DNA from: Cyclobacteriaceae bacterium
Lineage (GTDB): Bacteria > Bacteroidota > Bacteroidia > Cytophagales > Cyclobacteriaceae
Length of the DNA stretch: 64,000 nt
NCBI GenBank assembly: GCA_041746855.1
Contig: JBGTGG010000143.1
Location: forward strand, 2,155 to 66,154
Direction of reading: 5' to 3'
This document shows positions 1-64,000 of this stretch, piece after piece; position 1 is the stretch's first letter; every line of letters starts with the position of its first letter. A program made the position numbers and the translations under genes. The notes under the pieces are model-generated. The model was not told where the DNA came from. It did no database searches and saw nothing but the letters and a program-made list of their open reading frames with translations.

Positions 1-444
1 GGGATTAATATTGCGAATGGTTTTTACATATTCAATCACCTCATCCAGGTAATCGGCTGGCCAATCCTGATCAACAAGGGGTACGTCATCATCTCTTTTT
101 AATTGTGGTGACACAACAATAAATGGCCTTGAAGAATCCCATTGCCCTTGATTGATCAGGTATGCTGGAGTTGCATCTGTGAATTGTGTTCTCAAACAGT
201 TGATAGAGGAACACCCTGTAAAAGGATTGGGATTAATCTGCCCTTGTCCGTGCAGGTTAATCAACATGGGAGCGGGAGTATTAACATTGTAACCCGGTGG
301 GGTGTAAATCAAAAATTCTGTACCGTCCGGACTTGTCATAATACCTTGACCGTTTACTATCTGGGTTTGCGCAATTAAGGAAACGGGTACAGCAGCCAGT
401 ATGACAAGTAATAAGAATTGGTATAGTAAGTAATTCTTATACAC
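1..444 (-). CDS. Secreted alpha/beta-hydrolase (esterase-like) protein, N-terminal part only; the gene runs off the left window edge
   Basis: This ORF is not in the supplied track. My own minus-strand translation from a GTG at 444 reads MYKNYLLYQFLLLVILAAVPVSLIAQTQIVNGQGIMTSPDGTEFLIYTPPGYNVNTPAPMLINLHGQGQ...PFIVVSPQLKRDD...DWPADYLDEVIEYVKTIRNINP and stays open to position 1. It has a signal peptide followed by the same YxPPxY / hhhxHG / ISPQLK / DEVxEYV blocks seen at the N-termini of the 13665..18902 and 602..7309 products. Confidence 0.6.
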   Translation of the reverse strand, partial: MYKNYLLYQFLLLVILAAVPVSLIAQTQIVNGQGIMTSPDGTEFLIYTPPGYNVNTPAPMLINLHGQGQINPNPFTGCSSINCLRTQFTDATPAYLINQGQWDSSRPFIVVSPQLKRDDDVPLVDQDWPADYLDEVIEYVKTIRNINP

Positions 445-547
445 TTATTTTGTGGGGGTTAAATTCATTCCCCCTAATCCAACTATTGAAGGAAGGGCAA
501 GGGGGTCGGGAATAAAATTAACAAATTCTATCCTGCATTCAAATAAC

Positions 548-573
548 TTGAGCCGGTTGATGTGCCGGCTCAA
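548..573 (-). terminator. Candidate intrinsic terminator downstream of the 2235-aa gene
   Basis: Perfect 9-bp inverted repeat TTGAGCCGG-N8-CCGGCTCAA, 29 nt downstream of the stop at 602. On the minus-strand transcript it is followed by GUUAUUUGAAU, which is moderately U-rich. Confidence 0.4.
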
Positions 574-601
574 TGTTTATTTATCTGTATGCTATCATAG
601 A

Positions 602-3600
602 TTACTCAAACTTCAGTATCACTTTACGTTGTAGCACCGCATTGCCTTGCCTGATGAACATAATGTAGACTCCAGGTGCTGTTTCCTGTGATACCTTTAA
701 TTTATGTACGCCATTTACTTGTGTTCCTTTTATGGAAGCATCAAAAACGTTACGACCGGTAAGGTCAACAAGTGAAATGGTAGCCTCCAGTGTTGAAGTA
801 GTTTCAACTTTTACATAAAGCTGATCGTACGTGGCCGGGTTCGGGTAAACGTAAACATTGAATCCATTGTGGAGTGGGTTATCTGTTGAGGTAATCAGGT
901 ACTCAATCGGATCCGAAATCTTCGAGCAACCGCCACTTGACACCAGCACTGTATATTGTCCTTCTTCTATCGGTTTATAACTGTAGTCATACGCATCCAG
1001 CGGTTCGTTGTCTTTGTACCATTGCATAAAGGTTCCGAACGGGATATCGTTCACCACCTCCAGTACGTCTCCATCAAATTCAATCATCGGCATAGGTATC
1101 GCGTTGATCTCCACATACGTAGTAGTTTTCTCTCCTTCACAACCGTTCACTACGGCCGCTACTTCAAAACGGGTGGTACTGGTGATGGGATCGGAAAGCC
1201 AGCTTGCACTGGTTTGCTCTTTGAGCCATACACCATCCTTATACCAGCGCAAACTGTTTTCCGGATTGGATTCGGCTTTCAGGGTTACTTGTGCGCCATC
1301 GCAAAGCGAATAGTAGTTTTGATCAACAGAGACTGTAGGTGCCGGTGTGTAGGTAAATTCAAGTGGTGTGTCGGACAACATTTCGTTGCTGCATCCACTA
1401 AAGCCTGTACGGACAACGAGGCTGTTCGCTCCGGTTTGCAATGCACTTACAGGCACGTTAAGCGCTACGCTGCCATCATCACCCACCATAATTTCAGATA
1501 ATGGGGTTTCGTCATTTTGGAGTGAGGCATAGTAAAATACCCCCTTCTCCGTATTGGTGAGTTGAATAGAAGCCGAAGTTCCACCGCACACATTCTCAAT
1601 AGCCGCAATTGCATTTTTCTGAATGCCAGGCCGATGCAACGTAAGGGTAAACCTGCCAACACCATAACTCGCAGCATCGGTGGTTACTGCAAAATTATAG
1701 TGATCACTTCCTGTCATCGACAGTGTGCTGTTGGTGAAGTGATCGGTAAGTTCTACAGCCCCTACACCCACCATGTTTTCTATGTTCTCGAAGAAAAGTG
1801 AGTACGCACCGGGCGCAACGTCTTCAATACTCAACGGCACAACTTTTTCGCAGAAGCTATCGGACAGTTTGTTGAAAACAAGATTAACATCTTCAGTTGA
1901 GCGGGAACTAAGATTGAGAATACCGTTCTTAAGCTTCATGCCATCTGCTTCTGGTTCGTAGGCATCGATATAATTTTCACCAATGATAACATAGGCCTCG
2001 TCTTCCTTTGAACCGTTTGATAGCTTCACTGCAATACTATTGACATGAGTTCCGCCTTCGCGATAGAAAGAGGAAGAGTTGGTGCGTTTAGCTTGTTCAT
2101 GCACTGTCATAGTAGCTGCACCCGTAGTTTGAATCCAGAAGGCCTGACCGGGAGAAATTATTCCATCATTTTGACCATTGGTACCTTGATTAGTGCTGGC
2201 ATCCCATGTTCTGAACACTAAAGGACCGCTCGTATTGTCTGGTATATGCATGATAGGCGAAACACCAGAACGTGACCAATCTGAAGCTAGGTTGTTCCAT
2301 TGAATAGCAGAAGCATAGGGATTACCCACTAAATTCCAACCATCACCTTGACCATTGTTAGCAGCAGGATTGCCGGTGCCGGGTGTAAGCAGTGATGTGT
2401 ATGATACACTTCCCTGGTAGGGTTGGCCGGTCATGGTAAGGGTAAGCGGGCTGTTGCCGTTGTAATTAAAAATGGAATACCCGCGACCTTGCTGGAAGGT
2501 TACGGTGTTGTTGCTTCCCGTGTGCGGGTAATGCTTGTAACCACCATCATTTTCTACGTAGTAAAACATAGAAGGTGATTGTGAACCACTGGTACCTATA
2601 AACGGTCCGGTAATCGGCATATGTACCTGCCAGTTGGCTACCGTCATATTGGCCACTGCGGAGGACATGTACCGGTATTGCCGGGCAGCACTTACCCAAC
2701 GTTCAACTTTTGCCGCACCGGTAATGCTACCATTGCTTTCTATCTCCTGCAGGTAGGCTGTTTTTGCTTCCGTAGAAACAAGGGTGATGTTTCCGTCAGA
2801 ATTAACCTCTCCGGCATTTATTTTTAAACCATCAGTAATCCTTAACGGAGACTGGATCATCAAATCTCCCGAGCCGCTGAATGTGGTGGTAACCATGCCG
2901 GCTGTATTCAATGCATTATCCAAATACAGATTGGAATTTTGCGTGCTGCTGCTGTTCAGGGTTAGGTTGCTGCCGTTAATGGCGAGCCTGCCGGTTTCAC
3001 CAGCAGGGTTAATACTGGCTGCATTCTTCATCACCAAATGGTTGTTGCCCAGGTTCAGTGTGGTTCCATTCGCTAACGAAAGCCCGCCACCATTTGGCGA
3101 GCCAATGTTAATAGTTACCGCGCTGCCTCCGTTCAAAAAGTTGGCTGTTGTCCCGGCAGTGGTTGAGATTTTATACAAATCCAGCGGACCGCTAACGGTT
3201 AACACTTGTGTACCAGTTTTTGCCAACACCAAATCAAGTGCATTGTCGGTGGCTACTACGGCTGGTGTGCCGGCTAATGTAATATCACCGTGTACCGTAA
3301 CCCGTGAAGCATTGGAAGGTACACCTTTTAATGCAATGCCGGATGTGGCGGTAAGGTTGCCCATAATGGTGATTTCCCCTTCTTCAAAGTTTTTATTGCC
3401 CGTTCCGGAAAGGTTTACATCACCATAAGTGCCGGCAGGGATGTAGGTGTAGGTATTGAAATTGATTGTACTGCTAGGGGAGATACTCAAAAACTCAGGG
3501 GCAGTGGAATGGTTCAGGTTAACGACACCTGTGCCCTGTACTTCAATTTTGGCTGAAATGGTATTATCTACATTGAGTGTAGTACCCGCGGGCACAATTA

Positions 3601-6600
3601 GTTTTGATACACTGCCGCCAATCGTAAGTGAGCCACCCAATCCGGTGCTTGGGCGGGTAACCATATAGATCTGCCCGTTATGTGAGAGCGATGCTGGGGA
3701 AGTACCATTTCCATCAGGTGTATTGGACCACGTGTTAGTTAAGTTAAGCGCACCGTTTGCTTTTGTGTAATACATTTGGCCTATGTTGGTGGTCACCCCC
3801 AGCAACGTAGAAGCAGCCGATTTATTCCCGGAAGCATCAAAGGCTTTAACCGTAAAGTTATACAGGGTGCCGGGCTCCAGGCCGGTGGCCATATAGCTGG
3901 CAACTGTAGTCGAATCAACTATGGTGTTATTGATCAATATTTCATACCCGGCAACCGCTACGTTATCGGTGGAGGCTGTCCAGCTAAAAGCAACGTTGGA
4001 ATACGTTTTACTGATTTCGGTGAGGCCAGCGGGAACAGTAGGCGCTTGGTTATCCGTAGCGGTTGTGGCATCATCTGTATTGCTGAATTCAGAAGTGCCA
4101 TTGTCATTGATGGATTTAAGTTTGTAAAAATAGGTAGTGCCGGCTAAGACCGTGTTATCAGTAAACGACAAACCTTCCGTACGGTTAATGATGTTGTAGG
4201 TACCATCAATAGCAGTTGACCGGTATACCTCAAATTCTACTGGGTCGCCCGCGTAGTCCCATGACAAATCAATGCTGGTCATGCCACTGGCTAACGCTTC
4301 GAGATCCGTGGGAGCATCTGGGGGTGAAAGTATTGGAGCCGTTCCTGAGCGTAGCCATGCCGCTGGAATGTTAGCCCATGGGTTGGTATATGAATTCGGC
4401 CCAGTTTTCCTTCTATACTGTACTTGCAATGATTGCCCACCGGTGGATTCATTGAACAATACAACAATTCGGTGAAAACCGACTGGTAACTCTACATCGG
4501 TGCTGTTCCGCCATTGTGGGCCATGCAACCCATCATTATTGACTACGCGAAACTCAGTTACATCATTCGGGTTGAACCCTCCAATAAATAACATACTCCC
4601 ATCATCTGAATTTGTACGGAATTGATAGTAGTCATCGTGTCCAGCTTCAGTAATGTTCAGGTATCCATCAAACTTAATTTTATAAAAGTCTTCCTGGGTT
4701 GCAATACCCTGTACTCCATTTACAGGTGGGGAAGTAATAGGATTCACATTAAAGTAGGCTATTTTACCTGTAAATTCTGCAGAAGTCCAGTCGATCGGAG
4801 GATCATCGTTATTGTTTGCCGATGTAACAGGGTTAAGCGAAGACCATGCGCCTGTGGAATGTTCATAGTACAGTCCGTCAACATACGTGGTACCAATAAC
4901 CTGGTTGCTGGGGGGTGATAAATTGCCCGCAAGGTCTTCCGTTTGTACGGTAATCGCAAAAGTAGCATTAATGGCCAATCCGTCAATGGTATAGGTTGTG
5001 GATGGTGAATTGGTAAATACCGAACTGCCTCCGTAATTCACTTTGTATTGTTTTATGCCCGTATCATCTGTGCCGGCATCCCACGTAAGCGAGATTGAGT
5101 TGATGGTGTTGAAAGTAACTAAAAGATTTTGTGGAGGCGTTGGCAGTGTGCTTTCATTCGGAGTAATTACTACCAGGTTCGTGTTCAGGTCATTGCCAGG
5201 CACGTGGTTTGACCGTGCCGTATTGCTGACAGCACGTAGTTTATAGTGGTAGGTGGTGCCAGGGGATAGGTTCGTGTCCAGGTATGAAACGGCATCCTCC
5301 GCTGTCAGCGTAACGAAAGTAAAATTCGTTTCACCAGCCATTCTACGCCAAAGCTCAAATCCGGTTTCACTGGGTGAATTGTCAGTCCAACTTAAAAATA
5401 TGCTGGAAGGAGACTGGGCAACACCGGCAAAATTTCCTGGGAGGGTAATAGAAGTAGGTGGTGTATTAAACGTTACCGCTACGGGAGCAGAACTTAAACT
5501 TTGACAACCGCTGATTTCCGCATTCTTTAAGGTATAAATACCGGGCTGATCGCTTTTACGTTGGATCATGGATAGGGTGTCCTGAATAGCATTGAACTGA
5601 TCATCAAAGGTTCTGTCTGGCGTAAAAAGCACACCTTCTTTATACCAATAGTACTTTTCATTGTTCTCGCTGGATCTTAACACGACCTTATCATCATTGT
5701 TGATAGTAGGAAAAACAGTTGACCCTAATGCTTGAATGCTGGGTTTGACAGGTGTAACCTCTGTAACCACCACCGGATCGGACCACCGGTTCCAGTCGCT
5801 TTCACTGGGGTTTGCTACCCGGCTAAAACGCGCCCGATAAGTACCTGGTAACGCGGCTAGATAACTATGAGAATTGGCACCGGGGATTATTACGCCATCC
5901 TTTTCCCATTGATAGGCAAAAAAGCCCTGGGATAGGATAAGTTCAGCAGCCGCACCTGAAGTACCGCATATCTCAGGCTTTCCAAATTTAACGTGGATGT
6001 TTGATTTATCTTTTCCACGCATCCAACTAAAGAAATCCGGGTCGCCATACGCGTTATTCCACACGCCATGACCCAAGGAGGGATAAAGCGTGTAGCGAAC
6101 CTCCATTCCATTGTTACGGAAATCCTGAATTCGTGTTTGGGTTGCTGCGGGCGTTGGATTTCCATCGGTTCCTCCCTGAAAAATCCATTGGGGTATAGTA
6201 ACTAAATAAGGATATATTCCATAATTCCGAATATCAGCATCATTTACTGCCGACATAGGCAGGATGGCGCTGAATAACCATGGGGCAGTTCGTATCACTC
6301 TATAGGCACCAGCCCCACCATCGGAAAGCCCGTGGATGTAGATTTTATTTGGATCAATGTTATATTGCTGAATCAGCAAGCGGATGATGCGCACCACGTT
6401 TTCGGCCCCATTGGGTTCCTGCCAGCCTACTAAATTCTGCGGAAAAAGTACAAAGCCTGGGAAGGCGTTTGCGGGCATGGCCGGGTCATTGGGTTCCATA
6501 CCAGTCGGTGTGTTGGTAAGCACAGCCGTTTGATGTCTTCCTCCACCATGGAGCAAATTATGATCGTTGTTCAACAGCCGTAAAACTCCGGTACGGCATA

Positions 6601-7309
6601 CATCGGCAGTGGTGGTACCTTCAAAGTCTAAACCGCTAACAGTAAAAGCATTAGCTGAGACTAATGTAACAGTTCTTGTACCGTTGTAAGCAGGAACCGA
6701 TGAATTAAGAATTGCTACTTGATGATTATTGCTAAATAAGTGAGGCTCCGATGTAGTAAAACGGGTGCCTCCCGCTACACTTTCTGCAGAAATAATTCTA
6801 TAAGTACCTGCTTGCGGATTATTATCGTTAGGGTTCCAGTTATTGTTAGCCCAATATCCTGCGTTGCCCCGCTCACCAAGCCCGTGTATCATTACAATCA
6901 AGGGGTAGCCACCCTCAACACTCGGATTTGTAGGGTGGTTTTTTGGAAATAACAAGCGGTAATTCATTAGAAATTTATTGGTCCAAACTGTTTCTTCCCT
7001 TAATTGCCCTTGGGTATAATTGGTGGAATTAAATCCAGCCATACTGTAATAGCTATCGGTGAGCACCCCGTTGTTCTTGCGGAAACTGAATGTCTTGTCT
7101 TCAAGGAGCTTGAATGTCCTTTCCCCATCATCTAAGCGAATATCAACTGTTACACCTGTACCGGAAGTGAGTGGACCCGCACCTCTGGTTCCATCATTTT
7201 TATAATGGAAGTATTCCCAAGAAGGATCAATCTGCGAATAGGCGAGATTGCAAAAGGAGGTGAAAACGGAAATGAAAACGACAATTCTAGCCAACAATTT
7301 CATAAACAT
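602..7309 (-). CDS. Giant (2235 aa) T9SS-secreted multidomain surface protein. Domain order: signal peptide, alpha/beta-hydrolase (esterase), Ig-like, FN3 x2, PA14, FN3 x2, beta-helix-like region, Ig-like modules, type-A T9SS C-terminal sorting domain
   Basis: Single uninterrupted ORF. The N-terminal signal peptide is MFMKLLARIVVFISVFTSFCNLAYSQ. Hydrolase blocks are YPLIVMIHGLGERGN, the nucleophile elbow IHGLSDGG, QGGTDGNP and SLGHGVWNNAY. FN3-like segments include SSIFLSWTDNSPSETGFELWRR...TTYHYKLRAV and TSIDLSWDYAGDPVEFEVYRS...GTTYFYKLKSIN. A PA14 signature is present (see separate feature). The G/T/N/L-rich stretch GGSLTIGGSVSKLIVPAGTTLNVDNT... is typical of parallel beta-helix adhesin passengers. 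The C-terminus VYVYPNPATYDQLYV...GVYIMFIRQGNAVLQRKVILKFE matches the Por/T9SS CTD pattern. Confidence 0.9.
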   Translation of the reverse strand: MFMKLLARIVVFISVFTSFCNLAYSQIDPSWEYFHYKNDGTRGAGPLTSGTGVTVDIRLDDGERTFKLLEDKTFSFRKNNGVLTDSYYSMAGFNSTNYTQGQLREETVWTNKFLMNYRLLFPKNHPTNPSVEGGYPLIVMIHGLGERGNAGYWANNNWNPNDNNPQAGTYRIISAESVAGGTRFTTSEPHLFSNNHQVAILNSSVPAYNGTRTVTLVSANAFTVSGLDFEGTTTADVCRTGVLRLLNNDHNLLHGGGRHQTAVLTNTPTGMEPNDPAMPANAFPGFVLFPQNLVGWQEPNGAENVVRIIRLLIQQYNIDPNKIYIHGLSDGGAGAYRVIRTAPWLFSAILPMSAVNDADIRNYGIYPYLVTIPQWIFQGGTDGNPTPAATQTRIQDFRNNGMEVRYTLYPSLGHGVWNNAYGDPDFFSWMRGKDKSNIHVKFGKPEICGTSGAAAELILSQGFFAYQWEKDGVIIPGANSHSYLAALPGTYRARFSRVANPSESDWNRWSDPVVVTEVTPVKPSIQALGSTVFPTINNDDKVVLRSSENNEKYYWYKEGVLFTPDRTFDDQFNAIQDTLSMIQRKSDQPGIYTLKNAEISGCQSLSSAPVAVTFNTPPTSITLPGNFAGVAQSPSSIFLSWTDNSPSETGFELWRRMAGETNFTFVTLTAEDAVSYLDTNLSPGTTYHYKLRAVSNTARSNHVPGNDLNTNLVVITPNESTLPTPPQNLLVTFNTINSISLTWDAGTDDTGIKQYKVNYGGSSVFTNSPSTTYTIDGLAINATFAITVQTEDLAGNLSPPSNQVIGTTYVDGLYYEHSTGAWSSLNPVTSANNNDDPPIDWTSAEFTGKIAYFNVNPITSPPVNGVQGIATQEDFYKIKFDGYLNITEAGHDDYYQFRTNSDDGSMLFIGGFNPNDVTEFRVVNNDGLHGPQWRNSTDVELPVGFHRIVVLFNESTGGQSLQVQYRRKTGPNSYTNPWANIPAAWLRSGTAPILSPPDAPTDLEALASGMTSIDLSWDYAGDPVEFEVYRSTAIDGTYNIINRTEGLSFTDNTVLAGTTYFYKLKSINDNGTSEFSNTDDATTATDNQAPTVPAGLTEISKTYSNVAFSWTASTDNVAVAGYEILINNTIVDSTTVASYMATGLEPGTLYNFTVKAFDASGNKSAASTLLGVTTNIGQMYYTKANGALNLTNTWSNTPDGNGTSPASLSHNGQIYMVTRPSTGLGGSLTIGGSVSKLIVPAGTTLNVDNTISAKIEVQGTGVVNLNHSTAPEFLSISPSSTINFNTYTYIPAGTYGDVNLSGTGNKNFEEGEITIMGNLTATSGIALKGVPSNASRVTVHGDITLAGTPAVVATDNALDLVLAKTGTQVLTVSGPLDLYKISTTAGTTANFLNGGSAVTINIGSPNGGGLSLANGTTLNLGNNHLVMKNAASINPAGETGRLAINGSNLTLNSSSTQNSNLYLDNALNTAGMVTTTFSGSGDLMIQSPLRITDGLKINAGEVNSDGNITLVSTEAKTAYLQEIESNGSITGAAKVERWVSAARQYRYMSSAVANMTVANWQVHMPITGPFIGTSGSQSPSMFYYVENDGGYKHYPHTGSNNTVTFQQGRGYSIFNYNGNSPLTLTMTGQPYQGSVSYTSLLTPGTGNPAANNGQGDGWNLVGNPYASAIQWNNLASDWSRSGVSPIMHIPDNTSGPLVFRTWDASTNQGTNGQNDGIISPGQAFWIQTTGAATMTVHEQAKRTNSSSFYREGGTHVNSIAVKLSNGSKEDEAYVIIGENYIDAYEPEADGMKLKNGILNLSSRSTEDVNLVFNKLSDSFCEKVVPLSIEDVAPGAYSLFFENIENMVGVGAVELTDHFTNSTLSMTGSDHYNFAVTTDAASYGVGRFTLTLHRPGIQKNAIAAIENVCGGTSASIQLTNTEKGVFYYASLQNDETPLSEIMVGDDGSVALNVPVSALQTGANSLVVRTGFSGCSNEMLSDTPLEFTYTPAPTVSVDQNYYSLCDGAQVTLKAESNPENSLRWYKDGVWLKEQTSASWLSDPITSTTRFEVAAVVNGCEGEKTTTYVEINAIPMPMIEFDGDVLEVVNDIPFGTFMQWYKDNEPLDAYDYSYKPIEEGQYTVLVSSGGCSKISDPIEYLITSTDNPLHNGFNVYVYPNPATYDQLYVKVETTSTLEATISLVDLTGRNVFDASIKGTQVNGVHKLKVSQETAPGVYIMFIRQGNAVLQRKVILKFE
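605..862 (-). other. Type-A T9SS (Por secretion tail) C-terminal sorting domain of the 2235-aa protein
   Basis: The last 86 aa are FNVYVYPNPATYDQLYVKVETTS...LVDLTGRNVF...GVYIMFIRQGNAVLQRKVILKFE. This shows the canonical YPNP, D..GR and GvYhh...... K.hh pattern of TIGR04183-type CTDs, recalled from memory of the family. Confidence 0.8.
4400..4880 (-). other. PA14-like carbohydrate-binding domain inside the 2235-aa protein
   Basis: Translation reads VDGLYYEHSTGAWSSL...FYKIKFDGYLNITEAGHDDYYQFRTNSDDGSMLFIGG...VVNNDGLHGPQ...VELPVGFHRIVVLFNESTGGQSLQVQYRRKTG. This follows the PA14/GLEYA pattern GLxYxxY ... FxGYl....G.Y.F...SDDGS.L.I.G ... L.aG.h.I.v.y.E..G...l.v. Confidence 0.7.
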
Positions 7310-7625
7310 GTGTCATTACGATTAAAGCGCCTTACTAATATACTGCAAAGGTGATAAAAGTGACTTGTAGATGCGTACTTTTTACAATATTTTCTTAACA
7401 AAAAGAAGCCCCTGAAAAGGTGAAGATGGGTATTGCTTTACCCAAACCCCTTTGTAGGCAAAAATTCCTACCTTTTTCGCGTGTAAGGTTTTAAATCCGC
7501 ATAGCCAAAAAGCCATCAATGTTGATGAAGCATTCCCCATTGACAGAAAAATCAGTTGTGTATTTTTTTTCGTACGCGAACTAAATACTATCGTTGTACT
7601 TTCGCAGTAAAATACACGTAACGGA

Positions 7626-8603
7626 ATGTCTCAACAGCCCCTCATCAGTGTTTTCATGTTAGCCTATAACCATGAAAAGTATATTTCCCAGGCGATACAA
7701 AGCATTCTTGATCAAAAAACGGATATAGCGTTTGAATTGGTTATTGGCGAAGACTGCTCAACCGATAACACCCGCGCCATTATTCTTGACTTTCAGCAGC
7801 GCTACCCACAGATCATCAGGGTCATTGAAAACACTACCAACGTAGGCATGCATGAAAATTTTCTGCGCACGCTCTTTAGCTGTACCGGAAAGTACCTGTG
7901 CATTTGCGAGGGAGATGATTACTGGGAGCATCCTGATAAATTAAACATTCAGTATCAATTCATGGAGTCACACCCTGAATATGTTTTAGTGTGTGGCAAT
8001 CACAAACGATATATTGATAATGAAAAGCGATTTGAGCGGGGCGATGCAGTTTCCGTAAGCGATCACGACATCAGTTTTGAAAAGCTTTCGCGTTTCAATT
8101 GCATTACCACGGCCACCATCATGTTCCGCAATGTATTGAAGCGCTCCGATTTTGGCGATGATTTTTATTCTATTATCAGTTGCGACTGGTACCTGTACAT
8201 GAAGTTGCTTAACCACGGTAAAATCAGGTTTATAAACCATGTGTTTGCCGTGTACCGGATCAATGATGGAAGTATAAACGGAAGGACCAACCGGCTGGCC
8301 ATCGCGAAAAAAGAAATGGATTTTTTGAAGTTGGTAAAAACAGGAAGTTTGCTTGCGTTAAACGATAGCAGCACAGAAAAACTTGAGACGTCCATCATCT
8401 TTAAACATTATGATTTAGCCAGCGCCCATGCCTTGAACAGAAACCGGAAAGAGGCTATCGGGTTGTGCTTATATGCCTTTAAAAATAAGCCTTTGAGCAA
8501 AGACGGGTTCGTTCAATTGGTCAAAACATCTATCCAGATTATCAGTCCGGGTTTGTTTCAGGCGCTTCGAAGAGTAAAACGCAAAGTAGTGATGGCGGAA
8601 TAG
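7626..8603 (+). CDS. Glycosyltransferase family 2
   Basis: The N-terminal GT-A signature is ISVFMLAYNHEKYISQAIQSILDQKT...ELVIGEDCSTDNT, with the acidic motif CICEGDDYW. Confidence 0.85.
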   Translation: MSQQPLISVFMLAYNHEKYISQAIQSILDQKTDIAFELVIGEDCSTDNTRAIILDFQQRYPQIIRVIENTTNVGMHENFLRTLFSCTGKYLCICEGDDYWEHPDKLNIQYQFMESHPEYVLVCGNHKRYIDNEKRFERGDAVSVSDHDISFEKLSRFNCITTATIMFRNVLKRSDFGDDFYSIISCDWYLYMKLLNHGKIRFINHVFAVYRINDGSINGRTNRLAIAKKEMDFLKLVKTGSLLALNDSSTEKLETSIIFKHYDLASAHALNRNRKEAIGLCLYAFKNKPLSKDGFVQLVKTSIQIISPGLFQALRRVKRKVVMAE

Positions 8604-8731
8604 CGTCATTCACGTCATTGTGCAATGGGAAATTGACTTTAAGATGACTTCTATATTAGATAATATCAAAACTAACCATAATTTTGAGGTTGAGCATTTC
8701 GATGCATACGTATTCATATATTTAGTACACC

Positions 8732-9811
8732 ATGATTCCTGTAACCAAGCCATTCCTTCCGCCACAACACGAGTACCAAAAATACCTGGATGGAATCTGG
8801 CAACGCAATTGGTTGACCAATAATGGTCCGTTGGTAAACGAGTTGGAGTTAAAACTAAAGGAATACCTGAAGGTTAATCACCTGCTTTTTTTAACCAATG
8901 GAACCATTGCCATTCAGCTTGCCATTAAGGCGCTGGATTTAAAAGGCGAGATCATTACCACGCCCTTTTCATACGTGGCCACTACCAGCAGTATTGTATG
9001 GGAAGGATGTAAACCCGTGTTTGTTGACATTGACAAGGATACGCTCAATCTCGACCCAAGAAAAATTGAAGCGGCCATAACGGCCAACACTTCTGCTATT
9101 ATGGCCACGCATGTGTACGGCAATCCATGCGATATAGAATCCATTAATGCCATTGCTGTAAAGCACAATTTGAAAGTAATTTATGATGCAGCCCATGCCT
9201 TTGGTACAACATACAAGGGCAAGTCGGTTTTCGAATTTGGTGATATCAGCACCGCAAGTTTTCATTCCACTAAACTATTTCATACAATAGAAGGCGGAGC
9301 AGTAATTACAAAGTCACCGGAACTATTAAAGCGGTTGGCCTATATGAGGAACTTTGGTCATGATGGACCGGAGAAATTTGCTGAAGTAGGGATCAATGGA
9401 AAGAATTCTGAATTTCATGCAGCCATGGGGTTGGTAAATCTTTCATACATTGAGGCCATTCGCAACGCTAGAAAAGTGCAAAGCGAGTATTACGATAAGG
9501 TGCTGAAAAACCTGAAGTGTCAGAAGCCGACCATCGAGAAAGAAGCTACTTTTAATTATGCTTATTACGCAGTGGTAATGCCAACCGAAGAAATTGCCCT
9601 GCGGATGGTGGAAGAGTTAAACCGAAATTTGATTTACCCGCGCAGGTACTTTTTCCCTTCCCTCGATGAATTGCCGTATTTAGACAGGGCGGAATTGTCA
9701 ATAACCCGATCCGTGTGCAACAGGGTATTGTGCCTGCCGTTGTACCATACGCTTACCTATGAAGAAATTGACTTTATAGCGCGGATCATGTTGAGGGTTC
9801 AAAATAACTGA
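8732..9811 (+). CDS. DegT/DnrJ/EryC1/StrS-family PLP-dependent sugar aminotransferase (PglE/WecE-like)
   Basis: The start MIPVTKPFLPPQHEYQKYLDGIWQRNWLTNNGPLVNELE is typical of the family. Also present are ATHVYGNPCD, DAAHAFG and the Schiff-base lysine context SFHSTKLF. Confidence 0.85.
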   Translation: MIPVTKPFLPPQHEYQKYLDGIWQRNWLTNNGPLVNELELKLKEYLKVNHLLFLTNGTIAIQLAIKALDLKGEIITTPFSYVATTSSIVWEGCKPVFVDIDKDTLNLDPRKIEAAITANTSAIMATHVYGNPCDIESINAIAVKHNLKVIYDAAHAFGTTYKGKSVFEFGDISTASFHSTKLFHTIEGGAVITKSPELLKRLAYMRNFGHDGPEKFAEVGINGKNSEFHAAMGLVNLSYIEAIRNARKVQSEYYDKVLKNLKCQKPTIEKEATFNYAYYAVVMPTEEIALRMVEELNRNLIYPRRYFFPSLDELPYLDRAELSITRSVCNRVLCLPLYHTLTYEEIDFIARIMLRVQNN

Positions 9812-9813
9812 AT

Positions 9814-10458
9814 GTGTTAGTAGCCGGAGCCAGCAGACACGCAAAGGAAGTACTTGATATACTGCATGCACAGCATCAAGCAGATGATCTGCGATTCTTT
9901 GATGATGTGAATGTGAATGGGCCGAACCTTTTTTACGAGCGTTTTCCAATCGTTCATAGTATTCATGATCTCCTAGATATTTTTAAACAAGATAATCGAT
10001 TCATTTTAGGATTAGGCGGTGTGCAGGCAAGGGCTGTGGTGGCAAAAAAATTAGTGAAAGCCGGTGGGCGTTTGCATTCACTTATTGCGGACTCTGCACG
10101 CATTGGTCATTTTGAAGTTACGATTGGGGCAGGTGTTAACATCATGGAGTTTGTGTTGATAAGCAGTAGCGTGGTGATTGGGGAGGGAAGTCTTATCAAT
10201 GCATTCGCAGCCATTCATCACGATGTTAAGGTAGGTGCGTATTGTGAAATTTCTCCCCGGGCTACTTTACTAGGCGGAGCCTCTGTTGGTGATTTTAGCA
10301 GTGTCGGAAGTGGCGCAAGTATTCTCCCGAATATAAGCGTTGGAAGAAATGTGGTGATTGGAGCGGGAAGTGTGGTAACCCATGATGTTCCTGATCACTG
10401 TATGGTGGTGGGGGTTCCTGGGAAGGTGATCAAAAAGATTTCTCCACCTATTTCTTAG
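9814..10458 (+). CDS. NeuD/PglD-family sugar N/O-acetyltransferase (left-handed beta-helix)
   Basis: GTG start 2 nt after the aminotransferase stop. The N-terminal segment VAGASRHAKEVLDIL is Rossmann-like. The C-terminal hexapeptide repeats are IGEGSLINAFAAIHHDVKVGAYCEISPRATLLGGASVGDFSSVGSGASILPNISVGRNVVIGAGSVV. Confidence 0.8.
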   Translation: MLVAGASRHAKEVLDILHAQHQADDLRFFDDVNVNGPNLFYERFPIVHSIHDLLDIFKQDNRFILGLGGVQARAVVAKKLVKAGGRLHSLIADSARIGHFEVTIGAGVNIMEFVLISSSVVIGEGSLINAFAAIHHDVKVGAYCEISPRATLLGGASVGDFSSVGSGASILPNISVGRNVVIGAGSVVTHDVPDHCMVVGVPGKVIKKISPPIS

Positions 10459-10656
10459 TATTATTCCAAGGACGATTGATGAAGGTAAAAGGTATTTATT
10501 TTTCTCAAAGTGAAACGGATCTGCAACAAGGCGTACGCAAACTATTCACGATTTCTTATTGGTTGGTGTCTCTGCGGTTTTTGGGCTAAAGAAGTATATT
10601 CATGTTTATTTATATTTTAAATTTCAATTAAGGGCGATAAACTATTAGAAGCTATT

Positions 10657-12033
10657 ATGAAAAATTCAAAGAATGTACTTGTGTTCTTTATTTCCTTCCT
10701 TATTCTACTGTGGAATCCACTAACATTCTATCTGTATTACTCAACGCATGAAGTATATGAATCAAAAATACTGAAGCTGATTTTTTGGATAATACCCATT
10801 GTTGGGATTCTTATCATACTATACGTTAAGCGACAGAAAAGTTTATCGCAAAAGTTGGAAGGTTTAGTTTTCAATAGTTCCTATGTCGGGATAATCCTTG
10901 GTTTCTTGATACTGGTTAATTTTTTAATAGGAGTATTCACTTCGCCCGACAACAGTGATAACAAGAAGGTGGTGAAAAATGAAGGATTGATTTTTAAACC
11001 CAATTCTGCAGCCGTTTATTCAACGGTTGAATTCAACTACACCGCAGAAATCAATAGTTTAGGTCTACGAAACAGGGAGGTACAAGTTGAAAAGGACAAC
11101 GACACGTTTAGGATTTTATGTTTTGGCGACAGCTGGACGTTTGGCTGGGGTGTAAACATCGAACATAGTTGGCCCATGCAACTGGAGAATTATTTTAAAG
11201 AAAATGGGTATACCAAAGTGGAGGTTATTAACTGCGGACAAGGTGGGCAGTTTACATCAACCTACAAGGAATTTATTTCAAAGGCTGTACCGTTATTGAA
11301 ACCCGATTTAGTGTTAGTGGGTGTTCTTCAACTCGATGACCTGGCGCAATTATTTGAGAATAAATTACTCACTGAAGCAAAAGGCGATAGAAATTTATTA
11401 CGGTCTTTTTTAATGGCTTCTTTTGGCAACTATTTAAAACTAGTGGGTCCGAAAGATGACAACATAATTGATATCAAAGCAGTATGGGAAGATAATAACA
11501 GGGGCTTACTAAAAGACTTTAAAGGTCTGCGTCAATTACGCTTCACCACGCTATCGGATACTGTTCAGACGTTGTTCAAAACCGGAAACCTGAACCCCGG
11601 ATTACTAAACAACTACATAGATTTTCCGGATCGGGTAACAATTTTTAATAACCCCAATCATCCGGCTACCATAGATGCTATTCAAAAAATGAACAATGAT
11701 TTTAAGGAGATGAAGGAGATATGCAAAGCAAATGAAGCAGCGTTGATGTTCATCAATTTACCGATGAATTACTTTACTGGTCATAATGTTGAAAGAATGC
11801 CCTCAGACATTTTGAATGATTATTTCATGGAAAATAATGGTATTGATTCCATTTATTCCTCCATCGCAAAAAATAATCTGATTCCATATTTTGAACTAAC
11901 GCAGCATTTCAAAGACCTTACAGAAAAGGACAAGTATTTTTATAAATATGATGGCCATCCGAATGAGCAGGGATATCGTGAAATTGCCGTTACTATTGGT
12001 AAGCATTTAATCGAGAATCAATTCGTCAATTAG
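10657..12033 (+). CDS. Membrane-anchored SGNH/GDSL-family hydrolase (possible glycan O-acetyl esterase or transferase-type enzyme)
   Basis: Three N-terminal hydrophobic helices, for example VLVFFISFLILLWNPLTFYLY, ILKLIFWIIPIVGILIILYV and VGIILGFLILVNFLIGVF. They are followed by SGNH block I ILCFGDSWTFGWG, block II NCGQGG and block V YDGHPNEQGY. Confidence 0.7.
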   Translation: MKNSKNVLVFFISFLILLWNPLTFYLYYSTHEVYESKILKLIFWIIPIVGILIILYVKRQKSLSQKLEGLVFNSSYVGIILGFLILVNFLIGVFTSPDNSDNKKVVKNEGLIFKPNSAAVYSTVEFNYTAEINSLGLRNREVQVEKDNDTFRILCFGDSWTFGWGVNIEHSWPMQLENYFKENGYTKVEVINCGQGGQFTSTYKEFISKAVPLLKPDLVLVGVLQLDDLAQLFENKLLTEAKGDRNLLRSFLMASFGNYLKLVGPKDDNIIDIKAVWEDNNRGLLKDFKGLRQLRFTTLSDTVQTLFKTGNLNPGLLNNYIDFPDRVTIFNNPNHPATIDAIQKMNNDFKEMKEICKANEAALMFINLPMNYFTGHNVERMPSDILNDYFMENNGIDSIYSSIAKNNLIPYFELTQHFKDLTEKDKYFYKYDGHPNEQGYREIAVTIGKHLIENQFVN

Positions 12034-12335
12034 AAAACCAACCGTTGTTGAACCAGTGGGCATGGAGATCGCGGATCAATACCACGATTACAAGTAATCA
12101 TAAAGCATATCTGGATAACGTGCTACGGAATAATCTTGATGTTATTTACAAGGAGCATGCCTGAAGGGGCACGACATAAGCAATTTAAAATATTTCCCAT
12201 TTGGACTTTTACTATGTCGCGCGGGATTACCGGCTTGTTCAGTAAACAGGCTTCGTCATGCTTACACTTTTTCTATCCTTGGAGAGCAAGGTGTTTAGAA
12301 TTGAACATGGATATACATCGTAACACTATGTAACA

Positions 12336-13658
12336 CTATTCTATAGGAAGAACCCACGCTTCTTTGAAAGTAAACCGGTTAATTGTCCGGATTTCATCTC
12401 TCATCCGTTTCGCTTCATCAAGGTCTGCAGTGGCCTTTCCGACATACACGAAATGGTAATTATTGGCCGGGTATTCTCCGATGTTGGCGGTATAACCGGC
12501 TCTGGACAAATCTCTCACAAAACTTTCCGCATTACGCTGAGAGGAGAATACACCCACAATTACGTAGTAAAGCGTTTGTGATTCAGGTTGTGGCTGTACT
12601 TCTTCCGGTTGTTTTTCTTCAACAGGAGGAACAGGTGTTGGTTTGACTTCTTCAACGGGTGGCTGCACTGGTTCTTGTACCGGCTCTTCTTCAATTACCG
12701 GTTCCTGAACGGGCTCCTCTATTGGTAAAGGGGTAGTGGTGGTTCGTGTTGGTCGGGTTACTTGCTTCTTGCCCAGGCGCACACTTACGTGTACCTCGTG
12801 CGATCCGGTGCCAAAACCCTCTACAACATCGGGGGCAAATTCGTAGGCATACCCCACCTTTATTTTTTCTTTAAGAGAGAAACCAAAGAAAGCAGCGGGC
12901 CCGTAATCCTGTCTGTAGGAACCACCTGCCCATAGCAGGTTATTAATTTTTAGAACACCCATTACTTCAAATTGATTTTCTCGAATTTCGTTTGTTCTGT
13001 ATATGAAGTAGGGTTCAAATGCGAGCCGGTCACTGAGATTGAAATTGTAACTAATGGATGAGAAAGTATTTTTCAGCGCATTAAATTCCGGGGTATTAAA
13101 AGTATTTTCCGAGATAGCGTTGGTGGTGAAAAGGTTGGGCAGGGCAAATCCTAATTTCAGGTTATTTAATTGGTAATGCATACCGAACTGTCCAGCGAGG
13201 TTTGAAGTATTCACGTTTGTTAAAGAGGGGTCAGTAGGGTCGTCCACTTTGCTTAAGTCAACCCGGCTCATAGAATATCCCATTGACAAACCAAACCCGA
13301 TTTTATGATTGACTTCCGTGCTTCTACCTAAATATACATGGTAAGCAAAGGAAGCAAGTCCTGTATTGGTTTGGAGCACCCCGGCCTGGTCATTATACAG
13401 GTTAATGGCCCAACCCATTTTATAATTAATCGGCATTTGCAGGTTTGCGGTAAGGGTAGTTGGAGCACCCTCAAATTGAGCCCATTGCTTACGGAAGTTT
13501 AGGTTTAATTCACTATAGCCATTAGGGGCAATAAAGGAAGGGTTGAACAAATAAGGATTTAGAAAATAGTGATTATAAACCATGTTTTGTTGAGCCATTA
13601 CCTGGCTTGCCACAACCTGAAAAAGAATGAAAACTAATAGGGTCCTTAAAAATGTCAT
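12336..13658 (-). CDS. PorP/SprF-family T9SS outer-membrane beta-barrel protein fused to a Pro/Glu-rich linker and a C-terminal SPOR (peptidoglycan-binding) domain
   Basis: Signal peptide plus the canonical PorP/SprF N-terminus QQNMVYNHYFLNPYLFNPSFIAPNGYSELNLNFRKQWAQFEGAPTT. The body has alternating beta-strand character up to about aa 296. The linker is EEPVQEPVIEEEPVQEPVQPPVEEVKPTPVPPVEEKQPEEVQPQPE. The SPOR-like tail is YYVIVGVFSSQRNAESFVRDLSRAGYTANIGEY...YHFVYVGKATADLDEAKRMRDEIR...FKEAWVL. The start lies only 6 nt downstream of the type-B-CTD cargo gene. Confidence 0.85.
   Translation of the reverse strand: MTFLRTLLVFILFQVVASQVMAQQNMVYNHYFLNPYLFNPSFIAPNGYSELNLNFRKQWAQFEGAPTTLTANLQMPINYKMGWAINLYNDQAGVLQTNTGLASFAYHVYLGRSTEVNHKIGFGLSMGYSMSRVDLSKVDDPTDPSLTNVNTSNLAGQFGMHYQLNNLKLGFALPNLFTTNAISENTFNTPEFNALKNTFSSISYNFNLSDRLAFEPYFIYRTNEIRENQFEVMGVLKINNLLWAGGSYRQDYGPAAFFGFSLKEKIKVGYAYEFAPDVVEGFGTGSHEVHVSVRLGKKQVTRPTRTTTTPLPIEEPVQEPVIEEEPVQEPVQPPVEEVKPTPVPPVEEKQPEEVQPQPESQTLYYVIVGVFSSQRNAESFVRDLSRAGYTANIGEYPANNYHFVYVGKATADLDEAKRMRDEIRTINRFTFKEAWVLPIE
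12339..12575 (-). other. SPOR-like domain (aa ~362-440 of the PorP/SprF protein)
   Basis: Shows the pattern YYVIVG.F....NAE.....L...GY.A.I......Y.V.VG......EA......I......FK.AWVL. This matches the RNP-fold SPOR consensus as I remember it from FtsN/CwlC-type and Bacteroidota SPOR proteins. Confidence 0.7.
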
Positions 13659-13664
13659 GAAAGT

Positions 13665-16600
13665 TTATCGGATTAAGGTTACCGAACCATTAATGGGCTT
13701 CTTATCGGGACAACGAATAACGTAAAAATAAACACCCTCAGGAAGTAAGGAGCCATTAAAAGTTCCATCCCATTCGGTGGCGTATCCTATTGATGAAAAT
13801 ACTTTTTGGCCCTGACGGTTAAAGACCTCTACAGTGCCGTCAACCAAAAGGTCGGCATTGTTAATGCGCCATGTTTCCGTACTGATATCTCCTTTACCAT
13901 CTGGCGAGAAGGTATTAAAGGGTTTCACATTTAGACTTTCTTCCTGTACCTGTAGGTTTACGACATCGCTTGCGGTTAGTCCTTCCCCATCAGTGACACT
14001 TACAGTGAATTGATACATCCCGGGGATAAGATCAGTAAGTTCTAAAAAGAGCGTATCATGTGGATCGATCGTTACTACATTTCCTCCGGTTTGAGTCCAT
14101 AAATAGGAAGAAATAATTCCATCAGGGTCAAAGGCTTCTGCTATAATCTTAATTGAATTTTCAGGAAGTTGTATACTACGGTCTCCCCCTGCATCAACCA
14201 CAGGAGGCAGATTGGATGCAGCTGCGGAAAAAACGCTAACGGCAGCATTATCAGAATTGGTTAGTCCTTCATCATCCGTGGCTGTTAATTGGAATACATA
14301 ATTCCCTTCAACTAAATCACTAAGCGATAATGTAGTAGTTGTGTTTCCTGCCATGGTTACGGTAGGTCCTGAAAGTTTTGTCCAAAGAACAGCGGCAATG
14401 GTTCCATCATCGGTAGTAGTACCGGTTAGCACAGCGGTGTTTGTTGGTAATACAACATTGATATTGATGCCGGCATTAACAACTGGGGCAAGGTTCGTTG
14501 TGGCAGGCAAAACCGTTACCAGAACCTGCCCAGAGCCGGTAGCCCCGAGATTGTCTGTAACGGTTAACATGAATTGATAGGTACCCTCAACCATATTCGT
14601 AACGGTTAGCGAAGCAGTATTTTCATTGACAAGGGTGCAGGAGGGTCCACTTAATTTTGCCCAATTATATGCAGCAATGGTGCCATCAGGATCATTACCT
14701 GTACCGTTAAGTATTACACTGTTGGTAGGAAGTTTTATTGTCTGATTTGCACCGGCATTGGCAAAGGGGGATTGATTTGCCGTTGCCGCATTTACGGTTA
14801 CCCGGGCTTCATCAGACCCCGTTGATGATTGATCATCTGTTGCTGTAAACCTGAATATATACACCCCTTCAACAAGGTTATTTACGGTAAGCAAAGTAGT
14901 AGTAGCATTAACTAATACGGCACCTGCCGGTCCGCTCACCTGTGTCCAAGCGCGACTCACGATTGTTCCATCCGGATCACTGGCGCTGCCCGAAAGCTGA
15001 ACGGTGTTAATTGGAAGAAAAATTGTCCTATCGGGTCCTGCGCTAACGATCGGAGATTGATTAACCGAAGTAGGATTTACGGTAATGGTCATATCATCGG
15101 TAGCCGTAGCTCCATCGTTATCGGTTACTTGTAATCTGAAGGTGTAAACGCCTTCCACCAGATTGGAAACGGAAAGGGTGGGGTTGGTTAATGCTCCCAG
15201 CGTAACGGTTGGACCGGAAACTTTTGCCCATAAATACGAAGCTATGGAGCCATCGGCATCGCTACCAGACCCGTTGATATTTGCACTATTGGTGGGTAAT
15301 GTTATCGTTAAATTTGGTCCGGCATTCGCAATGGGAGGCTGATTGACGGTTGCCGCATTTACAGTAATGGTGACATCGTCCGTGCTGGTTGCTCCATCAT
15401 CATCGGTGACTATTAATCGAAAAACATAAACACCTTCTACCATATCAGCAATGGAGAGTGTAGCGTTGTTAGTATTGGTCAGGGTGGCTGTTGGTCCACT
15501 TTGCTTCGTCCATAGATAGGAAACCACGATACCATCAGCATCACTACCGGAGCCAAACAGGGTGATGCTATTGGCTGGTAACGTTATTACCTGATCGGGT
15601 CCCGCAAATGCCTGTGGGGGTTGATTGATTGCTGCGGGCAATACGGTTACTGTCACCTGAGCTAATGCTGTTAGACCTTCATTATCGGTGACCGTAAGCC
15701 GGAATACATAAATGCCCTCTACCATGTTGCTGACAGAGGTAGTAGGAAAATTTGCATTGGTTAAAGTGGCAGCAGGTCCACTTACCTGGCTCCATAAGTA
15801 AGATGCAATTGACCCATCGGGATCCGAGCCTGTACCAATAAGGTTGGTTGAGTTGACTGGAAGGGTTAGTGTTTGATTTGCACCCGCAGAAGCAACCGGA
15901 GGCTGATTAACCACCGCTGGATTAACGGTAAGGGTAACATTATTGGAGCCGGTTGCCCCATCATTATCGGTTACGGTTAAGCGGAAAATATAGATACCAT
16001 CAGAAGGTACTTGCACTGTTAAAGTTGCCGTATTGGCATTGGTGAGCGTGGCTGCCGTGCCACTTATTTGCACCCAGGTGTAACTGACTATGGTGCCATC
16101 TGGGTCAACGCCTGAACCGTTAAAGTTGGTGGAGTTAGTAGGCAGGGTAATGGATTTATTCGGGCCGGCATTTGCTGTGGGTGATTGATTGGTAGCTGAT
16201 TGTACCACAACATCCACTTCGTCAAATGCAGTTGCCCCATCATTATCGGTAGCGGTAATTCTAAAGGTATAGGTTCCCTGAATAAGATTACTTGCCGTTA
16301 ACGAAGCAGTTGTTGCCCCGCTCAAGGTTGGACTCCCGGGGCCTGAAACGTTGGTCCATAAGTAGGAATCTACGGTGCCATCCGAATCCGATGCTACTGC
16401 ATTCAGAATAACTGTTGAAGTGGGCAATGTTATGGTTTGGTCTGCAGGCGCATTGATTACGGGTGGTTGATTTCCAGCAAAAACAAAAACGGTAACCTCA
16501 TCACTTGCTGTAGCTCCTAGATTATCAGTTACGGTGATGCGAAACACATATGTGCCTTCCTCCAAGTCGTTTAATGAAAAGTTTGCTGTCGTATTTCCTG

Positions 16601-18902
16601 TGCCTGAGAATGTTGGTCCACTGATTTTCAGCCATTGGTAGGAGGCAATTGAACCATCAGGGTCGCTTGCTGTCGCCTGAAGGATTGTACTATTACTTGG
16701 CAGGGTGAGGGTTACATCTGATCCGGCATTCACAACCGGGGATTGATTGATAGCCGCAGGTAAAACTGTCAACGTCATTTGATCTATACCTGTTGCCCCT
16801 TGGTTATCAGTTACGGTTAATAGGAATACATAGCTTCCTTCTATAAGCCCTGAAGCTGTCAGGTTAGCAGTGGTTTGATTTGAAAGCGTGGCTGCGGGTC
16901 CACTTTGTTTTGTCCAACTATAGGTTGCAATCGTGCCGTCAGCATCAGTTCCGGATCCATTGATGACAATTGTATTGGTGGGTAAGGTTATGGACCGGTC
17001 GGGTCCGGCATTGGCTTGGGGAGGTACATTTACCGGAGCTGCATTTACAGTTACGGTAACATCATCAAAGCCTGTTGCCCCATTATTATCTGTTACGGTA
17101 AGCCGAAACGTATAGACACCTTGTGCCAAATTACTAACCGACACTGTTGCAGAAGTGGCATTTGTTAATGTTGCTGTTCCTGGTCCGTTAACCTGCGTCC
17201 ATAAATATCCAGTTACGGAACCATCGGGATCAGACCCAGATCCAATTATATTTATTGAGTTGGTTGGAAGTGTGAGTGTAATATTAGCCCCTGCATTGGC
17301 AGTAGGAGATTGGTTTGTGCCAACAACATTAACGGTAGCTTCTTCAAATGCTGTTGCACCACTATTGTCCGTTACAGTAAGTCGCACAACATAGGTACCT
17401 GCAACTAGGTTTGACATGGTTAAACTCTGCGTAGTGGCGTTGGTCAGGGTAGCCGTTGGTCCACTTACTTTTGTCCACTGGTATGCAGCAACCCAACCAT
17501 CCGCATCACTTCCCCATCCATTTAAGGTAACTGAGTTTGTAGGAAGGTTAATGGTTTTATTGCCCCCCGTATGTGCCGTGGGGGGTTGATTAACTACTGC
17601 TGCATTGACGGTAACGATAACATCATCAGATCCGGTAGCTCCAAAATTATCGGTAACGGTAAGCCTGAAAACATAAATTCCCGCTACAAGACCACTCAAA
17701 CTTACGGTGGATGTTGTTGAACCCCCTAGTGTGGCAGCAGGGCCACTGACTTTTGTCCAGAGGTAAGACGAAATGGAGCCGTCCGGGTCGGATCCACTTC
17801 CCACGAGATTAAGGGAATTTGTTGGTAAAGTAATCGTTCTATCAGCGCCCGCATTCGCCACTGGATTTTGGTTACCACTAAAAACCGAAATTTTTACATC
17901 ATCAGAACCAGTCTGTGAAGCACTGTTGGTTGCTGTAAGCCTAAACGTGTAAACTCCCTCCACCATATTCGCCAACGAAAGGGTAGGTGTATTTGCATTT
18001 GTCATGGTAACAGCAGGCCCACTTACTTTAGTCCATGCGTAGGATGTAATGGATCCTGTGGTGGTTGAGGCTGCACCAGTAACAGTAGTTGAGTTTGTTG
18101 GTAGAGAAATGAATTTATCAGCCCCTGCGCTTACTGAGACACCTTGTTTAACCTGCTCCATCAACCATTCGTACAGATTTGGGCTATGTAAAGAATTATC
18201 TGTTCGATAAGCATAGTTCCAGGCATCGTGCCATACACCAGGATAGATTGTATAAATAGTTGGAGGAATAATCGCAGGAACGCAAGCATTAATAGCGTTA
18301 ATCATGTTCGTGGTTCTATAAATAGGAACCACTGAATCTGCATCTCCATGAAATGCCCAAATAGGAATGTTGTTTTGCTGATAGGTGCAGGCCCAGGAAA
18401 GGGTGTTATACCCTCCACATATGGGAGCTAAAGCGGCAACCTTTTGAGGAAAGCTTCGCGTATAGTCCCATGCACCCCCACCCCCTAAACTTAAGCCTGT
18501 TATATAAATTCTTGTTGGATCAACACGTAGGTAGCTTCTAACGTACTCAACAACCTCATCCATGTACCAGACTGGCCAGGAACCAAAATTGCTTTTCAGT
18601 TGAGGGGATATTAGGATAAATGGGAACTTGTATCCTTCAACAACATACCTCGGAGGACCATTGTATGCAACCATGGGAAGATCGGTGGTTCCATTGCCTC
18701 TCTCTCCCATACCATGAAAGAAGATTACAATGGGATAATTATTGGAGTTTGAATTATAGTCAGGAGGCAGGTATTCATAAAAGCCGATTTGGCTGGTAGG
18801 AGTAATTTTTGCGGTTTGGTTTTGTGCCAGCAAGGGAACTGACATAAATACTACAGCGAACATGGATAATATCCCCTGGGTAAAGCGCAATCTGTTGGAC
18901 AT
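13665..18902 (-). CDS. Giant (1745 aa) T9SS cargo. Domain order: signal peptide, alpha/beta-hydrolase (esterase), 15 tandem PKD-like (KIAA0319-type) Ig repeats, type-B T9SS C-terminal domain
   Basis: Uninterrupted ORF. Hydrolase blocks are YPIVIFFHGMGERGNGT, the nucleophile elbow ITGLSLGGGG, FHGDADSVVP and GVWHDAW. These are followed by 15 repeats and a C-terminal FSPDGKGD...ETWRI......V.VFNRQGQKVF......WDGTFNG..LPEGVYFYVI....K...GSVTLIR segment. Confidence 0.9.
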   Translation of the reverse strand: MSNRLRFTQGILSMFAVVFMSVPLLAQNQTAKITPTSQIGFYEYLPPDYNSNSNNYPIVIFFHGMGERGNGTTDLPMVAYNGPPRYVVEGYKFPFILISPQLKSNFGSWPVWYMDEVVEYVRSYLRVDPTRIYITGLSLGGGGAWDYTRSFPQKVAALAPICGGYNTLSWACTYQQNNIPIWAFHGDADSVVPIYRTTNMINAINACVPAIIPPTIYTIYPGVWHDAWNYAYRTDNSLHSPNLYEWLMEQVKQGVSVSAGADKFISLPTNSTTVTGAASTTTGSITSYAWTKVSGPAVTMTNANTPTLSLANMVEGVYTFRLTATNSASQTGSDDVKISVFSGNQNPVANAGADRTITLPTNSLNLVGSGSDPDGSISSYLWTKVSGPAATLGGSTTSTVSLSGLVAGIYVFRLTVTDNFGATGSDDVIVTVNAAVVNQPPTAHTGGNKTINLPTNSVTLNGWGSDADGWVAAYQWTKVSGPTATLTNATTQSLTMSNLVAGTYVVRLTVTDNSGATAFEEATVNVVGTNQSPTANAGANITLTLPTNSINIIGSGSDPDGSVTGYLWTQVNGPGTATLTNATSATVSVSNLAQGVYTFRLTVTDNNGATGFDDVTVTVNAAPVNVPPQANAGPDRSITLPTNTIVINGSGTDADGTIATYSWTKQSGPAATLSNQTTANLTASGLIEGSYVFLLTVTDNQGATGIDQMTLTVLPAAINQSPVVNAGSDVTLTLPSNSTILQATASDPDGSIASYQWLKISGPTFSGTGNTTANFSLNDLEEGTYVFRITVTDNLGATASDEVTVFVFAGNQPPVINAPADQTITLPTSTVILNAVASDSDGTVDSYLWTNVSGPGSPTLSGATTASLTASNLIQGTYTFRITATDNDGATAFDEVDVVVQSATNQSPTANAGPNKSITLPTNSTNFNGSGVDPDGTIVSYTWVQISGTAATLTNANTATLTVQVPSDGIYIFRLTVTDNDGATGSNNVTLTVNPAVVNQPPVASAGANQTLTLPVNSTNLIGTGSDPDGSIASYLWSQVSGPAATLTNANFPTTSVSNMVEGIYVFRLTVTDNEGLTALAQVTVTVLPAAINQPPQAFAGPDQVITLPANSITLFGSGSDADGIVVSYLWTKQSGPTATLTNTNNATLSIADMVEGVYVFRLIVTDDDGATSTDDVTITVNAATVNQPPIANAGPNLTITLPTNSANINGSGSDADGSIASYLWAKVSGPTVTLGALTNPTLSVSNLVEGVYTFRLQVTDNDGATATDDMTITVNPTSVNQSPIVSAGPDRTIFLPINTVQLSGSASDPDGTIVSRAWTQVSGPAGAVLVNATTTLLTVNNLVEGVYIFRFTATDDQSSTGSDEARVTVNAATANQSPFANAGANQTIKLPTNSVILNGTGNDPDGTIAAYNWAKLSGPSCTLVNENTASLTVTNMVEGTYQFMLTVTDNLGATGSGQVLVTVLPATTNLAPVVNAGININVVLPTNTAVLTGTTTDDGTIAAVLWTKLSGPTVTMAGNTTTTLSLSDLVEGNYVFQLTATDDEGLTNSDNAAVSVFSAAASNLPPVVDAGGDRSIQLPENSIKIIAEAFDPDGIISSYLWTQTGGNVVTIDPHDTLFLELTDLIPGMYQFTVSVTDGEGLTASDVVNLQVQEESLNVKPFNTFSPDGKGDISTETWRINNADLLVDGTVEVFNRQGQKVFSSIGYATEWDGTFNGSLLPEGVYFYVIRCPDKKPINGSVTLIR
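13668..13934 (-). other. Type-B T9SS C-terminal domain (gliding-motility-associated CTD type)
   Basis: The last 89 aa are FNTFSPDGKGDISTETWRINNADLL.DGTVEVFNRQGQKVFSSIGYATEWDGTFNGSLLPEGVYFYVIRCPDKKPINGSVTLIR. They follow the FSPNGDG.ND.W.I / V.I.NRWG..V / WDG...G..lP.GtYfY.i / G.v.l.R pattern of TIGR04131-type CTDs. A PorP/SprF gene lies immediately downstream, as expected for type-B cargo. Confidence 0.8.
13935..18140 (-). repeat. Array of 15 tandem coding repeats of about 93-95 aa (about 280-285 bp) each, PKD-like Ig domains
   Basis: I counted 15 consecutive units of the form NQ(S/P)P.ANAG.(D/N).(T/S)ITLPTNS..L.GSGSDPDG(S/T)I.SY.W(T/S)(K/Q)VSGP.ATL.N..T.T.(S/T)VSNLVEG.Y.FRLTVTDN.GATG.D.V.VTV in the translation. 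The units are diverged, at roughly half identity by eye, and are not identical DNA copies. Confidence 0.85.
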
Positions 18903-19340
18903 GATAATAAGCAGGTTTAAAGTTCACGTGTGCATAGCAAACTTCCTAAAAAGCCAAAGTTAAAAGTTATTAAACCTTAAATCTACAATTTTTGCTTTAG
19001 GTAAACAATATTGACCCAGGTTTATGAATGTTCGTGCTGAAATGCTGATTTACTCGCCAAAAAGCGTATTGATCTTCTAAATTGAGAGATATCGAGCTTA
19101 TATAAAACTCCCCCGAGGATACAGAATTCTTTTCACAACCATAATACCTCATTCTATGGGGTAAATGTAATACCCGCTTTATGCAAATTTAATAATGGGT
19201 TCAATTTTTAAGTGTGAACCATCAAAAAAAGGGTGGTTTTTGAAACAGTCTTGATTTTGATTTGCTCTTGGGTAGGGAATCGACAAGGGTAAATCCGACT
19301 TTGTGACTAAAAATTTACTATTTAAACTTCATTATAATAA

Positions 19341-20483
19341 TCATGATTTCAATGTTTCATGATAAACCCGTTCATATATCTCCATCGTTTTCTCGGCAGC
19401 GCGTTTCCATTGAAAATTTTGAACTTGTTTCAGTCCTTCGTCACAATGTTTTTCCAGCAGGTTTGGACTTTCTAATAATTCCAATATGGCATCGCTGATA
19501 TTTTTCACGTTATAGGGGTCGATCAGTTTAGCTCCATTTCCTGCAATCTCCGGAAGTGCTGATATATTGGAGGTGATGACCGGTACCCCACACGCCATGG
19601 CTTCCAGTACAGGCATGCCAAAACCTTCCGATAGAGAGGGGAATAAAAAAAGCTTACTCAACGAGTAAAGATGCACCAAATCATCCTGACTAATATATCC
19701 GGGTGAATGAATATGACTGGCAAACTGGGTGGCTCCGGATTTTTTCAGATACTCTAGAATAAACTCTTGTGTTAATCCTGGGGTGACCAGGGGAAGAGGC
19801 TTTGGCGACTTCTGGGAATACATTATAAAAGCCTCTAAAACACGCTCAGGGTTTTTTCGGGATGAAGTATTGCCGAGGAAAAGAATAAAGTTATCAGGGA
19901 GTCGGTATTTTAACTGAGTTTCTCTAAGGATTTCGCGGTCAGTAGTTTTTATAAATCGTGCGTTAACGCCATTGTGTATTACGTGAATTTTTTTCTCATC
20001 GATCTGTAAACGTTCGATCATTCTTTTTTTTTCGTAATGCGATACGGTGATAATAGCTTTACTTTTTTTACATACCCGAGGAACAATAAATCTACGATAC
20101 AAATTTCCATATCGTTGATAAGGTGAATCGGAATTGGGAATTGGGTCTAGAAAGATAACATCGTGAAGCGTTTGAATAATGGGTTTGCCACAATACAGTG
20201 GGGTCGTATTACCGGTGCAATGGAGGATATCAAGGTGTTCATCATTTGCTGCGATGGGGAGAAAAAATTGCTCAAAATCGAAAAATAGTCTTCCTTTAAC
20301 TGTTCGTACTTTAAATTCCTTGTTATTGTTTAACTGGCCGCTGGCGTCACCTTTTGCCGTTAAAATAACAATTTGATGACTTGTCTTCAAGTTGTACAAT
20401 TCAGTAATAAGCTCATTGGCTGAGATTTCAATTCCAAATTTTTTTTCTCGAAAAAGACGCTGAACCTCTATACCAATTTTCAT
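19341..20483 (-). CDS. Glycosyltransferase family 4 (GT-B, Glycos_transf_1)
   Basis: The C-terminal motif is LFLFPSLSEGFGMPVLEAMACGVPVITSNISALPEIAG (E-x7-E region). Confidence 0.85.
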   Translation of the reverse strand: MKIGIEVQRLFREKKFGIEISANELITELYNLKTSHQIVILTAKGDASGQLNNNKEFKVRTVKGRLFFDFEQFFLPIAANDEHLDILHCTGNTTPLYCGKPIIQTLHDVIFLDPIPNSDSPYQRYGNLYRRFIVPRVCKKSKAIITVSHYEKKRMIERLQIDEKKIHVIHNGVNARFIKTTDREILRETQLKYRLPDNFILFLGNTSSRKNPERVLEAFIMYSQKSPKPLPLVTPGLTQEFILEYLKKSGATQFASHIHSPGYISQDDLVHLYSLSKLFLFPSLSEGFGMPVLEAMACGVPVITSNISALPEIAGNGAKLIDPYNVKNISDAILELLESPNLLEKHCDEGLKQVQNFQWKRAAEKTMEIYERVYHETLKS

Positions 20484-21409
20484 TAATTTATTTTTTTAAA
20501 AAATCTAATTTCGGTTCCATTTACAGTGTGCCCAAGATTCCAGGAAATCCCTTTCCAATAAGCTTTTAGGTGATCATATTCATTTCTAACGATAAAGCTG
20601 ATTGTATTTTTCGGAATCGAAATAAAAATCAAAAAAAAGGGCCAGAACAATTTACTTATTCCTGAAACATTTCTTCTCATAAATAGGATCCGGTTCCTGG
20701 CCAGATAATATGTTTTTAAAACTGAATTTTTTCCAACGGACAATGATTCTTTATGATAGATGACGGCTTGCGGCTCATAGTAGATTTGGTATCCCGCCTT
20801 TTGTATCCGCGAAGACCAATCGAGTTCTTCATAATACAGGAAAAAGATATCTGCGAACATTCCGGTTTTTTCAACAACTTCTTTTTTTAGGAACATGGCC
20901 GCTCCATGGGCGTACGGTGTGTATCCTGGACTGTCGTATTGGCCTTTGTCAACTTCAAGATCGCCAATGGAATTATTTCTACCGGTTACTGGATGAATTC
21001 TAGTAAAACCAGCGTACTGAATTACATTTGGTTGAAAGAAATATTTTATTTTTGGGCTAACCACACCAATTGAAGTGTCTCTTAAAAACGGTGCCAATAA
21101 TTTTTCAAGCAAGTCAGGCGTTACTTCAGTGTCATTATTGACTAAAAAAAGATAATCACCATTGGCCGCTTCAATTCCGGTATTATTTCCACCAGTAAAT
21201 CCCAAATTCCTCTCATTGACGATTAGTTTTACGTCAGGATAATTCTGGTAGATTATTGTAGTTGGATTTTCTTTGGATCCATTATCGACTACTATGATCT
21301 CAAAATTTCTATAGGTTAGATTTTTGGTTGATTCAAGAAATTGACACGTTACTTCTGTGCCATTAAAATTTACAGTAATAATTGAAACGAGTGGATTTTC
21401 AATGTTCAT
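20483..21409 (-). CDS. Glycosyltransferase family 2 (rhamnosyltransferase-like)
   Basis: Motifs VSIITVNFNGTEVTCQFLES...FEIIVVDNGS, GFTGGNN and LFLVNNDTEV. The stop overlaps the GT4 start by 1 nt. Confidence 0.85.
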   Translation of the reverse strand: MNIENPLVSIITVNFNGTEVTCQFLESTKNLTYRNFEIIVVDNGSKENPTTIIYQNYPDVKLIVNERNLGFTGGNNTGIEAANGDYLFLVNNDTEVTPDLLEKLLAPFLRDTSIGVVSPKIKYFFQPNVIQYAGFTRIHPVTGRNNSIGDLEVDKGQYDSPGYTPYAHGAAMFLKKEVVEKTGMFADIFFLYYEELDWSSRIQKAGYQIYYEPQAVIYHKESLSVGKNSVLKTYYLARNRILFMRRNVSGISKLFWPFFLIFISIPKNTISFIVRNEYDHLKAYWKGISWNLGHTVNGTEIRFFKKIN

Positions 21410-22583
21410 TCTGGGAAATGGTTGACTCTATTTCTCTTTGTTTATGTTCTGTATGAATGAAGGTCTTAGTTCCATTCCTTGATAGAAATACAGACTGAAC
21501 TGTCTTAATCACCACAATGGGGAGTGTCATAAGGGCCTTAAGTGTTTTAAGCGATAAGAAATTTTTAGGAGTTGATATTACTAATGCAAGAAAGTAGAGA
21601 AACGTTAGAATAGACCAACGAAAAGTAATTTCCGTATTGTTATATACCAAAGTAAAGATCCCACACAGTAAGGCTAAGCTGATCATACTAATGATTCTGG
21701 AAGGAAATATGTTTTGAATAACAGCCGAATGAAAAAAGTTTATATTCCCCTTGAAAAGCAGGAGGAGGCTTTTTAATAGATTTTTTCTTAGCACACTATA
21801 TTGACCAGCGATCCATCTTCTTCGCTGATTTTTGTAGGCCTCGGGCGACTCTACTTTCTCGTCATATACTAGAAGCCCCTTTTGATAAGTGATAAAGTAC
21901 CCGTTTTCAAGGAGGGCTAGTTGTAAATCCCTGTCTTCAACCACAGAATCAATCTTTGATAATTTTTCCTTCAACAATTTATATGGAAAGGCCATACCTG
22001 AACCGATAAGAGCGGATGAAAGCCCCAGTGCGTTGCTGCCTTGACGAAATAGATGGTTATTGATTGCTTCGCTTAAGCCATCGAGCATAGCCATTGGGGT
22101 GCTTAAGTTTTTTGCAACACGTTGCGCTTGAATAATCGTGTAGCCCGCATTAAATAGATTATTAATTTCCCGGAGAAAACTTTTTGATAAGATATTATCT
22201 GCGTCAGCGATGATAGCAATTTCATATCGCTCATCAAGTTGATTAAAAGCATAATTCAATGAGCGACTTTTCATACTTTTCTCAAACGATACAGGCAAAA
22301 TAAATGCCCTCGTTGCGCTTAAATTTTTGATGGTTTTTTCCTGTAACGAATCTGCGATGACAATTACATCAAATGCGGAAGTGGGATAGTCAAGCGCCAA
22401 AAGCTCCTGGGTTGTGTGTAGGATTACATTATCTTCTTTGTAACTGGGAACGAAAATTGCAATTTTTTTGAAGAGAGGTGTTGCGGGTGCTTCTTTCTTC
22501 TTGTAAAAATGCCCTGCAAGGGCAAGAACAAAAACATAAATGGAATTTATCAAAAAGAAAACAAAGAGAAAACTTTCAATCAT
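21399..22583 (-). CDS. Integral-membrane processive-type GT2 synthase (D, DxD, ED, QRRRW motifs)
   Basis: An N-terminal TM helix and several C-terminal TM helices. Motifs are IFVPSYKED, VIVIADS, IIADADN, VVEDRDL and QRRRWIAGQ, the last being the Q(R/Q)xRW signature of NodC/PgaC/cellulose-synthase-like enzymes. There is an 11-nt overlap with the downstream GT2. Confidence 0.75.
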   Translation of the reverse strand: MIESFLFVFFLINSIYVFVLALAGHFYKKKEAPATPLFKKIAIFVPSYKEDNVILHTTQELLALDYPTSAFDVIVIADSLQEKTIKNLSATRAFILPVSFEKSMKSRSLNYAFNQLDERYEIAIIADADNILSKSFLREINNLFNAGYTIIQAQRVAKNLSTPMAMLDGLSEAINNHLFRQGSNALGLSSALIGSGMAFPYKLLKEKLSKIDSVVEDRDLQLALLENGYFITYQKGLLVYDEKVESPEAYKNQRRRWIAGQYSVLRKNLLKSLLLLFKGNINFFHSAVIQNIFPSRIISMISLALLCGIFTLVYNNTEITFRWSILTFLYFLALVISTPKNFLSLKTLKALMTLPIVVIKTVQSVFLSRNGTKTFIHTEHKQREIESTISQNEH

Positions 22584-22596
22584 GTGATAGAAAAAT

Positions 22597-23682
22597 TCAG
22601 ACTGCCTCTTTCTGAAGCATGGCGGGAATAGTACTAAAAATTATTTTTAGGTCGAGCCAAAAGGAGTTGGTCATGGCGTACTCCATATCCAACTGAATTC
22701 TTTCTTCTGGTGACATATTATCTTTCCCACGTTTGGAAATTTGCCATAGCCCGGTAATGCCGGCAGGGGCAAGAAAACGCCAGGCGATTTGGTCTTTTGT
22801 TAATTGTTCTGCTTCATATAGGGGCAATGGTCGGTTTCCAACCAACGACATATCGCCTTTCAACACGTTTATGAGTTGCGGGATTTCATCAAGACTGGTC
22901 TTTCTTAGAAAGGCACCTAGTTTAGTAACGCGCGGATCATCTTTAATTTTAAAAAATACACCACCACCTTCTTCACTATATTGATTTCGATGCATTAGTT
23001 TTTTGATTTCGCTATCGGCCCCAATCCGCATCGTACGGAATTTGTAGAAATCAAAAATTTTATATCCGGTACCTGCCCTTTTAGAGATATAAAAAACAGG
23101 CCCTTTTGAATCAAGCTTCACAGCAAGGGCAACTAACAACATAATCGGGGAGAGGAAAAACAGAGCCGCCCCGGAAAGGATAATATCAAAAATCCTTTTA
23201 TTGCTCCAAACTTTCATCACCGGTGCATCGGAGACGGTGCTTACGGTATGCGGGTTTTTAACGCGATCGTTTTTGTATTCTTTTAATTTTTTTATGAATT
23301 CAAGCCGCTTTAAGAAACCGGTTGTCAGTGTACCAAAATAGTAGTCGTCCGCGCCAAGGGTCAAAGCAATATCCTTGGAAGGCTCTTCGTATTTTTTTGT
23401 ATAAAAAATTAGCGGGATTGCTTTTTGACGGCACTGATCCTTTAATTGCATCAGCCCATCAATCGATAAATCGGTATCGATAAAAACTGCATCCGGGGGA
23501 TGAAGGCCGAACTCAATTATTGAAAGGGCTTGGTCAAGCGATGCAAATGAATTGTAAATCTGCTCTTGTTCATAGGCAGTTTCAACCGTCACTTCATTGC
23601 TGACGCGCACAATATGTTTTAGTGCTTTCCCGTCTTGGGGCCGGGTAAGGGATAAATGAGGGGCTTTTAAACTTGCTTCCAT
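22597..23682 (-). CDS. Polyprenyl-phosphate glycosyl-1-phosphate transferase (small PglC/WbaP-C-type bacterial sugar transferase) with an N-terminal degenerate receiver-like domain
   Basis: The C-terminal half has [27 protein letters not shown] (re-entrant helix), [55 protein letters not shown]. The N-terminal segment [20 protein letters not shown]....IPLIFYTK......[11 protein letters not shown] aligns by eye to the neighbouring CheY sequence PDLIISDVKMPSLDGIELLE....IPVLMLSG......CLDLGASNYLVKPF. It lacks the N-terminal acidic pair and the conserved Lys. Confidence 0.8.
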
Positions 23683-23683
23683 A

Positions 23684-24076
23684 TTATTTGGCTAGCACAT
23701 TTTGATCACGGTCAGATTTGATGGCCTTCTCAACCTCGTCTAATAATGCTTGTGGTTCAAAAGGTTTTACAAGGTAATTACTTGCTCCTAAATCCAAACA
23801 TTGCTTTCGTTTTGCGGCATCCTCATATCCCGATAGCATCAATACTGGAATATCTTTGAACAATCCACTTTCCCTTAAATTTTCCAACAGTTCAATACCA
23901 TCCAGGGACGGCATTTTTACATCGGAAATGATAAGGTCAGGAATATTCCCATCCGAAAGCCATGCCCAGGCCTCCATTCCATTATTCATTACGACTACTT
24001 CATACTTGCTATGCAAAATTTTCTCTAAAAGCCAGCACAAAGGACTGTCATCTTCAATGACCAATACCTTCTTCAT
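23684..24076 (-). CDS. Stand-alone CheY-like response regulator receiver protein
   Basis: The sequence MKKVLVIEDDSPL...DLIISDVKMPSLDG...PVLMLSGY...NYLVKPF contains all canonical receiver residues (DD, D, S/T, K). I prefer the internal ATG at 24076 over the track start at 24175, because the 33 upstream codons do not look like protein. The stop is 1 nt from the PGT start. Confidence 0.85.
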   Translation of the reverse strand: MKKVLVIEDDSPLCWLLEKILHSKYEVVVMNNGMEAWAWLSDGNIPDLIISDVKMPSLDGIELLENLRESGLFKDIPVLMLSGYEDAAKRKQCLDLGASNYLVKPFEPQALLDEVEKAIKSDRDQNVLAK

Positions 24077-24392
24077 GGTACAAAAGTTTAAATACCCAAC
24101 AAAAAAATGCTGCTCTAAAGATCGAGATTGATTAAAGACGGGATCTTTAAAGCCAACTGTTAATAGACAATTCAAAATTAATTAAATTTTTGACTCTTAT
24201 GTAACCCAAGTATTGAAATTATCTAAAAAGAAGGGTAATAGCCAGTAATTTTTATAGTTTTTGTTTCCTTTCCACAAGAAGATGTTCTAACATTTTACCG
24301 GAATCGATTGTGATTTGAACTGCTCAATGTTGGTTGCTTTTGCTAGTTTTGCGCTTTCCATCCAGAACAACTAAACATTAAGTCCGGATTAA

Positions 24393-25145
24393 ATGGCTAA
24401 CTCTCGCTCTTCTAATATTAAAAATGTACTGATTTTAGGCGCTACATCCGATGTAGCAAAAGCACTCGCTATTGAATATTCCAAGGTGGGAAATTCAATT
24501 TTACTGGCTGCCCGGTCTGTTAGTCGACTTGACTCTTTGAAAAGTGACCTCGCCATTAAATACCAAAACAAAGTTGAGTTGGTAGAGTTTGATGCTTCCT
24601 TGCCTGCTACGCATCAGCAATTTTATGACAACTTACTTGTGAAACCAGATGTGGTGGTTTGCCTTTTCGGGTTCCTCGGAGGGATACCTGAAGACCGCAG
24701 TTGGAAGGCAACAGAAGAAATCCTCATGGTCAATTTTGTAGGTTGTGTTTCCATTCTGAACATTGTTGCCAAGGATTTCGCAAAACGTGGCGAAGGGGTT
24801 ATTGTGGGGGTAAGCTCTGTAGCAGGGGAGCGCGGAAGACAAAGCAATTATATTTATGGGAGTGCGAAAGCAGGTTTCACCGCTTACTTGTCAGGATTGC
24901 GAAACCAACTGTTCCCACTCGGGGTCCATGTGGTGAGTGTTATTCCGGGTTTTATCAAGACCAAGATGTTGCAAGGGTTGAAAACGCCAGCACCATTAAC
25001 GGCCACACCAGAGCAAGTTGCCAAATCAATCGTAAAAGCTGTAGAGAAAAAGAAGAATGTGGTGTATGTGCTGTGGTTTTGGAAATGGATTATGCTGATT
25101 ATCAAAACCATTCCTGAAGGGATATTCAAAAAACTGAAACTTTAA
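24393..25145 (+). CDS. Short-chain dehydrogenase/reductase (SDR) family oxidoreductase
   Basis: VLILGATSDVAKALA is the glycine-rich NAD(P) motif. The catalytic context is SSVAGERG...YGSAKAG (YxxxK). Confidence 0.8.
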   Translation: MANSRSSNIKNVLILGATSDVAKALAIEYSKVGNSILLAARSVSRLDSLKSDLAIKYQNKVELVEFDASLPATHQQFYDNLLVKPDVVVCLFGFLGGIPEDRSWKATEEILMVNFVGCVSILNIVAKDFAKRGEGVIVGVSSVAGERGRQSNYIYGSAKAGFTAYLSGLRNQLFPLGVHVVSVIPGFIKTKMLQGLKTPAPLTATPEQVAKSIVKAVEKKKNVVYVLWFWKWIMLIIKTIPEGIFKKLKL

Positions 25146-25149
25146 ATAA

Positions 25150-26211
25150 TTACTTCCTTTTGATTTTATCATTCACCGTTTCAATCTCTTTGACATAACG
25201 GATTTTTTTTGGTGCATGATATTTGGGCAACCGGAGTTTCATTTCAGCGATAAACTGTTTTTGTAAATTGGTTTTAAGTTTCGGTTCCTCCATGGTGAGT
25301 ACAACACTTTCACCAAGTCGTTGATCAGGCGCTCCATGAATGTAAAACCGATTTTGTATCGATAACTGATCAGCGATTTTTAGAATGATGCCTTCTGTTT
25401 GTTCGGGTATAATCTTAACGCCACCGGAATTGATCACATTATCAAATCGCCCACGCCAGTTGAAGCGATTTTCTTCTTCAATTTTCACAAGATCATTCGT
25501 AATGATTTCCTTTTTCAAAAAGGGTGCTTTTATAACCAGACAACCTCTGTTATCTAAGGAGATTTTTATTGATGGCAAAACATGGAAAGAGTTTTCTGAA
25601 AATGGGCTAATCCTTTTCAATGCAATGTGGGAAAAGGTTTCTGTCATGCCGTAGGTTGCAAATATATTTGTTTTGCTTCTGCTTAAAGCAATTGCATTCT
25701 CATGGGACAGTGGTGCGCCACCAATCAGTATGTGCTCAATATTCCTTAACTGTTGGAATGTTTTTCTTGAATGTAAGAATGTTTGAATCTGCAAAGGTAC
25801 AAAAGCTGCAAGTGTATAATCAGTTGAAAGTTTGTGGTTTTTGGTAAGACTTGCTGGTTCGTATGCTTCGATTCTCATGCTGTTTACCATGGCCCGCACC
25901 AACATCATCTTTCCACCAATGTATTCGGGGTTGATACAAAGCAATATTTTCCCGCCTCGTTTAATCGATAATGCCTGAAGGGTAAGCGTTGCACTGTGTG
26001 TTAGTTGCTTTCGGGATGCACCAATTTTTTTTGGAGTACCCGTTGACCCGCTTGTTTTGAGTGTGAATTTTTCTTGCCCGTTCAACCAACTCCTGATAAA
26101 AGATAAAGTTGAAAGCTCAAAAGCCGTGGTGCCAATTGTGGTTCCATCAATTATTTCCTGAACAGGAATCCTTTTTCCATTAAGTAAAATAGTTTTGTGC
26201 GGGTATTCCAT
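25150..26211 (-). CDS. menE: o-Succinylbenzoate-CoA ligase (short Bacteroidota-type adenylate-forming enzyme)
   Basis: AMP-binding P-loop-like motif TSGSTGTPKKI, plus YGMTE and the final position in a menF-menD-menB-x operon. Confidence 0.75.
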   Translation of the reverse strand: MEYPHKTILLNGKRIPVQEIIDGTTIGTTAFELSTLSFIRSWLNGQEKFTLKTSGSTGTPKKIGASRKQLTHSATLTLQALSIKRGGKILLCINPEYIGGKMMLVRAMVNSMRIEAYEPASLTKNHKLSTDYTLAAFVPLQIQTFLHSRKTFQQLRNIEHILIGGAPLSHENAIALSRSKTNIFATYGMTETFSHIALKRISPFSENSFHVLPSIKISLDNRGCLVIKAPFLKKEIITNDLVKIEEENRFNWRGRFDNVINSGGVKIIPEQTEGIILKIADQLSIQNRFYIHGAPDQRLGESVVLTMEEPKLKTNLQKQFIAEMKLRLPKYHAPKKIRYVKEIETVNDKIKRK

Positions 26212-26216
26212 TTCTA

Positions 26217-27041
26217 CTATGGAAACTGCGGGAACTGCATGAAATCCGGATCACGCTTTTCAATAAAGGCATTCTTTCCTTCCTTCGCTTCTTCCGTTAA
26301 GTAGTAAAGCAAAGTTGCATTTCCTGCCAGCTCCTGGATTCCTGCTTGTCCATCTAATTCTGCATTGAAAGAACACTTCAGCATCCGCAAAGCAATCGGA
26401 CTTTTCTGGGCAATTTTTCTTGACCACTCCACATATGCATCTTCCAACATTTCCAATGGAACAACTTTATTCACAAGCCCCATGTCCAGCGCTTCCTGTG
26501 CATCGTATTGATCACATAAAAACCAAATTTCCCGAGCTTTCTTCTGGCCGACAATGCGTGCGAGGTACGATGCACCAAATCCACCATCAAAACTTCCAAC
26601 CTTTGGACCAGTTTGACCAAACCGTGCATTCTCAGCGGCAATGGTTAAATCACAAACTACGTGGAGTACGTGCCCACCACCAATTGCCCAGCCCGCTACT
26701 GCCGCAATAACAGGTTTAGGAATGGAGCGGATTAGTTTTTGTAAGTCCAATACATTCAAGCGTGGAACGGTGTCTTCACCTACATAACCACCATGTCCGC
26801 GAACACTTTGATCGCCACCACTGCAAAATGCTTTTCCGCCTTCTCCCGTTAACACCACTACTCGAATGGTTGTGTCTTCCCGGCAAATCTCCATCGCATT
26901 GATCATTTCTTTGACCGTAAGCGGGGTGAACGCATTGTGTACCTCCGGACGATTGATACTAATGCGTGCGATGCCTTCAAATTTTTGAAAGAGGATTTCT
27001 TTATATTCTTTGATGGTTTTCCAGTCGTTCTTAAGATTCAT
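26217..27041 (-). CDS. menB: 1,4-Dihydroxy-2-naphthoyl-CoA synthase
   Basis: Crotonase-fold protein with highly characteristic MenB blocks: [69 protein letters not shown] and the C-terminal FIEKRDPDF. Confidence 0.93.
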
Positions 27042-27109
27042 ATGTTTATTTTTTTCTGATTATGGTCATATGGAATGCCCCAATAACCAGTCCGTTTGAC
27101 GGAAAGCAT

Positions 27110-28843
27110 TTACTTGGGCATTTCATAATGTTGCTTTATTTTCTTTTTGTATTTATCAAATATCGTTTTGCACGTATCTGCATCGGATTCAAATTCTAAA
27201 ATTTTAGTTCTTCCGTCTATTGTAAAAAAATCAGCGAGTAGATTTTTTATTTTTCTAGTATTATCCAAAAGTAAATGATCGAAATCAAACTCCTGGCAAA
27301 GGTACTTTGCATTAAGCTTTTGCTCGGTAACAAAATAGGGATTCGCTTCCGGTAACGAGGCCGGACCATCAATCATTTTGAAAATTGCTCCACCATGATT
27401 GTTCAACAACAAGATCCGTAAATTGGGAAGTGGATAGTTATGCCAGAATGCATTTCGGTCATAGAAGAAAGCAACATCACCAGTAATCAGAATATTTAAT
27501 TGGTCACCAAAAAGTGTGTGGCCTACTGCGGTACTGGTGGCGCCATCAATGCCACTGGTGCCCCTATTTGAAAAAACTTTAATGCCATTTTTCTCAGCCG
27601 AAAGGCCAATGAAATTTGCGTAACGAACACTCATGCTACTGGCAAGGTGCAGATTAGCTTGTTGTGGTAATCCTTTCATCACCTCGTTTACCAATTCGAA
27701 TTCCCCAAAGGGTTGGTGAGGAAAGAATTCATGCGTAGCCCGTATAGTTTTTCGTTCTTCTGCGTTCCATAGTTGCTTGTAATTGATTTGCTTTTGTTTT
27801 TCGAAATCAGTTTTTGGGGCAAGGGTATTGATAAACGAAAACATGTTTTCCGGTGTAGCGCGAATAATCCTGGTGATGGATTGAAAAACATCCGCAACAT
27901 TTCCATCAGGCTGAATGTGCCAGTGTTCTCTTGCTTTATTATTTCTTAAATAGTTTTTTAAGTGTTTTGATAAAACTGATTTTCCTAACGTGATCAGCAG
28001 GTCAGGCTTAAGTCCTTCTTTAATTTCTTCACTGGCGACACCAAGAAAAGAATCAGCATGTGCTATGCTTTCATCAAGGGTGTGAAGGTTGGAAATGATT
28101 TCCCCGATGATAGGGATGTTTAATTGATTAGATGTAGTGGAAAGAATTCTCGACAATGAAATGGAATGGTCGGCTTGACCGGATACCACAAGCACTTTAT
28201 TGAAATTTGTCCACTCTTTTTCGAGTTCTTTTTTTACTTCATCACCCAGTTCATATGTATTCGGAATATCTTCAATACACCGCGGAGCGAGGCTGAAAAT
28301 AATATCTTCTTCAGGTGCCGGGTAAAAAGGTTCTCGGAAAGGAACATTGATATGGACCGGTCCGGCTGGATATTGCGAGGCCAAATTAATGGCTTCGTTC
28401 ACTACGCGATTGATCATCCATACATCATCAATATGTTCGTAATGTTGTGGAAGTTGATACGATTTCTTTACGTGGTTTCGATAGAGTTCTTGTTGATGGA
28501 TGGTTTGTCCATCTTGCTGACCGACCCATTCCACGGGCCGATCGGCAGTGAATATGATCAACGGAACCTGTTGAAAATATGCTTCCGCAATTGCCGGAGC
28601 AAAATTATAGGCAGCTGTTCCGGAGGTGCATACCAACGCAACCGGACGCTTTTCCGCTTGTGCCATTCCTAATGCAATGAAGCCAGCGCTGCGCTCGTCA
28701 CTAAAAGTCTTACACGCTAATTTTTGATTGCGGGTGAACGCGAGTGTCAGCGGTGCACAACGCGAACCGGGACACAACACTACATTGCGAATTTCTTTTC
28801 GGGCACAGATTTCTACGATATCGTAAATTGGCTGAAAACTCAT
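27110..28843 (-). CDS. menD: SEPHCHC synthase (2-succinyl-5-enolpyruvyl-6-hydroxy-3-cyclohexene-1-carboxylate synthase), ThDP-dependent
   Basis: Motifs VVLCPGSRCAPLT, ERSAGFIALGMAQ, CTSGTAAYNFAPAIAEA and NRGTSGIDG. The preferred start MSFQPIY at 28843 forms an ATGA start/stop overlap with menF. The track ORF extends 17 codons further upstream. Confidence 0.9.
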   Translation of the reverse strand: MSFQPIYDIVEICARKEIRNVVLCPGSRCAPLTLAFTRNQKLACKTFSDERSAGFIALGMAQAEKRPVALVCTSGTAAYNFAPAIAEAYFQQVPLIIFTADRPVEWVGQQDGQTIHQQELYRNHVKKSYQLPQHYEHIDDVWMINRVVNEAINLASQYPAGPVHINVPFREPFYPAPEEDIIFSLAPRCIEDIPNTYELGDEVKKELEKEWTNFNKVLVVSGQADHSISLSRILSTTSNQLNIPIIGEIISNLHTLDESIAHADSFLGVASEEIKEGLKPDLLITLGKSVLSKHLKNYLRNNKAREHWHIQPDGNVADVFQSITRIIRATPENMFSFINTLAPKTDFEKQKQINYKQLWNAEERKTIRATHEFFPHQPFGEFELVNEVMKGLPQQANLHLASSMSVRYANFIGLSAEKNGIKVFSNRGTSGIDGATSTAVGHTLFGDQLNILITGDVAFFYDRNAFWHNYPLPNLRILLLNNHGGAIFKMIDGPASLPEANPYFVTEQKLNAKYLCQEFDFDHLLLDNTRKIKNLLADFFTIDGRTKILEFESDADTCKTIFDKYKKKIKQHYEMPK

Positions 28844-30024
28844 CGTGTAAGTACTTGCAATAGGGTGTTCATTTTCAACTCTGTTTCTTCCCATTCTTTT
28901 TCAGGGTCTGAATCTTTTGTAATGCCCGCCCCTGCATAGATGATTGCTTCTTCTTTAAGGAGTTGGAGACAGCGCAGGTTGACAAATAAATTGGTTTGAT
29001 TTTGAAAATTGACAGCGCCTAGATATCCGGAATAAAATTCCCGATCATAGCCTTCGTTTTCAATTATAAATGGGAATGCGTTTTCAAGGGGCATTCCACA
29101 CACTGCTGAAGTCGGGTGGAGCAACTCCAGCATGACCGAGCCGAGTTGCGGAAAATTTGTTGCCCGCATATCAACGATAAGGTCCGTATTAAGGTGAAGA
29201 ATGTTTCCTGCAATTACTGTCTGGGGGCCGTGCTCTTCAAACTCCCGCAAGCGGATTTTTTTGAAGCAGTTGATGATGTAGCGGCTCACCAGTGCTTGTT
29301 CTTCAATTTCTTTTTGAGTCCATGCAACATCTTTACTATTGGTGCCCGGTTTCAGTGGCTGTGATCCTGCCAATGCTACTGTTTTAAACTGATCACCATT
29401 AATGTTAACCAGGATTTCCGGGGATGCTCCCAGCCACGTACCCACATTGTGGATGCTGACCAGGGAGATAAACGCATTCGGATAGGCAGTCGCTAATTTT
29501 TGGAATGCTTCGATCGGATCAAAGGAATCGTCAAGATTAATTTTTTTGATGCGCGACACGACCACTTTTTCAAAATCATTTTCTTCGATTGCCGAAATAC
29601 TTTTTTCAACAAGGCTTCTATAATCAACACTTGAATGAGCGGATGGACCGGAGTTGTTGTAATTTATTTTTGGTCGAGAATTTTTTTTCGATTGGTTTTG
29701 AAGCCACCCGGTGTTCTCGTGTTGATCGTAGTTTGAAGAAACCAATTCATTTTCTTCAAAAGAGAAGACAAAGTCACCTTTTAGAAAAATCCGCGCGCGC
29801 GATTTATCAAAAGGGGCAAACAAAAAACCGGTAGCCAGTTCTTCCAATGTTTTTTCATTCGGGATTTTTTCAGCAGTGGTAGAAACAAGGGCATGAAAAG
29901 TAGTGGTATTCGGAAGTCGCCACAAAGCGGTGGAAAAACCATTATCAATTGCAGAATAAAAAATATCCTGAAACCATTCGTATTGTGTTTTGGTCGTAAG
30001 GTCGGAGGCAGTACTATTCATCAA
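28840..30024 (-). CDS. menF: Isochorismate synthase
   Basis: Chorismate-binding C-terminal blocks LHPTSAVCGMP, REFYSGYLG and AGAGITKDSDPEKEWEETELK. It sits in an operon with menD, menB and menE. Confidence 0.85.
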   Translation of the reverse strand: MMNSTASDLTTKTQYEWFQDIFYSAIDNGFSTALWRLPNTTTFHALVSTTAEKIPNEKTLEELATGFLFAPFDKSRARIFLKGDFVFSFEENELVSSNYDQHENTGWLQNQSKKNSRPKINYNNSGPSAHSSVDYRSLVEKSISAIEENDFEKVVVSRIKKINLDDSFDPIEAFQKLATAYPNAFISLVSIHNVGTWLGASPEILVNINGDQFKTVALAGSQPLKPGTNSKDVAWTQKEIEEQALVSRYIINCFKKIRLREFEEHGPQTVIAGNILHLNTDLIVDMRATNFPQLGSVMLELLHPTSAVCGMPLENAFPFIIENEGYDREFYSGYLGAVNFQNQTNLFVNLRCLQLLKEEAIIYAGAGITKDSDPEKEWEETELKMNTLLQVLTR

Positions 30025-30027
30025 CTA

Positions 30028-30456
30028 CTATTTCTTTATTTCCAGTATTGCCATGGTAATGCGACTGATGCAAATCGGATTATCCTGTTCATCACGAATG
30101 CGGATTTCCCACACATGGGTTTGTTTTCCAATATGGATAGGGGAGGTCCTGCCGATTACATACCCGCTTTTTGCTCCTTTCAAATGATTAGCGTTTATCT
30201 CAAGCCCCACACAAAAAAATTTTGATCGGTCAATCACACAATACGCAGCAATACTGCCCATCGTTTCTGCCAGCGCAACCGAAGCTCCACCGTGCAACAA
30301 TCCCATCGGTTGTTGGGTTCGGTGATCAACGGGCATTTTTGCTTCGAGGTAATCTTCACCAACTTTCGTAAACTCAATTCCAATGTGCCCGCCCATCGTG
30401 TTGGGCATCGATCGGTTCAGGTGTTCAACGGTCAATTCAGGTGGAAAAACAGCCAT
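30028..30456 (-). CDS. PaaI/YdiI-type hotdog-fold thioesterase (candidate 1,4-dihydroxy-2-naphthoyl-CoA hydrolase)
   Basis: The sequence LNRSMPNTMGGHIGIEFTKVGEDYLEAKMPVDHRTQQPMGLLHGGASVALAETMGS matches the PaaI/YdiI signature. It is the first gene of the men operon and stops 3 nt before the menF start. I prefer the ATG at 30456 (MAVFPPE) over the longer track ORF. Confidence 0.7.
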   Translation of the reverse strand: MAVFPPELTVEHLNRSMPNTMGGHIGIEFTKVGEDYLEAKMPVDHRTQQPMGLLHGGASVALAETMGSIAAYCVIDRSKFFCVGLEINANHLKGAKSGYVIGRTSPIHIGKQTHVWEIRIRDEQDNPICISRITMAILEIKK

Positions 30457-30527
30457 TTTTGAAGATTTTGTTGAAAAGGAACAACAATGAAGTATTTCCC
30501 TATTTTTGCGCCCAAAATACTTCAAAA

Positions 30528-31151
30528 TTGGTCACGAAAAAAATATATCTGATCCGTCATGGACAAACGGATTTCAACAAACAAGGCATTGTTCAAGGTA
30601 GTGGTGTGGATAGTCGGTTGAATGCCGTGGGCATTGCGCAAGCGACTGCTTTTTTTGAGACGTATGGTTCGATAGCATTTGACAAAGTGTATACTTCAGC
30701 TTTGAAACGTACGCATGAATCGGTGGATCTATTTATAAAAAAAGGTACCCGACATGAAGCGCTTGAAGGGTTGAATGAAATAAACTGGGGCAACAAAGAA
30801 GGGCAGCGAATTTCAATTCAGGACGATGCACGCTACTTCGAGATGTTGGAAAGATGGAGGAAGGGTGAAACCGGATTACGGATTGAAGGTGGTGAAAGTC
30901 CCGATGATGTTTTGTCAAGATTGATTCCTGCTTGGAACCACATCATGAACAAACCAGAGGAAGAAAAAATTTTGGTTTGTGCGCACGGACGCGTGATGCG
31001 TGTTTTACTTTGCCATATTTTGAATTATCCACTTCATAGTATGGATTTGTTTGAGCACAGCAACTTGTGTTTGTATGAATTGAATTACTCGGGCTCCATG
31101 TTCCGGGTTGAAAAATTCAACAACGCTGATCACTTGCGGTCTTTTAATTGA
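30528..31151 (+). CDS. Histidine phosphatase family protein (phosphoglycerate-mutase-like)
   Basis: Catalytic RHG motif in KKIYLIRHGQTDFN, with a downstream VCAHGRVMR (second His). The start is uncertain: I prefer the TTG at 30528, while the track ORF begins at 30441. Confidence 0.75.
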   Translation: MVTKKIYLIRHGQTDFNKQGIVQGSGVDSRLNAVGIAQATAFFETYGSIAFDKVYTSALKRTHESVDLFIKKGTRHEALEGLNEINWGNKEGQRISIQDDARYFEMLERWRKGETGLRIEGGESPDDVLSRLIPAWNHIMNKPEEEKILVCAHGRVMRVLLCHILNYPLHSMDLFEHSNLCLYELNYSGSMFRVEKFNNADHLRSFN

Positions 31152-32581
31152 TCCAGTGCCGAGCGGGCTTTGCTATCGATACTATTTTTGTATTCGTGTT
31201 TTTTATAACTCAGTGCTTTCTTAAAATATAGCGTTGCATTTTTGGGATCGTTTTTGTCTTCGTAAATATAGCCAAGCTGCAGGCAGGAGTTCGGTGCAAA
31301 ATACGTTTGAAGGTCATCGCTCCTTAAAATAGTTTTTTTGTAAAATTCAATCGAAGCTTCGGGATTCCCCATTTTGTGTAGAAGCCTGGCATTCCGATAG
31401 TAAAATTCCACACTATCTTTTTTGGATTTTAAATCGCTGGGCGAAACTGTTTGGATCACCGCTGAGGCTTGATCATAATATCCACCATCGGTGAAATACC
31501 GGATTTTGGTCAATTTACGATTTCGTGATTCACGGGTTTGTAAACTGCGTGCGGCATATTTATCCGCTTCTGTTTCTGACCGCCCAACAGTTTCTGCCTT
31601 GGAAAAATAATAGTCAGCTTTTTCGTCAGTGTTGTTTAGCCAATAACAAAGTCCTGTTTTATAATGGGCATCTTTTATATGGTTTTCGCCTTCAAACTTT
31701 TTAATGAAGTGTTCGTACGCTGCAATCGCTTCTGGATATTCACCTTTATGAAGATAGACTTCACCTTTCAAATAATGGATAAAGGCCATGTTGAGGGGCA
31801 AACCCCGTTGCTCTAATTGCTGAATGTACTCTAGAGCTTTTTCACTTTGTGAATTTTTTACATAAAGCGAGGTTGCCAATAACATTGCAAGGGAAGGAGT
31901 CGTTTCTTTTTCCAGCAGGTTTGAAATATGTTGGATGCCTTCAGCAGGTTGTTGGAAGACATATCCTTCCACGAGGCTTTTTAGCAACATGGCTTCAATC
32001 GAAAAAATGGAATTGGAGTTTTGTACGGAGGTGAGTTCTTCGATCCCCTTTGCAACATTTCCTTCCATTCGCAACAACGAAAGTATCCAATCATACTTTT
32101 CTGGAACAGAGCCAACTAGTACGTTCAATATTCCCGAAGTTTTATTGATGGGTTTAAAATTAGGATGTTTTTTTTTGCATTGCTTTGTAAGCAAATAAGC
32201 CTGGCGTAAATCCCATGCGGCATCCAGTTCGTTTCCAAACTTTAAGTGAACGAACGCCCATTGTAATCTGATTTCAGCCTTCAGGAACAAGGCAGAAGCG
32301 CTCTGGTCTTTTTCAAATTGTGTTATGCGGTTTTCAGCGCGGCTTTCAAAATCCTGATAGAATTCCGGGTTTTCAGTCAACAACAGTTCAAGGGCTTCGC
32401 CATAGGATTGAATGTACGCTTCCTGATACGTACTTTGATTAACAGGTTTTACATTTGTGTAAGCTAAATCCAAAACTTTTCGATACTCTTTTTTTGCCTT
32501 GGCAGAAAAATCCCATTGCTGCGCAACAGAAATCAGTGACAATAAAAAAAGGCAAGCTGTTAGGCTCGCCTTTATTATCAA
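31130..32581 (-). CDS. Secreted tetratricopeptide-repeat (TPR) protein
   Basis: Repeated TPR-like A/Y/L patterns, for example GEYPEAIAAYEHFIKKF, DAHYKTGLCYW, EASIEFYKKTI and NATLYFKKALSY. The likely start is the TTG at 32581, which gives the signal peptide MIIKASLTACLFLLSLISVAQQ. The longer track ORF would overlap the upstream gene by 160 nt. Confidence 0.65.
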   Translation of the reverse strand: MIIKASLTACLFLLSLISVAQQWDFSAKAKKEYRKVLDLAYTNVKPVNQSTYQEAYIQSYGEALELLLTENPEFYQDFESRAENRITQFEKDQSASALFLKAEIRLQWAFVHLKFGNELDAAWDLRQAYLLTKQCKKKHPNFKPINKTSGILNVLVGSVPEKYDWILSLLRMEGNVAKGIEELTSVQNSNSIFSIEAMLLKSLVEGYVFQQPAEGIQHISNLLEKETTPSLAMLLATSLYVKNSQSEKALEYIQQLEQRGLPLNMAFIHYLKGEVYLHKGEYPEAIAAYEHFIKKFEGENHIKDAHYKTGLCYWLNNTDEKADYYFSKAETVGRSETEADKYAARSLQTRESRNRKLTKIRYFTDGGYYDQASAVIQTVSPSDLKSKKDSVEFYYRNARLLHKMGNPEASIEFYKKTILRSDDLQTYFAPNSCLQLGYIYEDKNDPKNATLYFKKALSYKKHEYKNSIDSKARSALDQLKDRK

Positions 32582-32594
32582 TGTTTTGAAAATA

Positions 32595-33404
32595 TTATTT
32601 CTTTTCAACTTTTCTTTTTCGTGGCGTAACCGTTTTGGCAGGCTTAGCAACCTTGGGCTTTTCTTCAATCCCCATCGATTCCATATCAACATCCGCCAAA
32701 ATTCTACCGGAGTGCTCATCAATAACGATTTTTTTCTTCTCCAGGATTTCAGCAATTTTTTGTGGAGGAATCACGATGTTACATCCTTCAGCAGCACCGC
32801 GCACTACACGCACAACAGCAAGGCCGTTGGAAAGGCTTACACGTAACCTTTCATAATATTTTAAAAGTTTCTCTTCTATTTTTTTGGTTGCTTTTTCACG
32901 CTCCACCATCAACCGTTTTTCTTCTTCCTGACTTTCTGCAAGGATTCCGTCTAATTCGGCTTTCTTTTCATTAAGGTGGTCGGTTCTTTCAGCAATAAGG
33001 GCATTGGTTTTATCAATTTCATCTTTTTTGGCTGCGATTTGGTCTTTGGCCTCCTTCATGCGCTTTTCGCAGATTTGGATTTCTAATTCCTGAAGTTCAA
33101 CTTCTTTTGAAATCGCATCGAATTCGCGGTTGTTACGAACATTCTTTTGCTGTTCGTTGTATTTTTTGATCAGCTTTTCAGCCTCTTTGGCTGCTTCTTT
33201 ATGTGTTTTTATGGTTTCATCGAAAGCTTTAAGCTCTCCTTCCAAACGCTCAAGGCGGGAGTTATACCCCACCATTTCATCCTCGAGGTCCCTTACTTCA
33301 TCCGGTAAATCGCCTCTTAATTTCTTTAATTCGTCAAATTTGGTGTCAATGAACTGCAGTTTAACAAGTGCTTCAAGCTTCTGGGCTACTGATTGATTCT
33401 CCAT
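32595..33404 (-). CDS. COG1579/DUF164-type coiled-coil protein (partner of Nif3) with a degenerate C-terminal zinc ribbon
   Basis: Long heptad-rich coiled coil (KLEALVKLQFIDTKFDELKKLRGDLPDEV...REFDAISKEVE...). It lies immediately downstream of the Nif3-family gene with 0-nt spacing, which is the conserved pairing. The C-terminal region contains a single Cys. Confidence 0.7.
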   Translation of the reverse strand: MENQSVAQKLEALVKLQFIDTKFDELKKLRGDLPDEVRDLEDEMVGYNSRLERLEGELKAFDETIKTHKEAAKEAEKLIKKYNEQQKNVRNNREFDAISKEVELQELEIQICEKRMKEAKDQIAAKKDEIDKTNALIAERTDHLNEKKAELDGILAESQEEEKRLMVEREKATKKIEEKLLKYYERLRVSLSNGLAVVRVVRGAAEGCNIVIPPQKIAEILEKKKIVIDEHSGRILADVDMESMGIEEKPKVAKPAKTVTPRKRKVEKK

Positions 33405-34505
33405 TTATTTGTAGTAACTGATTGGATTTGTTGAACTTTTAGAAAAATTGATCGCAAAACTAGGAAATTTTTTGATTAAAACATCCTTTAAGAGTTCTTT
33501 CGTATACACTTCACTTTCATAATGGCCAATATCGGCTATCATGATTTTTCCTTCGGCATCAAAAAACTCGTGGTATTTAAAATCGGCTGAAACGAACGCA
33601 TCAGCACCTATTTTTAAAGCGTCTTTCAATAAGAAGCTGCCTGATCCTCCGCAAACCGCCACTTTTTTAATCGGGCGATCAGGGATTTGAGTATGTCGGA
33701 TCATGGGTAATTCCATTGCTTCTTTCAAACGCTTCAAAAAATTAATTGGTTCAAGTGGGATTTCCAGTTCACCCACCATTCCAGCACCAACCTCTTGATT
33801 TTCATTTACTAACGCTGTTAAGTAGTATGCAACTTCTTCATATGGATGGTGTTTTTTGAGCGCTTTCACAATTACATTTTCAAGATGGGTAGGAACCAAT
33901 ACCTCTATCCGAACCTCCTTTGCTTTTTCAAGGTTGCCAACTTCCCCGGTTTGTGGGCTTGCACCTTCTGTTGGAAGAAATGTGCCCGTTCCTTCGGTTT
34001 GGAAACTACAGTTTGAATAATTGCCGATTTGCCCAGCCCCGGCAGCGTAAAGTCCTTCCAATACAGTTTCAAGATTTTCTTTCGGAACAAACGTGACCAG
34101 TTTTGAAAGTGTGCCTTTTTTCGGACTGAGGATCGAAAGGTTCAATAAGCCTATTTTTTCACAGATTTTTCGGTTTACGCCTGTTATGATATTGTCGAGA
34201 TTCGTGTGGATAGCGTAAATGGCAATGTTATTTCGGATGGCACTAATAACGGTTCGCTCTATATAATTACTGCCCGTAAGTTTCTTTAATCCCCTGAAAA
34301 TAATGGGATGATGGGCGACAATAAGGTTGCAATTCGACTGGATTGCTTCATTAACGATTTCTTCTGTGCAATCCAGCGTTACCAAAATACCTGTTACCGC
34401 ATCTGTTGGATTTCCCGTAAGGAGGCCGGCATTGTCATAGGATTCTTGTAAGGAGAGCGGGGCCAGCGATTCGAGATAATGGGTCACATCTTTTATCTGC
34501 ATCAA
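33405..34505 (-). CDS. Nif3-like dinuclear metal centre protein (GTP cyclohydrolase 1 type 2 / YbgI family)
   Basis: Motifs ESYDNAGLLTG, NLIVAHHPIIFRGLKKL, AIYAIHTNLD and the C-terminal HYESE. Confidence 0.88.
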   Translation of the reverse strand: MMQIKDVTHYLESLAPLSLQESYDNAGLLTGNPTDAVTGILVTLDCTEEIVNEAIQSNCNLIVAHHPIIFRGLKKLTGSNYIERTVISAIRNNIAIYAIHTNLDNIITGVNRKICEKIGLLNLSILSPKKGTLSKLVTFVPKENLETVLEGLYAAGAGQIGNYSNCSFQTEGTGTFLPTEGASPQTGEVGNLEKAKEVRIEVLVPTHLENVIVKALKKHHPYEEVAYYLTALVNENQEVGAGMVGELEIPLEPINFLKRLKEAMELPMIRHTQIPDRPIKKVAVCGGSGSFLLKDALKIGADAFVSADFKYHEFFDAEGKIMIADIGHYESEVYTKELLKDVLIKKFPSFAINFSKSSTNPISYYK

Positions 34506-34571
34506 AACACGGGATTAGTGTTGTTAATTGTATTTTTGCCGAAAATCATAAGCAAAACTACGATTTATTTA

Positions 34572-35615
34572 ATGTTCCTGACCCGGATTCTGCTCTTTCC
34601 CTTCGCTGTGCTCTATGATGCGGTCACCGGATTTCGGAATCGGTTATATGATTTGAAGCTGAAGCCTTCGGTTAGTTTTGATATTCCTGTAATCTGTGTT
34701 GGGAATTTATCAGTAGGAGGTACCGGAAAAACGCCCGTGATTGAATATTTGATCCGCCTGCTAAATAAAAAACACAGCATTGCAGTCTTAAGCCGGGGGT
34801 ACAAACGCAAAACAAACGGGTTTCGGATGGCCACTCAGGAGGATAATGCCAGTACGTTAGGCGATGAGCCTTTTCAGCTGTATAAAAAATACGGAAGCCA
34901 GGTTAGCGTTGTCGTGGGTGAAGATCGTGCGATGGCCATTCCCTCCATCTTACAAGCGCAGGAAAATGTGGATATCATTTTAATGGACGATGGCTTTCAA
35001 CACAGGAGGGTAACACCGGGGTTTTTAATATTGTTGACGGATTTCAATAAACCCTTCTATAAAGATTTTCTGCTTCCGGCCGGGCGATTACGTGAATCGC
35101 GGAGCAACGCCAGTCGGGCAAATGCAATTGTTGTTACCAAATGCCCGCATGATATTTCAGGTCAATCCATAGAAAATATTAAAAATGAAATTGGACGGTA
35201 TTCCCAAAAGCCGGTGTTCTTTGCAGCGATTCAGTATGGTAAACTTACACCTTTTGGCAATCAGAGTTTTGAAATTGGCAATAAGGTTTTAGTGGTAACC
35301 GGAATTGCAAATCCCACACCTTTGCTTTCTTTTGTAACTGCCAACTATACGTTGGTTGACCATTTGGATTTTCCTGATCATTACGATTTCACACATGAAG
35401 ATTTAGAAAGAATAAAAAGTTATTACGACAAAGACCCTTCACTAATTATTCTTACCACAGAGAAAGATATGGCAAAACTGACCGATCCGGTTTTTGAAAA
35501 TTTCACATCTGCACTACCATTTTTTTATTTGCCGATTGAAGTAGAATTTGTAAAAGGTGGTAAGGAATTTGATAAGCTGGTGCTTCAATCTGTTTTAAGG
35601 AGTGATGAAGGGTAA
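34572..35615 (+). CDS. lpxK: Tetraacyldisaccharide 4'-kinase
   Basis: Motifs LYDAVTGFRNRLYD, PVICVGNLSVGGTGKTP (Walker A), LSRGYKRK and DDGFQHRR. I prefer the ATG at 34572; the track ORF starts 93 nt upstream and would overlap the divergent Nif3 gene. Confidence 0.9.
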   Translation: MFLTRILLFPFAVLYDAVTGFRNRLYDLKLKPSVSFDIPVICVGNLSVGGTGKTPVIEYLIRLLNKKHSIAVLSRGYKRKTNGFRMATQEDNASTLGDEPFQLYKKYGSQVSVVVGEDRAMAIPSILQAQENVDIILMDDGFQHRRVTPGFLILLTDFNKPFYKDFLLPAGRLRESRSNASRANAIVVTKCPHDISGQSIENIKNEIGRYSQKPVFFAAIQYGKLTPFGNQSFEIGNKVLVVTGIANPTPLLSFVTANYTLVDHLDFPDHYDFTHEDLERIKSYYDKDPSLIILTTEKDMAKLTDPVFENFTSALPFFYLPIEVEFVKGGKEFDKLVLQSVLRSDEG

Positions 35616-37512
35616 TCATACGATAGCACAAATAGGATTCATTCTTCTCCTTATCGGGATGTCAGGGATGAAACTTTATGCACAGGAAGAAAACCAAATT
35701 CGCAGGGGCTCCTCCATTTTGGATGATAGCACCAAGCAGATTTACGGGCCTACTACTTCACGCTATTTTTATGAAGATGATGTTTTCTTCAACAAGAAGA
35801 AGTTTTATTTCATCGATACCGTTATTCGGGATTTCCATCGCTTCCCGTATGTGCAACGATACAATAATCTTTATCAGGATTTAGGAAATATTGGCACCGC
35901 CATCAAACCCATTTACTATCAGCCCCCTGAACAAATTGGTGTTCGCTCAGGTTTCCATTCCTATGATTTGTACTGGGATCATGAACGCATCGAATATTAT
36001 GATACCAAATCGCCTTACACCAATATGAAAGTTATCCTTGGCGGGAAGGGGCGATCAATGACCGACATTGCTTTTAGCAGAAATGTAAATCCACGATGGA
36101 ATACGGGTTTTAATTTCCGCACCATTTTAATGGACAAACAAGTACAACGATCCGGCCGTGGCGACAGGCATGTGATCGGCACGTATTACGATATCTATAC
36201 TTCCTATTTTACTGAAGATGAGAAGTATCGTTTGTTTTTCAATTTTCGTAGAAACCACCACCAGGTAGATGAGTATGGCGGCATAGACGTTGGTGTAAAT
36301 TACGTGATGAGTGATTTTTTTGATACCAACGCGCAACCCAACTTAACAGCCGCAGAGAGTAGGGAGCTTCGTATGAACATTCACTTCAACCACCAGTATT
36401 CAATTGCAAAAGAACTACAACTCTACCACACTTTTGATCGTGGGCGCCAGGGGAATCAATTTTTTGATACGCCCTCACTGGCCCCGGCAGGTTTTTATGA
36501 TTACGTGGAAGTTGATAGTGCCAACACCAGTGACAACGCCAAGCTTGTCACGCTACGCAATGAAGTTGGCATCAAAGGAAATTTAGCTAAGCTTTTCTAC
36601 AACGGCTACTATGCGATCCGTCATTACGATATGACCTATAAATATGTAAACCTTGATTCCGTTTCGGTGCCTTTAAATGGCTATGAGAATTATTTGGGAG
36701 GACGGCTTGCGTTGGATATTGATTCAATCTTTACGCTCACCGGTTGGGCGGAAATAATGGCCAACGGAAATTACAGGATCGAAGGCAACCTGAGCAGTCG
36801 CTGGCTGGAGGCTACGCTGAAGCAAAGTCAATATTCACCTTCCTTTTTGCAACAAGCCTATCGTGGTTCGCATGATGTATGGTACAATAATTTTGCTGCC
36901 ACTGAGTCATCCCAACTTTCGGGGTTCATTCATTACCGTGATCGGGCGGTTTCCATTTCGCCCGGAGTAGCGTTGACACGGTTGAAAAATTATGTTTATT
37001 TCAAGTATCGTGAATCCGTTGATGATCAAACCGTTCTTCCGGTGCAGTCTGGTGGTGATCAAATTTTTGCCTCGCCTGAATTGCGTTTCAACGTAAGAGC
37101 GGGAAATATTACGCTTCATACCCGAAGTATTTATACTGTTTTCTTAAAGAATGATGATAATGCTATCCGCATCCCTCCTTTGTTTGTCAATGCACAAATA
37201 GCCTATAACAATATTCATTTTGGTGGTAGCCTCGAATTGCATACAGGATTTGAAGTTCACTGGCAGTCAACGTACGCAGCCGATGCATATGATTTAGTCA
37301 CCCAACAGTTTTACCGACAAGATGATTTTAAGGTTCCATCTTTCCCTATTGTGGATGTATTCGTTAATGCAAAGATCAGAAGGGCACGGATATTTTTTAA
37401 GTACACCAATTTGATTCAATTGATTACTCAATCGGGATATCTTGCAACACCGGGTTATCCGGGTCAGCGAAATGTATTCGACTTTGGTTTCGATTGGTCT
37501 TTTTATGATTGA
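35602..37512 (+). CDS. Putative outer-membrane beta-barrel protein (putative-porin-like)
   Basis: Signal peptide (IGFILLLIGMSGMKLYAQ). The composition is rich in Y/F/N/G/R with alternating strands, and the terminus is aromatic-rich (FDFGFDWSFYD). The 14-nt overlap with the lpxK end suggests co-transcription. The family assignment is tentative. Confidence 0.5.
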   Translation: MMKGNHTIAQIGFILLLIGMSGMKLYAQEENQIRRGSSILDDSTKQIYGPTTSRYFYEDDVFFNKKKFYFIDTVIRDFHRFPYVQRYNNLYQDLGNIGTAIKPIYYQPPEQIGVRSGFHSYDLYWDHERIEYYDTKSPYTNMKVILGGKGRSMTDIAFSRNVNPRWNTGFNFRTILMDKQVQRSGRGDRHVIGTYYDIYTSYFTEDEKYRLFFNFRRNHHQVDEYGGIDVGVNYVMSDFFDTNAQPNLTAAESRELRMNIHFNHQYSIAKELQLYHTFDRGRQGNQFFDTPSLAPAGFYDYVEVDSANTSDNAKLVTLRNEVGIKGNLAKLFYNGYYAIRHYDMTYKYVNLDSVSVPLNGYENYLGGRLALDIDSIFTLTGWAEIMANGNYRIEGNLSSRWLEATLKQSQYSPSFLQQAYRGSHDVWYNNFAATESSQLSGFIHYRDRAVSISPGVALTRLKNYVYFKYRESVDDQTVLPVQSGGDQIFASPELRFNVRAGNITLHTRSIYTVFLKNDDNAIRIPPLFVNAQIAYNNIHFGGSLELHTGFEVHWQSTYAADAYDLVTQQFYRQDDFKVPSFPIVDVFVNAKIRRARIFFKYTNLIQLITQSGYLATPGYPGQRNVFDFGFDWSFYD

Positions 37513-37515
37513 TAC

Positions 37516-38118
37516 ATGGAGGCAAAAGGAAAGTTTACATTAGGACTTGAACTACCCACCGATCCGCGTTGGGTGAACATCGCAGAAAAAAGTATCGAGG
37601 AGATTTTAGTTGATCACGCGTACTGCGAGCAGAAGGCAGCGTCTTCTTGTATCTCATTGATAATATTGCATCCCGAGCGAACAGAACTGGTGGACACCTT
37701 AACACCTATCGTGGCTGAAGAATGGGCGCACTTTGAACGCGTGTTAGAGGAATTGAGAAAGCGAAACTTGGAACTGGGTCGTCCGCGCAAAGATGAATAT
37801 GTAGAAGGATTAAGCAAACTGGTGCGAAAAGGAGGGAGCCGTGACCAACAATTGTTGGAAAAACTTTTATTAAACGCGTTGATAGAAGCACGTAGTTGTG
37901 AGCGATTCAAAATATTATGGAAGCAACTCGCTGATCAGGAGCTTTCAAAATTTTATTATGAATTAATGATTTCTGAAGCTGGCCATTATCGAACGTTCCT
38001 TCAGTTGGCAAAATCATATTTACCGGAGGATGTAGTAAACAAGCGTTGGCGCGAGTGGCTGGATGACGAGGCTCAAATCATGCGTCAACTTGAGCCCCGT
38101 GGTGACCGTATGCATTAG
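37516..38118 (+). CDS. miaE: tRNA-(ms2io6A37)-hydroxylase, di-iron
   Basis: Motifs LPTDPRWV, LVDHAYCEQKAA, EEWAHFERV, EARSCERF and SEAGHY. These are paired E..H ferritin-like di-iron motifs characteristic of MiaE. Confidence 0.8.
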   Translation: MEAKGKFTLGLELPTDPRWVNIAEKSIEEILVDHAYCEQKAASSCISLIILHPERTELVDTLTPIVAEEWAHFERVLEELRKRNLELGRPRKDEYVEGLSKLVRKGGSRDQQLLEKLLLNALIEARSCERFKILWKQLADQELSKFYYELMISEAGHYRTFLQLAKSYLPEDVVNKRWREWLDDEAQIMRQLEPRGDRMH

Positions 38119-38119
38119 T

Positions 38120-41100
38120 TTATTTTTGAACAATAAACCGGACGGATTCCCTTACGCTATTCGTGTTCAACATCAAAACATAAGTACCTGCCGGATGATT
38201 GCTAAGCGGAATTGATTCCGTTTGTTTCCCGGCATTCTTCAACCCTAGTTCTTTTTGAGAAATTGTTTTCCCGGTCATATCCAAAATCTGAAAGCCAACA
38301 TTCGAGGGTTTGGCCAACACATATTCGATGGTGATCTGTTCGGATGCTGGATTAGGAAAAAGTTTAAAGCCATTTGAAAGTTCAGGATTGATGGCAAGTG
38401 GTGCTATTTGAATCGTAACATAATTGATAGCCCAGCCCCAGGCAGTTATTGTGTTATTGGTTTTTAATTGTAGCCTGAAGAGGAGGGTGTCATCTACAGA
38501 AAACCTTTGGCTTAGGTCGTAAGCCGATTCCCGAAAGAGTGTGGTATTGCCTTGTGTACTTGCGTTAAAAGCAGTCAACCATTCATCATGTTTTGAAGCA
38601 TCATACCCAACATTCAAAGGGATCCAGGTAATTCCGTCTTTTGTTGCTTCAATAGTAATCGTGTCTTTGCCGGGTTCTGTTATAGCAAGATCGCTTACAT
38701 ACATCATCGGAAAGGTTGCGTTCACCTTAACGGGATGGCGTAAGATGGTTTGATACGTTGTGTTGTTCAAATAATTATGTGAAGTCTGAATACTTTGTCG
38801 TTCACTTGACCCCGGAAAACTCCGTAAGGTCATATTCTTTAATGTTGCATCATTGGTATTGTCAAAATAGGTAGCATACGAATTTTCAATGCTAAGAATA
38901 TCAAGATGCTCAACCAGATATATTTTTGAAGTAGTGGGAGAGCTTCCACTGTATGATCTAAAAGTAAGATCATAATTGTTTGGTGCTAGGCCACTAATCT
39001 GAAAAATATATTCCCCTGTTGATAAGTTTTTGTTCATTCCGGAGGAGACACCATTAAAAAGTAACTCTAGAGAATCATAAGGTATGTCAAGCGAAACCTT
39101 GGCAACAAACAATTCTTTTGGTGAAGTTCCATGCGTGATGAGTTCAGGCGACTTTAATTCGAGTTGTGGCTGTTCAATGGTAGCAGTCCAGATACCACGA
39201 CCGTGCGTGGCAATCACAACCTGATCATCTTGTGCTTTCATTTCCCACACAGCAACCTTAGGGAAGTCGTCAATCAATAACCAGGATTGTCCGTTGTCCT
39301 GTGATTCAAAAATTCCGATTTCTGTTCCTGCCCAAATGATATCGGTATTATCAGGCCGGACATAAAGAGAGTACACTGCCACATCCGGAAATCCATTTGC
39401 GCTCACATCATTATTTCCGAAACCTGAAATGTCTTCCCATGTTTGTCCAAGATTTGTTGTGCGTAAAATCTTTGGGCTTTTCGCAAAAGAGAAAAGGGCG
39501 TACGCTGTATTTGGCTCCGTGGGATGGGAGGCGATTCTGGAAATGGACCCTAAACCCGGGTAATTTACGGTTTCGCTAAATGTTTTTCCTCCATCTTTTG
39601 AAACATGAAGCTTGCGGGTTCCGCTCATACCGCTTCCTGCCCAAACAATATCGGCATTTGCACGTGAAACCTCTACGTCCATAAATGAAGAAGATCCCCA
39701 AAAACTATTGATAGGGACAAGTGTCCACGATTGTCCAAAATTTTCAGAGCGGTACACTCCTTTTGAGGTTAGTGTGAAAATACGATCCGGATAATTTTTA
39801 GAATTGGCAAGTTTTGAAATGAATGGTGAGGATTCACTTTGACTATTCGGGCCGATTCCCGATGTTGCAGCAATCCAAGTCGTGCCGCCATTTGTTGACC
39901 TTCTGAAATTATTGAATTGTGAACCTCCAATCAGTTTGTTTGGATCAAGGTTGTGCCACAGCACTTCAAAACCATCACCGCCAATTGCAAAAATATAGTT
40001 AGACACGCTCGATGCAGGTGTTCCTAAAGATCGCCAGGTCCCGTTATCTTGTGTGCCACCAAAGTATTGGTCTTCTCCTGGCTTTTTGTCCACCCCATAG
40101 AACTGGCTGGTGTTATAACCAAAACCAACATATTTCCAATCATCTTGAACTGTACCGGGTGTAGTGGAAACCTTTGATTCGTATATACCTCCATCGTTGG
40201 CCAGGAGGATTTTATATGTTTTCTGTGTGGCGTTCATTGGAACAGCCACCATGTTATGTTGATCAGGGTGTACACCTGTTCTTAATGATTGACTGAATTC
40301 ATTCTTTCTATCAAATTCCCCATAAACATCAGCCGAAGTTTTGGCAGTAGCATTCAATAGGGTTACTGCCGAAAAAGTTATCTCAAAACTTGAAGTGGGT
40401 AAATTGCTAGGATTCCAAACACCTCCAGCCGATAAGACAGGCCATAAGAAATACGCTTCGTTAAATTCATGTCCACCAGCACTAGCTATCGATCCGTTTG
40501 GAGTAGCCGGATTGTATTCAATATTACTAACATAAATATATTCGCGACTTTGATCGATGGCTGCAGTTCCTTCAGCTGTATTTGAGAGAATTAAATTGAA
40601 TAATCCATCACGACCCTGATCGCGGAAAGAGGCCATTAATTGTCGGTTGTTGGTAACATCCCAAACTTCAAATGGAACATCCACATAATCCTGATAAGTG
40701 TAATCAGCAGCTGCGACTCCCGAAGTTCTATCCGGAGGTACTAAAAACCGATGTGCTTTTTGAGTTCTTCCTGAACCGAATCGGATTTCAACACTAACGT
40801 TGCCCATTGAACCAACTGCAACTCTTCCATTATAGTGGGATGCATCAAAGTTTACGAGTGAAAGAAAAGAAGCTGTGTTGTTTTCATTGAAGTCATATTT
40901 GGGAACTGTCGTACTTCCTGACCCAAGATTTAATTGGTAAAGGCCAACGCCTCCAAAATAAACGATGTTTTCATTAAAGGGATCACAGAGTATTGTATTG
41001 TCATACCATCCCTGGCCACCAAGAAAATCATTTGCAGCGCCATTGATGGATGTGTTTATCAAGGTCCATGTTAATCCTGCATTGTCAGACATATACAGAT

Positions 41101-42073
41101 CAGATCCTGTTCCTGTAAGTGGACCTTCGACTGAAGCAAATATTCGATCAGGTTTAGCAGGCGACACATCGATTTCAATCCTCGCTTCAGGAAACATTCC
41201 ATCACTCGACATAGTCCAGGAGACGCCACCATCAACTGATTTTAGGACGCCAATTCCATTTCGTGTTGCATACTGAATAGCAAAATTTCCCGGGGTCATT
41301 TTCAAGTCCTGAATGCGGCCGGATTCTGAATAAACTTTTGTCCAGGCGGTACCGCCATTCGTAGTTCTGTAAATCCCATTGTTGGTAGCTACCACCACAA
41401 TATTCGGATCCGTTGGATGCACAATTGCCCTGTTCACATCACTGAAATTGGTTGTTGTGGACAGATGGCTCCAGGTTTGACCTTTGTCTATTGATTTGTA
41501 CATTCCGTTACCAGCTACTCCACCAATATTGCCAAAACCCTCACCTGTACCGAGATAAATAATACTTGAATTACTTGGAGCCATTGCCAGCACTGTAGTT
41601 GCAAGATTTGGCAAGTCGGGTGTTACTTGTAGCCACACAGAACCGGCATTGGTGGTTTTCCATACACCACCGCTTGCTGAACCTACAAACCATGTATTTC
41701 GGGTGGGGTCATCCGGATCTACAAGTATACCGCGTGTCCGTCCGGCAACATTTGCAGGGCCGCGTTCTTTCCATTCCAATACGCCATTCGATTGGGTTCG
41801 AAATACAGCACGAAAATCAGCTGCTTTTACTTTGGCTTTTTGAAGTTCAACAATACTATTTCCTGCCGGATATCCGGGTTCTGAATCCCCTTCTTTGGTT
41901 CGGATGCCTTTGTGGAATAACAAAAATTGTTCGGGGTCATCGTAATGATCTTTTTCTTGTTCTTCGTTCCTAATTTCCAATGACTCTTTCTCTGATTCAG
42001 AATCGAAGTGAATACCGGCTCCAACTGTTGCACAAAATAAAAAAGTAAGCGCAATTATTTTTCGTAATGACAT
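38120..42073 (-). CDS. 1317-aa T9SS-secreted BNR/Asp-box repeat protein (sortilin/VPS10- or GH74-like double beta-propeller) with type-A CTD
   Basis: At least nine Asp-box motifs (S.D.G.TW): SIDKGQTWSHL, TTNGGTAWTKV, SVDGGVSWTM, SDNAGLTWTL, STNGGTTWIA, SENFGQSWTL, SKDGGKTFSE, TTNLGQTWED and SQDNGQSWLL. The C-terminus is FKLFPNPASEQITIEY...ILDMTGKTI...GTYVLMLNTNSVRESVRFIVQK. Confidence 0.85.
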   Translation of the reverse strand: MSLRKIIALTFLFCATVGAGIHFDSESEKESLEIRNEEQEKDHYDDPEQFLLFHKGIRTKEGDSEPGYPAGNSIVELQKAKVKAADFRAVFRTQSNGVLEWKERGPANVAGRTRGILVDPDDPTRNTWFVGSASGGVWKTTNAGSVWLQVTPDLPNLATTVLAMAPSNSSIIYLGTGEGFGNIGGVAGNGMYKSIDKGQTWSHLSTTTNFSDVNRAIVHPTDPNIVVVATNNGIYRTTNGGTAWTKVYSESGRIQDLKMTPGNFAIQYATRNGIGVLKSVDGGVSWTMSSDGMFPEARIEIDVSPAKPDRIFASVEGPLTGTGSDLYMSDNAGLTWTLINTSINGAANDFLGGQGWYDNTILCDPFNENIVYFGGVGLYQLNLGSGSTTVPKYDFNENNTASFLSLVNFDASHYNGRVAVGSMGNVSVEIRFGSGRTQKAHRFLVPPDRTSGVAAADYTYQDYVDVPFEVWDVTNNRQLMASFRDQGRDGLFNLILSNTAEGTAAIDQSREYIYVSNIEYNPATPNGSIASAGGHEFNEAYFLWPVLSAGGVWNPSNLPTSSFEITFSAVTLLNATAKTSADVYGEFDRKNEFSQSLRTGVHPDQHNMVAVPMNATQKTYKILLANDGGIYESKVSTTPGTVQDDWKYVGFGYNTSQFYGVDKKPGEDQYFGGTQDNGTWRSLGTPASSVSNYIFAIGGDGFEVLWHNLDPNKLIGGSQFNNFRRSTNGGTTWIAATSGIGPNSQSESSPFISKLANSKNYPDRIFTLTSKGVYRSENFGQSWTLVPINSFWGSSSFMDVEVSRANADIVWAGSGMSGTRKLHVSKDGGKTFSETVNYPGLGSISRIASHPTEPNTAYALFSFAKSPKILRTTNLGQTWEDISGFGNNDVSANGFPDVAVYSLYVRPDNTDIIWAGTEIGIFESQDNGQSWLLIDDFPKVAVWEMKAQDDQVVIATHGRGIWTATIEQPQLELKSPELITHGTSPKELFVAKVSLDIPYDSLELLFNGVSSGMNKNLSTGEYIFQISGLAPNNYDLTFRSYSGSSPTTSKIYLVEHLDILSIENSYATYFDNTNDATLKNMTLRSFPGSSERQSIQTSHNYLNNTTYQTILRHPVKVNATFPMMYVSDLAITEPGKDTITIEATKDGITWIPLNVGYDASKHDEWLTAFNASTQGNTTLFRESAYDLSQRFSVDDTLLFRLQLKTNNTITAWGWAINYVTIQIAPLAINPELSNGFKLFPNPASEQITIEYVLAKPSNVGFQILDMTGKTISQKELGLKNAGKQTESIPLSNHPAGTYVLMLNTNSVRESVRFIVQK

Positions 42074-42079
42074 CTGCGG

Positions 42080-42463
42080 TTATTTGGTTTGAGTAGGTAT
42101 TGAAATGTATTGGATATAATCTTCCATGCTTTTATTTAATTCAATCATGCCGGGCACGTTCAATAATTCAATTGTGGAGTTGTCCTTCCATTTTACATGT
42201 CCTGGTCTGAATTTTTTCTCAAGTACAATTTTTTGATTGGACACCTCGATTACCAAAAATTTTATAAGTTCTTGATCAGCGGTTTGTTCCTCCACCACTA
42301 ACAAATAAGTTTTCTCATTGTTGTAAGAAGTTGTACTAGGATTCGAGATGGAACGCTGGATTACCGTATCCAATGATGTCGAGTCATTTTTTGGGGTTTT
42401 ACATCCGGAATAGACAAAAGACACTAATACCAGCAGAAAGAGGTACTTTTTGAGAAAAAACAT
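42080..42463 (-). CDS. Small hypothetical lipoprotein
   Basis: Signal peptide with lipobox LVSFVYSGC. I recognise no family. It sits between two minus-strand genes with short spacers of 6 and 22 nt. Confidence 0.5.
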   Translation of the reverse strand: MFFLKKYLFLLVLVSFVYSGCKTPKNDSTSLDTVIQRSISNPSTTSYNNEKTYLLVVEEQTADQELIKFLVIEVSNQKIVLEKKFRPGHVKWKDNSTIELLNVPGMIELNKSMEDYIQYISIPTQTK

Positions 42464-42485
42464 AGGGCAAGTTAAGACAAAAAAA

Positions 42486-43742
42486 TCAGGTCTTTTGCTT
42501 TTTCTTCCGGGCAGCCGGAAACAAAATGTTATTCAGGATTAAGCGATATCCGGGGGAGTTGGGATGTTGGTTTAAGTCAGTCGCCTCTTCACCAACCTGG
42601 TGTTGATAATCTTCCGGATCGTGCCCACCATAGAATGTCCAAAAGCCTTTTCCGAAAACACCGTGCAAGTATTTTGCTTCTTTAATACTTTTGTTTTCAC
42701 CCATGATCACAACATCTGGCTTCACCAGATTTTTTTTAAACCCGGTGGTTTGTCCATAAAAACCTTTGATTACCCGTGTGTGGTTTTGGGTGAGCATGGT
42801 TGGAACGGGATCCCACTTTGCTGAAAATTCGAAAAGGTTAAAATAATCATTGTCTTGTCGCAATCCACGCTCGCGCGGATTATTGTCAATGTTCGAAAAC
42901 TCATATTGGTATGGATCGCGCACAAGTGTGAAATCAGTAAATGCAAATGTTTTAGTATAGTCTAACTTTTGTTGTGCGTTGGGATCAGCGGCATCGCCAT
43001 CGTACATGCGTTCACAAATATCGATTCCTTCGGCTGCCAGTGCTATATCGTATGAGTCAGTAGCAGAACACATGGCAAATAAAAACCCACCTCCGGTTAC
43101 AAACTCATTGATACGTTTGGCAACAGCCAGTTTTAGTTGCGATACTTTATGGAAACCATTTCGTTTAGCGGTTTCTTCTGCCTCGCGTTGTTGCTCAATA
43201 TACCAGGGCATGTGGCTAAAGGAACTATAGAATTTCCCATATTGGCCTGTAAAATCTTCATGGTGCAAATGGAGCCAATCGTACTTGGGTAATTTTCCAG
43301 CCAGCACCTCGTCATCAAAAATCACATCATACGGAATTTCTGCATAGGTGAGTACCAACGTTACGGCATCATCCCAGGGCTGTTTGGATTTTGGAGTATA
43401 CACTGCAATTTTTGGATACTTCTCCAATTTCATAATGTCATAATTGACAGCCGGACTACCGATTTCTGAAATAATTTGGTTGGCGTTGGCATCGGAAATA
43501 ACCTCAAAGCTAACTCCACGAACCACCAGTTCATTTTGAATGGAAGGGTGGTATTTGCACATAAAACTCCCCCCACGGTAATTCAACAGCCAATCTACTT
43601 CAACTTCACTTTTCAAAACCCAATAGGCAATTCCATACGCTTTCAGGTGATTGGTCTGCTTTTCATCCATCGGAATAAAGATGTAATTTGCCAGGGCTCC
43701 TTTGAAAGCAAATAATAGACAAAACAAAAGGACTGTTCTCAT
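42486..43742 (-). CDS. Conserved secreted hypothetical protein (possible class-I glutamine-amidotransferase-like fold; function unknown)
   Basis: Signal peptide MRTVLLFCLLFAFKGALA. The N-terminal block YIFIPMDEKQTNHLKAYGIAYWVL...VDWLLNYRGGSF resembles a protein family I recall being widespread in Bacteroidota. GGGFLFAMCSATDSYDIA resembles a nucleophile-elbow Cys. This is only weakly supported. Confidence 0.45.
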   Translation of the reverse strand: MRTVLLFCLLFAFKGALANYIFIPMDEKQTNHLKAYGIAYWVLKSEVEVDWLLNYRGGSFMCKYHPSIQNELVVRGVSFEVISDANANQIISEIGSPAVNYDIMKLEKYPKIAVYTPKSKQPWDDAVTLVLTYAEIPYDVIFDDEVLAGKLPKYDWLHLHHEDFTGQYGKFYSSFSHMPWYIEQQREAEETAKRNGFHKVSQLKLAVAKRINEFVTGGGFLFAMCSATDSYDIALAAEGIDICERMYDGDAADPNAQQKLDYTKTFAFTDFTLVRDPYQYEFSNIDNNPRERGLRQDNDYFNLFEFSAKWDPVPTMLTQNHTRVIKGFYGQTTGFKKNLVKPDVVIMGENKSIKEAKYLHGVFGKGFWTFYGGHDPEDYQHQVGEEATDLNQHPNSPGYRLILNNILFPAARKKKQKT

Positions 43743-43881
43743 CGTAGTAGTTCCATGGTTACTCCTTCAAAGGTACAACAAAAGGGCTTTTTTTAAGCTT
43801 TGAAATATTTTAATGGTTTGGTGTAACTTTAAGGCTCTTAATTCAACGTATTAGCGTATTACTTTCGTTTCAACTATTTGA

Positions 43882-45114
43882 ATGAATTTACTGGAAAATT
43901 TTAAAGAGGGGTTGCGGTCGGTTCAGGCCAATTTGCTTAGGTCCGTATTGACCGCATTGATTGTTGCCCTCGGCATCATGTCGTTGGTAGGGATGTTGAC
44001 CACTGTTGACGGAATCGAAGCTTCTGTGAAAGAAAGCCTTTCTTCCCTGGGCTTCAACACATTTGATATTTATTCCAAAACGTTCAGGCGGGCAAATGCA
44101 CAGGGCGTAGTTGAAAAATCCTATCCGTTAATAAAACTACAGGAGACACAACGATTTATTGATCTGTATTCTGTTCCTTCTACCATTAGTGTTTCTGCAT
44201 GGGTTTCCGGTGCGGTTGAAGTTAAGCGATTATCCAAAAAGACCAATCCCAATGTCGCGGTAAGAGGGGTCAACTCTGAATACATGACCATCAAAGCATT
44301 GGAGTTTGAACATGGAAGAAATTTCTCCAAACTTGAGATTGATTATGGTACCCCGGTTGTCGTGATTGGCCATACAATTTATACCTCACTTTTTGATGAT
44401 CGACAAGATCCAATCGGTGAGAAGATTAACTTATTAGGTGCTCAATTCAAGGTTATTGGAGTATTAGTAAAAAAGGGGGATTTCTCTGAAGATAACTATG
44501 ATAACTCGGTATATATGCCCATTCGGAAAGGAAACCAAATGGCCGATGGCCGGGCATTACGGTATAGCTTGACCATCGGTGTCGACCGGCCCGAAGAGTT
44601 TGATTATGCGATGGGGGAAGCAACGGGCTTGATGCGCAAAATCAGAAAAGATCAAATGGGCAATCCTAATTCATTTGAAATTGAAAAGAGCGAAACTTTG
44701 GCCGAGAATATGGCAGCCATCACTTCCGGATTACGGATAGCCGGATTTGGCGTTGGGTTTATCACGTTGTTGGGTGCATGTATTGCCTTGATGAATATCA
44801 TGTTGGTTTCGGTAACCGAGCGCACCCGTGAAGTAGGGGTGCGGAAAGCCCTTGGTGCAACCCCATTGCGGATCCGTCAGCAGTTTGTAATTGAAGCCAT
44901 TGTGGTTTGTCTTTTAGGGGGTGTGCTCGGCATTATTTTGGGCATCGGAATTGGCAATCTACTGGCCTCCGTCATTGGTGGGAAATTTGTTATTCCCTGG
45001 ATGTGGATGGGAATTGGGCTAGCGGTTTGCGTTTTTGTTGGATTGATCTCCGGATATTACCCTGCACAAAAAGCCTCGCGTTTAGATCCGATTGATTCAC
45101 TGCGATTTGAGTAA
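43882..45114 (+). CDS. MacB/FtsX-family ABC transporter permease
   Basis: Topology is an N-terminal TM helix ([19 protein letters not shown]), a large periplasmic domain, then three C-terminal TM helices. It carries the FtsX signature [15 protein letters not shown] and the end [19 protein letters not shown]. No adjacent ATPase gene is present. Confidence 0.85.
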
Positions 45115-45196
45115 ATCCTTTTAGGAATCATTCTACCTTGTTTTTTTGAGGAACCAGCATCAACTGGTATCTTGCTCGGGTATTTAACCACCTGAT

Positions 45197-46159
45197 TTGA
45201 AAACACTCGACCACTTACTGGGCATCGATTATCCGCTCATCGTTGCGCCCATGTTCCTGATCTCCAATACCAAGATGGTCAAAGCAGCACTCGACAAAGG
45301 AGTTACTGCTGCATTTCCTGCATTGAACTACCGCTCGGATAAAGAATTACGGGAAGCGATTGCCGATATCCGTTCGTATTCCAATAAGCCTTTTGGTGTC
45401 AATCTGATTGTAAACAAATCCAATCCAAAATATAAAGGACAACTTGAAACGCTGTTGGAGTTGAAAGTTGCATTCATTATTACTTCGTTGGGAAATCCAA
45501 AGGAAGTAATTGAGCGGTGCCATGAAAAGGGAATAAAAGTTTTTTGTGATGTGGTTGATCTGAAATACGCGAAGAAAGTGGAGGAGTTGGGAGCAGACGG
45601 TTTGATCGCGGTAAACGCACAGGCCGGTGGTCATGCAGGTGATATTGAGCCCAAAGAATTGATCACTTTATTAAAAGAAAATTGTAACATACCCATTATC
45701 ACTGCCGGTGGGATTGCCAAAGGAGATGATCTAAAACGTGCCCTGGATTGGGGCGCTGCAGGTGCGTCTGTTGGTACAATATTTATCGCCTGTGAAGAAG
45801 CCGATATAGCACCCGAATACAAACAGGCAATTGTTGAGTATGGCGCGAAAGATATTGTGCGCACCAATAAAATGTCAGGTTCACCATTGACAGTTATCAA
45901 TACACCGTATGTTCAAAGCATTGGGACAAAAGCAAATTTTTTGGAATGGCTGTACAACAACAATCGGTGGTTAAGGAAGTATGTGAAAATGCTGATTGCC
46001 TTGCGGGGAATGAATCAGGTGGAGAAAGCAGCGAAGTCCGCAACGTATAAAACTGTGTGGTGTGCAGGTCCTGCGATCGAACATGTGCATAGCATTTTGC
46101 CAATGCGTACTATTCTTGATAATTTTATAAATCAATTTAAGGAAGCCAAATCAAATTAA
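45197..46159 (+). CDS. Nitronate monooxygenase / NAD(P)H-dependent flavin oxidoreductase (FabK-like TIM barrel)
   Basis: Motifs YPLIVAPMFLISNTKMVKAA...GVTAAFPALNY, AQAGGHAG and PIITAGGIA. The start codon is TTG. Confidence 0.8.
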   Translation: MKTLDHLLGIDYPLIVAPMFLISNTKMVKAALDKGVTAAFPALNYRSDKELREAIADIRSYSNKPFGVNLIVNKSNPKYKGQLETLLELKVAFIITSLGNPKEVIERCHEKGIKVFCDVVDLKYAKKVEELGADGLIAVNAQAGGHAGDIEPKELITLLKENCNIPIITAGGIAKGDDLKRALDWGAAGASVGTIFIACEEADIAPEYKQAIVEYGAKDIVRTNKMSGSPLTVINTPYVQSIGTKANFLEWLYNNNRWLRKYVKMLIALRGMNQVEKAAKSATYKTVWCAGPAIEHVHSILPMRTILDNFINQFKEAKSN

Positions 46160-46162
46160 TCT

Positions 46163-46588
46163 ATGACGTCTATTTCTCCTTTCCATCTTGCTATTCCTGT
46201 TTCCAACCTGGAAGAATGCAGGGTCTTTTATCGGGAAGTCTTAAAATGCAATGAAGGAAGAAGTGATGCCCACTGGGTCGATTTCGATTTCTTCGGCCAT
46301 CAATTGGTGATCCATTACAAACCAGCAGAAGAAAAGAGTGAAGAGCATCACAATGCTGTCGATGGGCACGATGTTCCTGTTCCGCATTTTGGTGTTGTGC
46401 TTCCCTGGCAAACGTGGGAACAACTGTCAAATGATTTGCGTGCAAAAGGAATAAAATTTGTAATCGAGCCATACATCCGTTTTGAAGGGCAGGTTGGTGA
46501 GCAAGGGACCATGTTTTTTTATGATCCTTCCGGAAATGCGCTAGAGTTCAAAGCATTCAAAAACATTGATCAGTTATTTGCAAAATAG
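46163..46588 (+). CDS. VOC (glyoxalase/bleomycin-resistance/dioxygenase) family protein
   Basis: The N-terminus [17 protein letters not shown], the His-containing beta-alpha-beta-beta-beta module and the C-terminus DPSGNALEF are typical of the family. Confidence 0.7.
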
Positions 46589-46594
46589 GAATGG

Positions 46595-47104
46595 GTGATG
46601 GCCAACAGTCCAATCACATTTAAAACACAAATCGCAAAACTTGAGTACCTGAACACGCGCTATCTGGAAGTGCCAAAAAGGATTGTTACGAAATTGGGCG
46701 GAAAACTTTCGGTGCGTTTGAAATGCACAGTTAACAATACTATAGAATTTCAATGTGGATTGATGGCGCTCGGGGAAGGAAGGGCATACATCAGCATCAA
46801 CGCTACCCGCATGAAGAAATTAAAAGTTCAGGAAGGGGATATCGTTTCGGTTTCGTTGGTGAAAGATGAGAGCAAATACGGAATGGATATTCCTGTGGAG
46901 ATGCTGGAAATTTTCAAACAAGATTCGGAAGCGAAACGCAGGTTTGATAGGCTCACTCCGGGAAAGCAGCGCTACGTTATCTTTTATGTTGCAGGAGTGA
47001 AGAACCCGCAACTTCGCGTTGATCGTGCAATGTTGTTATTAGAAAACCTAAAAAAATTACCGGAAGGAAAAGAGGAATTTAGGGCGATGCTGGGTAAAAA
47101 TTAA
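46595..47104 (+). CDS. DUF1905 / YdeI (OmpD-associated) family protein
   Basis: The pattern ...YLEVPKRIVTKLGGK..VRLKCTVN...FQCGLMALGEGRAYISIN...GD.V.V.L followed by PGKQRYVIFYV...K.P..R..R matches the DUF1905 plus YdeI C-terminal arrangement as I remember it. Confidence 0.65.
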   Translation: MMANSPITFKTQIAKLEYLNTRYLEVPKRIVTKLGGKLSVRLKCTVNNTIEFQCGLMALGEGRAYISINATRMKKLKVQEGDIVSVSLVKDESKYGMDIPVEMLEIFKQDSEAKRRFDRLTPGKQRYVIFYVAGVKNPQLRVDRAMLLLENLKKLPEGKEEFRAMLGKN

Positions 47105-47164
47105 TTTGATGATTTTGAAAATGTGTTGATTTAAGAATATTCAATCATTGTCAGGTCTGAAAGT

Positions 47165-47252
47165 TTGAATCCCAGAGGGATTCAATATTTGTAGCCCCAG
47201 ATGAAATCTGGGGGGTGTATATAAAATCGTAATTGGAACCACAACGTGGTTC
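47165..47252. terminator. Cluster of three short perfect triloop hairpins in a convergent intergenic region (candidate bidirectional terminators or a small structured element)
   Basis: The hairpins are TTGAATCCC-AGA-GGGATTCAA (47165-47185), CCCCAGAT-GAA-ATCTGGGG (47195-47213) and GAACCAC-AAC-GTGGTTC (47236-47252). A fourth, AT-rich one, GATTTGA-N6-TCAAATC, lies at 47290-47309. Confidence 0.35.
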
Positions 47253-47318
47253 AACAGAGAAATCAATTCAAATATTTTCTATGGAACCCGATTTGATAAT
47301 CTTCAAATCAACCCATGA

Positions 47319-48809
47319 TCATTGATGTTCAGGTCTCAATAAATCATTCACCGTCTTTACCGGATTGAATGTAATTAACGGAACGTCCACAAAGATGGTA
47401 ATCCAATCGGCCATGGCGCCATTCCACAATCCGGGAAGTTCCTGCGCTTTTAATTCGCGTCCACTTTTTGATTTGTTGGTGATAAAACCAGTGGAAGGAT
47501 CAGTGAATTTCAGTAGATCAAATTTCTTTCCGGTATGATCACGTACCCCACAAACCAAATCCACCGGATTGAAATGCGTGGCTTGCTTCATCGCTTTTTG
47601 CGCGTTGGTATCTTTAGGGTCAAGTTGAACACTTTCGGCAATCTGCAATGCAGTGGACCCATCACTATTCTGAACCCAAAAAGGTCCACCACCGGGTTCA
47701 CCCGTATTTTTTACCATGCCGCAAACACGGATCGGGCGGTTTAGTTTTTGTAAAAGAGTATTAGCTTTTTCGGATAGGCTCAGCGCTGTAAAAGTTGAGG
47801 GAAGTTTATAGTTTAAATCTTTTTCAAGGAAACGGGTCACCTCTTCTACCAGCTCATTTGTAGGATTTGATAACTGTGAAATGTAATCAAATACCTTCGA
47901 CTGAAAATCTACCAGTACGCCCGCCAATGCTTTTTTATAAAGTACAGTTGTTTCTTTTATTCTATCGGGAACAACATTGTCGATGTTCTTTATAAAAATG
48001 ATGTCGGCATCAATTTCATTGAGATTCTCAATCAACGCGCCATGTCCAGCGGGCCTGAAAAGGAGCGAACCATCATCATCAACAAAGGGTTTGTTGTCTG
48101 TTGTAACCGCAATTGTATCGGTCGATTTTTTCTGTTGCGAAAATCCAACCTCAAACGTTACCTTAAATTGATCCTCAAAAGTTTGTTGTGCTGCTTGCGA
48201 ATGCTCTTCGAATAATTTTTGAAATTCAGGAGAAACCGTAAAATGTAATTTTACTATATCGCTTTTTCCTTTTGCATATAAGGCTCCTTCAACAAAATGT
48301 TCTTCGAGAGGTGTCCGGGAAGTCTGTTCGTATGCATGAAACTGTAACGCACCTTTTGGTAGTTGGCCATAGTCTAATCCATTTAGCAATCCGTCAATTA
48401 CTTCCTTTGCATCCGAAAGTGATTTTCCGTTTTCCGTTAAATGATTTTTTAGTGCTTCGTAAAATGCAAAGTCTTTTATATTGATCAAAAATTGCTCTAC
48501 GGATTTACTGATTTCACCTTCTTCATTTTCAAGAAATTCAAAAAGGTCTTTGAACATCCGGCTGGCGGCACCACTGGCCGGAACAAACTTTACAATCTCA
48601 AGCGCCTTGATTTTATTTTCATAAAGTGAAACATACTGCTTTACTTTATCATCCGCTAAAATTAGCACCCCATCATCCGGTGTTGCTGGCCTCACAACCG
48701 AAAGAAAAGGGAAGCCATCTATGAAATTTTGTATTTGCTTTTTTACCTGAGCCTCAGTTAAGCCCCATGACGCGATCTGTTTTTGATCGTCAGTATTTAA
48801 ATTTATCAT
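47319..48809 (-). CDS. DUF4301-like protein (nucleotidyltransferase/UGPase-like N-terminal motif; function unknown)
   Basis: 496-aa ORF with good coding character. KFVPASGAASRMFKDL resembles the glycine-rich NTP-binding loop of sugar-nucleotide pyrophosphorylases. The family name is recalled from memory and not verified. Confidence 0.5.
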   Translation of the reverse strand: MINLNTDDQKQIASWGLTEAQVKKQIQNFIDGFPFLSVVRPATPDDGVLILADDKVKQYVSLYENKIKALEIVKFVPASGAASRMFKDLFEFLENEEGEISKSVEQFLINIKDFAFYEALKNHLTENGKSLSDAKEVIDGLLNGLDYGQLPKGALQFHAYEQTSRTPLEEHFVEGALYAKGKSDIVKLHFTVSPEFQKLFEEHSQAAQQTFEDQFKVTFEVGFSQQKKSTDTIAVTTDNKPFVDDDGSLLFRPAGHGALIENLNEIDADIIFIKNIDNVVPDRIKETTVLYKKALAGVLVDFQSKVFDYISQLSNPTNELVEEVTRFLEKDLNYKLPSTFTALSLSEKANTLLQKLNRPIRVCGMVKNTGEPGGGPFWVQNSDGSTALQIAESVQLDPKDTNAQKAMKQATHFNPVDLVCGVRDHTGKKFDLLKFTDPSTGFITNKSKSGRELKAQELPGLWNGAMADWITIFVDVPLITFNPVKTVNDLLRPEHQ

Positions 48810-48934
48810 CCTTCAATTATTAATATGAACAAGTTAATCAGCCTGTAGTTTATTAAAAAGTATTGAACTATATAAACGGTAATAAATGTTACAACTTGGT
48901 TATGTAATTTTCTGCTCAAATAAACCTCCTGAAA

Positions 48935-49693
48935 ATGAAACTGTTATTTACTATATTCTCGTGTACCCTCTTTAGTTTTATTTCCTTGGCGCAACGACCT
49001 TTACCAGATCCGGTCGAGACCAAGAAAGGAAAGTTGAACATCCAGCCCATATTGCACGGTACTGTGGTCTTTACCTGGGACAATAAAACTGTGTATGTCG
49101 ACCCTTATGGCGGAGCCGAAGCTTTTAAAGGAATAGCGGCTCCTGATTTGATCCTCATTACTGATATCCATGGTGATCACATGGATTTAAAAACCCTCGC
49201 GGCCATTGAAACCCAGAAAGCAACAATAGTTGCACCGAAGGCAGTTGGGGAAAAACTTCCTGATAATCTAAAAAGTAATTTAGTGGTACTTTCAAATGGC
49301 CAAACCACCACCCAATTTGATATAAAAATCCACGCCATTCCGATGTATAACTTGCCGGAAAGCCCGGATTCACGCCATACCAAGGGGAGAGGTAATGGCT
49401 ATGTGTTGACGATGGGCGGAAAACGTATTTATCTCTCTGGTGACACCAGCGACATTCCGGAGATGCGGAAACTCAAAAATATTGATGTCGCTTTCGTTTG
49501 CATGAACTTACCGTACACAATGGACATCAATCAGGCAGCTAGTGCAGTGTTGGACTTCAAGCCAACCGTTGTTTACCCCTATCACTACCGTGGACAGGGA
49601 GGCTTGAGCGATGTGGAGGCTTTTAAGAAAATGGTCACCGATAAAAACACCAGGATTGAAGTTCGTTTAGCGAATTGGTATCCCCAATACTGA
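48935..49693 (+). CDS. Secreted MBL-fold metallo-hydrolase
   Basis: Signal peptide, then LILITDIHGDHMD (HxHxDH-type motif variant), then YLSGDT. Size and pattern match the UPF0173-like MBL proteins. Confidence 0.7.
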   Translation: MKLLFTIFSCTLFSFISLAQRPLPDPVETKKGKLNIQPILHGTVVFTWDNKTVYVDPYGGAEAFKGIAAPDLILITDIHGDHMDLKTLAAIETQKATIVAPKAVGEKLPDNLKSNLVVLSNGQTTTQFDIKIHAIPMYNLPESPDSRHTKGRGNGYVLTMGGKRIYLSGDTSDIPEMRKLKNIDVAFVCMNLPYTMDINQAASAVLDFKPTVVYPYHYRGQGGLSDVEAFKKMVTDKNTRIEVRLANWYPQY

Positions 49694-49769
49694 TATTGAT
49701 CATTGTAAGATTGTGGCTAATTCATAACTTTGCAACTCAAAAATTCGAAGTTGTAATTCCTAAAAATGT

Positions 49770-50645
49770 ATGGATTTAAGTTTGCAGATTGATCAGGTTG
49801 ACCATTCAGATATTACCGTTGAGGAATTTCGTAAAAACTATTTAAATCAAGGGAAACCTTTGTTGATTAAGGGATTTGCCAAAGATTTTCCTGCCGGGGA
49901 ATTATGGACTTTCGATTACTTCAAAGAAAAGATGGGTGATTTTGAAGTTGGTATTTTTGACAACTCAAAGAAAAGTACTTCAACCTATGTGAAGCCGGAT
50001 TTGTACATGAAGATTTCAAAGTTTTTGGACATCATCCAGAAGGACGAGGAGACACCCTATCGGATTTTCTTATTCAACATGTTCAAAGAGTTTCCAGAAC
50101 TGCGAAAAGAGTTTCCCACCCCACCACATGCAAAAGGAATATTGGGTGATTTAGGCCTTGCTTTTTTTGGTGGTAAAAACACCAACGTCCGCGTTCACTT
50201 TGATATCGATTGCTCAAGCGTACTCATGACGCAGTTTATAGGCAGAAAACGTGTGGTACTTATTGGGCCGGAATACGAGACCCTTTTTTATAAATTACCT
50301 TTCTCTGGTTTTTCGATAGTAGATATTGAGAAACCGGATTATGAGAAATTCCCAGGCTTGAAGTATGTGAAAGGATATGACTTTGTGATGGATCCGGGCG
50401 ATGCCCTTTTCATGCCCAGTCGCTATTGGCATTACAACACCTACCTCGAAGGAGGCATGGCTGTTTCCTACAGGGTAATTGCCAATCAACCCGTAAGTGT
50501 CTACAACGGGGTGATGAATACATCGTTTCGGTTGATGTATGACAAAATGATGGGCAAAGTATTGAAAGATAAATGGGTAGATAGGAAAATAGCAAAAGCT
50601 ATCGCAAAAGCTGATCGCGAAATACAAAGTTTAGCAATTAAGTGA
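49770..50645 (+). CDS. JmjC/cupin-8-like protein (putative Fe(II)/2-oxoglutarate-dependent oxygenase)
   Basis: The N-terminus EEFRKNYLNQGKPLLIKGFAKDFPAGELWTFDYFKEKMGD is typical of cupin_8/JmjC proteins. Candidate metal ligands are in VRVHFDID (HxD) and WHYNTYLEG (distal His). Confidence 0.65.
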   Translation: MDLSLQIDQVDHSDITVEEFRKNYLNQGKPLLIKGFAKDFPAGELWTFDYFKEKMGDFEVGIFDNSKKSTSTYVKPDLYMKISKFLDIIQKDEETPYRIFLFNMFKEFPELRKEFPTPPHAKGILGDLGLAFFGGKNTNVRVHFDIDCSSVLMTQFIGRKRVVLIGPEYETLFYKLPFSGFSIVDIEKPDYEKFPGLKYVKGYDFVMDPGDALFMPSRYWHYNTYLEGGMAVSYRVIANQPVSVYNGVMNTSFRLMYDKMMGKVLKDKWVDRKIAKAIAKADREIQSLAIK

Positions 50646-50819
50646 TGTAATTCTGGCTACCGGCAGCAGCTGCTCCCAAATGACCGGATGTGCTGGTGAT
50701 TTTATTGCAATTTCCCATTCCTTGTTTGTAGGGGTATTGGAGTTTTTGAATTCAGAAGTTACAGGTTTTTAGTTATAAGTTTTTAGGTTTGCCAGGAAAC
50801 GATCAACTACCCAAATAAC

Positions 50820-51425
50820 CTAACGTTTAGTGTCTATCACTTTATTTCTTTCAGAATATCTCAACAGAATGGTAAGAGCCATCGTCTTTAGTTCCTCCAA
50901 ATCCATTATTGGAAAATTTGTTTCTTTCGCTTGCTCATCCCAATGCCGCATTTTAATACTTGTTTCAAACAATGCATCATTTTCAAAGTCGGCTGCTTCT
51001 TCGGATGTCATTACACCACCCTGGTATTTCAGTGTTTTTTTACTTGCTTCACTCAGGTTGTTTAGGTAGGCAGCATCTTTTAATGTGAGATACCGCTTCG
51101 CTTGTACATGGTTCTCAATCAATTTGGCCATTCGCTCAGGAAATCCTTTCTCACGGATAAAATCTGCACCAATTTTCTCATGGCTTTTGATTCCGAATCC
51201 ACCCATTTCATTGCTACTATTTTTTTCTTCGCAGAGATGACCAATATCATGGAAGAAAGCAGCAAGAACAACTTCGTTATCAAATCCATCAGCAATAGCC
51301 AACTGCGCGGATTGTGACATGTGCTCCAATTGTGATACGGGTTCTCCGATATAATCCTCATCACCAAATTTTTGATAGAGATCAAAAATTTCTTCCACTT
51401 TTTCTGAAATTGTTTTTTCCATCAT
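50820..51425 (-). CDS. PhnZ-like HD-domain protein (phosphonate-degradation-associated mixed-valent di-iron oxygenase family)
   Basis: The sequence FGDEDYIGEPVSQLEHMSQSAQLAIADGFDNEVVLAAFFHDIGHL matches the Y.GE.VSQLEH..Q.A..A......E.V.AA..HD.GH signature I recall for the phosphonate-operon HD family (PhnZ/TmpB type). Additional His residues lie in SHEKIGADF and ENHVQAKRY. Confidence 0.65.
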   Translation of the reverse strand: MMEKTISEKVEEIFDLYQKFGDEDYIGEPVSQLEHMSQSAQLAIADGFDNEVVLAAFFHDIGHLCEEKNSSNEMGGFGIKSHEKIGADFIREKGFPERMAKLIENHVQAKRYLTLKDAAYLNNLSEASKKTLKYQGGVMTSEEAADFENDALFETSIKMRHWDEQAKETNFPIMDLEELKTMALTILLRYSERNKVIDTKR

Positions 51426-51569
51426 TTTTATTTTTTATGAAGGTATAGAAAATAGAAAGGGATTAGTTTACGGAAATGTTAATTCAGTAGATCAGAAATT
51501 AAAATAGCCATCATAGAAAAAATGTGTATCCTGCTGGCGAGGGATGTACATTGCATAAATTTTATTGTA

Positions 51570-52271
51570 ATGGAAATAGAACTGGTTGTGTTTGATCTGG
51601 CGGGTACCACCGTTAAAGATAATAATGATGTACATCGGATATTGCAATATGCTTTTGCATTAAACAATATCGAGATATCAATCGCAGATGCAAATTCCGT
51701 GATGGGAATCCCAAAACCTGTTGCGATAAACAATTTGTTGAACCTGCGATATCATGGTAATGGGCCGATAACCCAAGCATGGATCGAAGATATCCACCAC
51801 ACCTTTGTAAAAGAGATGATTTCATTTTATGAGCACGATCCGCGTGTTGGTGAGAAAGAAGGTGTAACCGATACCTTTCGTGAACTTAGAAACCATGGGA
51901 TTAAAGTTTTTGTTGATACTGGTTTTGACCGGCCAATTGTGGCTCCGTTACTGGATCGACTTGGGTGGGAGAAAAACAATCTGATTGACGGTAGCGTTAC
52001 CAGTGATGAAGTAAAGCAAGGCAGACCTTATCCTGATTTAGTATTTAAAGCAATGGGAATGGCAGGTGTAACCGATTCAAAAAAAGTTGCCAAGGTAGGG
52101 GACACCGTTTCTGATCTTGAAGAGGGAATAGCTGCCGGTTGTGGATTGGTGATTGGGGTTACTTCCGGTGCGTTTTCGTATGATGAGTTGAACGAGAGTA
52201 AACACACACACTTGATTGAAAATATTTCGGAGGTGTTGGAGATTTTGAAAATTTCTTCCGTTAAACTTTAA
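51570..52271 (+). CDS. Phosphonatase-like HAD hydrolase (PhnX / PhnX-like, phosphonoacetaldehyde-type C-P hydrolase)
   Basis: HAD motif I is the unusual DxAGT form (VVFDLAGTTV). The cap-domain Lys sits in the context MGIPKPVAI. Arg replaces the usual Lys in GRPYPD. Motif IV is VGDTVSDLEEG. These are the distinguishing features of the PhnX clade. I prefer the ATG at 51570. Confidence 0.7.
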   Translation: MEIELVVFDLAGTTVKDNNDVHRILQYAFALNNIEISIADANSVMGIPKPVAINNLLNLRYHGNGPITQAWIEDIHHTFVKEMISFYEHDPRVGEKEGVTDTFRELRNHGIKVFVDTGFDRPIVAPLLDRLGWEKNNLIDGSVTSDEVKQGRPYPDLVFKAMGMAGVTDSKKVAKVGDTVSDLEEGIAAGCGLVIGVTSGAFSYDELNESKHTHLIENISEVLEILKISSVKL

Positions 52272-52319
52272 GTTAGATTACTAAATTGTTACCTTCATGT
52301 TAATTTAAGATTAACATGA

Positions 52320-52910
52320 ATGCGGGCGTTGGTTATCATATTCTTTCTTTTCTGGTCGCTTGCTGCTAAGGCAGACTCAAGCGCAATAAAATGGTACAAG
52401 GGTTCAGTGGTGCTTGCCACGCAGGAAGTTTATGTTGGTGATTTATACATCGAAAATCAATTTGACATAGTTTTAGTAAAGGAGGATTCGAAAGTCAAAG
52501 TACTTCCTGCACATAAAGTACATGCTGTTTACTTCTATGATTCCATCGAAAACATTAACCGCAAGTTTATTTCTGTTCCTGAACAAAGGGAGGCCTATCA
52601 TTCTTATAGGTTGTATGAGATTGTTTTAAAAGGAGAGGTGAATGTGCTTCGTAGGGAAAAAAGTTTTTCTGATAATCAACGTGAAGAATATAATGCTGAT
52701 GGGTTTCTCTATTATATTCACTGGAACGAAAGAATTACCACGCTTAGGAGATTTCGGGCTGATATTTTTCCAAAACTAGCTGATTCAAAACCAGCAATAA
52801 ATGCATATATCCGCGATCAGAAATTGAACAGTAATCTGGAAAGCGATGCCATTCGAATCATTGATTTTTATAATCATCTCGCCAACGATGAGGTTATTGC
52901 ATCGCGATAG
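52320..52910 (+). CDS. Hypothetical secreted protein
   Basis: Signal peptide MRALVIIFFLFWSLAAKA. I recognise no family. The 3' end overlaps the convergent transporter gene by 17 nt. Confidence 0.45.
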   Translation: MRALVIIFFLFWSLAAKADSSAIKWYKGSVVLATQEVYVGDLYIENQFDIVLVKEDSKVKVLPAHKVHAVYFYDSIENINRKFISVPEQREAYHSYRLYEIVLKGEVNVLRREKSFSDNQREEYNADGFLYYIHWNERITTLRRFRADIFPKLADSKPAINAYIRDQKLNSNLESDAIRIIDFYNHLANDEVIASR

Positions 52911-54210
52911 CTGGAACCTCCGGTTTAGACTGATTTTGATATTTAAAATGAAAGTATAGCATTGAACCTAGAATCAATGTGGTTCCAGCGATGGAAATAA
53001 TATACCCTGAGGAAATAAAGACGGATAACCAACTCAGGTTATGATAGCCAAATTCTTTAAAGAGCACAATGCTTACGCTTCCTAAATAACCAAACGAATC
53101 GGCTACGTACATAATGAAACCAACCGTTCCAACATACTGGAAGGATGCAATCAAGCGATCAAAAAATATGCTGTTGAATGGAACATAGGCCATGTAAAGT
53201 CCTAAGCCAATCAGGATCATCCATTGTATTGCGTCAAGGATATGCTGTTCAAAGAGTAAGGTTGCAAATCCGATTAACAACATACCGACACCAATGAGGA
53301 TGTGATTGATCATTAGTGCAAGCTGATTGTTTTTGATCAGCATTAAGCTTCCCATTATAACTAAGACAGCAATCGAAATGGGTATTTCGGTAGTGGTGAA
53401 AATTTCAGGAGAGTTTCCATAGCCGAGTGTGGTCCACACTTCAGCAGAAAAATTGTCGCGGAAGTCGCGGAATATGGTGAGTAGAATGTAGCAGAGAACA
53501 AAAAGGATAATTCCCGGCAAAAAAGTGGTGATGAATTTTTTGCGTTCATTTTTATCCATCGGCATGCGCTTGGTACGAAGTTCCTCATCCTTCAATGAAG
53601 GAGGAGGAACTTTCTCCAGAAGGAACAAAAATACAAGCAGGGGAACAATGAATATACAACATGCGACAAACGGCATCCAGGTTTCGCTCACATTCCAATC
53701 GCGGATAAGATATGCACCCGTTGATCGACAAAGCCCTGATGAGAAAATAAAACTTACTGATAAAGCGGCTCCGAGTACTTCTGTCATCCTTCTTCCCTCC
53801 AAATACGCAAAGATCATTCCCCACACCATGCCAAGTGGCAAGCCATTCGTGAAAAGGAAAATAATATTGTAGGGAGCAGGCACTAGTCCAAACAACAACC
53901 ATGAAATACCCGCAATGGCGATCATCAATAAAATTCCCTGGGCTCTTGATTGTGTTTTCAATTCTGAAATTACTTTGATCCCAATAAATTTAGAGAGACC
54001 GTACCCTAGGATTTGGGCAATCACCAACCAGGATTTATAATCAATCCCCCAAAACGAAAGCCCTTCGAATGTTGTTGCGGCAAAAGTTTTGCGAAATGCA
54101 TACACACAGGTGTATAAGCAGAAAGCTGAAAGCGCAGTAAAAATCGTAAACCAAATAGAATGCCTGGTTCGTAACCAACGTGTTATGAAGTGTTCAGAAA
54201 GTAAGACCAT
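52894..54210 (-). CDS. 12-TM MFS-like inner-membrane transporter (family uncertain; candidate aminophosphonate importer)
   Basis: I count 6+6 hydrophobic helices separated by a charged central loop (EKVPPPSLKDEELRTKRMPMDKNERKKF), which is the MFS-type topology. The 17-nt overlap with the upstream PHP gene indicates an operon. Confidence 0.6.
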   Translation of the reverse strand: MVLLSEHFITRWLRTRHSIWFTIFTALSAFCLYTCVYAFRKTFAATTFEGLSFWGIDYKSWLVIAQILGYGLSKFIGIKVISELKTQSRAQGILLMIAIAGISWLLFGLVPAPYNIIFLFTNGLPLGMVWGMIFAYLEGRRMTEVLGAALSVSFIFSSGLCRSTGAYLIRDWNVSETWMPFVACCIFIVPLLVFLFLLEKVPPPSLKDEELRTKRMPMDKNERKKFITTFLPGIILFVLCYILLTIFRDFRDNFSAEVWTTLGYGNSPEIFTTTEIPISIAVLVIMGSLMLIKNNQLALMINHILIGVGMLLIGFATLLFEQHILDAIQWMILIGLGLYMAYVPFNSIFFDRLIASFQYVGTVGFIMYVADSFGYLGSVSIVLFKEFGYHNLSWLSVFISSGYIISIAGTTLILGSMLYFHFKYQNQSKPEVPAIAMQ

Positions 54211-55051
54211 TGGGAGTGAAGTTGGTTGGTGTCCATTTTCCTTCCTTCAATACAGATAGTTTTCTAAATCCTATTGCATAGAGTAATTCAGCAGTATGTT
54301 CGAAACAATTGATAAGATCATCAGGACGATGTGCATCTGAACTCAACGTGATCGGTATATTTCTTTTATGGATTTCATCCAATATACATGGACTTGGATA
54401 AGGTGTAATGGATTTGTTTTGATAAAGTCCGCGGGTATTTACTTCTACGATAGTACCCGCTTGTTCGATCACATCCAGCGTCCTTCTGAATTCTTCGCGA
54501 TACCAGCCATCCGATTCCTCAAAAAGTTTGTTGTTGATATTTTGGATTTTGATTTTATCAAGATGCCCGACCACATCAGGTCTTGCTATTTCAATCATCT
54601 CCCGGGTAAGCTCCTGATAATGCCTAACAACATCCTGAATATTGTTTCTGAAAATATTTTCGAAGCCATTTAAAAACGAGCTATGCGATCCGTCTATTTC
54701 CCAGGGACTTCCATCTTCATGTGAATTCACAAAATGGATAGACCCGATGGTATAGTCGAGTAGCATTTTAAAATCCTTTGGTGAGATTACACCCGGGATG
54801 TAATCGATTTCCATTCCAGCATATATTTCTATTTCTTGATTGCTGGCTTTCAGGAGATTGATTTCATGAATGTATTCAGCAACATGATTGGCATTCATAC
54901 ACCACGTGCAACTAAATGGCAACGGTGCATGCGATGAGAAACCAATGCTATGCATATTAATATTTAATGCCTGCTCAATATAATCGTGTAAGGAACGCTG
55001 CCCGTCACAATAGCGACTGTGCGTATGAAAGTTTGACCACATGGCGGGCAA
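54194..55051 (-). CDS. PHP-domain phosphoesterase (HisJ/histidinol-phosphatase family)
   Basis: The N-terminus WSNFHTHSRYCDG (HxH metal site), plus GFSSHAP, GSIHF, VGHLD and the C-terminal SSDAH, form the typical PHP metal-ligand series. Confidence 0.8.
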   Translation of the reverse strand: MPAMWSNFHTHSRYCDGQRSLHDYIEQALNINMHSIGFSSHAPLPFSCTWCMNANHVAEYIHEINLLKASNQEIEIYAGMEIDYIPGVISPKDFKMLLDYTIGSIHFVNSHEDGSPWEIDGSHSSFLNGFENIFRNNIQDVVRHYQELTREMIEIARPDVVGHLDKIKIQNINNKLFEESDGWYREEFRRTLDVIEQAGTIVEVNTRGLYQNKSITPYPSPCILDEIHKRNIPITLSSDAHRPDDLINCFEHTAELLYAIGFRKLSVLKEGKWTPTNFTPNGLTF

Positions 55052-55176
55052 TTTCGATTTTTGGTTTTGTAACTAAAACAGCAAACAGTAAGCTTAACAA
55101 AAGGATAACCTGGCCACATTGTTCTGCATTTTCTTTACCTTAATCTTTGAAGTACTTTTTAAAACGAAGAAAAATT

Positions 55177-56304
55177 ATGGAACGCTCAGCAGATATCGCC
55201 ATTGTAGGCGCAGGTATTGTAGGACTTGCACATGCTTACATGGCGCTAAAGAAAGGGTATAAAGTGGTGTTGTTTGAGCGTGATCAATTTGCTGTTGGTG
55301 CTTCCATTAGAAACTTTGGATTACTGTGGCCAATCGGTCAAGAACCCGAAATCAATTTGGACCGAGCACTACGGAGTAGGAAACATTGGATGGACATTGC
55401 CGCTCAAGCCGGATTTTGGCTCAATCAAAATGGATCTCTTCATGTTGTGTACCACGATGATGAATGGGAAGTATTACAGGAGTTCATGGAATTATACCGC
55501 GGAACTGCATTTGAATGTAAACTTTTAAATGCGGACGAAGTACTTGTTAAATCCCCACATGTAAAACGTGAAGGATTAAAAGGAGGACTTTGGAGCGCAA
55601 CCGAAGGAACCGTTTATTCGCGTGAAGCAGTTCGTAGAATTCCGCAATGGTTGGAAGGGAAGTTCGGATTGATCTTAAAGTTCGGGCATGTTGTTACTTC
55701 TATTTCATTACCTACCGTTACCACAGCCAGGGAAACCTGGAAGGTTGATAAAGTATTTGTTTGCAGTGGTGCAGATTTCGAAACCTTGTACCCGGAAGTT
55801 TATGATCAGCAACCCGTTTCAAAATGCAAATTACAAATGATAAAAGCGGTTTCGGATCGGAAAATAGAGCTTGGCCCTTCACTCTGTGCCGGGCTTACGC
55901 TTCGTCATTATGCAGCCTTTACAAAATGTCCTTCGCTGCGAAAAGTCGATGCGCGCTATGATTTGGAATCATCCGATTATAAAAAGCATGGTGTACATGT
56001 GCTGTTGGCGCAAAACGCGCAAGGTGAATTCATTATTGGTGATTCGCATCACTATAGTAAAACGGTTGAGCCTTTTGATTTCGAGGAAGTGAATTCAATT
56101 ATTCTGGATTACCTACAGTCTTTTGTTGATTTAGGTAAGTTGACCATTACCGAACGATGGAATGGTGTTTATCCTAAAATACAAGGGAACACAAACATGG
56201 TGGTTGAACCCGAGCCGGGTGTTACCATTGTAAATGGACTAGGTGGAGCGGGTATGACATTAAGCTTCGGACTTGCTGAAGAGCATATCAATGCTTTGGG
56301 ATAG
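55177..56304 (+). CDS. FAD-dependent oxidoreductase (DAO family; amine/aminophosphonate oxidase-like)
   Basis: The dinucleotide fold is ADIAIVGAGIVGLAHAYMALKKGYKVVLFER, followed by ASIRNFGLLWPIGQ, and the C-terminus is GLGGAGMTLSFGLAEE. The context next to a PhnX-like hydrolase matches what I recall of the phosphonatase-associated FAD oxidoreductase clade. I prefer the ATG at 55177. Confidence 0.7.
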   Translation: MERSADIAIVGAGIVGLAHAYMALKKGYKVVLFERDQFAVGASIRNFGLLWPIGQEPEINLDRALRSRKHWMDIAAQAGFWLNQNGSLHVVYHDDEWEVLQEFMELYRGTAFECKLLNADEVLVKSPHVKREGLKGGLWSATEGTVYSREAVRRIPQWLEGKFGLILKFGHVVTSISLPTVTTARETWKVDKVFVCSGADFETLYPEVYDQQPVSKCKLQMIKAVSDRKIELGPSLCAGLTLRHYAAFTKCPSLRKVDARYDLESSDYKKHGVHVLLAQNAQGEFIIGDSHHYSKTVEPFDFEEVNSIILDYLQSFVDLGKLTITERWNGVYPKIQGNTNMVVEPEPGVTIVNGLGGAGMTLSFGLAEEHINALG

Positions 56305-56429
56305 TCAACGTCCCTAATATAACATACTGTCAGTGAGTTTATCGAAACCTTTTTGGTTGACTCCGAAACTGCCTTCTATCCTGCTAGCTATCGGGAGGGG
56401 CTGATCTATAAAATTGATTTTTTTGTCTT

Positions 56430-57005
56430 CTAGTGCGGCACCAAAAAATAGATAACCAACATTACCACATTTTCTTTTGACCGATTGATGGGCAAATGCG
56501 GAACTGAAGCATCGAAATAAATTGTGTCACCTTCTTCCAACAGTATTTCCTCATTGTTGATCTGGTATTCACAACTTCCTGAAAGAATATGTTTAAACTC
56601 AAACCCATCTGTCGTGGTGGGTCTTCCCTTTGTGTCGGGCGCGAGTGTCAGGAGTGAAACTTCAATACTACAGGCGGAGATGTTTTGCGCAAGGATATGT
56701 TGATAGTGGTAGCCCGGTCTGCCTTCTTTTTCAACAACCGTGTAATCTTTCTTTTTTATGTGGACGAAGTTCTTTCCGTTTACCAACACCACATCCTGAA
56801 AAAATTCTTTTAGTGATATTTCAAGCGATTGAATGATGGTTACAAAAACGGGTAATGAGGGAATGGTTCGTGAGTTTTCAATCTTGGATAGCAACCCTTT
56901 GCTAACGTGTGCACGTGTGGCCAACTCTTGAATTGTCATATTTTTTTCAAGACGCGTGGTTTGAATTTTTTGTGCAATGCGGGATACAATTTCATTCCTT
57001 ACCAT
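56430..57005 (-). CDS. XRE-family HTH transcriptional regulator with C-terminal cupin sensor domain
   Basis: The HTH_3 region is MTIQELATRAHVSKGLLSKIENSRTIPSLPVFVTIIQSL. The cupin beta-barrel has GFEFKHILSGSCEY and EGDTIYFDASVPH. The start is either the ATG at 57005 or the TTG at 57011. Confidence 0.8.
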   Translation of the reverse strand: MVRNEIVSRIAQKIQTTRLEKNMTIQELATRAHVSKGLLSKIENSRTIPSLPVFVTIIQSLEISLKEFFQDVVLVNGKNFVHIKKKDYTVVEKEGRPGYHYQHILAQNISACSIEVSLLTLAPDTKGRPTTTDGFEFKHILSGSCEYQINNEEILLEEGDTIYFDASVPHLPINRSKENVVMLVIYFLVPH

Positions 57006-57013
57006 TTTCAAAT

Positions 57014-57032
57014 TGTTTACTCAGAGTAAACA
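57014..57032. promoter_or_regulatory. Perfect 7-5-7 inverted repeat TGTTTAC-TCAGA-GTAAACA immediately upstream of the XRE-cupin regulator start (candidate operator)
   Basis: Read directly from the sequence. It lies 9-27 nt upstream of the regulator ATG, in the 300-bp divergent region shared with susC-like. Confidence 0.35.
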
Positions 57033-57311
57033 TAGAAAAATATCTTTCAATTTTTGGGTCGGCAAAATGTAGGATGATTGATGTTACGGCAATGTTATTC
57101 TCAATTGCTTAGAAAACTTGATTCTTTCAAAGTTTCGTATTTGTCAAATGAAGATTTGGTAATCGAAGTTTCATTTTGCAGCACAAAGTTTAATGCAGTG
57201 ATAATATTTCACTAAACGCGATATCAAATCCTTTGTCAACCTTTGGTACGTGATTAAAAATTTAAAACACAAAATTTTCAATCCTAAAACAAAACCAACA
57301 ACCCCAATTCT

Positions 57312-60300
57312 ATGAACAAAAATTTCCAAAAACTCTTTTACACTTTTTACCGGAGCATGGTAAAGGTGTGTATTGCGCTTACGGTGCTGCTACTCTATGC
57401 ATCCGTAAGTTATGCTCAAACGCGTGTCACCGGAAGAGTAATATCCGGTGAGGATGGTGCTGCTATACCGGGAGCAAACATTCTTGTGAAAGGAACTGCA
57501 CTAGGAACAATCACCGATGCAGAAGGAAATTTTTCGGTGGAGGTGAGCAGCTCCGATGCAGTGCTAACAATTTCTTTTGTAGGATATAAAACCCAAGATG
57601 TTGCATTGGCTGGACAAACTACTGTGGATGTTACGCTGGAGTCTGATGCCAAATACCTTTCGGAGGTGGTAGTTACAGCGCTCGGTATTCCAAAAGAGAA
57701 AAAGGCTCTGGGTTATGCGGTGCAAAGTATTTCTAGTGAAAGTATTACTACTGCGCGTGAAACCAATGTTGTCAATCAATTGGCTGGTAAAATAGCGGGT
57801 GTAACGGTTGTTGGAAGTAATTCTGGAATTGGCGGTTCTTCACGTGTTTCAATTCGTGGTGAGCGCTCTGTTGATTTAAATAAGAATCAACCACTCTATG
57901 TAATTGATGGTGTACCAATTTCCAATGGTATTACAGGCGGTTCAGGACGTGGAAATTTGGAAGTGGATTTCGGAAACGGGGCAAGCTTTGTTAATTCAGA
58001 TGACATTGAATCAATGACGGTGTTGAAAGGCGCTGCGGCTGCTGCCTTGTACGGTTCACGTGCAGCCAATGGAGTAATCATTATTAAAACCAAGTCAGGA
58101 AAGGGTTCCAAAGGGTTAGGTGTAGAAATTAATTCTAATACAACTTTTGAATCAGTATTACGATTGCCGGAATATCAAAATGTGTATGGACAAGGAAACG
58201 GAAATGGTGGTGATTTTGCGTTTGTTAATGGTGGTGGTGCCGGTTTAACGGACGGTGTTGATGAAAGTTGGGGACCGGCTTTTAATGGTCAACTGTATCC
58301 TCAATTCAATTCACCCCGCACATTAGGTGGTCAATCTATTCCTTTTCGGGGTGGTGATTTAAATGCTCCAGCTGGTAGTGTAATTACCCCTACACCTTGG
58401 CTGAACGATGCGGATGGTGTAGAGAATTTTTTCCAAACAGGAAGGACGTTAACAAATAATGTAGCGCTCGTTGGTGCAAATGAGCAGGGTGACTTTAGAT
58501 TATCTTACACAAGTCTGGACCAAACGGGCACCGTACCCAATACAGATTTAAAGAGAAACACAGTTTCTTTTGGTGGTGGATTTAATCTTTCCCCAAAATT
58601 CTCCGCCCGTGCCTTTGTAAGTTATATCAAGAGCGAAAGTGACAATAGACCTTCCCTCAGTTATGGAACGGAGAATATCATGTATCTATTTAACTGTTGG
58701 TTGCCCCGTTCGGTAAATGTTGCAGATTTAAAAGATTATTGGATGCCTGGTGCAGAAGGTACACGTCAGTTTAACTTTAACTATAACTATCATGATAATC
58801 CTTACTTAACGGTTTATGAAAACACCAATGGCCAATACGTTGACCGTCTAATTGGAAACATTTCATTGAAGTATGATTTTACAAACTGGTTAAGTTTGCA
58901 ATTGCGCACTGCAACAGATTTTGCTAGCGAACGCAGACAATACCGCAGAGCTTTCAGCACCCAGCGTTTCCCGTTTGGTCAATATCGTGAGGCTAAAGTT
59001 GTTACCGAGGAACGTAACTCCGATTTCCTTTTGACATTTAACAAGGATATTGTACCTTCTACATTTACGTTAACAGCATCTGTTGGGGGTAATCAGTTGG
59101 ATCAAAAATCAGAGTACCTTGAAATAAACGCACCACAATTAAACATCCCCGGGATTTTTAATCTAACAAATTTCAGAGCGCCCTTACAATCTGAACAAAC
59201 GGATGTAAGAAAAAGTATTAATAGCTTGTATGGTACAGCTCAAGTAGGGTATAAGAATATTTTATTTTTGGATTTATCAGCGCGAAATGATTGGTCCAGT
59301 GCGCTTACTTTACCACAGGCGTTAAAAGATGCAGGTATAGGCACGCAGGATAATTCATATTTCTACTCTTCTGCCGCAGTAAGTGCTATTATCTCTGATA
59401 TGTTTCAGGGACCTGAATTTCTTTCATTTGCCAAACTTAGAGGAAGTATTTCGCAGGTAGGAAATGATACCGATGCCTTTACGTTTACACAATCCTATAA
59501 TCCAAGTGATCCTTTTGGAAATTCACAAGTATATGGTGAAACAGATCGCCTGGCTAACTTTAGTTTGAAACCAGAGATTAGCACCTCGTATGAAGGTGGT
59601 TTTGATATAAAGTTCTTCCAAAACCGAATTGGGTTAGATGTAACCTACTACCATACGAACACCAAAAATCAGATTCTGAATATTCCATTATCGATAACCA
59701 GTGGATATAATAGTCGGGCTATCAATGCAGGGGAGATCAAAAACTATGGGGTAGAGATTATGCTCAATGTCATTCCAGTAAAATTGGATAATGGTTTCCA
59801 ATGGAACTTGGATGTTAATTTCTCTAGCAATAGAAGCGAAGTTGTTTCTTTATCCGATGGGCTTACCAATTTTGTGATGGCGAGTCGCAGGGTTAGTATA
59901 GAGGCAAGAGTAGGGGAGCGCATGGGCGACATGTATGGAATTGGTTTTGCCCGTGTTCAAAATACGGACTCCGATAAACCTTACTATAGTGCAAATGGTC
60001 AGTTTGTTGGTGAAATGGTTTTTGATTCCCAAGGTCGTCCGATTCGTACATCGGATAGGATAAAGCTTGGCAACTATAACCCGGATTGGATGGCAGGAAT
60101 AAATAACATGTTTACGTATAAAGGATTCAGAATAAGTGCTTTGTTTGACATTCGTCAAGGTGGTGAGGTATACTCTGAGACACAAACTGTTGGTCGTGAA
60201 GGCGGAATAATTATTGAGACACTGGAAGGAAGAGAGAATGGATATTACCCGCAGGCGTCTGTTGCTGGCGACCCACAACTTCTTAATGCTCCTGAAGGAA

Positions 60301-60680
60301 CGTATGTAATTGGCGATGGTGTAGTTTCAAATGGGGATGGTACCTTCAGTGTAAATGAGACACGGGTATTGCCACGGCAATGGCATAGTGCATGGACAGG
60401 TGGACGAAACATTGCAGAAGGAGTAACGTATGATGCCTCTTTTGTAAAGCTACGGGAGATGCAAATTGGGTATACATTTTCTGATAAGGTCTTTACTAAA
60501 ACTCCTTTTCGAAGTGTAAGTATCGCCTTTGTAGGAAGAAACCTTGCCTTGTGGACAGATGTTCCTCACATCGATCCTGAAGTGATGTCATATTCAGGTG
60601 GTACCGCATTACCTGGTATTGAGTATATGTCAATTCCATCCTCTAGAAGTTATGGTTTTAACATCGGACTTAAATTTTAA
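57312..60680 (+). CDS. SusC/RagA-family TonB-dependent outer-membrane transporter
   Basis: Signal peptide. The carboxypeptidase-regulatory-like domain is VTGRVISGEDGAAIPGANILVKGTALGTITDAEGNFSVEV. The TonB-box region is LSEVVVTALGI. Plug motifs are MTVLKGAAAAALYGSRAANGVIIIKTK. The terminus is SYGFNIGLKF. There is no N-terminal STN signalling extension. Confidence 0.92.
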   Translation: MNKNFQKLFYTFYRSMVKVCIALTVLLLYASVSYAQTRVTGRVISGEDGAAIPGANILVKGTALGTITDAEGNFSVEVSSSDAVLTISFVGYKTQDVALAGQTTVDVTLESDAKYLSEVVVTALGIPKEKKALGYAVQSISSESITTARETNVVNQLAGKIAGVTVVGSNSGIGGSSRVSIRGERSVDLNKNQPLYVIDGVPISNGITGGSGRGNLEVDFGNGASFVNSDDIESMTVLKGAAAAALYGSRAANGVIIIKTKSGKGSKGLGVEINSNTTFESVLRLPEYQNVYGQGNGNGGDFAFVNGGGAGLTDGVDESWGPAFNGQLYPQFNSPRTLGGQSIPFRGGDLNAPAGSVITPTPWLNDADGVENFFQTGRTLTNNVALVGANEQGDFRLSYTSLDQTGTVPNTDLKRNTVSFGGGFNLSPKFSARAFVSYIKSESDNRPSLSYGTENIMYLFNCWLPRSVNVADLKDYWMPGAEGTRQFNFNYNYHDNPYLTVYENTNGQYVDRLIGNISLKYDFTNWLSLQLRTATDFASERRQYRRAFSTQRFPFGQYREAKVVTEERNSDFLLTFNKDIVPSTFTLTASVGGNQLDQKSEYLEINAPQLNIPGIFNLTNFRAPLQSEQTDVRKSINSLYGTAQVGYKNILFLDLSARNDWSSALTLPQALKDAGIGTQDNSYFYSSAAVSAIISDMFQGPEFLSFAKLRGSISQVGNDTDAFTFTQSYNPSDPFGNSQVYGETDRLANFSLKPEISTSYEGGFDIKFFQNRIGLDVTYYHTNTKNQILNIPLSITSGYNSRAINAGEIKNYGVEIMLNVIPVKLDNGFQWNLDVNFSSNRSEVVSLSDGLTNFVMASRRVSIEARVGERMGDMYGIGFARVQNTDSDKPYYSANGQFVGEMVFDSQGRPIRTSDRIKLGNYNPDWMAGINNMFTYKGFRISALFDIRQGGEVYSETQTVGREGGIIIETLEGRENGYYPQASVAGDPQLLNAPEGTYVIGDGVVSNGDGTFSVNETRVLPRQWHSAWTGGRNIAEGVTYDASFVKLREMQIGYTFSDKVFTKTPFRSVSIAFVGRNLALWTDVPHIDPEVMSYSGGTALPGIEYMSIPSSRSYGFNIGLKF

Positions 60681-60712
60681 TCCTATACCGCTCAACTTAG
60701 AAAAGAATAACG

Positions 60713-62257
60713 ATGAAAAATATAGTTAACCTAAGAAAAACTTTATTAGTAATGGTGGTGATGCTAAGTGCTACCGCCTGTGATAAGGATTTTGAAGACA
60801 TCAATACCAATATGAATGTGCCAACGTCAGTTCCACCTGACCTCTTGTTATCCGGAGTTATCCGCAACACGCTCAATAACCAAGTAGGAGAAGCGTGGGG
60901 AATTGGGAATATAGTTGTTCAACATACTGCCAAAATCCAATTTGTGAATGAAGACCGATACCAATGGAATGAACAAAATGGTATTTGGAATACGGTTTAT
61001 GGCAATATGAGAAACCTACAAAACATTATTGATATTGCAGAGAAAGCTACCCCTGTTCAAAATAACTACCTGGGCGTAGCTTTGGTGATGAAATCATGGA
61101 TGTTTTCGTTGGCCACCGATGCGTATGGTGATATACCTTACACTGAAGCTGCGAAGGGAAAAACCAGTGGTATTTATCTTACCACCTATGATACGCAGGA
61201 ATCTATCTATGATGGGATTTTAGCGGATCTGGAAACGGCAAACGAAATTCTCGGAACAAGTGCTGAAGCTCTGTCGGGAGACCTTTTATATGGTGGAGGT
61301 GCAAGTGCGATTCTCCAGTGGAAAAAACTTGCAAACTCGCTTCGCTTACGCTACCTGATGCGAATTTCGAACAAACGGGATGTCAGCGCTGCGATGCAGG
61401 AGATTATCGACAATCCAACTGACAACCCAATTTTTGAAGACAATGAAGATAACGCGCATTTAATTTATCAGGCAGCAGCACCAAACCAATGGCCTTTGTA
61501 TACAACCCGTGTTGGTTCGTTTGATGAATTCCGGTTGAGCAAAACATTGGGCGATGTTTTGGAATCGTATAGTGATCCGAGATTGGCGGTGTTTGCACGC
61601 CCTACCCAAAATTCGGTGACTGCCGGTACCCCAGTAATTGAGGGAATACCAAATGGGTTAGAAGATACACAGGCACTTAGTTATAATGGCGGCCCCCAAA
61701 ATATTTCCAGAGTAGGCTATACTTTTGCCTGTTTAGTTTGTAATGACAATGGGCAGGCAGTACCAGTTCCCAATGCTGCAAGAAGCTTATTGATGACTTT
61801 TTCTGAACTTCAATTTATTTTGGCCGAAGCAAGGGAAAGAAACTTGATAACAACCGGAACAGCCGAAGCATATTATATGGAAGGGATCAATGCCAACTTC
61901 GATTACTATCGGAGTATTGTACCTGAAAGCTATGGAATAGATCTTACTACGCCTGCTAGTTATTTTACGCAGCCTGCAGTTTCCTACACAGGCACTACAT
62001 CAGAAAAGTTGACCAAAATTGCAACACAAAAATGGATCGCTTTATTCTTCAATGGTCTGGAGGCTTGGTTTGACTGGAGAAGATCCGGGCTACCGGAATT
62101 GACCCCCGGTGCAAGTAATTTAAATGATGACTTGATCCCGGTTAGGTTCATCTACCCACTTGCTGAGCAATCACTAAATGCACCCAATCGTGAAGTCGCT
62201 GTGGCCAGACAGGGTGTTGATAATATTAACACACCCGTTTGGTGGGATAAACCGTAA
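60713..62257 (+). CDS. SusD/RagB-family nutrient-binding outer-membrane lipoprotein
   Basis: The lipobox is MLSATAC. It starts 32 nt after SusC. TPR-like helical blocks (LRYLMRIS, QKWIALFFNGLEAWFDWRRSGLPEL) are typical of SusD-like_2 proteins. Confidence 0.88.
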   Translation: MKNIVNLRKTLLVMVVMLSATACDKDFEDINTNMNVPTSVPPDLLLSGVIRNTLNNQVGEAWGIGNIVVQHTAKIQFVNEDRYQWNEQNGIWNTVYGNMRNLQNIIDIAEKATPVQNNYLGVALVMKSWMFSLATDAYGDIPYTEAAKGKTSGIYLTTYDTQESIYDGILADLETANEILGTSAEALSGDLLYGGGASAILQWKKLANSLRLRYLMRISNKRDVSAAMQEIIDNPTDNPIFEDNEDNAHLIYQAAAPNQWPLYTTRVGSFDEFRLSKTLGDVLESYSDPRLAVFARPTQNSVTAGTPVIEGIPNGLEDTQALSYNGGPQNISRVGYTFACLVCNDNGQAVPVPNAARSLLMTFSELQFILAEARERNLITTGTAEAYYMEGINANFDYYRSIVPESYGIDLTTPASYFTQPAVSYTGTTSEKLTKIATQKWIALFFNGLEAWFDWRRSGLPELTPGASNLNDDLIPVRFIYPLAEQSLNAPNREVAVARQGVDNINTPVWWDKP

Positions 62258-62341
62258 GGTTTACATGCAAAATCCGGGGCCCTAAAGGCCTCGGATTTTT
62301 TTGATCTGTACAATTTAAAAAGAGTTAACTAAAATTTTATC

Positions 62342-63442
62342 ATGAGATTCATATCTATCATCACCCTTTTATTGCTAATCACTTTTTGTCAGGTTGTAGC
62401 ACAACAAAAAAACAAAACAGAAAATGTTATCCTAATAACACTCGATGGATTTCGCTGGCAGGAACTTTTTAACGGAGCTGATTCATCATTCATGAAGCAA
62501 CAAATCAATCTTAAAGATCCAAAACTAAAAGAGAAATACTGGAGGGATGATTTAAATGAAAGGAGGAAAGCTTTACTGCCATTTATGTGGGGAACCATTG
62601 CAACACATGGTCAAATTTATGGTAATAGGAGTCTCGGCAACAATGTAAATGTGACCAACAATCAATTGTTCTCGTATCCAGGCTATAATGAAATCCTAAC
62701 AGGAAGTGCCGATAATGAAAGGATTAATTCGAATGATAAAACCTACAACCCCAACACCAATGTACTGGAGTTTATAAACAAACAACCCCGCTATAAGGGG
62801 AAGGTAGCAGCGTTTTCTTCCTGGGATGTTTTTCCTTACATTATAAACGACAAACGAAGTGGCATTTATGTTAGTACCGGTGTCGCTGAAGTAAAAGGAA
62901 CAAACCTAAGTGAAAGTGAAAAGATGATGAATAAATTAATTGTTAACCTTCCAAATCCATTGGGTGATATTCGTTTGGATGCCTTTACATTTTATTACGG
63001 AATGGAGTATATGAAGAAGAATAAGCCTAAAGTAATGTATTTTGCCTTAGATGAGACAGACGATTTTGCACATGGTGGTGAATATGCTGCGTATTTGAAT
63101 TCGGCAAATTATACCGACAAGTTTTTATCGGAGCTATGGGCTTACCTTCAATCTGACCCTCAATACAAAAATAAGACAACACTCATAATCACCAGTGACC
63201 ATGGAAGAGGAGACAATGCGGAAGACTGGAAGCATCATGGTCAAAAAATTCCGATTGCCGATCAGATATGGTTTGCTTTTCTTGGCCCTGATACACCGGC
63301 CCTTGGCGAAGTAAAAACATCCGGACAACTATATCAGAATCAGGTGGCCAAAACACTTGCAGCGTTACTAGGGTTGGAATTTAAAACTGAAAAAGAGATA
63401 GGCAAATCAATTGATGCCGTTATTGGAAGAAAAGGATTGTAA
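62342..63442 (+). CDS. Secreted alkaline-phosphatase/NPP-superfamily phosphoesterase
   Basis: Signal peptide. Metal and nucleophile blocks are VILITLDGFRWQE, FSYPGYNEILTG, LDETDDFAHGG and IITSDHGRG, which parallels the NPP/AP core (DG.R, T/S nucleophile, D..H, DHG). Confidence 0.7.
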   Translation: MRFISIITLLLLITFCQVVAQQKNKTENVILITLDGFRWQELFNGADSSFMKQQINLKDPKLKEKYWRDDLNERRKALLPFMWGTIATHGQIYGNRSLGNNVNVTNNQLFSYPGYNEILTGSADNERINSNDKTYNPNTNVLEFINKQPRYKGKVAAFSSWDVFPYIINDKRSGIYVSTGVAEVKGTNLSESEKMMNKLIVNLPNPLGDIRLDAFTFYYGMEYMKKNKPKVMYFALDETDDFAHGGEYAAYLNSANYTDKFLSELWAYLQSDPQYKNKTTLIITSDHGRGDNAEDWKHHGQKIPIADQIWFAFLGPDTPALGEVKTSGQLYQNQVAKTLAALLGLEFKTEKEIGKSIDAVIGRKGL

Positions 63443-63502
63443 CAATACTTTGCTCCAATAAAGAGTGTGTCAGGACTAAAGTCATTTGTTTAACAATATT
63501 GT

Positions 63503-64000
63503 ATGTTAAAGGGAAGTAGAAAAATCTTTTTTTTTCTTGGAGTCTTGCTACTCTCATCATGTACAAAGAGTAATGAGTTGCCAGTAACCTACCGGTCGTA
63601 TGATGAATTTAGTTCGGCTATATTGCCAGACTCAATAAAACTCTTGGTGGAACAGGCTAGAAACCTGCAACCTATTCAGCTTGAAAAATTAATGCATTTA
63701 GATTCTTCCTGGAACTTTCAAATTGGAGATTCTTTGGAAAGTTTACATGAACCTTGTAAAATCATTACCGGTGAAAAGGTAGATCTACCACATCGCATAG
63801 AACTTCCGGATAGAGCGATCTGGTATGAGAGACAAATCTATTTTTCACAAAAGGGGGTATTGACAATATCCGCAGATGATGGCGCCCAACTTTATGTTAA
63901 TGGACAACGTATTGTCAGGTTGTATGACACTTTTTTTCCAATTGACACGGTTGGAATGATGAATGTTACTATTCGCGTTTTGAACAACGCAATGGCTGGT
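63503..64000 (+). CDS. Lipoprotein with a galactose-binding-like (GH2-N-like) beta-sandwich segment; partial, continues past the window end
   Basis: This ORF is not in the supplied track. My translation from the ATG at 63503 gives MLKGSRKIFFFLGVLLLSSCTKS (lipobox), then ...SWNFQIGD...VDLPHRIE...AIWYERQIYF...LTISADDGAQLYVNGQRI, open to position 64000. The W.F / VPH / WYR.F / L.F...D....Y.NG pattern resembles sugar-binding jelly-roll domains. Confidence 0.5.
   Translation, partial: MLKGSRKIFFFLGVLLLSSCTKSNELPVTYRSYDEFSSAILPDSIKLLVEQARNLQPIQLEKLMHLDSSWNFQIGDSLESLHEPCKIITGEKVDLPHRIELPDRAIWYERQIYFSQKGVLTISADDGAQLYVNGQRIVRLYDTFFPIDTVGMMNVTIRVLNNAMAG

Follow-up and report, generated by a model that had tools for sequence, protein, structure and literature searches.

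The 64,000-nucleotide stretch of Cyclobacteriaceae DNA that we analyzed (the window) holds, on its minus strand, a 440-aa open reading frame with an ATG start (12336..13658) whose product joins a PorP/SprF-family barrel, a low-complexity linker, and a C-terminal SPOR-fold domain (Table 1). The gene starts 6 nt after the stop codon of an upstream gene encoding the presumptive cargo, in which Pfam and NCBIfam profiles identify a carboxylesterase-like α/β-hydrolase head, PKD-like repeats numbering roughly 15, and a type B C-terminal sorting domain (CTD). This CTD is matched by PF13585 CHU_C (72.8 bits, aa 1661-1739) and by TIGR04131 (47.4 bits, aa 1663-1745). A scan around the operon for sigma-70 promoters and terminators, run without Bacteroidota promoter models, found none above shuffled expectation.

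Table 1. Features of the cargo and PorP/SprF-SPOR genes in the window
Feature	Position (strand)	Extent in protein	Basis
Cognate cargo gene	13665..18902 (-)	1745-aa protein	ORF coordinates, Pfam, NCBIfam
Type B C-terminal sorting domain of cargo	13668..13922 (-)	cargo aa 1661-1745	PF13585 CHU_C, TIGR04131
Sec-type signal peptide (predicted)	13593..13658 (-)	aa 1-22, MTFLRTLLVFILFQVVASQVMA, cut before QQ	translation; model helix at 2-17; cleavage site placed by eye, without a prediction tool
PorP/SprF outer-membrane beta-barrel	12777..13598 (-)	aa 21-294, 14 predicted strands	PF11751, TIGR03519, AF2, Foldseek
Low-complexity P/E/V/Q/T linker	12573..12764 (-)	aa 299-362	composition, repeat EEPVQEPV, disorder in model
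C-terminal SPOR-fold domain, Gln-less subtype	12339..12572 (-)	aa 363-440	PF05036, AF2, Foldseek, PDB profile match

The N-terminal part of the protein matches PF11751 (PorP_SprF) over aa 21-292 with E=3.3e-55 and 188 bits (cut-off 22.3; 271 of the profile's 273 positions aligned), and TIGR03519 with 199 bits against a cut-off of 90.55. Behind the predicted signal peptide, an AF2 model places a 14-stranded outer-membrane barrel at aa 50-294, with pLDDT mostly ~85-95, and Foldseek matches it to other barrels of 14 strands, namely OmpG, FadL, and the T9SS shuttle PorV (8gl6_F/6h3i_F); SprF itself is reported to be 14-stranded (PMC9143113). Profile scores, the modeled strand count, and a type B cargo directly upstream together place the protein in the PorP/SprF family. 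Because the modeled strand number is even, its C-terminus, like both termini of the barrel, would be expected to face the periplasm.

The 64-aa linker (P16, E14, V10, Q8, T8; net charge -10) carries EEPVQEPV twice, at aa 314 and 324, and has no secondary structure in the model (pLDDT ~42). All 60 homologues that we compared have such a linker, 59-120 aa long (median 80), with its composition kept and its sequence not, and this pattern, alongside a conserved SPOR part, is as expected of a spacer bearing a functional end domain. We rejected the idea that the C-terminal domain plugs the barrel or sits on the cell surface, given the 59-120 disordered residues in between in all members and the even-stranded barrel.

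The C-terminal domain scores above the gathering cut-off of PF05036 (SPOR) at aa 361-424 (E=2.9e-6; 27.9 bits, cut-off 21), as do 59 of the 60 homologues (best 2.4e-10). Searched against PDB sequences, a profile of the domain retrieved SPOR domains only (CwlC, E=1.5e-5; FtsN, 0.46), a clearer result than that of single-sequence phmmer, which returned CwlC alone and marginally (E=0.0075). AF2 predicts the RNP-like β-α-β-β-α-β fold of SPOR domains, a four-stranded antiparallel sheet backed by two helices, with a pLDDT of 88.7 for the domain modeled alone and >90 within the whole protein. The best Foldseek match is the SPOR domain of CwlC (1x60; E=1.1e-4, TM 0.66/0.69), and the SPOR domains of DedD (6ztg), RlpA (6i05), and DamX (2lfv) are among the top 17, with PII-like proteins lower in the same listing. 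Some non-glycan-binding proteins have the RNP-like fold too. Since 59 of the 60 homologues match Pfam SPOR and the PDB profile and fold matches agree, the SPOR assignment, as judged from profiles and models, is beyond chance.

The fusion is a conserved family and no one-off: the PF11751 plus PF05036 architecture occurs in more than 100 clusters at 90% identity, with Cytophagales in every named case; culturable carriers include Ohtaekwangia koreensis, O. kribbensis, Fulvivirga marina, and Chryseolinea soli. In all 34 fused loci examined, the upstream protein ends in a type B CTD (TIGR04131), and the gap between cargo and SPOR-fused gene ranges from -4 to +17 nt across loci. Some genomes carry three SPOR-fused shuttle copies, for different enzymes. 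A search of a 5.8-billion-protein index with the SPOR profile gave 12 short, fragment-like matches, uninformative on architectures. An initial annotation of this DNA, made from the letters alone, had proposed the three-part architecture, with a ~65-aa P/E/V/Q linker containing the duplicated EEPVQEPV, a periplasm-facing C-terminus on an even-stranded barrel, and a 1745-aa cargo, and had named no strand; each of these proposals is supported, the Pfam scan and the survey of homologues that it had suggested both agree with it, and the last 78 residues, on which it had staked the SPOR reading, yield both a Pfam match and a CwlC-like model.

We then compared the domain with characterized SPOR domains. 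Their one highly conserved glycan-contacting side chain is a Gln on β1 (RlpA Q270, equivalent to FtsN Q251), which contacts NAM's lactyl group and NAG's N-acetyl group, hydrogen-bonding both sugars (PMC6895207). In the window protein this position is I367; 54 of the 60 family members have V there and the other 6 have I, and of the 198 domain copies in the wider subfamily, 186 have V or I and 2 have Q. Positions aligned to FtsN R285 are hydrophobic in the SPOR-fused family. Residues Y365, G369, F371, A377, and W435 are invariant, and the subfamily shares a Gln-less signature, Y-[VIL]-[VI]-V-G-x-F ... W. As for a basic patch on the sheet face, K/R predominates in the family at positions 372, 399, and 432, but S372 and N399 replace it in the window copy, which is also atypical in missing an 11-aa segment before β1 that typical members have. 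Mean column identity across the SPOR part of the family is 61%, compared with pairwise identities of <20% among typical SPOR domains (PMC6895207). By exhaustive search of representative sequences, we found the same subtype on DUF5723 proteins (a second putative outer-membrane barrel family), TPR proteins, and OmpA-domain proteins, and in 2-4 tandem copies. Because the hallmark Gln is Ile or Val and the R285-aligned positions are hydrophobic, canonical binding of denuded glycans is not to be assumed for this subtype, nor is septal specificity. The path that the initial annotation had drawn from SPOR through denuded glycans to septal or polar placement of the cargo is weakened by these substitutions.

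A connection between PorP-type barrels and the cell wall has been described before. In the PorP-PorE-PG1035 complex, the OmpA_C domain of PorE connects the outer-membrane barrel with peptidoglycan (PMC9143113), and this domain is essential (PMC12773672). A 2025 study of F. johnsoniae proposed that operons with a PorE-like gene yield static cargo and SprB-type operons without one yield mobile cargo (PMC12618676). The supposition in the initial annotation that no wall-binding role had been described for PorP/SprF proteins, and with it the novelty of the static-versus-mobile contrast, thus does not hold; the tether idea is already published, and only the SPOR fusion within one polypeptide appears undescribed. 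Our literature search, which covered subscription journals in part, found no description of a PorP/SprF-SPOR fusion or of a PorP-OmpA fusion.

The window protein contains none of the domains of the PorE (PG1058) lipoprotein (TPR, WD40/PD40 propeller, CarboxypepD_reg, OmpA_C), and its relation to PorE would be one of functional analogy only. The window's 64 kb contain no OmpA-like ORF, and none lies within ~8 kb of any of the ~42 SPOR-fused loci. An OmpA-like-domain gene lies directly downstream of seven of seven barrel-only Flavobacteriales loci and of one further locus (L052), and the one such gene checked with Pfam (at L056) has the full PorE architecture, TPR+PD40+CarboxypepD_reg+OmpA. No examined locus has both a cis fusion and a PorE-like gene next to it. 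Furthermore, PorP is fused to OmpA in more than 100 clusters, whose genes sit 4-10 nt downstream of CHU_C cargo, and one such protein (P0231, PorP+CarboxypepD_reg+OmpA) amounts to PorP joined to the C-terminal half of PorE. SPOR-fused and OmpA-fused proteins have barrels that belong to separate clades, which implies that the two kinds of fusion arose independently.

The best explanation, and one that we regard as probable, is that the window protein, as a member of the PorP/SprF family, serves one specific cargo as both T9SS shuttle and anchor and is pinned to the wall through its SPOR domain. After Sec export, the N-terminal 14-stranded barrel would insert into the outer membrane and receive the type B CTD of the esterase-like PKD-stalk enzyme, as characterized PorP/SprF proteins do. 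Because both barrel termini should face the periplasm, the acidic, proline-rich linker would hang into that compartment and give the SPOR-fold domain enough reach to bind the peptidoglycan layer, so that the shuttle-cargo complex would be pinned to the cell wall within one polypeptide. The SPOR fusion would thereby do in cis what PorP and the OmpA_C-containing lipoprotein PorE do in trans, and the surface enzyme would probably stay in a fixed place on the cell, neither travelling along gliding tracks nor being shed. The physical tether between shuttle and wall suggested by the initial annotation is the most reasonable reading; that the Gln-less subtype binds peptidoglycan and that the cargo is static are both points that we infer.

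We consider it unlikely that the SPOR-fold domain is instead a protein-interaction or other non-peptidoglycan module, docking for example on the periplasmic GldK/GldN (PorK/PorN) ring, and resembles SPOR only through the shared RNP-like fold. The absent Gln, the unusually high conservation, the invariant aromatics Y365 and W435, and a reported contact between PorP and PorK (PMC9143113) would all suit such a module. Against these stand the near-universal passing of the Pfam SPOR gathering score in the family and the restriction of PDB sequence matches to SPOR domains, with SPOR also as the best structural match and three more in the list. The occurrence of the subtype on unrelated carriers (DUF5723, TPR, and OmpA proteins) and in tandem copies is a pattern typical of wall modules and not of an interface for one particular partner, OmpA fusions hold the same position, and most SPOR-glycan contacts are made by the backbone (PMC6895207).

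A true reader of denuded glycans, as the initial annotation proposed, recruiting the shuttle and cargo to amidase-processed septa or new poles and serving a spatial role rather than mere immobilization, appears to us quite improbable. All characterized SPOR domains, including CHU2221 of Cytophaga, bind denuded glycans and are found at division sites (bioRxiv 10.1101/2022.07.01.498525; PMC6895207), with a Kd of ~0.8 uM for denuded-glycan binding by a Cytophaga SPOR domain (bioRxiv 10.1101/2022.07.01.498525), but the domain here lacks the Gln in contact with the exposed lactyl carboxylate, and the three shuttles for different enzymes in some genomes are hard to square with septal targeting. The OmpA_C modules of PorE and of the parallel fusions point the same way: such modules bind stem-peptide-bearing peptidoglycan generally, not septal glycans (PMC7192894), which suggests that generic anchoring is the selected property. 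A general envelope staple of the OmpA/Pal kind, stabilizing the link between outer membrane and wall with no specific effect on cargo, is highly improbable: its barrel-linker-wall-binding-domain order is the classic OmpA layout and the same SPOR subtype is appended to DUF5723, but the strict coupling to a type B cargo gene (34/34), the several cargo-specific paralogues per genome, and the separation of adjacent PorE-like genes from cis fusions at examined loci, which ties the module to T9SS function, all speak against it.

A wider and rather doubtful conjecture would be that the Gln-less SPOR domain is a Bacteroidota-specific tether between barrel and wall with a ligand other than FtsN-type denuded glycans, and that the choice of PorP/SprF module (no module, PorE in trans, an OmpA domain in cis, or one to three SPOR domains in cis) is a genetically encoded address that makes each type B cargo mobile, static, or confined to particular wall regions.

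How type B T9SS cargo stays on the surface, and why some of it moves while some is static, is an active question. The evidence behind the present model, with PorE as the link between PorP and the wall, consists of pull-downs in one species and operon correlations in another. PorP fusions to two unrelated wall-binding folds, SPOR and OmpA_C, offer independent support of the Rosetta-stone type for this model, as does the non-co-occurrence of fusions with adjacent PorE-like genes, and the one-polypeptide fusions are a simpler system in which to test it. A large SPOR subfamily without the hallmark glycan-recognition residue also bears on the use of SPOR as a marker of division-site targeting.

Among known systems, the closest parallel is the PorP-PorE-type B cargo complex (P. 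gingivalis PorP/PorE/PG1035; F. johnsoniae Fjoh_3952/3951/3950-type operons), with which the window locus shares a barrel gene right after type B cargo and, on our reading, a periplasmic connection from barrel to peptidoglycan and the proposed static, wall-anchored cargo (PMC9143113, PMC12618676). It differs in carrying the wall module inside the PorP polypeptide, rather than on a separate TPR-WD40-CRD-OmpA_C lipoprotein, in using a SPOR fold in place of OmpA_C, and in having no PorE-like gene nearby. The PorP/SprF-OmpA_C fusions (P0121; P0144 of Fulvivirga marina; P0151 of Reichenbachiella agarivorans) have the same order of barrel, linker, and C-terminal wall-binding domain and the same position after CHU_C cargo, but a different terminal fold, barrel clade, and set of taxa, although F. 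marina has both types. With FtsN, DamX, DedD, RlpA, CwlC, and CHU2221 the window protein shares PF05036, the β-α-β-β-α-β fold, and the usual SPOR layout of a long, disordered, low-complexity linker to a membrane anchor (PMC6895207); unlike in these canonical SPOR proteins, its anchor is a secretion-system outer-membrane β-barrel and not an inner-membrane helix or lipid, its Gln is replaced by Val/Ile across the family, within-family conservation is far higher, and a link to cell division is not evident. Finally, SprF of F. johnsoniae is likewise a PorP/SprF-family barrel whose cognate type B cargo, SprB, is encoded directly upstream, but that operon lacks a PorE-like gene and SprB travels along the cell (PMC12618676); the cargo in the window is a PKD-stalked enzyme rather than a motility adhesin.

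The PorP-SPOR gene encodes a PorP/SprF barrel, a linker and a SPOR domain in one 440-aa protein, as the initial annotation had claimed: the translation agrees and both Pfam domains are matched. The gene lies on the minus strand, a point absent from that annotation. Behind a hydrophobic, signal-like N-terminus (MTFLRTLLVFILFQVVASQVMA followed by QQ), about 275 residues of barrel match PF11751 (aa 21-292, 188 bits, E=3.3e-55) and TIGR03519 (199 bits, cut-off 90.6). The linker comprises 64 residues, nearly all P/E/V/Q/T, with a net charge of -10 and EEPVQEPV at both aa 314 and aa 324, and the last 78 residues match SPOR (PF05036 at aa 361-424, 27.9 bits, cut-off 21, E=2.9e-6).

Modelled by AlphaFold2 with 60 homologues, the protein (mean pLDDT 81) has 14 beta-strands at aa 50-294, an unstructured stretch at aa 300-360 (pLDDT about 42) and a confident β-α-β-β-α-β unit at aa 363-439. 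In the PDB the barrel is most similar to others with 14 strands, namely OmpG, FadL and PorV, the last a T9SS shuttle (8gl6_F, 6h3i_F). Because the modelled strand number is even, both barrel termini would lie on the same side, which for even-stranded outer-membrane barrels is the periplasm. Modelled alone (pLDDT 88.7), the C-terminal domain has the CwlC SPOR domain as its top Foldseek match (E=1.1e-4, TM 0.66/0.69), with DedD, RlpA and DamX at ranks 2, 11 and 17 and PII-like proteins interspersed; its sequence profile, compared with all PDB chains, matched SPOR domains only (CwlC E=1.5e-5, FtsN 0.46).

The fusion is a family and not an accident. Searching a large protein collection returned 176 relatives, and most of the 120 listed combine PF11751 with PF05036 (40-69% identity); those with a named source come from Cyclobacteriaceae, Ohtaekwangia and Chryseolinea. 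Among 60 sampled members, Pfam matched SPOR in 59, and the linker was never absent (59-120 aa, median 80). Its composition is rich in E/P/V/K/Q/T throughout, its sequence itself is not conserved, and the barrel and SPOR part are conserved (mean column identity of the SPOR part 61%); conserved ends around a sequence-variable linker are what a spacer between two functional domains would show. In a survey of one genome per species, full-length matches occurred only in Cytophagales lineages (Cyclobacteriaceae and 'Flammeovirgaceae' MAGs, Chryseolinea, Fulvivirga, Rapidithrix) or in MAGs that are unclassified or of doubtful label, with three loci each in Ohtaekwangia koreensis and O. kribbensis; Flavobacteriales and Bacteroidales matches were barrel only. 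The family profile also recognises carriers in Mangrovivirga and Marinigracilibium, whose linkers are about 120 aa of almost pure (PE)n/(PEPV)n. The window copy is a divergent, somewhat atypical member: it lacks an 11-aa segment (L.G..L.PG) preceding SPOR beta1 that all other aligned members have, and carries S372 and N399 at positions that are K/R in most members.

Locations of the genes and segments discussed (L-numbers, loci from the survey of relatives; P-numbers, relatives' proteins)
Feature	Location	Strand	Details
PorP-SPOR gene	window 12336..13658	minus	ATG start, 440 codons
Site of the missing pre-beta1 segment	window 12540-12575		aa ~358-363
1745-aa cargo gene	window 13665..18902	minus	end 6 nt upstream of PorP-SPOR gene
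Second giant secreted protein, 2235 aa	window 602-7309	minus	S9/esterase-like head, fn3 and Ig repeats
Flanking glycosyltransferase, DegT aminotransferase and acetyltransferase genes	window 7626-10458	plus
Same, other flank	window 19341-23682	minus
PorP-SPOR gene, Mangrovivirga halotolerans	L046 8001-9572		SPOR match by family profile E~1e-11; missed by Pfam
PorP-SPOR gene, Marinigracilibium pacificum	L048 7977-9593		SPOR match by family profile E~1e-11; missed by Pfam
Barrel-only PorP gene, Ohtaekwangia sp.	L045 7411-8331
Barrel-only PorP gene, Roseivirgaceae MAG	L047 8010-8924
PorP_SprF + linker + OmpA gene, MAG Bacteroidia Co_bin.40	L053 8001-9416		OmpA 55 bits
PorP-OmpA gene	L084 1297-2694		4-10 nt after CHU_C cargo
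PorP-OmpA gene	L085 6001-7371		4-10 nt after CHU_C cargo
P0231, 665 aa	L086 2203-4200		PorP_SprF + CarboxypepD_reg + OmpA

[quoted passage not shown] HMMER alignments place this Gln at the second V of the family motif YVVVGAF (I367 in the window protein), where the 60 family members have V (54) or I (6) and never Q. The domain profile, run exhaustively through HMMER, matched 2,092 representatives at E<=1e-3 (264 at E<=1e-10); in the best 150 of these, with 198 domain copies, the position is V/I in 186 and Q in 2, and Y365 (181/198) and W435 (173/198) are near-universal, which together define a coherent, distinct SPOR subfamily. PorP barrels account for 76 of the best 150: 63 have a single SPOR domain, 9 a tandem pair and 4 three in tandem. 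Other carriers are DUF5723+SPOR proteins, TPR proteins with 3-4 SPOR copies and SPOR+OmpA proteins. Tandem PorP examples include P0256, P0258, P0263 and P0396 (1067 aa, three copies), P0323 joins TPR repeats to 3-4 copies, and the number of copies may adjust how avidly the wall is bound. The DUF5723 (PF18990) proteins, about 600-650 aa with a C-terminal Gln-less SPOR (P0272, P0294, P0297, P0298, P0312, P0316), give a weak match to TraF_2, an outer-membrane barrel, and may be another such barrel family with a wall tether.

That the domain occurs in tandem, on varied carriers and alongside OmpA fits a wall-binding module, and we consider it unlikely that the ligand is a protein or otherwise non-peptidoglycan. 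Less likely still is true targeting of denuded glycans at the septum: the initial annotation gave septal or polar placement as one example of what SPOR binding might achieve, but with V/I in place of Gln that specificity cannot be assumed from FtsN-type domains.

The 1745-aa cargo combines an alpha/beta-hydrolase head resembling carboxylesterases with about 15 PKD-like repeats, and its T9SS sorting domain is of type B (PF13585 72.8 bits; TIGR04131 47.4 bits). Usable upstream ORFs were available at 34 loci, and every one of them has a TIGR04131 type B sorting domain at its end and lies -4 to +17 nt from the PorP-SPOR gene; a generic envelope staple unrelated to cargo is accordingly the reading to which we give least credence. 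Passengers vary by locus: some pair an esterase-like hydrolase with PKD repeats or a pectate lyase with InlB-type repeats, and others have GH44 or BNR/sortilin-type propellers. Each has the look of an enzyme that degrades polymers and is carried on a stalk of repeats, and none resembles a SprB-type motility adhesin. At L046 and L048 a type B cargo gene (1037 aa, FG-GAP-like repeats apparent by eye) lies 8 nt downstream of the PorP-SPOR gene, not upstream. The second giant protein in the window ends in a type A CTD (Por_Secre_tail) and is syntenic in related genomes; synteny of the genes flanking the cargo-shuttle pair, which may form a surface-glycan locus, is also kept in relatives.

SPOR fusion and an adjacent OmpA/PorE-like gene do not overlap. 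Scanning with an OmpA-domain profile gave no OmpA-like ORF closer than about 8 kb to any of the ~42 SPOR-fused loci, and none in the whole 64-kb window. An OmpA-like-domain gene is immediately downstream at 7/7 barrel-only Flavobacteriales loci and at L052; at L056, the only one Pfam-checked, the downstream gene has the full PorE architecture (TPR + PD40 + CarboxypepD_reg + OmpA). The L053 protein retrieved >100 clusters of PF11751+PF00691 proteins (P0121-P0226) from Crocinitomicaceae, Parvicella, Reichenbachiella and Fulvivirga, and the two such genes checked both follow cargo. In P0231, PorP is joined to PorE's C-terminal half; the gene adjoins gldN and comes after a second, bare PorP gene. 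P0235 (734 aa) is PorP + bMG3/SdrD_B + OmpA. A neighbour-joining tree of barrel regions, rough and without support values, places SPOR-fused proteins in one clade and most OmpA-fused proteins in another, and both kinds occur in Fulvivirga marina (L038, P0144); the two fusions appear to have arisen independently. Two unrelated wall-binding folds fused independently to the same barrel in the same operon position provide good comparative evidence that wall attachment is the property under selection. The barrel-only genes at L045 and L047 nest in the SPOR-fused clade, which suggests secondary loss of linker and SPOR; at L047, OmpA-domain ORFs lie about 1-4 kb off on the opposite strand.

We therefore favour, as probable, a shuttle that pins its cargo complex to the sacculus. 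After Sec export the barrel would insert in the outer membrane and, receiving the upstream esterase-PKD protein by its type B CTD, hold this CTD at the surface, the acidic Pro-rich linker would cross the outer membrane-wall gap, and the SPOR-fold domain would bind the sacculus and immobilise the complex. Sixty-four extended residues reach up to roughly 20 nm by estimate. Barrels holding cargo CTDs have been shown for PorP/PG1035 and SprF/SprB (PMC9143113).

We found no paper describing a PorP-SPOR or PorP-OmpA fusion in the literature searched, which leaves out many subscription-journal papers, and databases hold the architecture only as 'PorP/SprF family type IX secretion system membrane protein'. 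Our survey flags a large Gln-less SPOR subfamily, and PorP-SPOR backs the static-versus-mobile cargo model independently and offers a simpler system in which to test it, for a T9SS specialist useful more than startling. The initial annotation cited no wall-binding role tied to PorP/SprF, but P. gingivalis has a complex of PorP, PG1035 (its only type B cargo) and the lipoprotein PorE, in which PorE is proposed to bridge the barrel to peptidoglycan via its OmpA_C domain (PMC9143113), a domain essential for PorE function (PMC12773672). The annotation's central idea, a static tether as opposed to SprB, has already been published as a model for the two-protein version: in F. johnsoniae, five operons of cargo, SprF-like and PorE-like genes were proposed in 2025 to yield complexes that are static and anchored to the wall, and a PorE-like gene is lacking for mobile cargo such as SprB (PMC12618676). 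With its module swapped, PorP-SPOR appears functionally to be a one-polypeptide variant of PorP-PorE anchoring.

Follow-up and report, generated by a model that had tools for sequence, protein, structure and literature searches.

Outer-membrane systems of the SusC/SusD type have been tied to phosphorus acquisition in Flavobacterium johnsoniae, in which the SusCD-like PusCD1 and PusCD2 import small organophosphates and the characterised PusCD1 binds them (bioRxiv 10.64898/2026.09.03.749221). The substrates of Pus1/2 are phosphatidylinositol, GroPI and IP1, and a tryptophan stacks on the inositol ring (Connolly et al. 2026, bioRxiv 10.64898/2026.09.03.749221); pusCD-like pairs lying beside aminophosphonate-degrading genes have also been remarked upon (Lidbury et al. 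2021, PMC8115612; Connolly et al. 2026). For the catabolism of 2-aminoethylphosphonate (AEP), Zangelmi et al. 2023 (PMC10590968) already catalogue the pbfD-phnX-phnZ cluster type, listed as 'phnX + phnZ' for many bacteria, and assign the pbfD clusters of two Bacteroidota, Dyadobacter and Pedobacter, to other types (phnX+pbfA, phnYA). In the portions of that study on which we draw, the genes for putative phosphonate transporters that accompany the catalogued clusters are left unnamed, and the terms SusC, SusD and TonB do not occur in the supplement.

Here we analysed a 64-kb stretch of DNA (the window), at the end of which an earlier note had proposed a SusCD-linked aminophosphonate utilisation locus. 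As shown in Table 1, all of the genes which that note named exist, at or no more than 50 nucleotides from the positions it gave, and its starts for the HAD, FAD and XRE genes match the orthologues better than do the longest open reading frames. The first gene of the region, which the note did not mention and which encodes a Cupin_8 protein, proved not to belong to the cluster, being present in none of the 165 related loci that we compared (83 centred on DUF5690 and 82 on SusD). The novelty suggested in the note holds insofar as a phosphonate system dependent on SusCD has yet to be characterised, but the genomic association is already present in PMC8115612 and the 2026 preprint.

Table 1. Features of the locus, with positions counted from the first base of the window
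Feature	Position	Strand	Basis or remark
JmjC/Cupin_8 protein	49770..50645		first gene of the region
PhnZ-like HD-domain diiron oxygenase	50820..51425	-	TIGR03276 Phn-HD
KTTA-N7-GTTA direct repeat	51467..51481	+	HD/HAD divergent promoter region
PhnX-like HAD hydrolase	51570..52271	+	TIGR03351 best model; longest ORF from 51522
KTTA-N7-GTTA direct repeat	52288..52302	+	upstream of 196-aa gene
Secreted 196-aa protein, no family match	52320..52910	+	signal peptide; accessory of Cytophagales locus form
DUF5690 polytopic inner-membrane permease	52894..54210	-	PF18943
PHP-domain phosphoesterase, HisJ family, cytoplasmic	54194..55051	-	TIGR01856
KTTA-N7-GTTA direct repeat	55095..55109	-	PHP/FAD divergent promoter region
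PbfD-type FAD amine oxidase	55177..56304	+	TIGR03364; longest ORF from 55147
XRE-HTH + cupin_2 transcription regulator	56430..57005	-	Pfam HTH_3 + Cupin_2
KTTA-N7-GTTA direct repeat	57083..57097	+	XRE/SusC divergent promoter region, upstream of susC
SusC-type TonB-dependent outer-membrane transporter	57312..60680	+	TIGR04056, TIGR04057
SusD-like surface lipoprotein (transporter lid), SusD-like_2	60713..62257	+	PF12771, PF12741
Terminator-like GC-rich hairpin + T-run	62269..62299	+	between susD and AP-superfamily gene
Secreted alkaline-phosphatase (AP)-superfamily metalloenzyme	62342..63442	+	signal peptide, weak Pfam matches
Metallophos lipoprotein, N-terminus	63503..64000	+	lipobox; cut by window end

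Enzymes of C-P bond cleavage

The HD protein scored 220.6 bits against TIGR03276 (cutoff 214.6) in an HMM search and matched the PhnZ structure 4mlm with an E-value of 1e-49. Alignment showed that nine of nine catalytic or substrate residues of PhnZ (Y24, E27, H34, H58, D59, H62, H80, H104 and D161) are kept, bearing out its earlier description as PhnZ-like, and a signal peptide, which was looked for, is absent. The predicted reaction is the conversion of (R)-1-hydroxy-2-aminoethylphosphonate and O2 to glycine and Pi. This HD diiron oxygenase has the same iron ligands and amino-group-binding residues as that of the oxidative PhnY*/PhnZ pathway for AEP, but the conserved cluster has no PhnY*-type 2-oxoglutarate hydroxylase, and therefore PhnZ must use pre-formed 1-hydroxy-AEP; the neighbouring Cupin_8 protein is JMJD5/FIH-like.

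The FAD enzyme reached 437.9 against TIGR03364 (cutoff 285.1) and is 40% identical (E 2e-88) to the characterised PbfD2 of Mariniblastus fucicola and 29% identical to PbfD1, the reference sequences being those given in Fig. S2 of PMC10590968. It had been proposed to generate the aldehyde substrate, and its place in the PbfD family agrees with this, the predicted reaction being AEP or N-methyl-AEP to phosphonoacetaldehyde. Placement in phosphonate-associated families, with scores above cutoff, is thus seen for both the HD and the FAD protein. For the HAD protein it is partial: the nearest model is the PhnX-like TIGR03351, but the score of 202.8 bits falls narrowly, by 16 bits, below the cutoff of 218.9, and the true PhnX model TIGR01422 gave only 108.7, leaving the protein under both curated cutoffs. 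Its best PDB matches are B. cereus PhnX, with which it shares the DxAGT motif noted earlier, the GRPYP motif and a lysine aligned to the Schiff-base K53, while C22 and H56 are not conserved in that alignment; we predict from these features a phosphonoacetaldehyde-type hydrolase. A TIGR03364 oxidase together with PhnX-type hydrolase and phnZ homologue, but no PhnW, is also the combination found in the PbfD2-PhnX(-PhnZ) clusters of PMC10590968, from which the locus differs in its partners, namely SusCD, secreted phosphoesterases, DUF5690 and a PHP enzyme.

Uptake and ester-cleaving components

SusC consists of CarbopepD_reg_2, Plug and beta-barrel domains, scored 650 against TIGR04056 (cutoff 368) and also carries the SusC signature TIGR04057; the domain search gave no STN match. 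SusD matched PF12771 (E 2e-97) and PF12741, has a lipobox cysteine and belongs to an unusually conserved ortholog clade (62-80% identity; homologues named Cyclobacteriaceae, Dyadobacter, Spirosoma, Sediminibacterium and Flavihumibacter). Both families, together with the HTH_3 and Cupin_2 domains of the regulator, were matched by HMM in the divergent arrangement reported earlier. The hairpin downstream of susD has a 13-bp stem with seven GC pairs.

Signal peptides or lipoboxes were found only on SusD, the AP-superfamily enzyme, the Metallophos lipoprotein and the 196-aa protein. The AP-superfamily enzyme, previously described as a secreted alkaline-phosphatase/NPP-superfamily member, has a signal peptide and weak Pfam Phosphodiest, Sulfatase and Metalloenzyme matches. 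In Foldseek its AF2 model (pLDDT 73.5) resembled sulfatases, LtaS, NPP5, phosphonate monoester hydrolases and MCR-1 at a TM of about 0.5, and D35, S111-x-P113, D240/D241/H244 and D286/H287 are invariant. We predict a periplasmic phosph(on)oester hydrolase of an uncharacterised clade, with a substrate unassignable from these matches. The terminal gene product has the lipobox (LLSSC) expected of the lipoprotein announced earlier but is more than a plain lipoprotein: contig L166, which matches positions 62153-64000 at 100% identity, completes the gene to 582 amino acids and reveals a Metallophos (calcineurin-like) phosphoesterase domain at the C-terminus (PF00149, E 2.6e-17).

In these respects the locus resembles PusCD1/PusCD2 (PMC8115612; bioRxiv 10.64898/2026.09.03.749221), since in both a SusC/SusD-like TonB-dependent transporter and lipoprotein are accompanied by phosphoesterases and an inner-membrane transporter, not by CAZymes, and in both organophosphorus capture is proposed in a phylum without the usual ABC importers. 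However, PusD1 and PusD2 are of the pf07980+pf14322 type, whereas the SusD described here is of another subfamily (PF12771/PF12741), and stacking of a tryptophan on inositol cannot apply to aminophosphonates. The locus, known from sequence alone, differs further by its C-P-cleaving enzymes, DUF5690 and XRE-cupin regulator.

DUF5690 (PF18943, 559 bits) is the sole inner-membrane transporter conserved in the cluster, in DUF5690- and SusD-centred loci alike. The earlier assignment as a 12-TM MFS-like transporter holds for its fold, since the AF2 model (pLDDT 80.8) is of the MFS type with SLC37A4/G6PT1, SLC37A2 and GlpT as top Foldseek matches. At least 10 hydrophobic segments were counted in its sequence, in which no MFS_1 or GlpT match was detectable. 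Arginines in TM1 (R40) and TM7 (R248/R251) are invariant. From its fold and context, DUF5690 is a predicted aminophosph(on)ate importer. Like the AepP/GlpT-type organophosphate:phosphate antiporters (Murphy et al. 2021, PMC8316502), which its predicted structure resembles most through SLC37 and GlpT, it is an inner-membrane permease of MFS fold whose gene adjoins those for AEP catabolism; AepP is 28% identical to GlpT (PMC8316502), whereas DUF5690 is a separate, unstudied family. Elsewhere it occurs with only an AP-superfamily enzyme or only a PHP enzyme, without C-P enzymes (L079, L041, L034), and therefore its substrate may be broader than phosphonates.

The PHP enzyme scored 145.7 against TIGR01856 (cutoff 90.2) and 113.6 against the HisJ equivalog, under the cutoff of 133, and matched the histidinol phosphatase 2yxo (E 2e-17). 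Its gene overlaps the start of DUF5690 by 17 nucleotides, as had been seen, but the periplasmic location then assumed has to be revised to a cytoplasmic one, because a search for a signal peptide found none and the gene is translationally coupled to the permease. It is present in 62 of the 83 DUF5690-centred loci but in just 5 of the 82 SusD-centred ones. The conserved secreted 196-aa protein, unmentioned in the earlier note, gave no Pfam or NCBIfam match, and homologues with 26-42% identity hold the same position in 39 of the 83 DUF5690-centred loci.

Conservation of the gene neighbourhood and its promoter motif

Among 33 full-flank genomes of Cytophagales species with C-P genes beside DUF5690, 32 have SusC/SusD within 10 kb, a count that, like the others given here, overstates independent events, the compared loci being phylogenetically non-independent. 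Since we estimate that a random point in such genomes lies that close to a SusCD pair in roughly 10-25% of cases, the grouping is not due to chance. All six core genes occur in 25 of 45 full-flank genomes, and C-P genes in 21 of the 32 full-flank loci found via the SusD ortholog. At least five distinct gene orders were observed, and in many loci susD is followed immediately by the C-P genes and DUF5690 in the same orientation and with little space between them, which gives the appearance of a single operon. The window's own order is repeated in a Cyclobacteriaceae MAG and in Ohtaekwangia koreensis, while contiguous same-strand arrays include SusC-SusD-x-APsf-HD-HAD-DUF5690-FAD, HD-HAD-DUF5690-FAD-SusC-SusD, SusC-SusD-DUF5690-FAD-HD-HAD and, in Sediminibacterium (Chitinophagales), XRE-SusC-SusD-HD-HAD-DUF5690-FAD, with proteins 45-55% identical; in these loci the same three NCBIfam families are found again. 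Other lineages have non-orthologous SusCD pairs in the equivalent place, their SusC proteins being about 33% and about 55% identical. Synteny of SusCD with C-P genes, on which the earlier proposal depended, thus recurs within Cytophagales and extends to at least one genome of the Chitinophagales.

The regulator has a PuuR-like architecture with a weak PuuR match, and its gene is conserved beside SusC in 43 of the 83 DUF5690-centred and 19 of the 82 SusD-centred loci. The motif KTTA-N7-GTTA occurs seven times in the window, an overall count at chance level; four of the seven sites lie in the four promoter-bearing gaps of the locus and a fifth upstream of the adjacent MBL gene. Across loci it was present in the upstream regions of 33/77 FAD, 50/59 XRE and 55/106 SusC genes, at a density of 1.88/kb in cluster-flanking intergenic DNA versus 0.22/kb in other intergenic and 0.07/kb in coding DNA. 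Its position in the promoters of the locus is apparently evidence of co-regulation, and together with the repeated co-occurrence it takes the association beyond mere adjacency, which was all that the earlier note had allowed.

Proposed function and alternatives

We consider it probable that the locus is a 'PUS'-type system for scavenging phosphorus, possibly also nitrogen, with a SusC/SusD importer dedicated to aminophosphonate-bearing organophosphorus compounds and not to glycans. At the cell surface, SusD would bind a small ligand of aminophosph(on)ate type, for which AEP, N-methyl-AEP, 1-hydroxy-AEP and their glycerol or ceramide headgroup esters from phosphonolipids are candidates, and SusC would import this ligand with TonB energy. 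Because the characterised PusCD1 binds small organophosphates, such headgroups or free aminophosphonates seem at least as likely a cargo as the phosphonate-esterified macromolecules suggested earlier. The Metallophos lipoprotein (surface or periplasmic) and the secreted AP-superfamily enzyme, whose locations are predicted from signal peptides, would cut esters to free aminophosphonate, which DUF5690, to judge from its fold and context, may take into the cytoplasm. There, by homology to characterised enzymes, the PbfD-type oxidase would turn AEP or N-methyl-AEP into phosphonoacetaldehyde and the PhnX-like hydrolase would split this into acetaldehyde and phosphate, with the PhnZ-like oxygenase producing glycine and phosphate from (R)-1-hydroxy-AEP in a separate branch. 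More speculatively, a probable role of the HisJ-like PHP enzyme is to remove phosphate from aminoalkyl phosphate esters imported alongside, for example phosphoethanolamine. The XRE-cupin regulator encoded in the locus is the probable binding protein for the 11-bp-spaced direct repeats common to the promoters.

It is unlikely, in our estimate, that SusCD and the two secreted phosphoesterases instead serve generic phosphate-ester scavenging (import of phospholipid headgroups, nucleotides and the like, as by Pus1/Pus2) as a co-regulated neighbour within one phosphorus-stress island, phosphonates entering through porins. AEP (125 Da) is small enough to diffuse through porins, and the AP-superfamily, Metallophos and PHP enzymes are of phosphoesterase families, none of them C-P-cleaving. 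Furthermore, about one third of the full-flank SusD-ortholog loci, for example that of Dyadobacter sp. 676 (L084) as well as L086, L087 and L091, which have SusCD with the AP-superfamily enzyme only, lack C-P genes nearby, and a Pho island is suggested by the PlcP-like, glycosyltransferase and PhoB/PhoR-like genes that flank the operon in L131 and L163. However, a loose island would be expected to yield a proportion far lower than 32 of 33, C-P genes and DUF5690 often follow straight after susD in an apparent single operon, and the neighbourhood survives both its rearrangements and the exchange of SusCD for non-orthologous pairs.

That the locus serves mainly nitrogen or amine catabolism, induced by substrate through the PuuR-like regulator and using aminophosphonates or aminoalkyl phosphates as nitrogen sources whatever the phosphate status, appears distinctly improbable. 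It would resemble the phosphate-insensitive AEP catabolism of marine bacteria, substrate-induced use of this kind being documented elsewhere (PMC8316502), and the PbfD reaction frees ammonia or methylamine (PMC10590968). In its HTH and cupin architecture the regulator matches PuuR, an amine-sensing repressor, and the motif tracks the regulator gene (38/52 loci with an adjacent XRE-cupin gene, 16/47 without, p = 1e-4). Nevertheless, 34% of loci without that gene adjacent still carry the motif ahead of susC, PhoB-type sites are also compatible with 11-bp-spaced direct repeats, and three proteins of the locus are phosphoesterases, of no use in gaining nitrogen. This alternative bears only on regulation and purpose and is compatible with the transport and catabolism proposed above. 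Finally, functionally meaningless inherited synteny, already disfavoured, is hardly credible, for although most compared loci are from related Cytophagales, in which ancestry alone keeps gene order and SusCD pairs are numerous, the association persists where gene order, strand arrangement and SusCD clade differ, reaches Sediminibacterium at its 45-55% protein identity and is accompanied by a common cis motif.

In summary, SusC/SusD, secreted phosphoesterases, DUF5690 and three predicted C-P-breaking enzymes form one conserved, apparently co-regulated locus in a soil or water bacterium, which points to a candidate phosphonate-harvesting route in Bacteroidota.

Gene content and limits of the locus

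An ORF map of 46-64 kb, with families assigned by Pfam and NCBIfam scans and scores judged against the curated cutoffs, agreed with the gene list of the earlier note and added a conserved secreted protein of 196 aa that was absent from that list (see the table). The 3' end of its gene overlaps that of the convergent gene for DUF5690, an inner-membrane permease, by 17 nt, and homologues, which evolve fast (26-42% identity), occupy the same position in 39 of the 83 DUF5690-centred loci of the Cytophagales and in just 4 of the 82 SusD-centred loci, none of these 4 being of the single-strand operon type. The scans detected no CAZyme in the locus, and the claim that ABC uptake genes are missing held for the whole cluster. 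An Rfam scan of the whole window found no riboswitch or leader. The last gene runs past the end of the window. A public contig of 9 kb, retrieved via the alkaline-phosphatase-superfamily protein (APsf), is 100% identical to the terminal 1848 nt of the window and completes the gene to that of a lipoprotein of 582 aa with a Metallophos phosphoesterase domain, after which the contig carries unrelated genes.

Features of the locus and of other parts of the window (model scores in bits, with the curated cutoff after 'vs')
Feature	Position	Strand	Assignment
Type IX secretion cargo protein, 2235 aa	602-7309	-	Por_Secre_tail or CHU_C sorting domain
Type IX secretion cargo protein, 1745 aa	12336-18902	-	Por_Secre_tail or CHU_C sorting domain; 15 PKD-like repeats
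Type IX secretion cargo protein, 1317 aa	38120-42073	-	Por_Secre_tail or CHU_C sorting domain
DUF4301 protein, 496 aa	47319-48809	-	729
KTTA-N7-GTTA site	48888-48902		
Secreted MBL-fold hydrolase	48888-49693	+	Lactamase_B_2
JMJD5/FIH-like protein	49770-50645	+	JmjC/Cupin_8
HD-domain protein	50820-51425	-	TIGR03276 (phosphonate oxygenase) 220.6 vs 214.6
HAD hydrolase	51570-52271	+	best model TIGR03351 ('PhnX-like') 202.8 vs 218.9; TIGR01422 (true PhnX) 108.7 vs 220
Secreted 196-aa protein	52320-52910	+	no Pfam/NCBIfam family
DUF5690	52894-54210	-	559
PHP enzyme, HisJ family	54194-55051	-	TIGR01856 145.7 vs 90.2; 17-nt overlap with DUF5690 start
FAD oxidoreductase	55177-56304	+	TIGR03364 437.9 vs 285.1
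XRE-HTH/cupin regulator	56430-57005	-	Pfam/NCBIfam scans
SusC	57312-60680	+	TIGR04056 650 vs 368
SusD-like_2 lipoprotein	60713-62257	+	PF12771, E 2e-97
Secreted alkaline-phosphatase-superfamily protein (APsf)	62342-63442	+	Pfam/NCBIfam scans
Lipoprotein, truncated by window end	63503->	+	Pfam/NCBIfam scans

On its other side the locus is shorter than the range given in the earlier note. The Cupin_8 gene, with which that range begins, was placed outside the system because none of the 165 related loci that we compared has a counterpart. The idea that it encodes a new hydroxylase of the PhnY* kind, supplying PhnZ, was rejected, since its product resembles the protein hydroxylases JMJD5 and FIH and the gene is confined to the window among these loci; no PhyH-type gene, which could encode a PhnY*-type 2-oxoglutarate hydroxylase, was found beside the HD gene. 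Between the Cupin_8 gene and that for the DUF4301 protein lies the MBL-fold hydrolase gene, likewise lacking a counterpart in the related loci. Among the other products of the window are three cargo proteins of type IX secretion, all of them very large; the gene for the 1745-aa member adjoins a PorP/SprF gene.

Predicted enzymes and permease

The PhnZ-like identity proposed for the HD protein was confirmed by the phosphonate oxygenase model, its scores lying far under the cutoffs of the TmpB and PhnZ1 equivalog models. It matched crystallised PhnZ (4mlm) with an E of 1e-49 and TmpB with 3e-30, and in the phmmer alignment to 4mlm nine residues were all identical (PhnZ numbering): the six iron ligands H34, H58, D59, H80, H104 and D161, the catalytic H62, and the substrate-gating Y24 and E27, with roles as given in the literature on the PhnZ structure. 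Since E27 of PhnZ touches the 2-amino group of the substrate, an aminophosphonate is expected as substrate of the HD protein. The FAD oxidase was likewise upheld, both by its family model and by full-length similarity to the characterised PbfD2 of Mariniblastus fucicola (40% identity over 367 residues, E 2e-88; 29% to PbfD1), which is described as oxidising 2-aminoethylphosphonate (AEP) and N-methyl-AEP to phosphonoacetaldehyde and as standing in for the transaminase PhnW in 'phnX + phnZ' clusters (PMC10590968). The window protein is thus predicted to be of the PbfD type and to convert AEP or N-methyl-AEP to phosphonoacetaldehyde. For the HAD protein the proposal stood in part. Its best solved relatives are structures of the Bacillus cereus phosphonoacetaldehyde hydrolase; the DxAGT motif (as FDLAGTT) and GRPYP are kept, and the lysine of MGIPK aligns with the Schiff-base K53 of B. 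cereus PhnX. However, C22 and H56 of that enzyme are not conserved in the alignment and the protein scores below both curated cutoffs, as do its orthologues in two of the compared loci (L085 and L131), and we therefore call it PhnX-like and not PhnX. In loci with rearranged gene order the carbon-phosphorus (C-P) enzymes match the same three NCBIfam models as those of the window.

No signal peptide was found on the HD, FAD, HAD or PHP proteins, and its absence from the last leaves the suggested periplasmic location of the PHP esterase unsupported. This enzyme exceeds the cutoff of its subfamily model and falls below that of the HisJ equivalog (NF005996, 113.6 vs 133), so by its scores it is a member of the family and probably not histidinol phosphatase itself. 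The clade of the secreted APsf protein is large and tightly conserved, with invariant DG-R, DxxDDxxH and DHG metal-ligand motifs and an invariant S111-x-P113. These motifs, together with the core alpha/beta fold of its model (pLDDT 73.5; Foldseek probability 1.0 to many members of the superfamily), bore out its assignment to the alkaline phosphatase superfamily; Foldseek did not single out a substrate class, as sulfatases, LtaS, NPP5, phosphonate monoester hydrolases and MCR-1 were matched about equally, at a TM of ~0.5. The esterases vary among loci: Ohtaekwangia koreensis has Metallophos enzymes after SusD in place of APsf, and in single-strand arrays APsf is consistently paired with a protein of 424-442 aa that has a marginal metallo-beta-lactamase match only. 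This protein is encoded between susD and the APsf gene in L128, L131, L132, L135, L139, L140, L144, L148 and L151, and it is also present in L085, L109 and L115, Sediminibacterium being the only named genome among these loci. Variable esterases beside a constant core suggest that the same headgroups are processed from more than one ester-linked form.

DUF5690 has at least 10 strongly hydrophobic segments. The description of this protein as an MFS-like transporter held for its predicted fold and failed for sequence membership, there being no match to MFS_1 at E <= 5. Because a profile search against PDB chains was also empty at E <= 1, the fold was taken from structure prediction: the AlphaFold2 model (20 homologues, pLDDT 80.8) has an MFS fold, with the glucose-6-phosphate:phosphate exchangers SLC37A4 and SLC37A2 as best Foldseek matches and GlpT of Escherichia coli in 17th place (TMq 0.61-0.65). 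R40, at the end of predicted helix 1, and R248/R251, at that of helix 7, are invariant, and by helix position they may correspond to the phosphate site of GlpT (R45/R269). On this model a role as organophosph(on)ate permease is plausible. The protein is distinct from AepP, a GlpT-like AEP permease (PMC8316502). More than 6,700 homologues are present in public data, the closest of them in Cyclobacteriaceae, Ohtaekwangia and Chryseolinea, and the sole mention of the family that we found in the literature is unrelated. A minimal divergent APsf-DUF5690 pair, with neither SusCD nor C-P enzymes within 10 kb, occurs in L079 (8824-11281, Cyclobacteriaceae SSA6 chromosome) and in five other compared loci (L041, L069, L075, L080 and L081); the link between these two proteins may be more fundamental than the phosphonate module.

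Conserved neighbourhood and shared promoter motif

The presence of a SusC/SusD pair was substantiated by the family models, with susD following 33 nt downstream and encoding a lipobox cysteine. The order HD, HAD, 190-aa protein, DUF5690, PHP, FAD, XRE-cupin, SusC, SusD, phosphoesterase is common to a Cyclobacteriaceae MAG and O. koreensis DSM 25262 (L006), a cultured carrier with the full locus and a SusCD pair of a different clade; Chryseolinea sp. H1M3-3 (L071) is another cultured carrier. A DUF5690-seeded scan with one genome per species yielded 80 loci, all from Cytophagales, 45 of them with full 10-kb flanks; HD, HAD and FAD genes were present in 33 of these 45, SusC and SusD accompanied them in 32 of the 33, and all six core genes occurred in 25. 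The SusD orthologue stands out for its conservation (~66% identity to homologues in Dyadobacter, Spirosoma, Fibrisoma, Sediminibacterium and Flavihumibacter), and retrieval seeded with it gave eighty metagenome loci, 32 with full flanks, among which C-P genes were found in 21 and all six core genes in 16. Shared descent links the loci of both searches, so none of these counts is a number of independent events. Gene order differed among the loci. In Sediminibacterium, XRE-cupin, SusC, SusD, HD, HAD, DUF5690 and FAD are contiguous on one strand, and further orders were SusC-SusD-x-APsf-HD-HAD-DUF5690-FAD, HD-HAD-DUF5690-FAD-SusC-SusD and SusC-SusD-DUF5690-FAD-HD-HAD. Moreover, the slot beside the regulator is filled in some lineages by other SusCD pairs, ~33% or ~55% identical to that of the window; L001-L012 and L014-L030, among others, differ at one and the same chromosomal position, where SusCD falls into at least three clades, with SusC ~80%, ~55% or ~33% identical to the SusC of the window. 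Part of the Cytophagales carries a second, divergent PbfD subclade, and the two TIGR03364 subclades lie on opposite strands. These differences in SusCD clade and TIGR03364 subclade suggest repeated replacement in situ. A neighbourhood kept through rearrangement and replacement usually marks functionally coupled genes, and the earlier view that the linkage is only adjacency is at odds with a SusCD association that persists across gene orders and SusCD replacement.

The HD/HAD and XRE/SusC intergenic regions have TTACGGnAATGTTA in common. The exact 14-mer TTACGGNAATGTTA, present in two promoter regions, was discarded as a conserved operator, with 8 matches at <=1 mismatch in 2.6 Mb of loci, and the conserved and enriched dyad KTTA-N7-GTTA was adopted in its place. 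Dyad enumeration across the loci singled out GTTA-N7-GTTA with related forms, which stood ahead of susC in 41 of 106 sequences and occurred in 1 of 400 windows of background. The 250 nt ahead of a gene contained KTTA-N7-GTTA in 50 of 59 loci for XRE-cupin, 55 of 106 for susC, 33 of 77 for the FAD gene, 5 of 111 for DUF5690 and 0 of 59 for the operon-internal APsf gene; commonly it formed three units spaced 11 bp. In cluster-flanking intergenic DNA its density was 1.88/kb, vs 0.22/kb in the rest of the intergenic DNA of these loci and 0.07/kb in coding DNA. The 64-kb window holds 7 sites, a number expected by chance; the locus has four gaps that carry promoters, and 4 of the sites lie in them. 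Since presence of the motif ahead of susC goes with an XRE-cupin gene next to it (38/52 with it vs 16/47 without, p = 1e-4), the XRE-cupin protein is the likeliest candidate for its binder; a PhoB-type protein would also suit direct repeats spaced 11 bp. With either binder, susCD and the C-P genes appear, from the distribution of the motif, to belong to one regulon. The MBL and Cupin_8 genes may have been recruited into this regulon in the window genome, because a fifth site precedes the MBL gene by 33 nt.

Between susD and the esterase genes that follow it lies a strong hairpin resembling a terminator. A sigma-70 promoter scan, uninformative for Bacteroidota, gave hits at chance level. In two loci with a single-strand array from SusC to FAD, L131 (4500-6376 and 18441-20236) and L163, the array is preceded by a PlcP-like Metallophos_2 gene and a glycosyltransferase gene, a pair that resembles phosphate-starvation lipid-remodelling genes, and is followed by a PhoB-like response regulator (TIGR02154, 228 bits, under the cutoff of 296) and a PhoR/PnpS-like kinase. 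Such flanks hint at a Pho island.

Proposed function and relation to known systems

PusCD complexes, SusCD-like phosphate utilisation systems (PUS) induced by phosphate starvation, were defined by Lidbury et al. (PMC8115612). Connolly et al. 2026 found that PusCD1/2 import phosphoinositol compounds, termed them the first characterised organophosphorus TBDT-lipoprotein complexes, and stated that other pusCD-like pairs adjoin aminophosphonate genes, the ligands of these pairs necessarily being bound in another way (bioRxiv 10.64898/2026.09.03.749221); the pbfD-phnX-phnZ enzyme trio is among the arrangements catalogued by Zangelmi et al. (PMC10590968). Like the PusCD type, the window SusCD is flanked by phosphoesterases (APsf and the Metallophos lipoprotein) and not by CAZymes; unlike PusD1 and PusD2 (pf07980/pf14322), its SusD is of PF12771/PF12741 and falls outside orthology with them. 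The association of SusCD with aminophosphonate genes is therefore already known and would not surprise a specialist, and our literature searches agreed with the earlier note in finding no characterised aminophosphonate SusCD system. Four points are new here: DUF5690 is the inner-membrane partner kept in the locus, the synteny is broad and plastic, the SusD clade is conserved to an unusual degree, and the promoters have a motif in common.

From the gene identities, predicted compartments, conserved neighbourhood and common motif that we observed, we infer the substrates and the direction of transport as follows. A small aminophosph(on)ate or headgroup ester would be imported by SusCD, trimmed by the secreted esterases and carried over the inner membrane by DUF5690; in the cytoplasm, phosphate would be released by PbfD with the PhnX-like enzyme, and by PhnZ, while the PHP enzyme would handle phosphate-ester analogues. 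We regard it as probable that the locus is an aminophosphonate-directed PUS. In the main rival reading, which we consider unlikely, SusCD would serve phosphate esters and share no more than its regulation with the phosphonate module. About a third of the SusD-orthologue loci are devoid of C-P genes, for example that of Dyadobacter sp. 676. Within the aminophosphonate-directed reading, the more specific proposal that this SusC/SusD clade is a dedicated TonB-dependent importer of aminophosphonates or headgroup esters, with DUF5690 as an unrecognised aminophosph(on)ate permease family, is put forward tentatively, as a real possibility that we hold to be slightly less likely than not.

Phosphonates are a large organic phosphorus pool of soils and waters, and Bacteroidota are major recyclers of organic matter, mostly without known phosphonate ABC importers. 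If the proposal is true, the SusCD pair would be the first outer-membrane phosphonate transporter, would widen the ligand range of SusCD from glycans and inositol phosphates to aminophosphonates, and would explain the phosphonate supply of Bacteroidota without PhnCDE/AepXVW-type ABC systems. It would also give a function to DUF5690, a large family of unknown function, and new accessory enzymes (the APsf clade, the Metallophos lipoprotein and the HisJ-like PHP enzyme) could process phosphonolipid headgroups. The SusD clade, DUF5690 and PbfD/PhnX-like/PhnZ would then form a metagenome marker set for phosphonate use by Bacteroidota, and, as cultured carriers exist, phosphonate uptake in this phylum is made directly testable.
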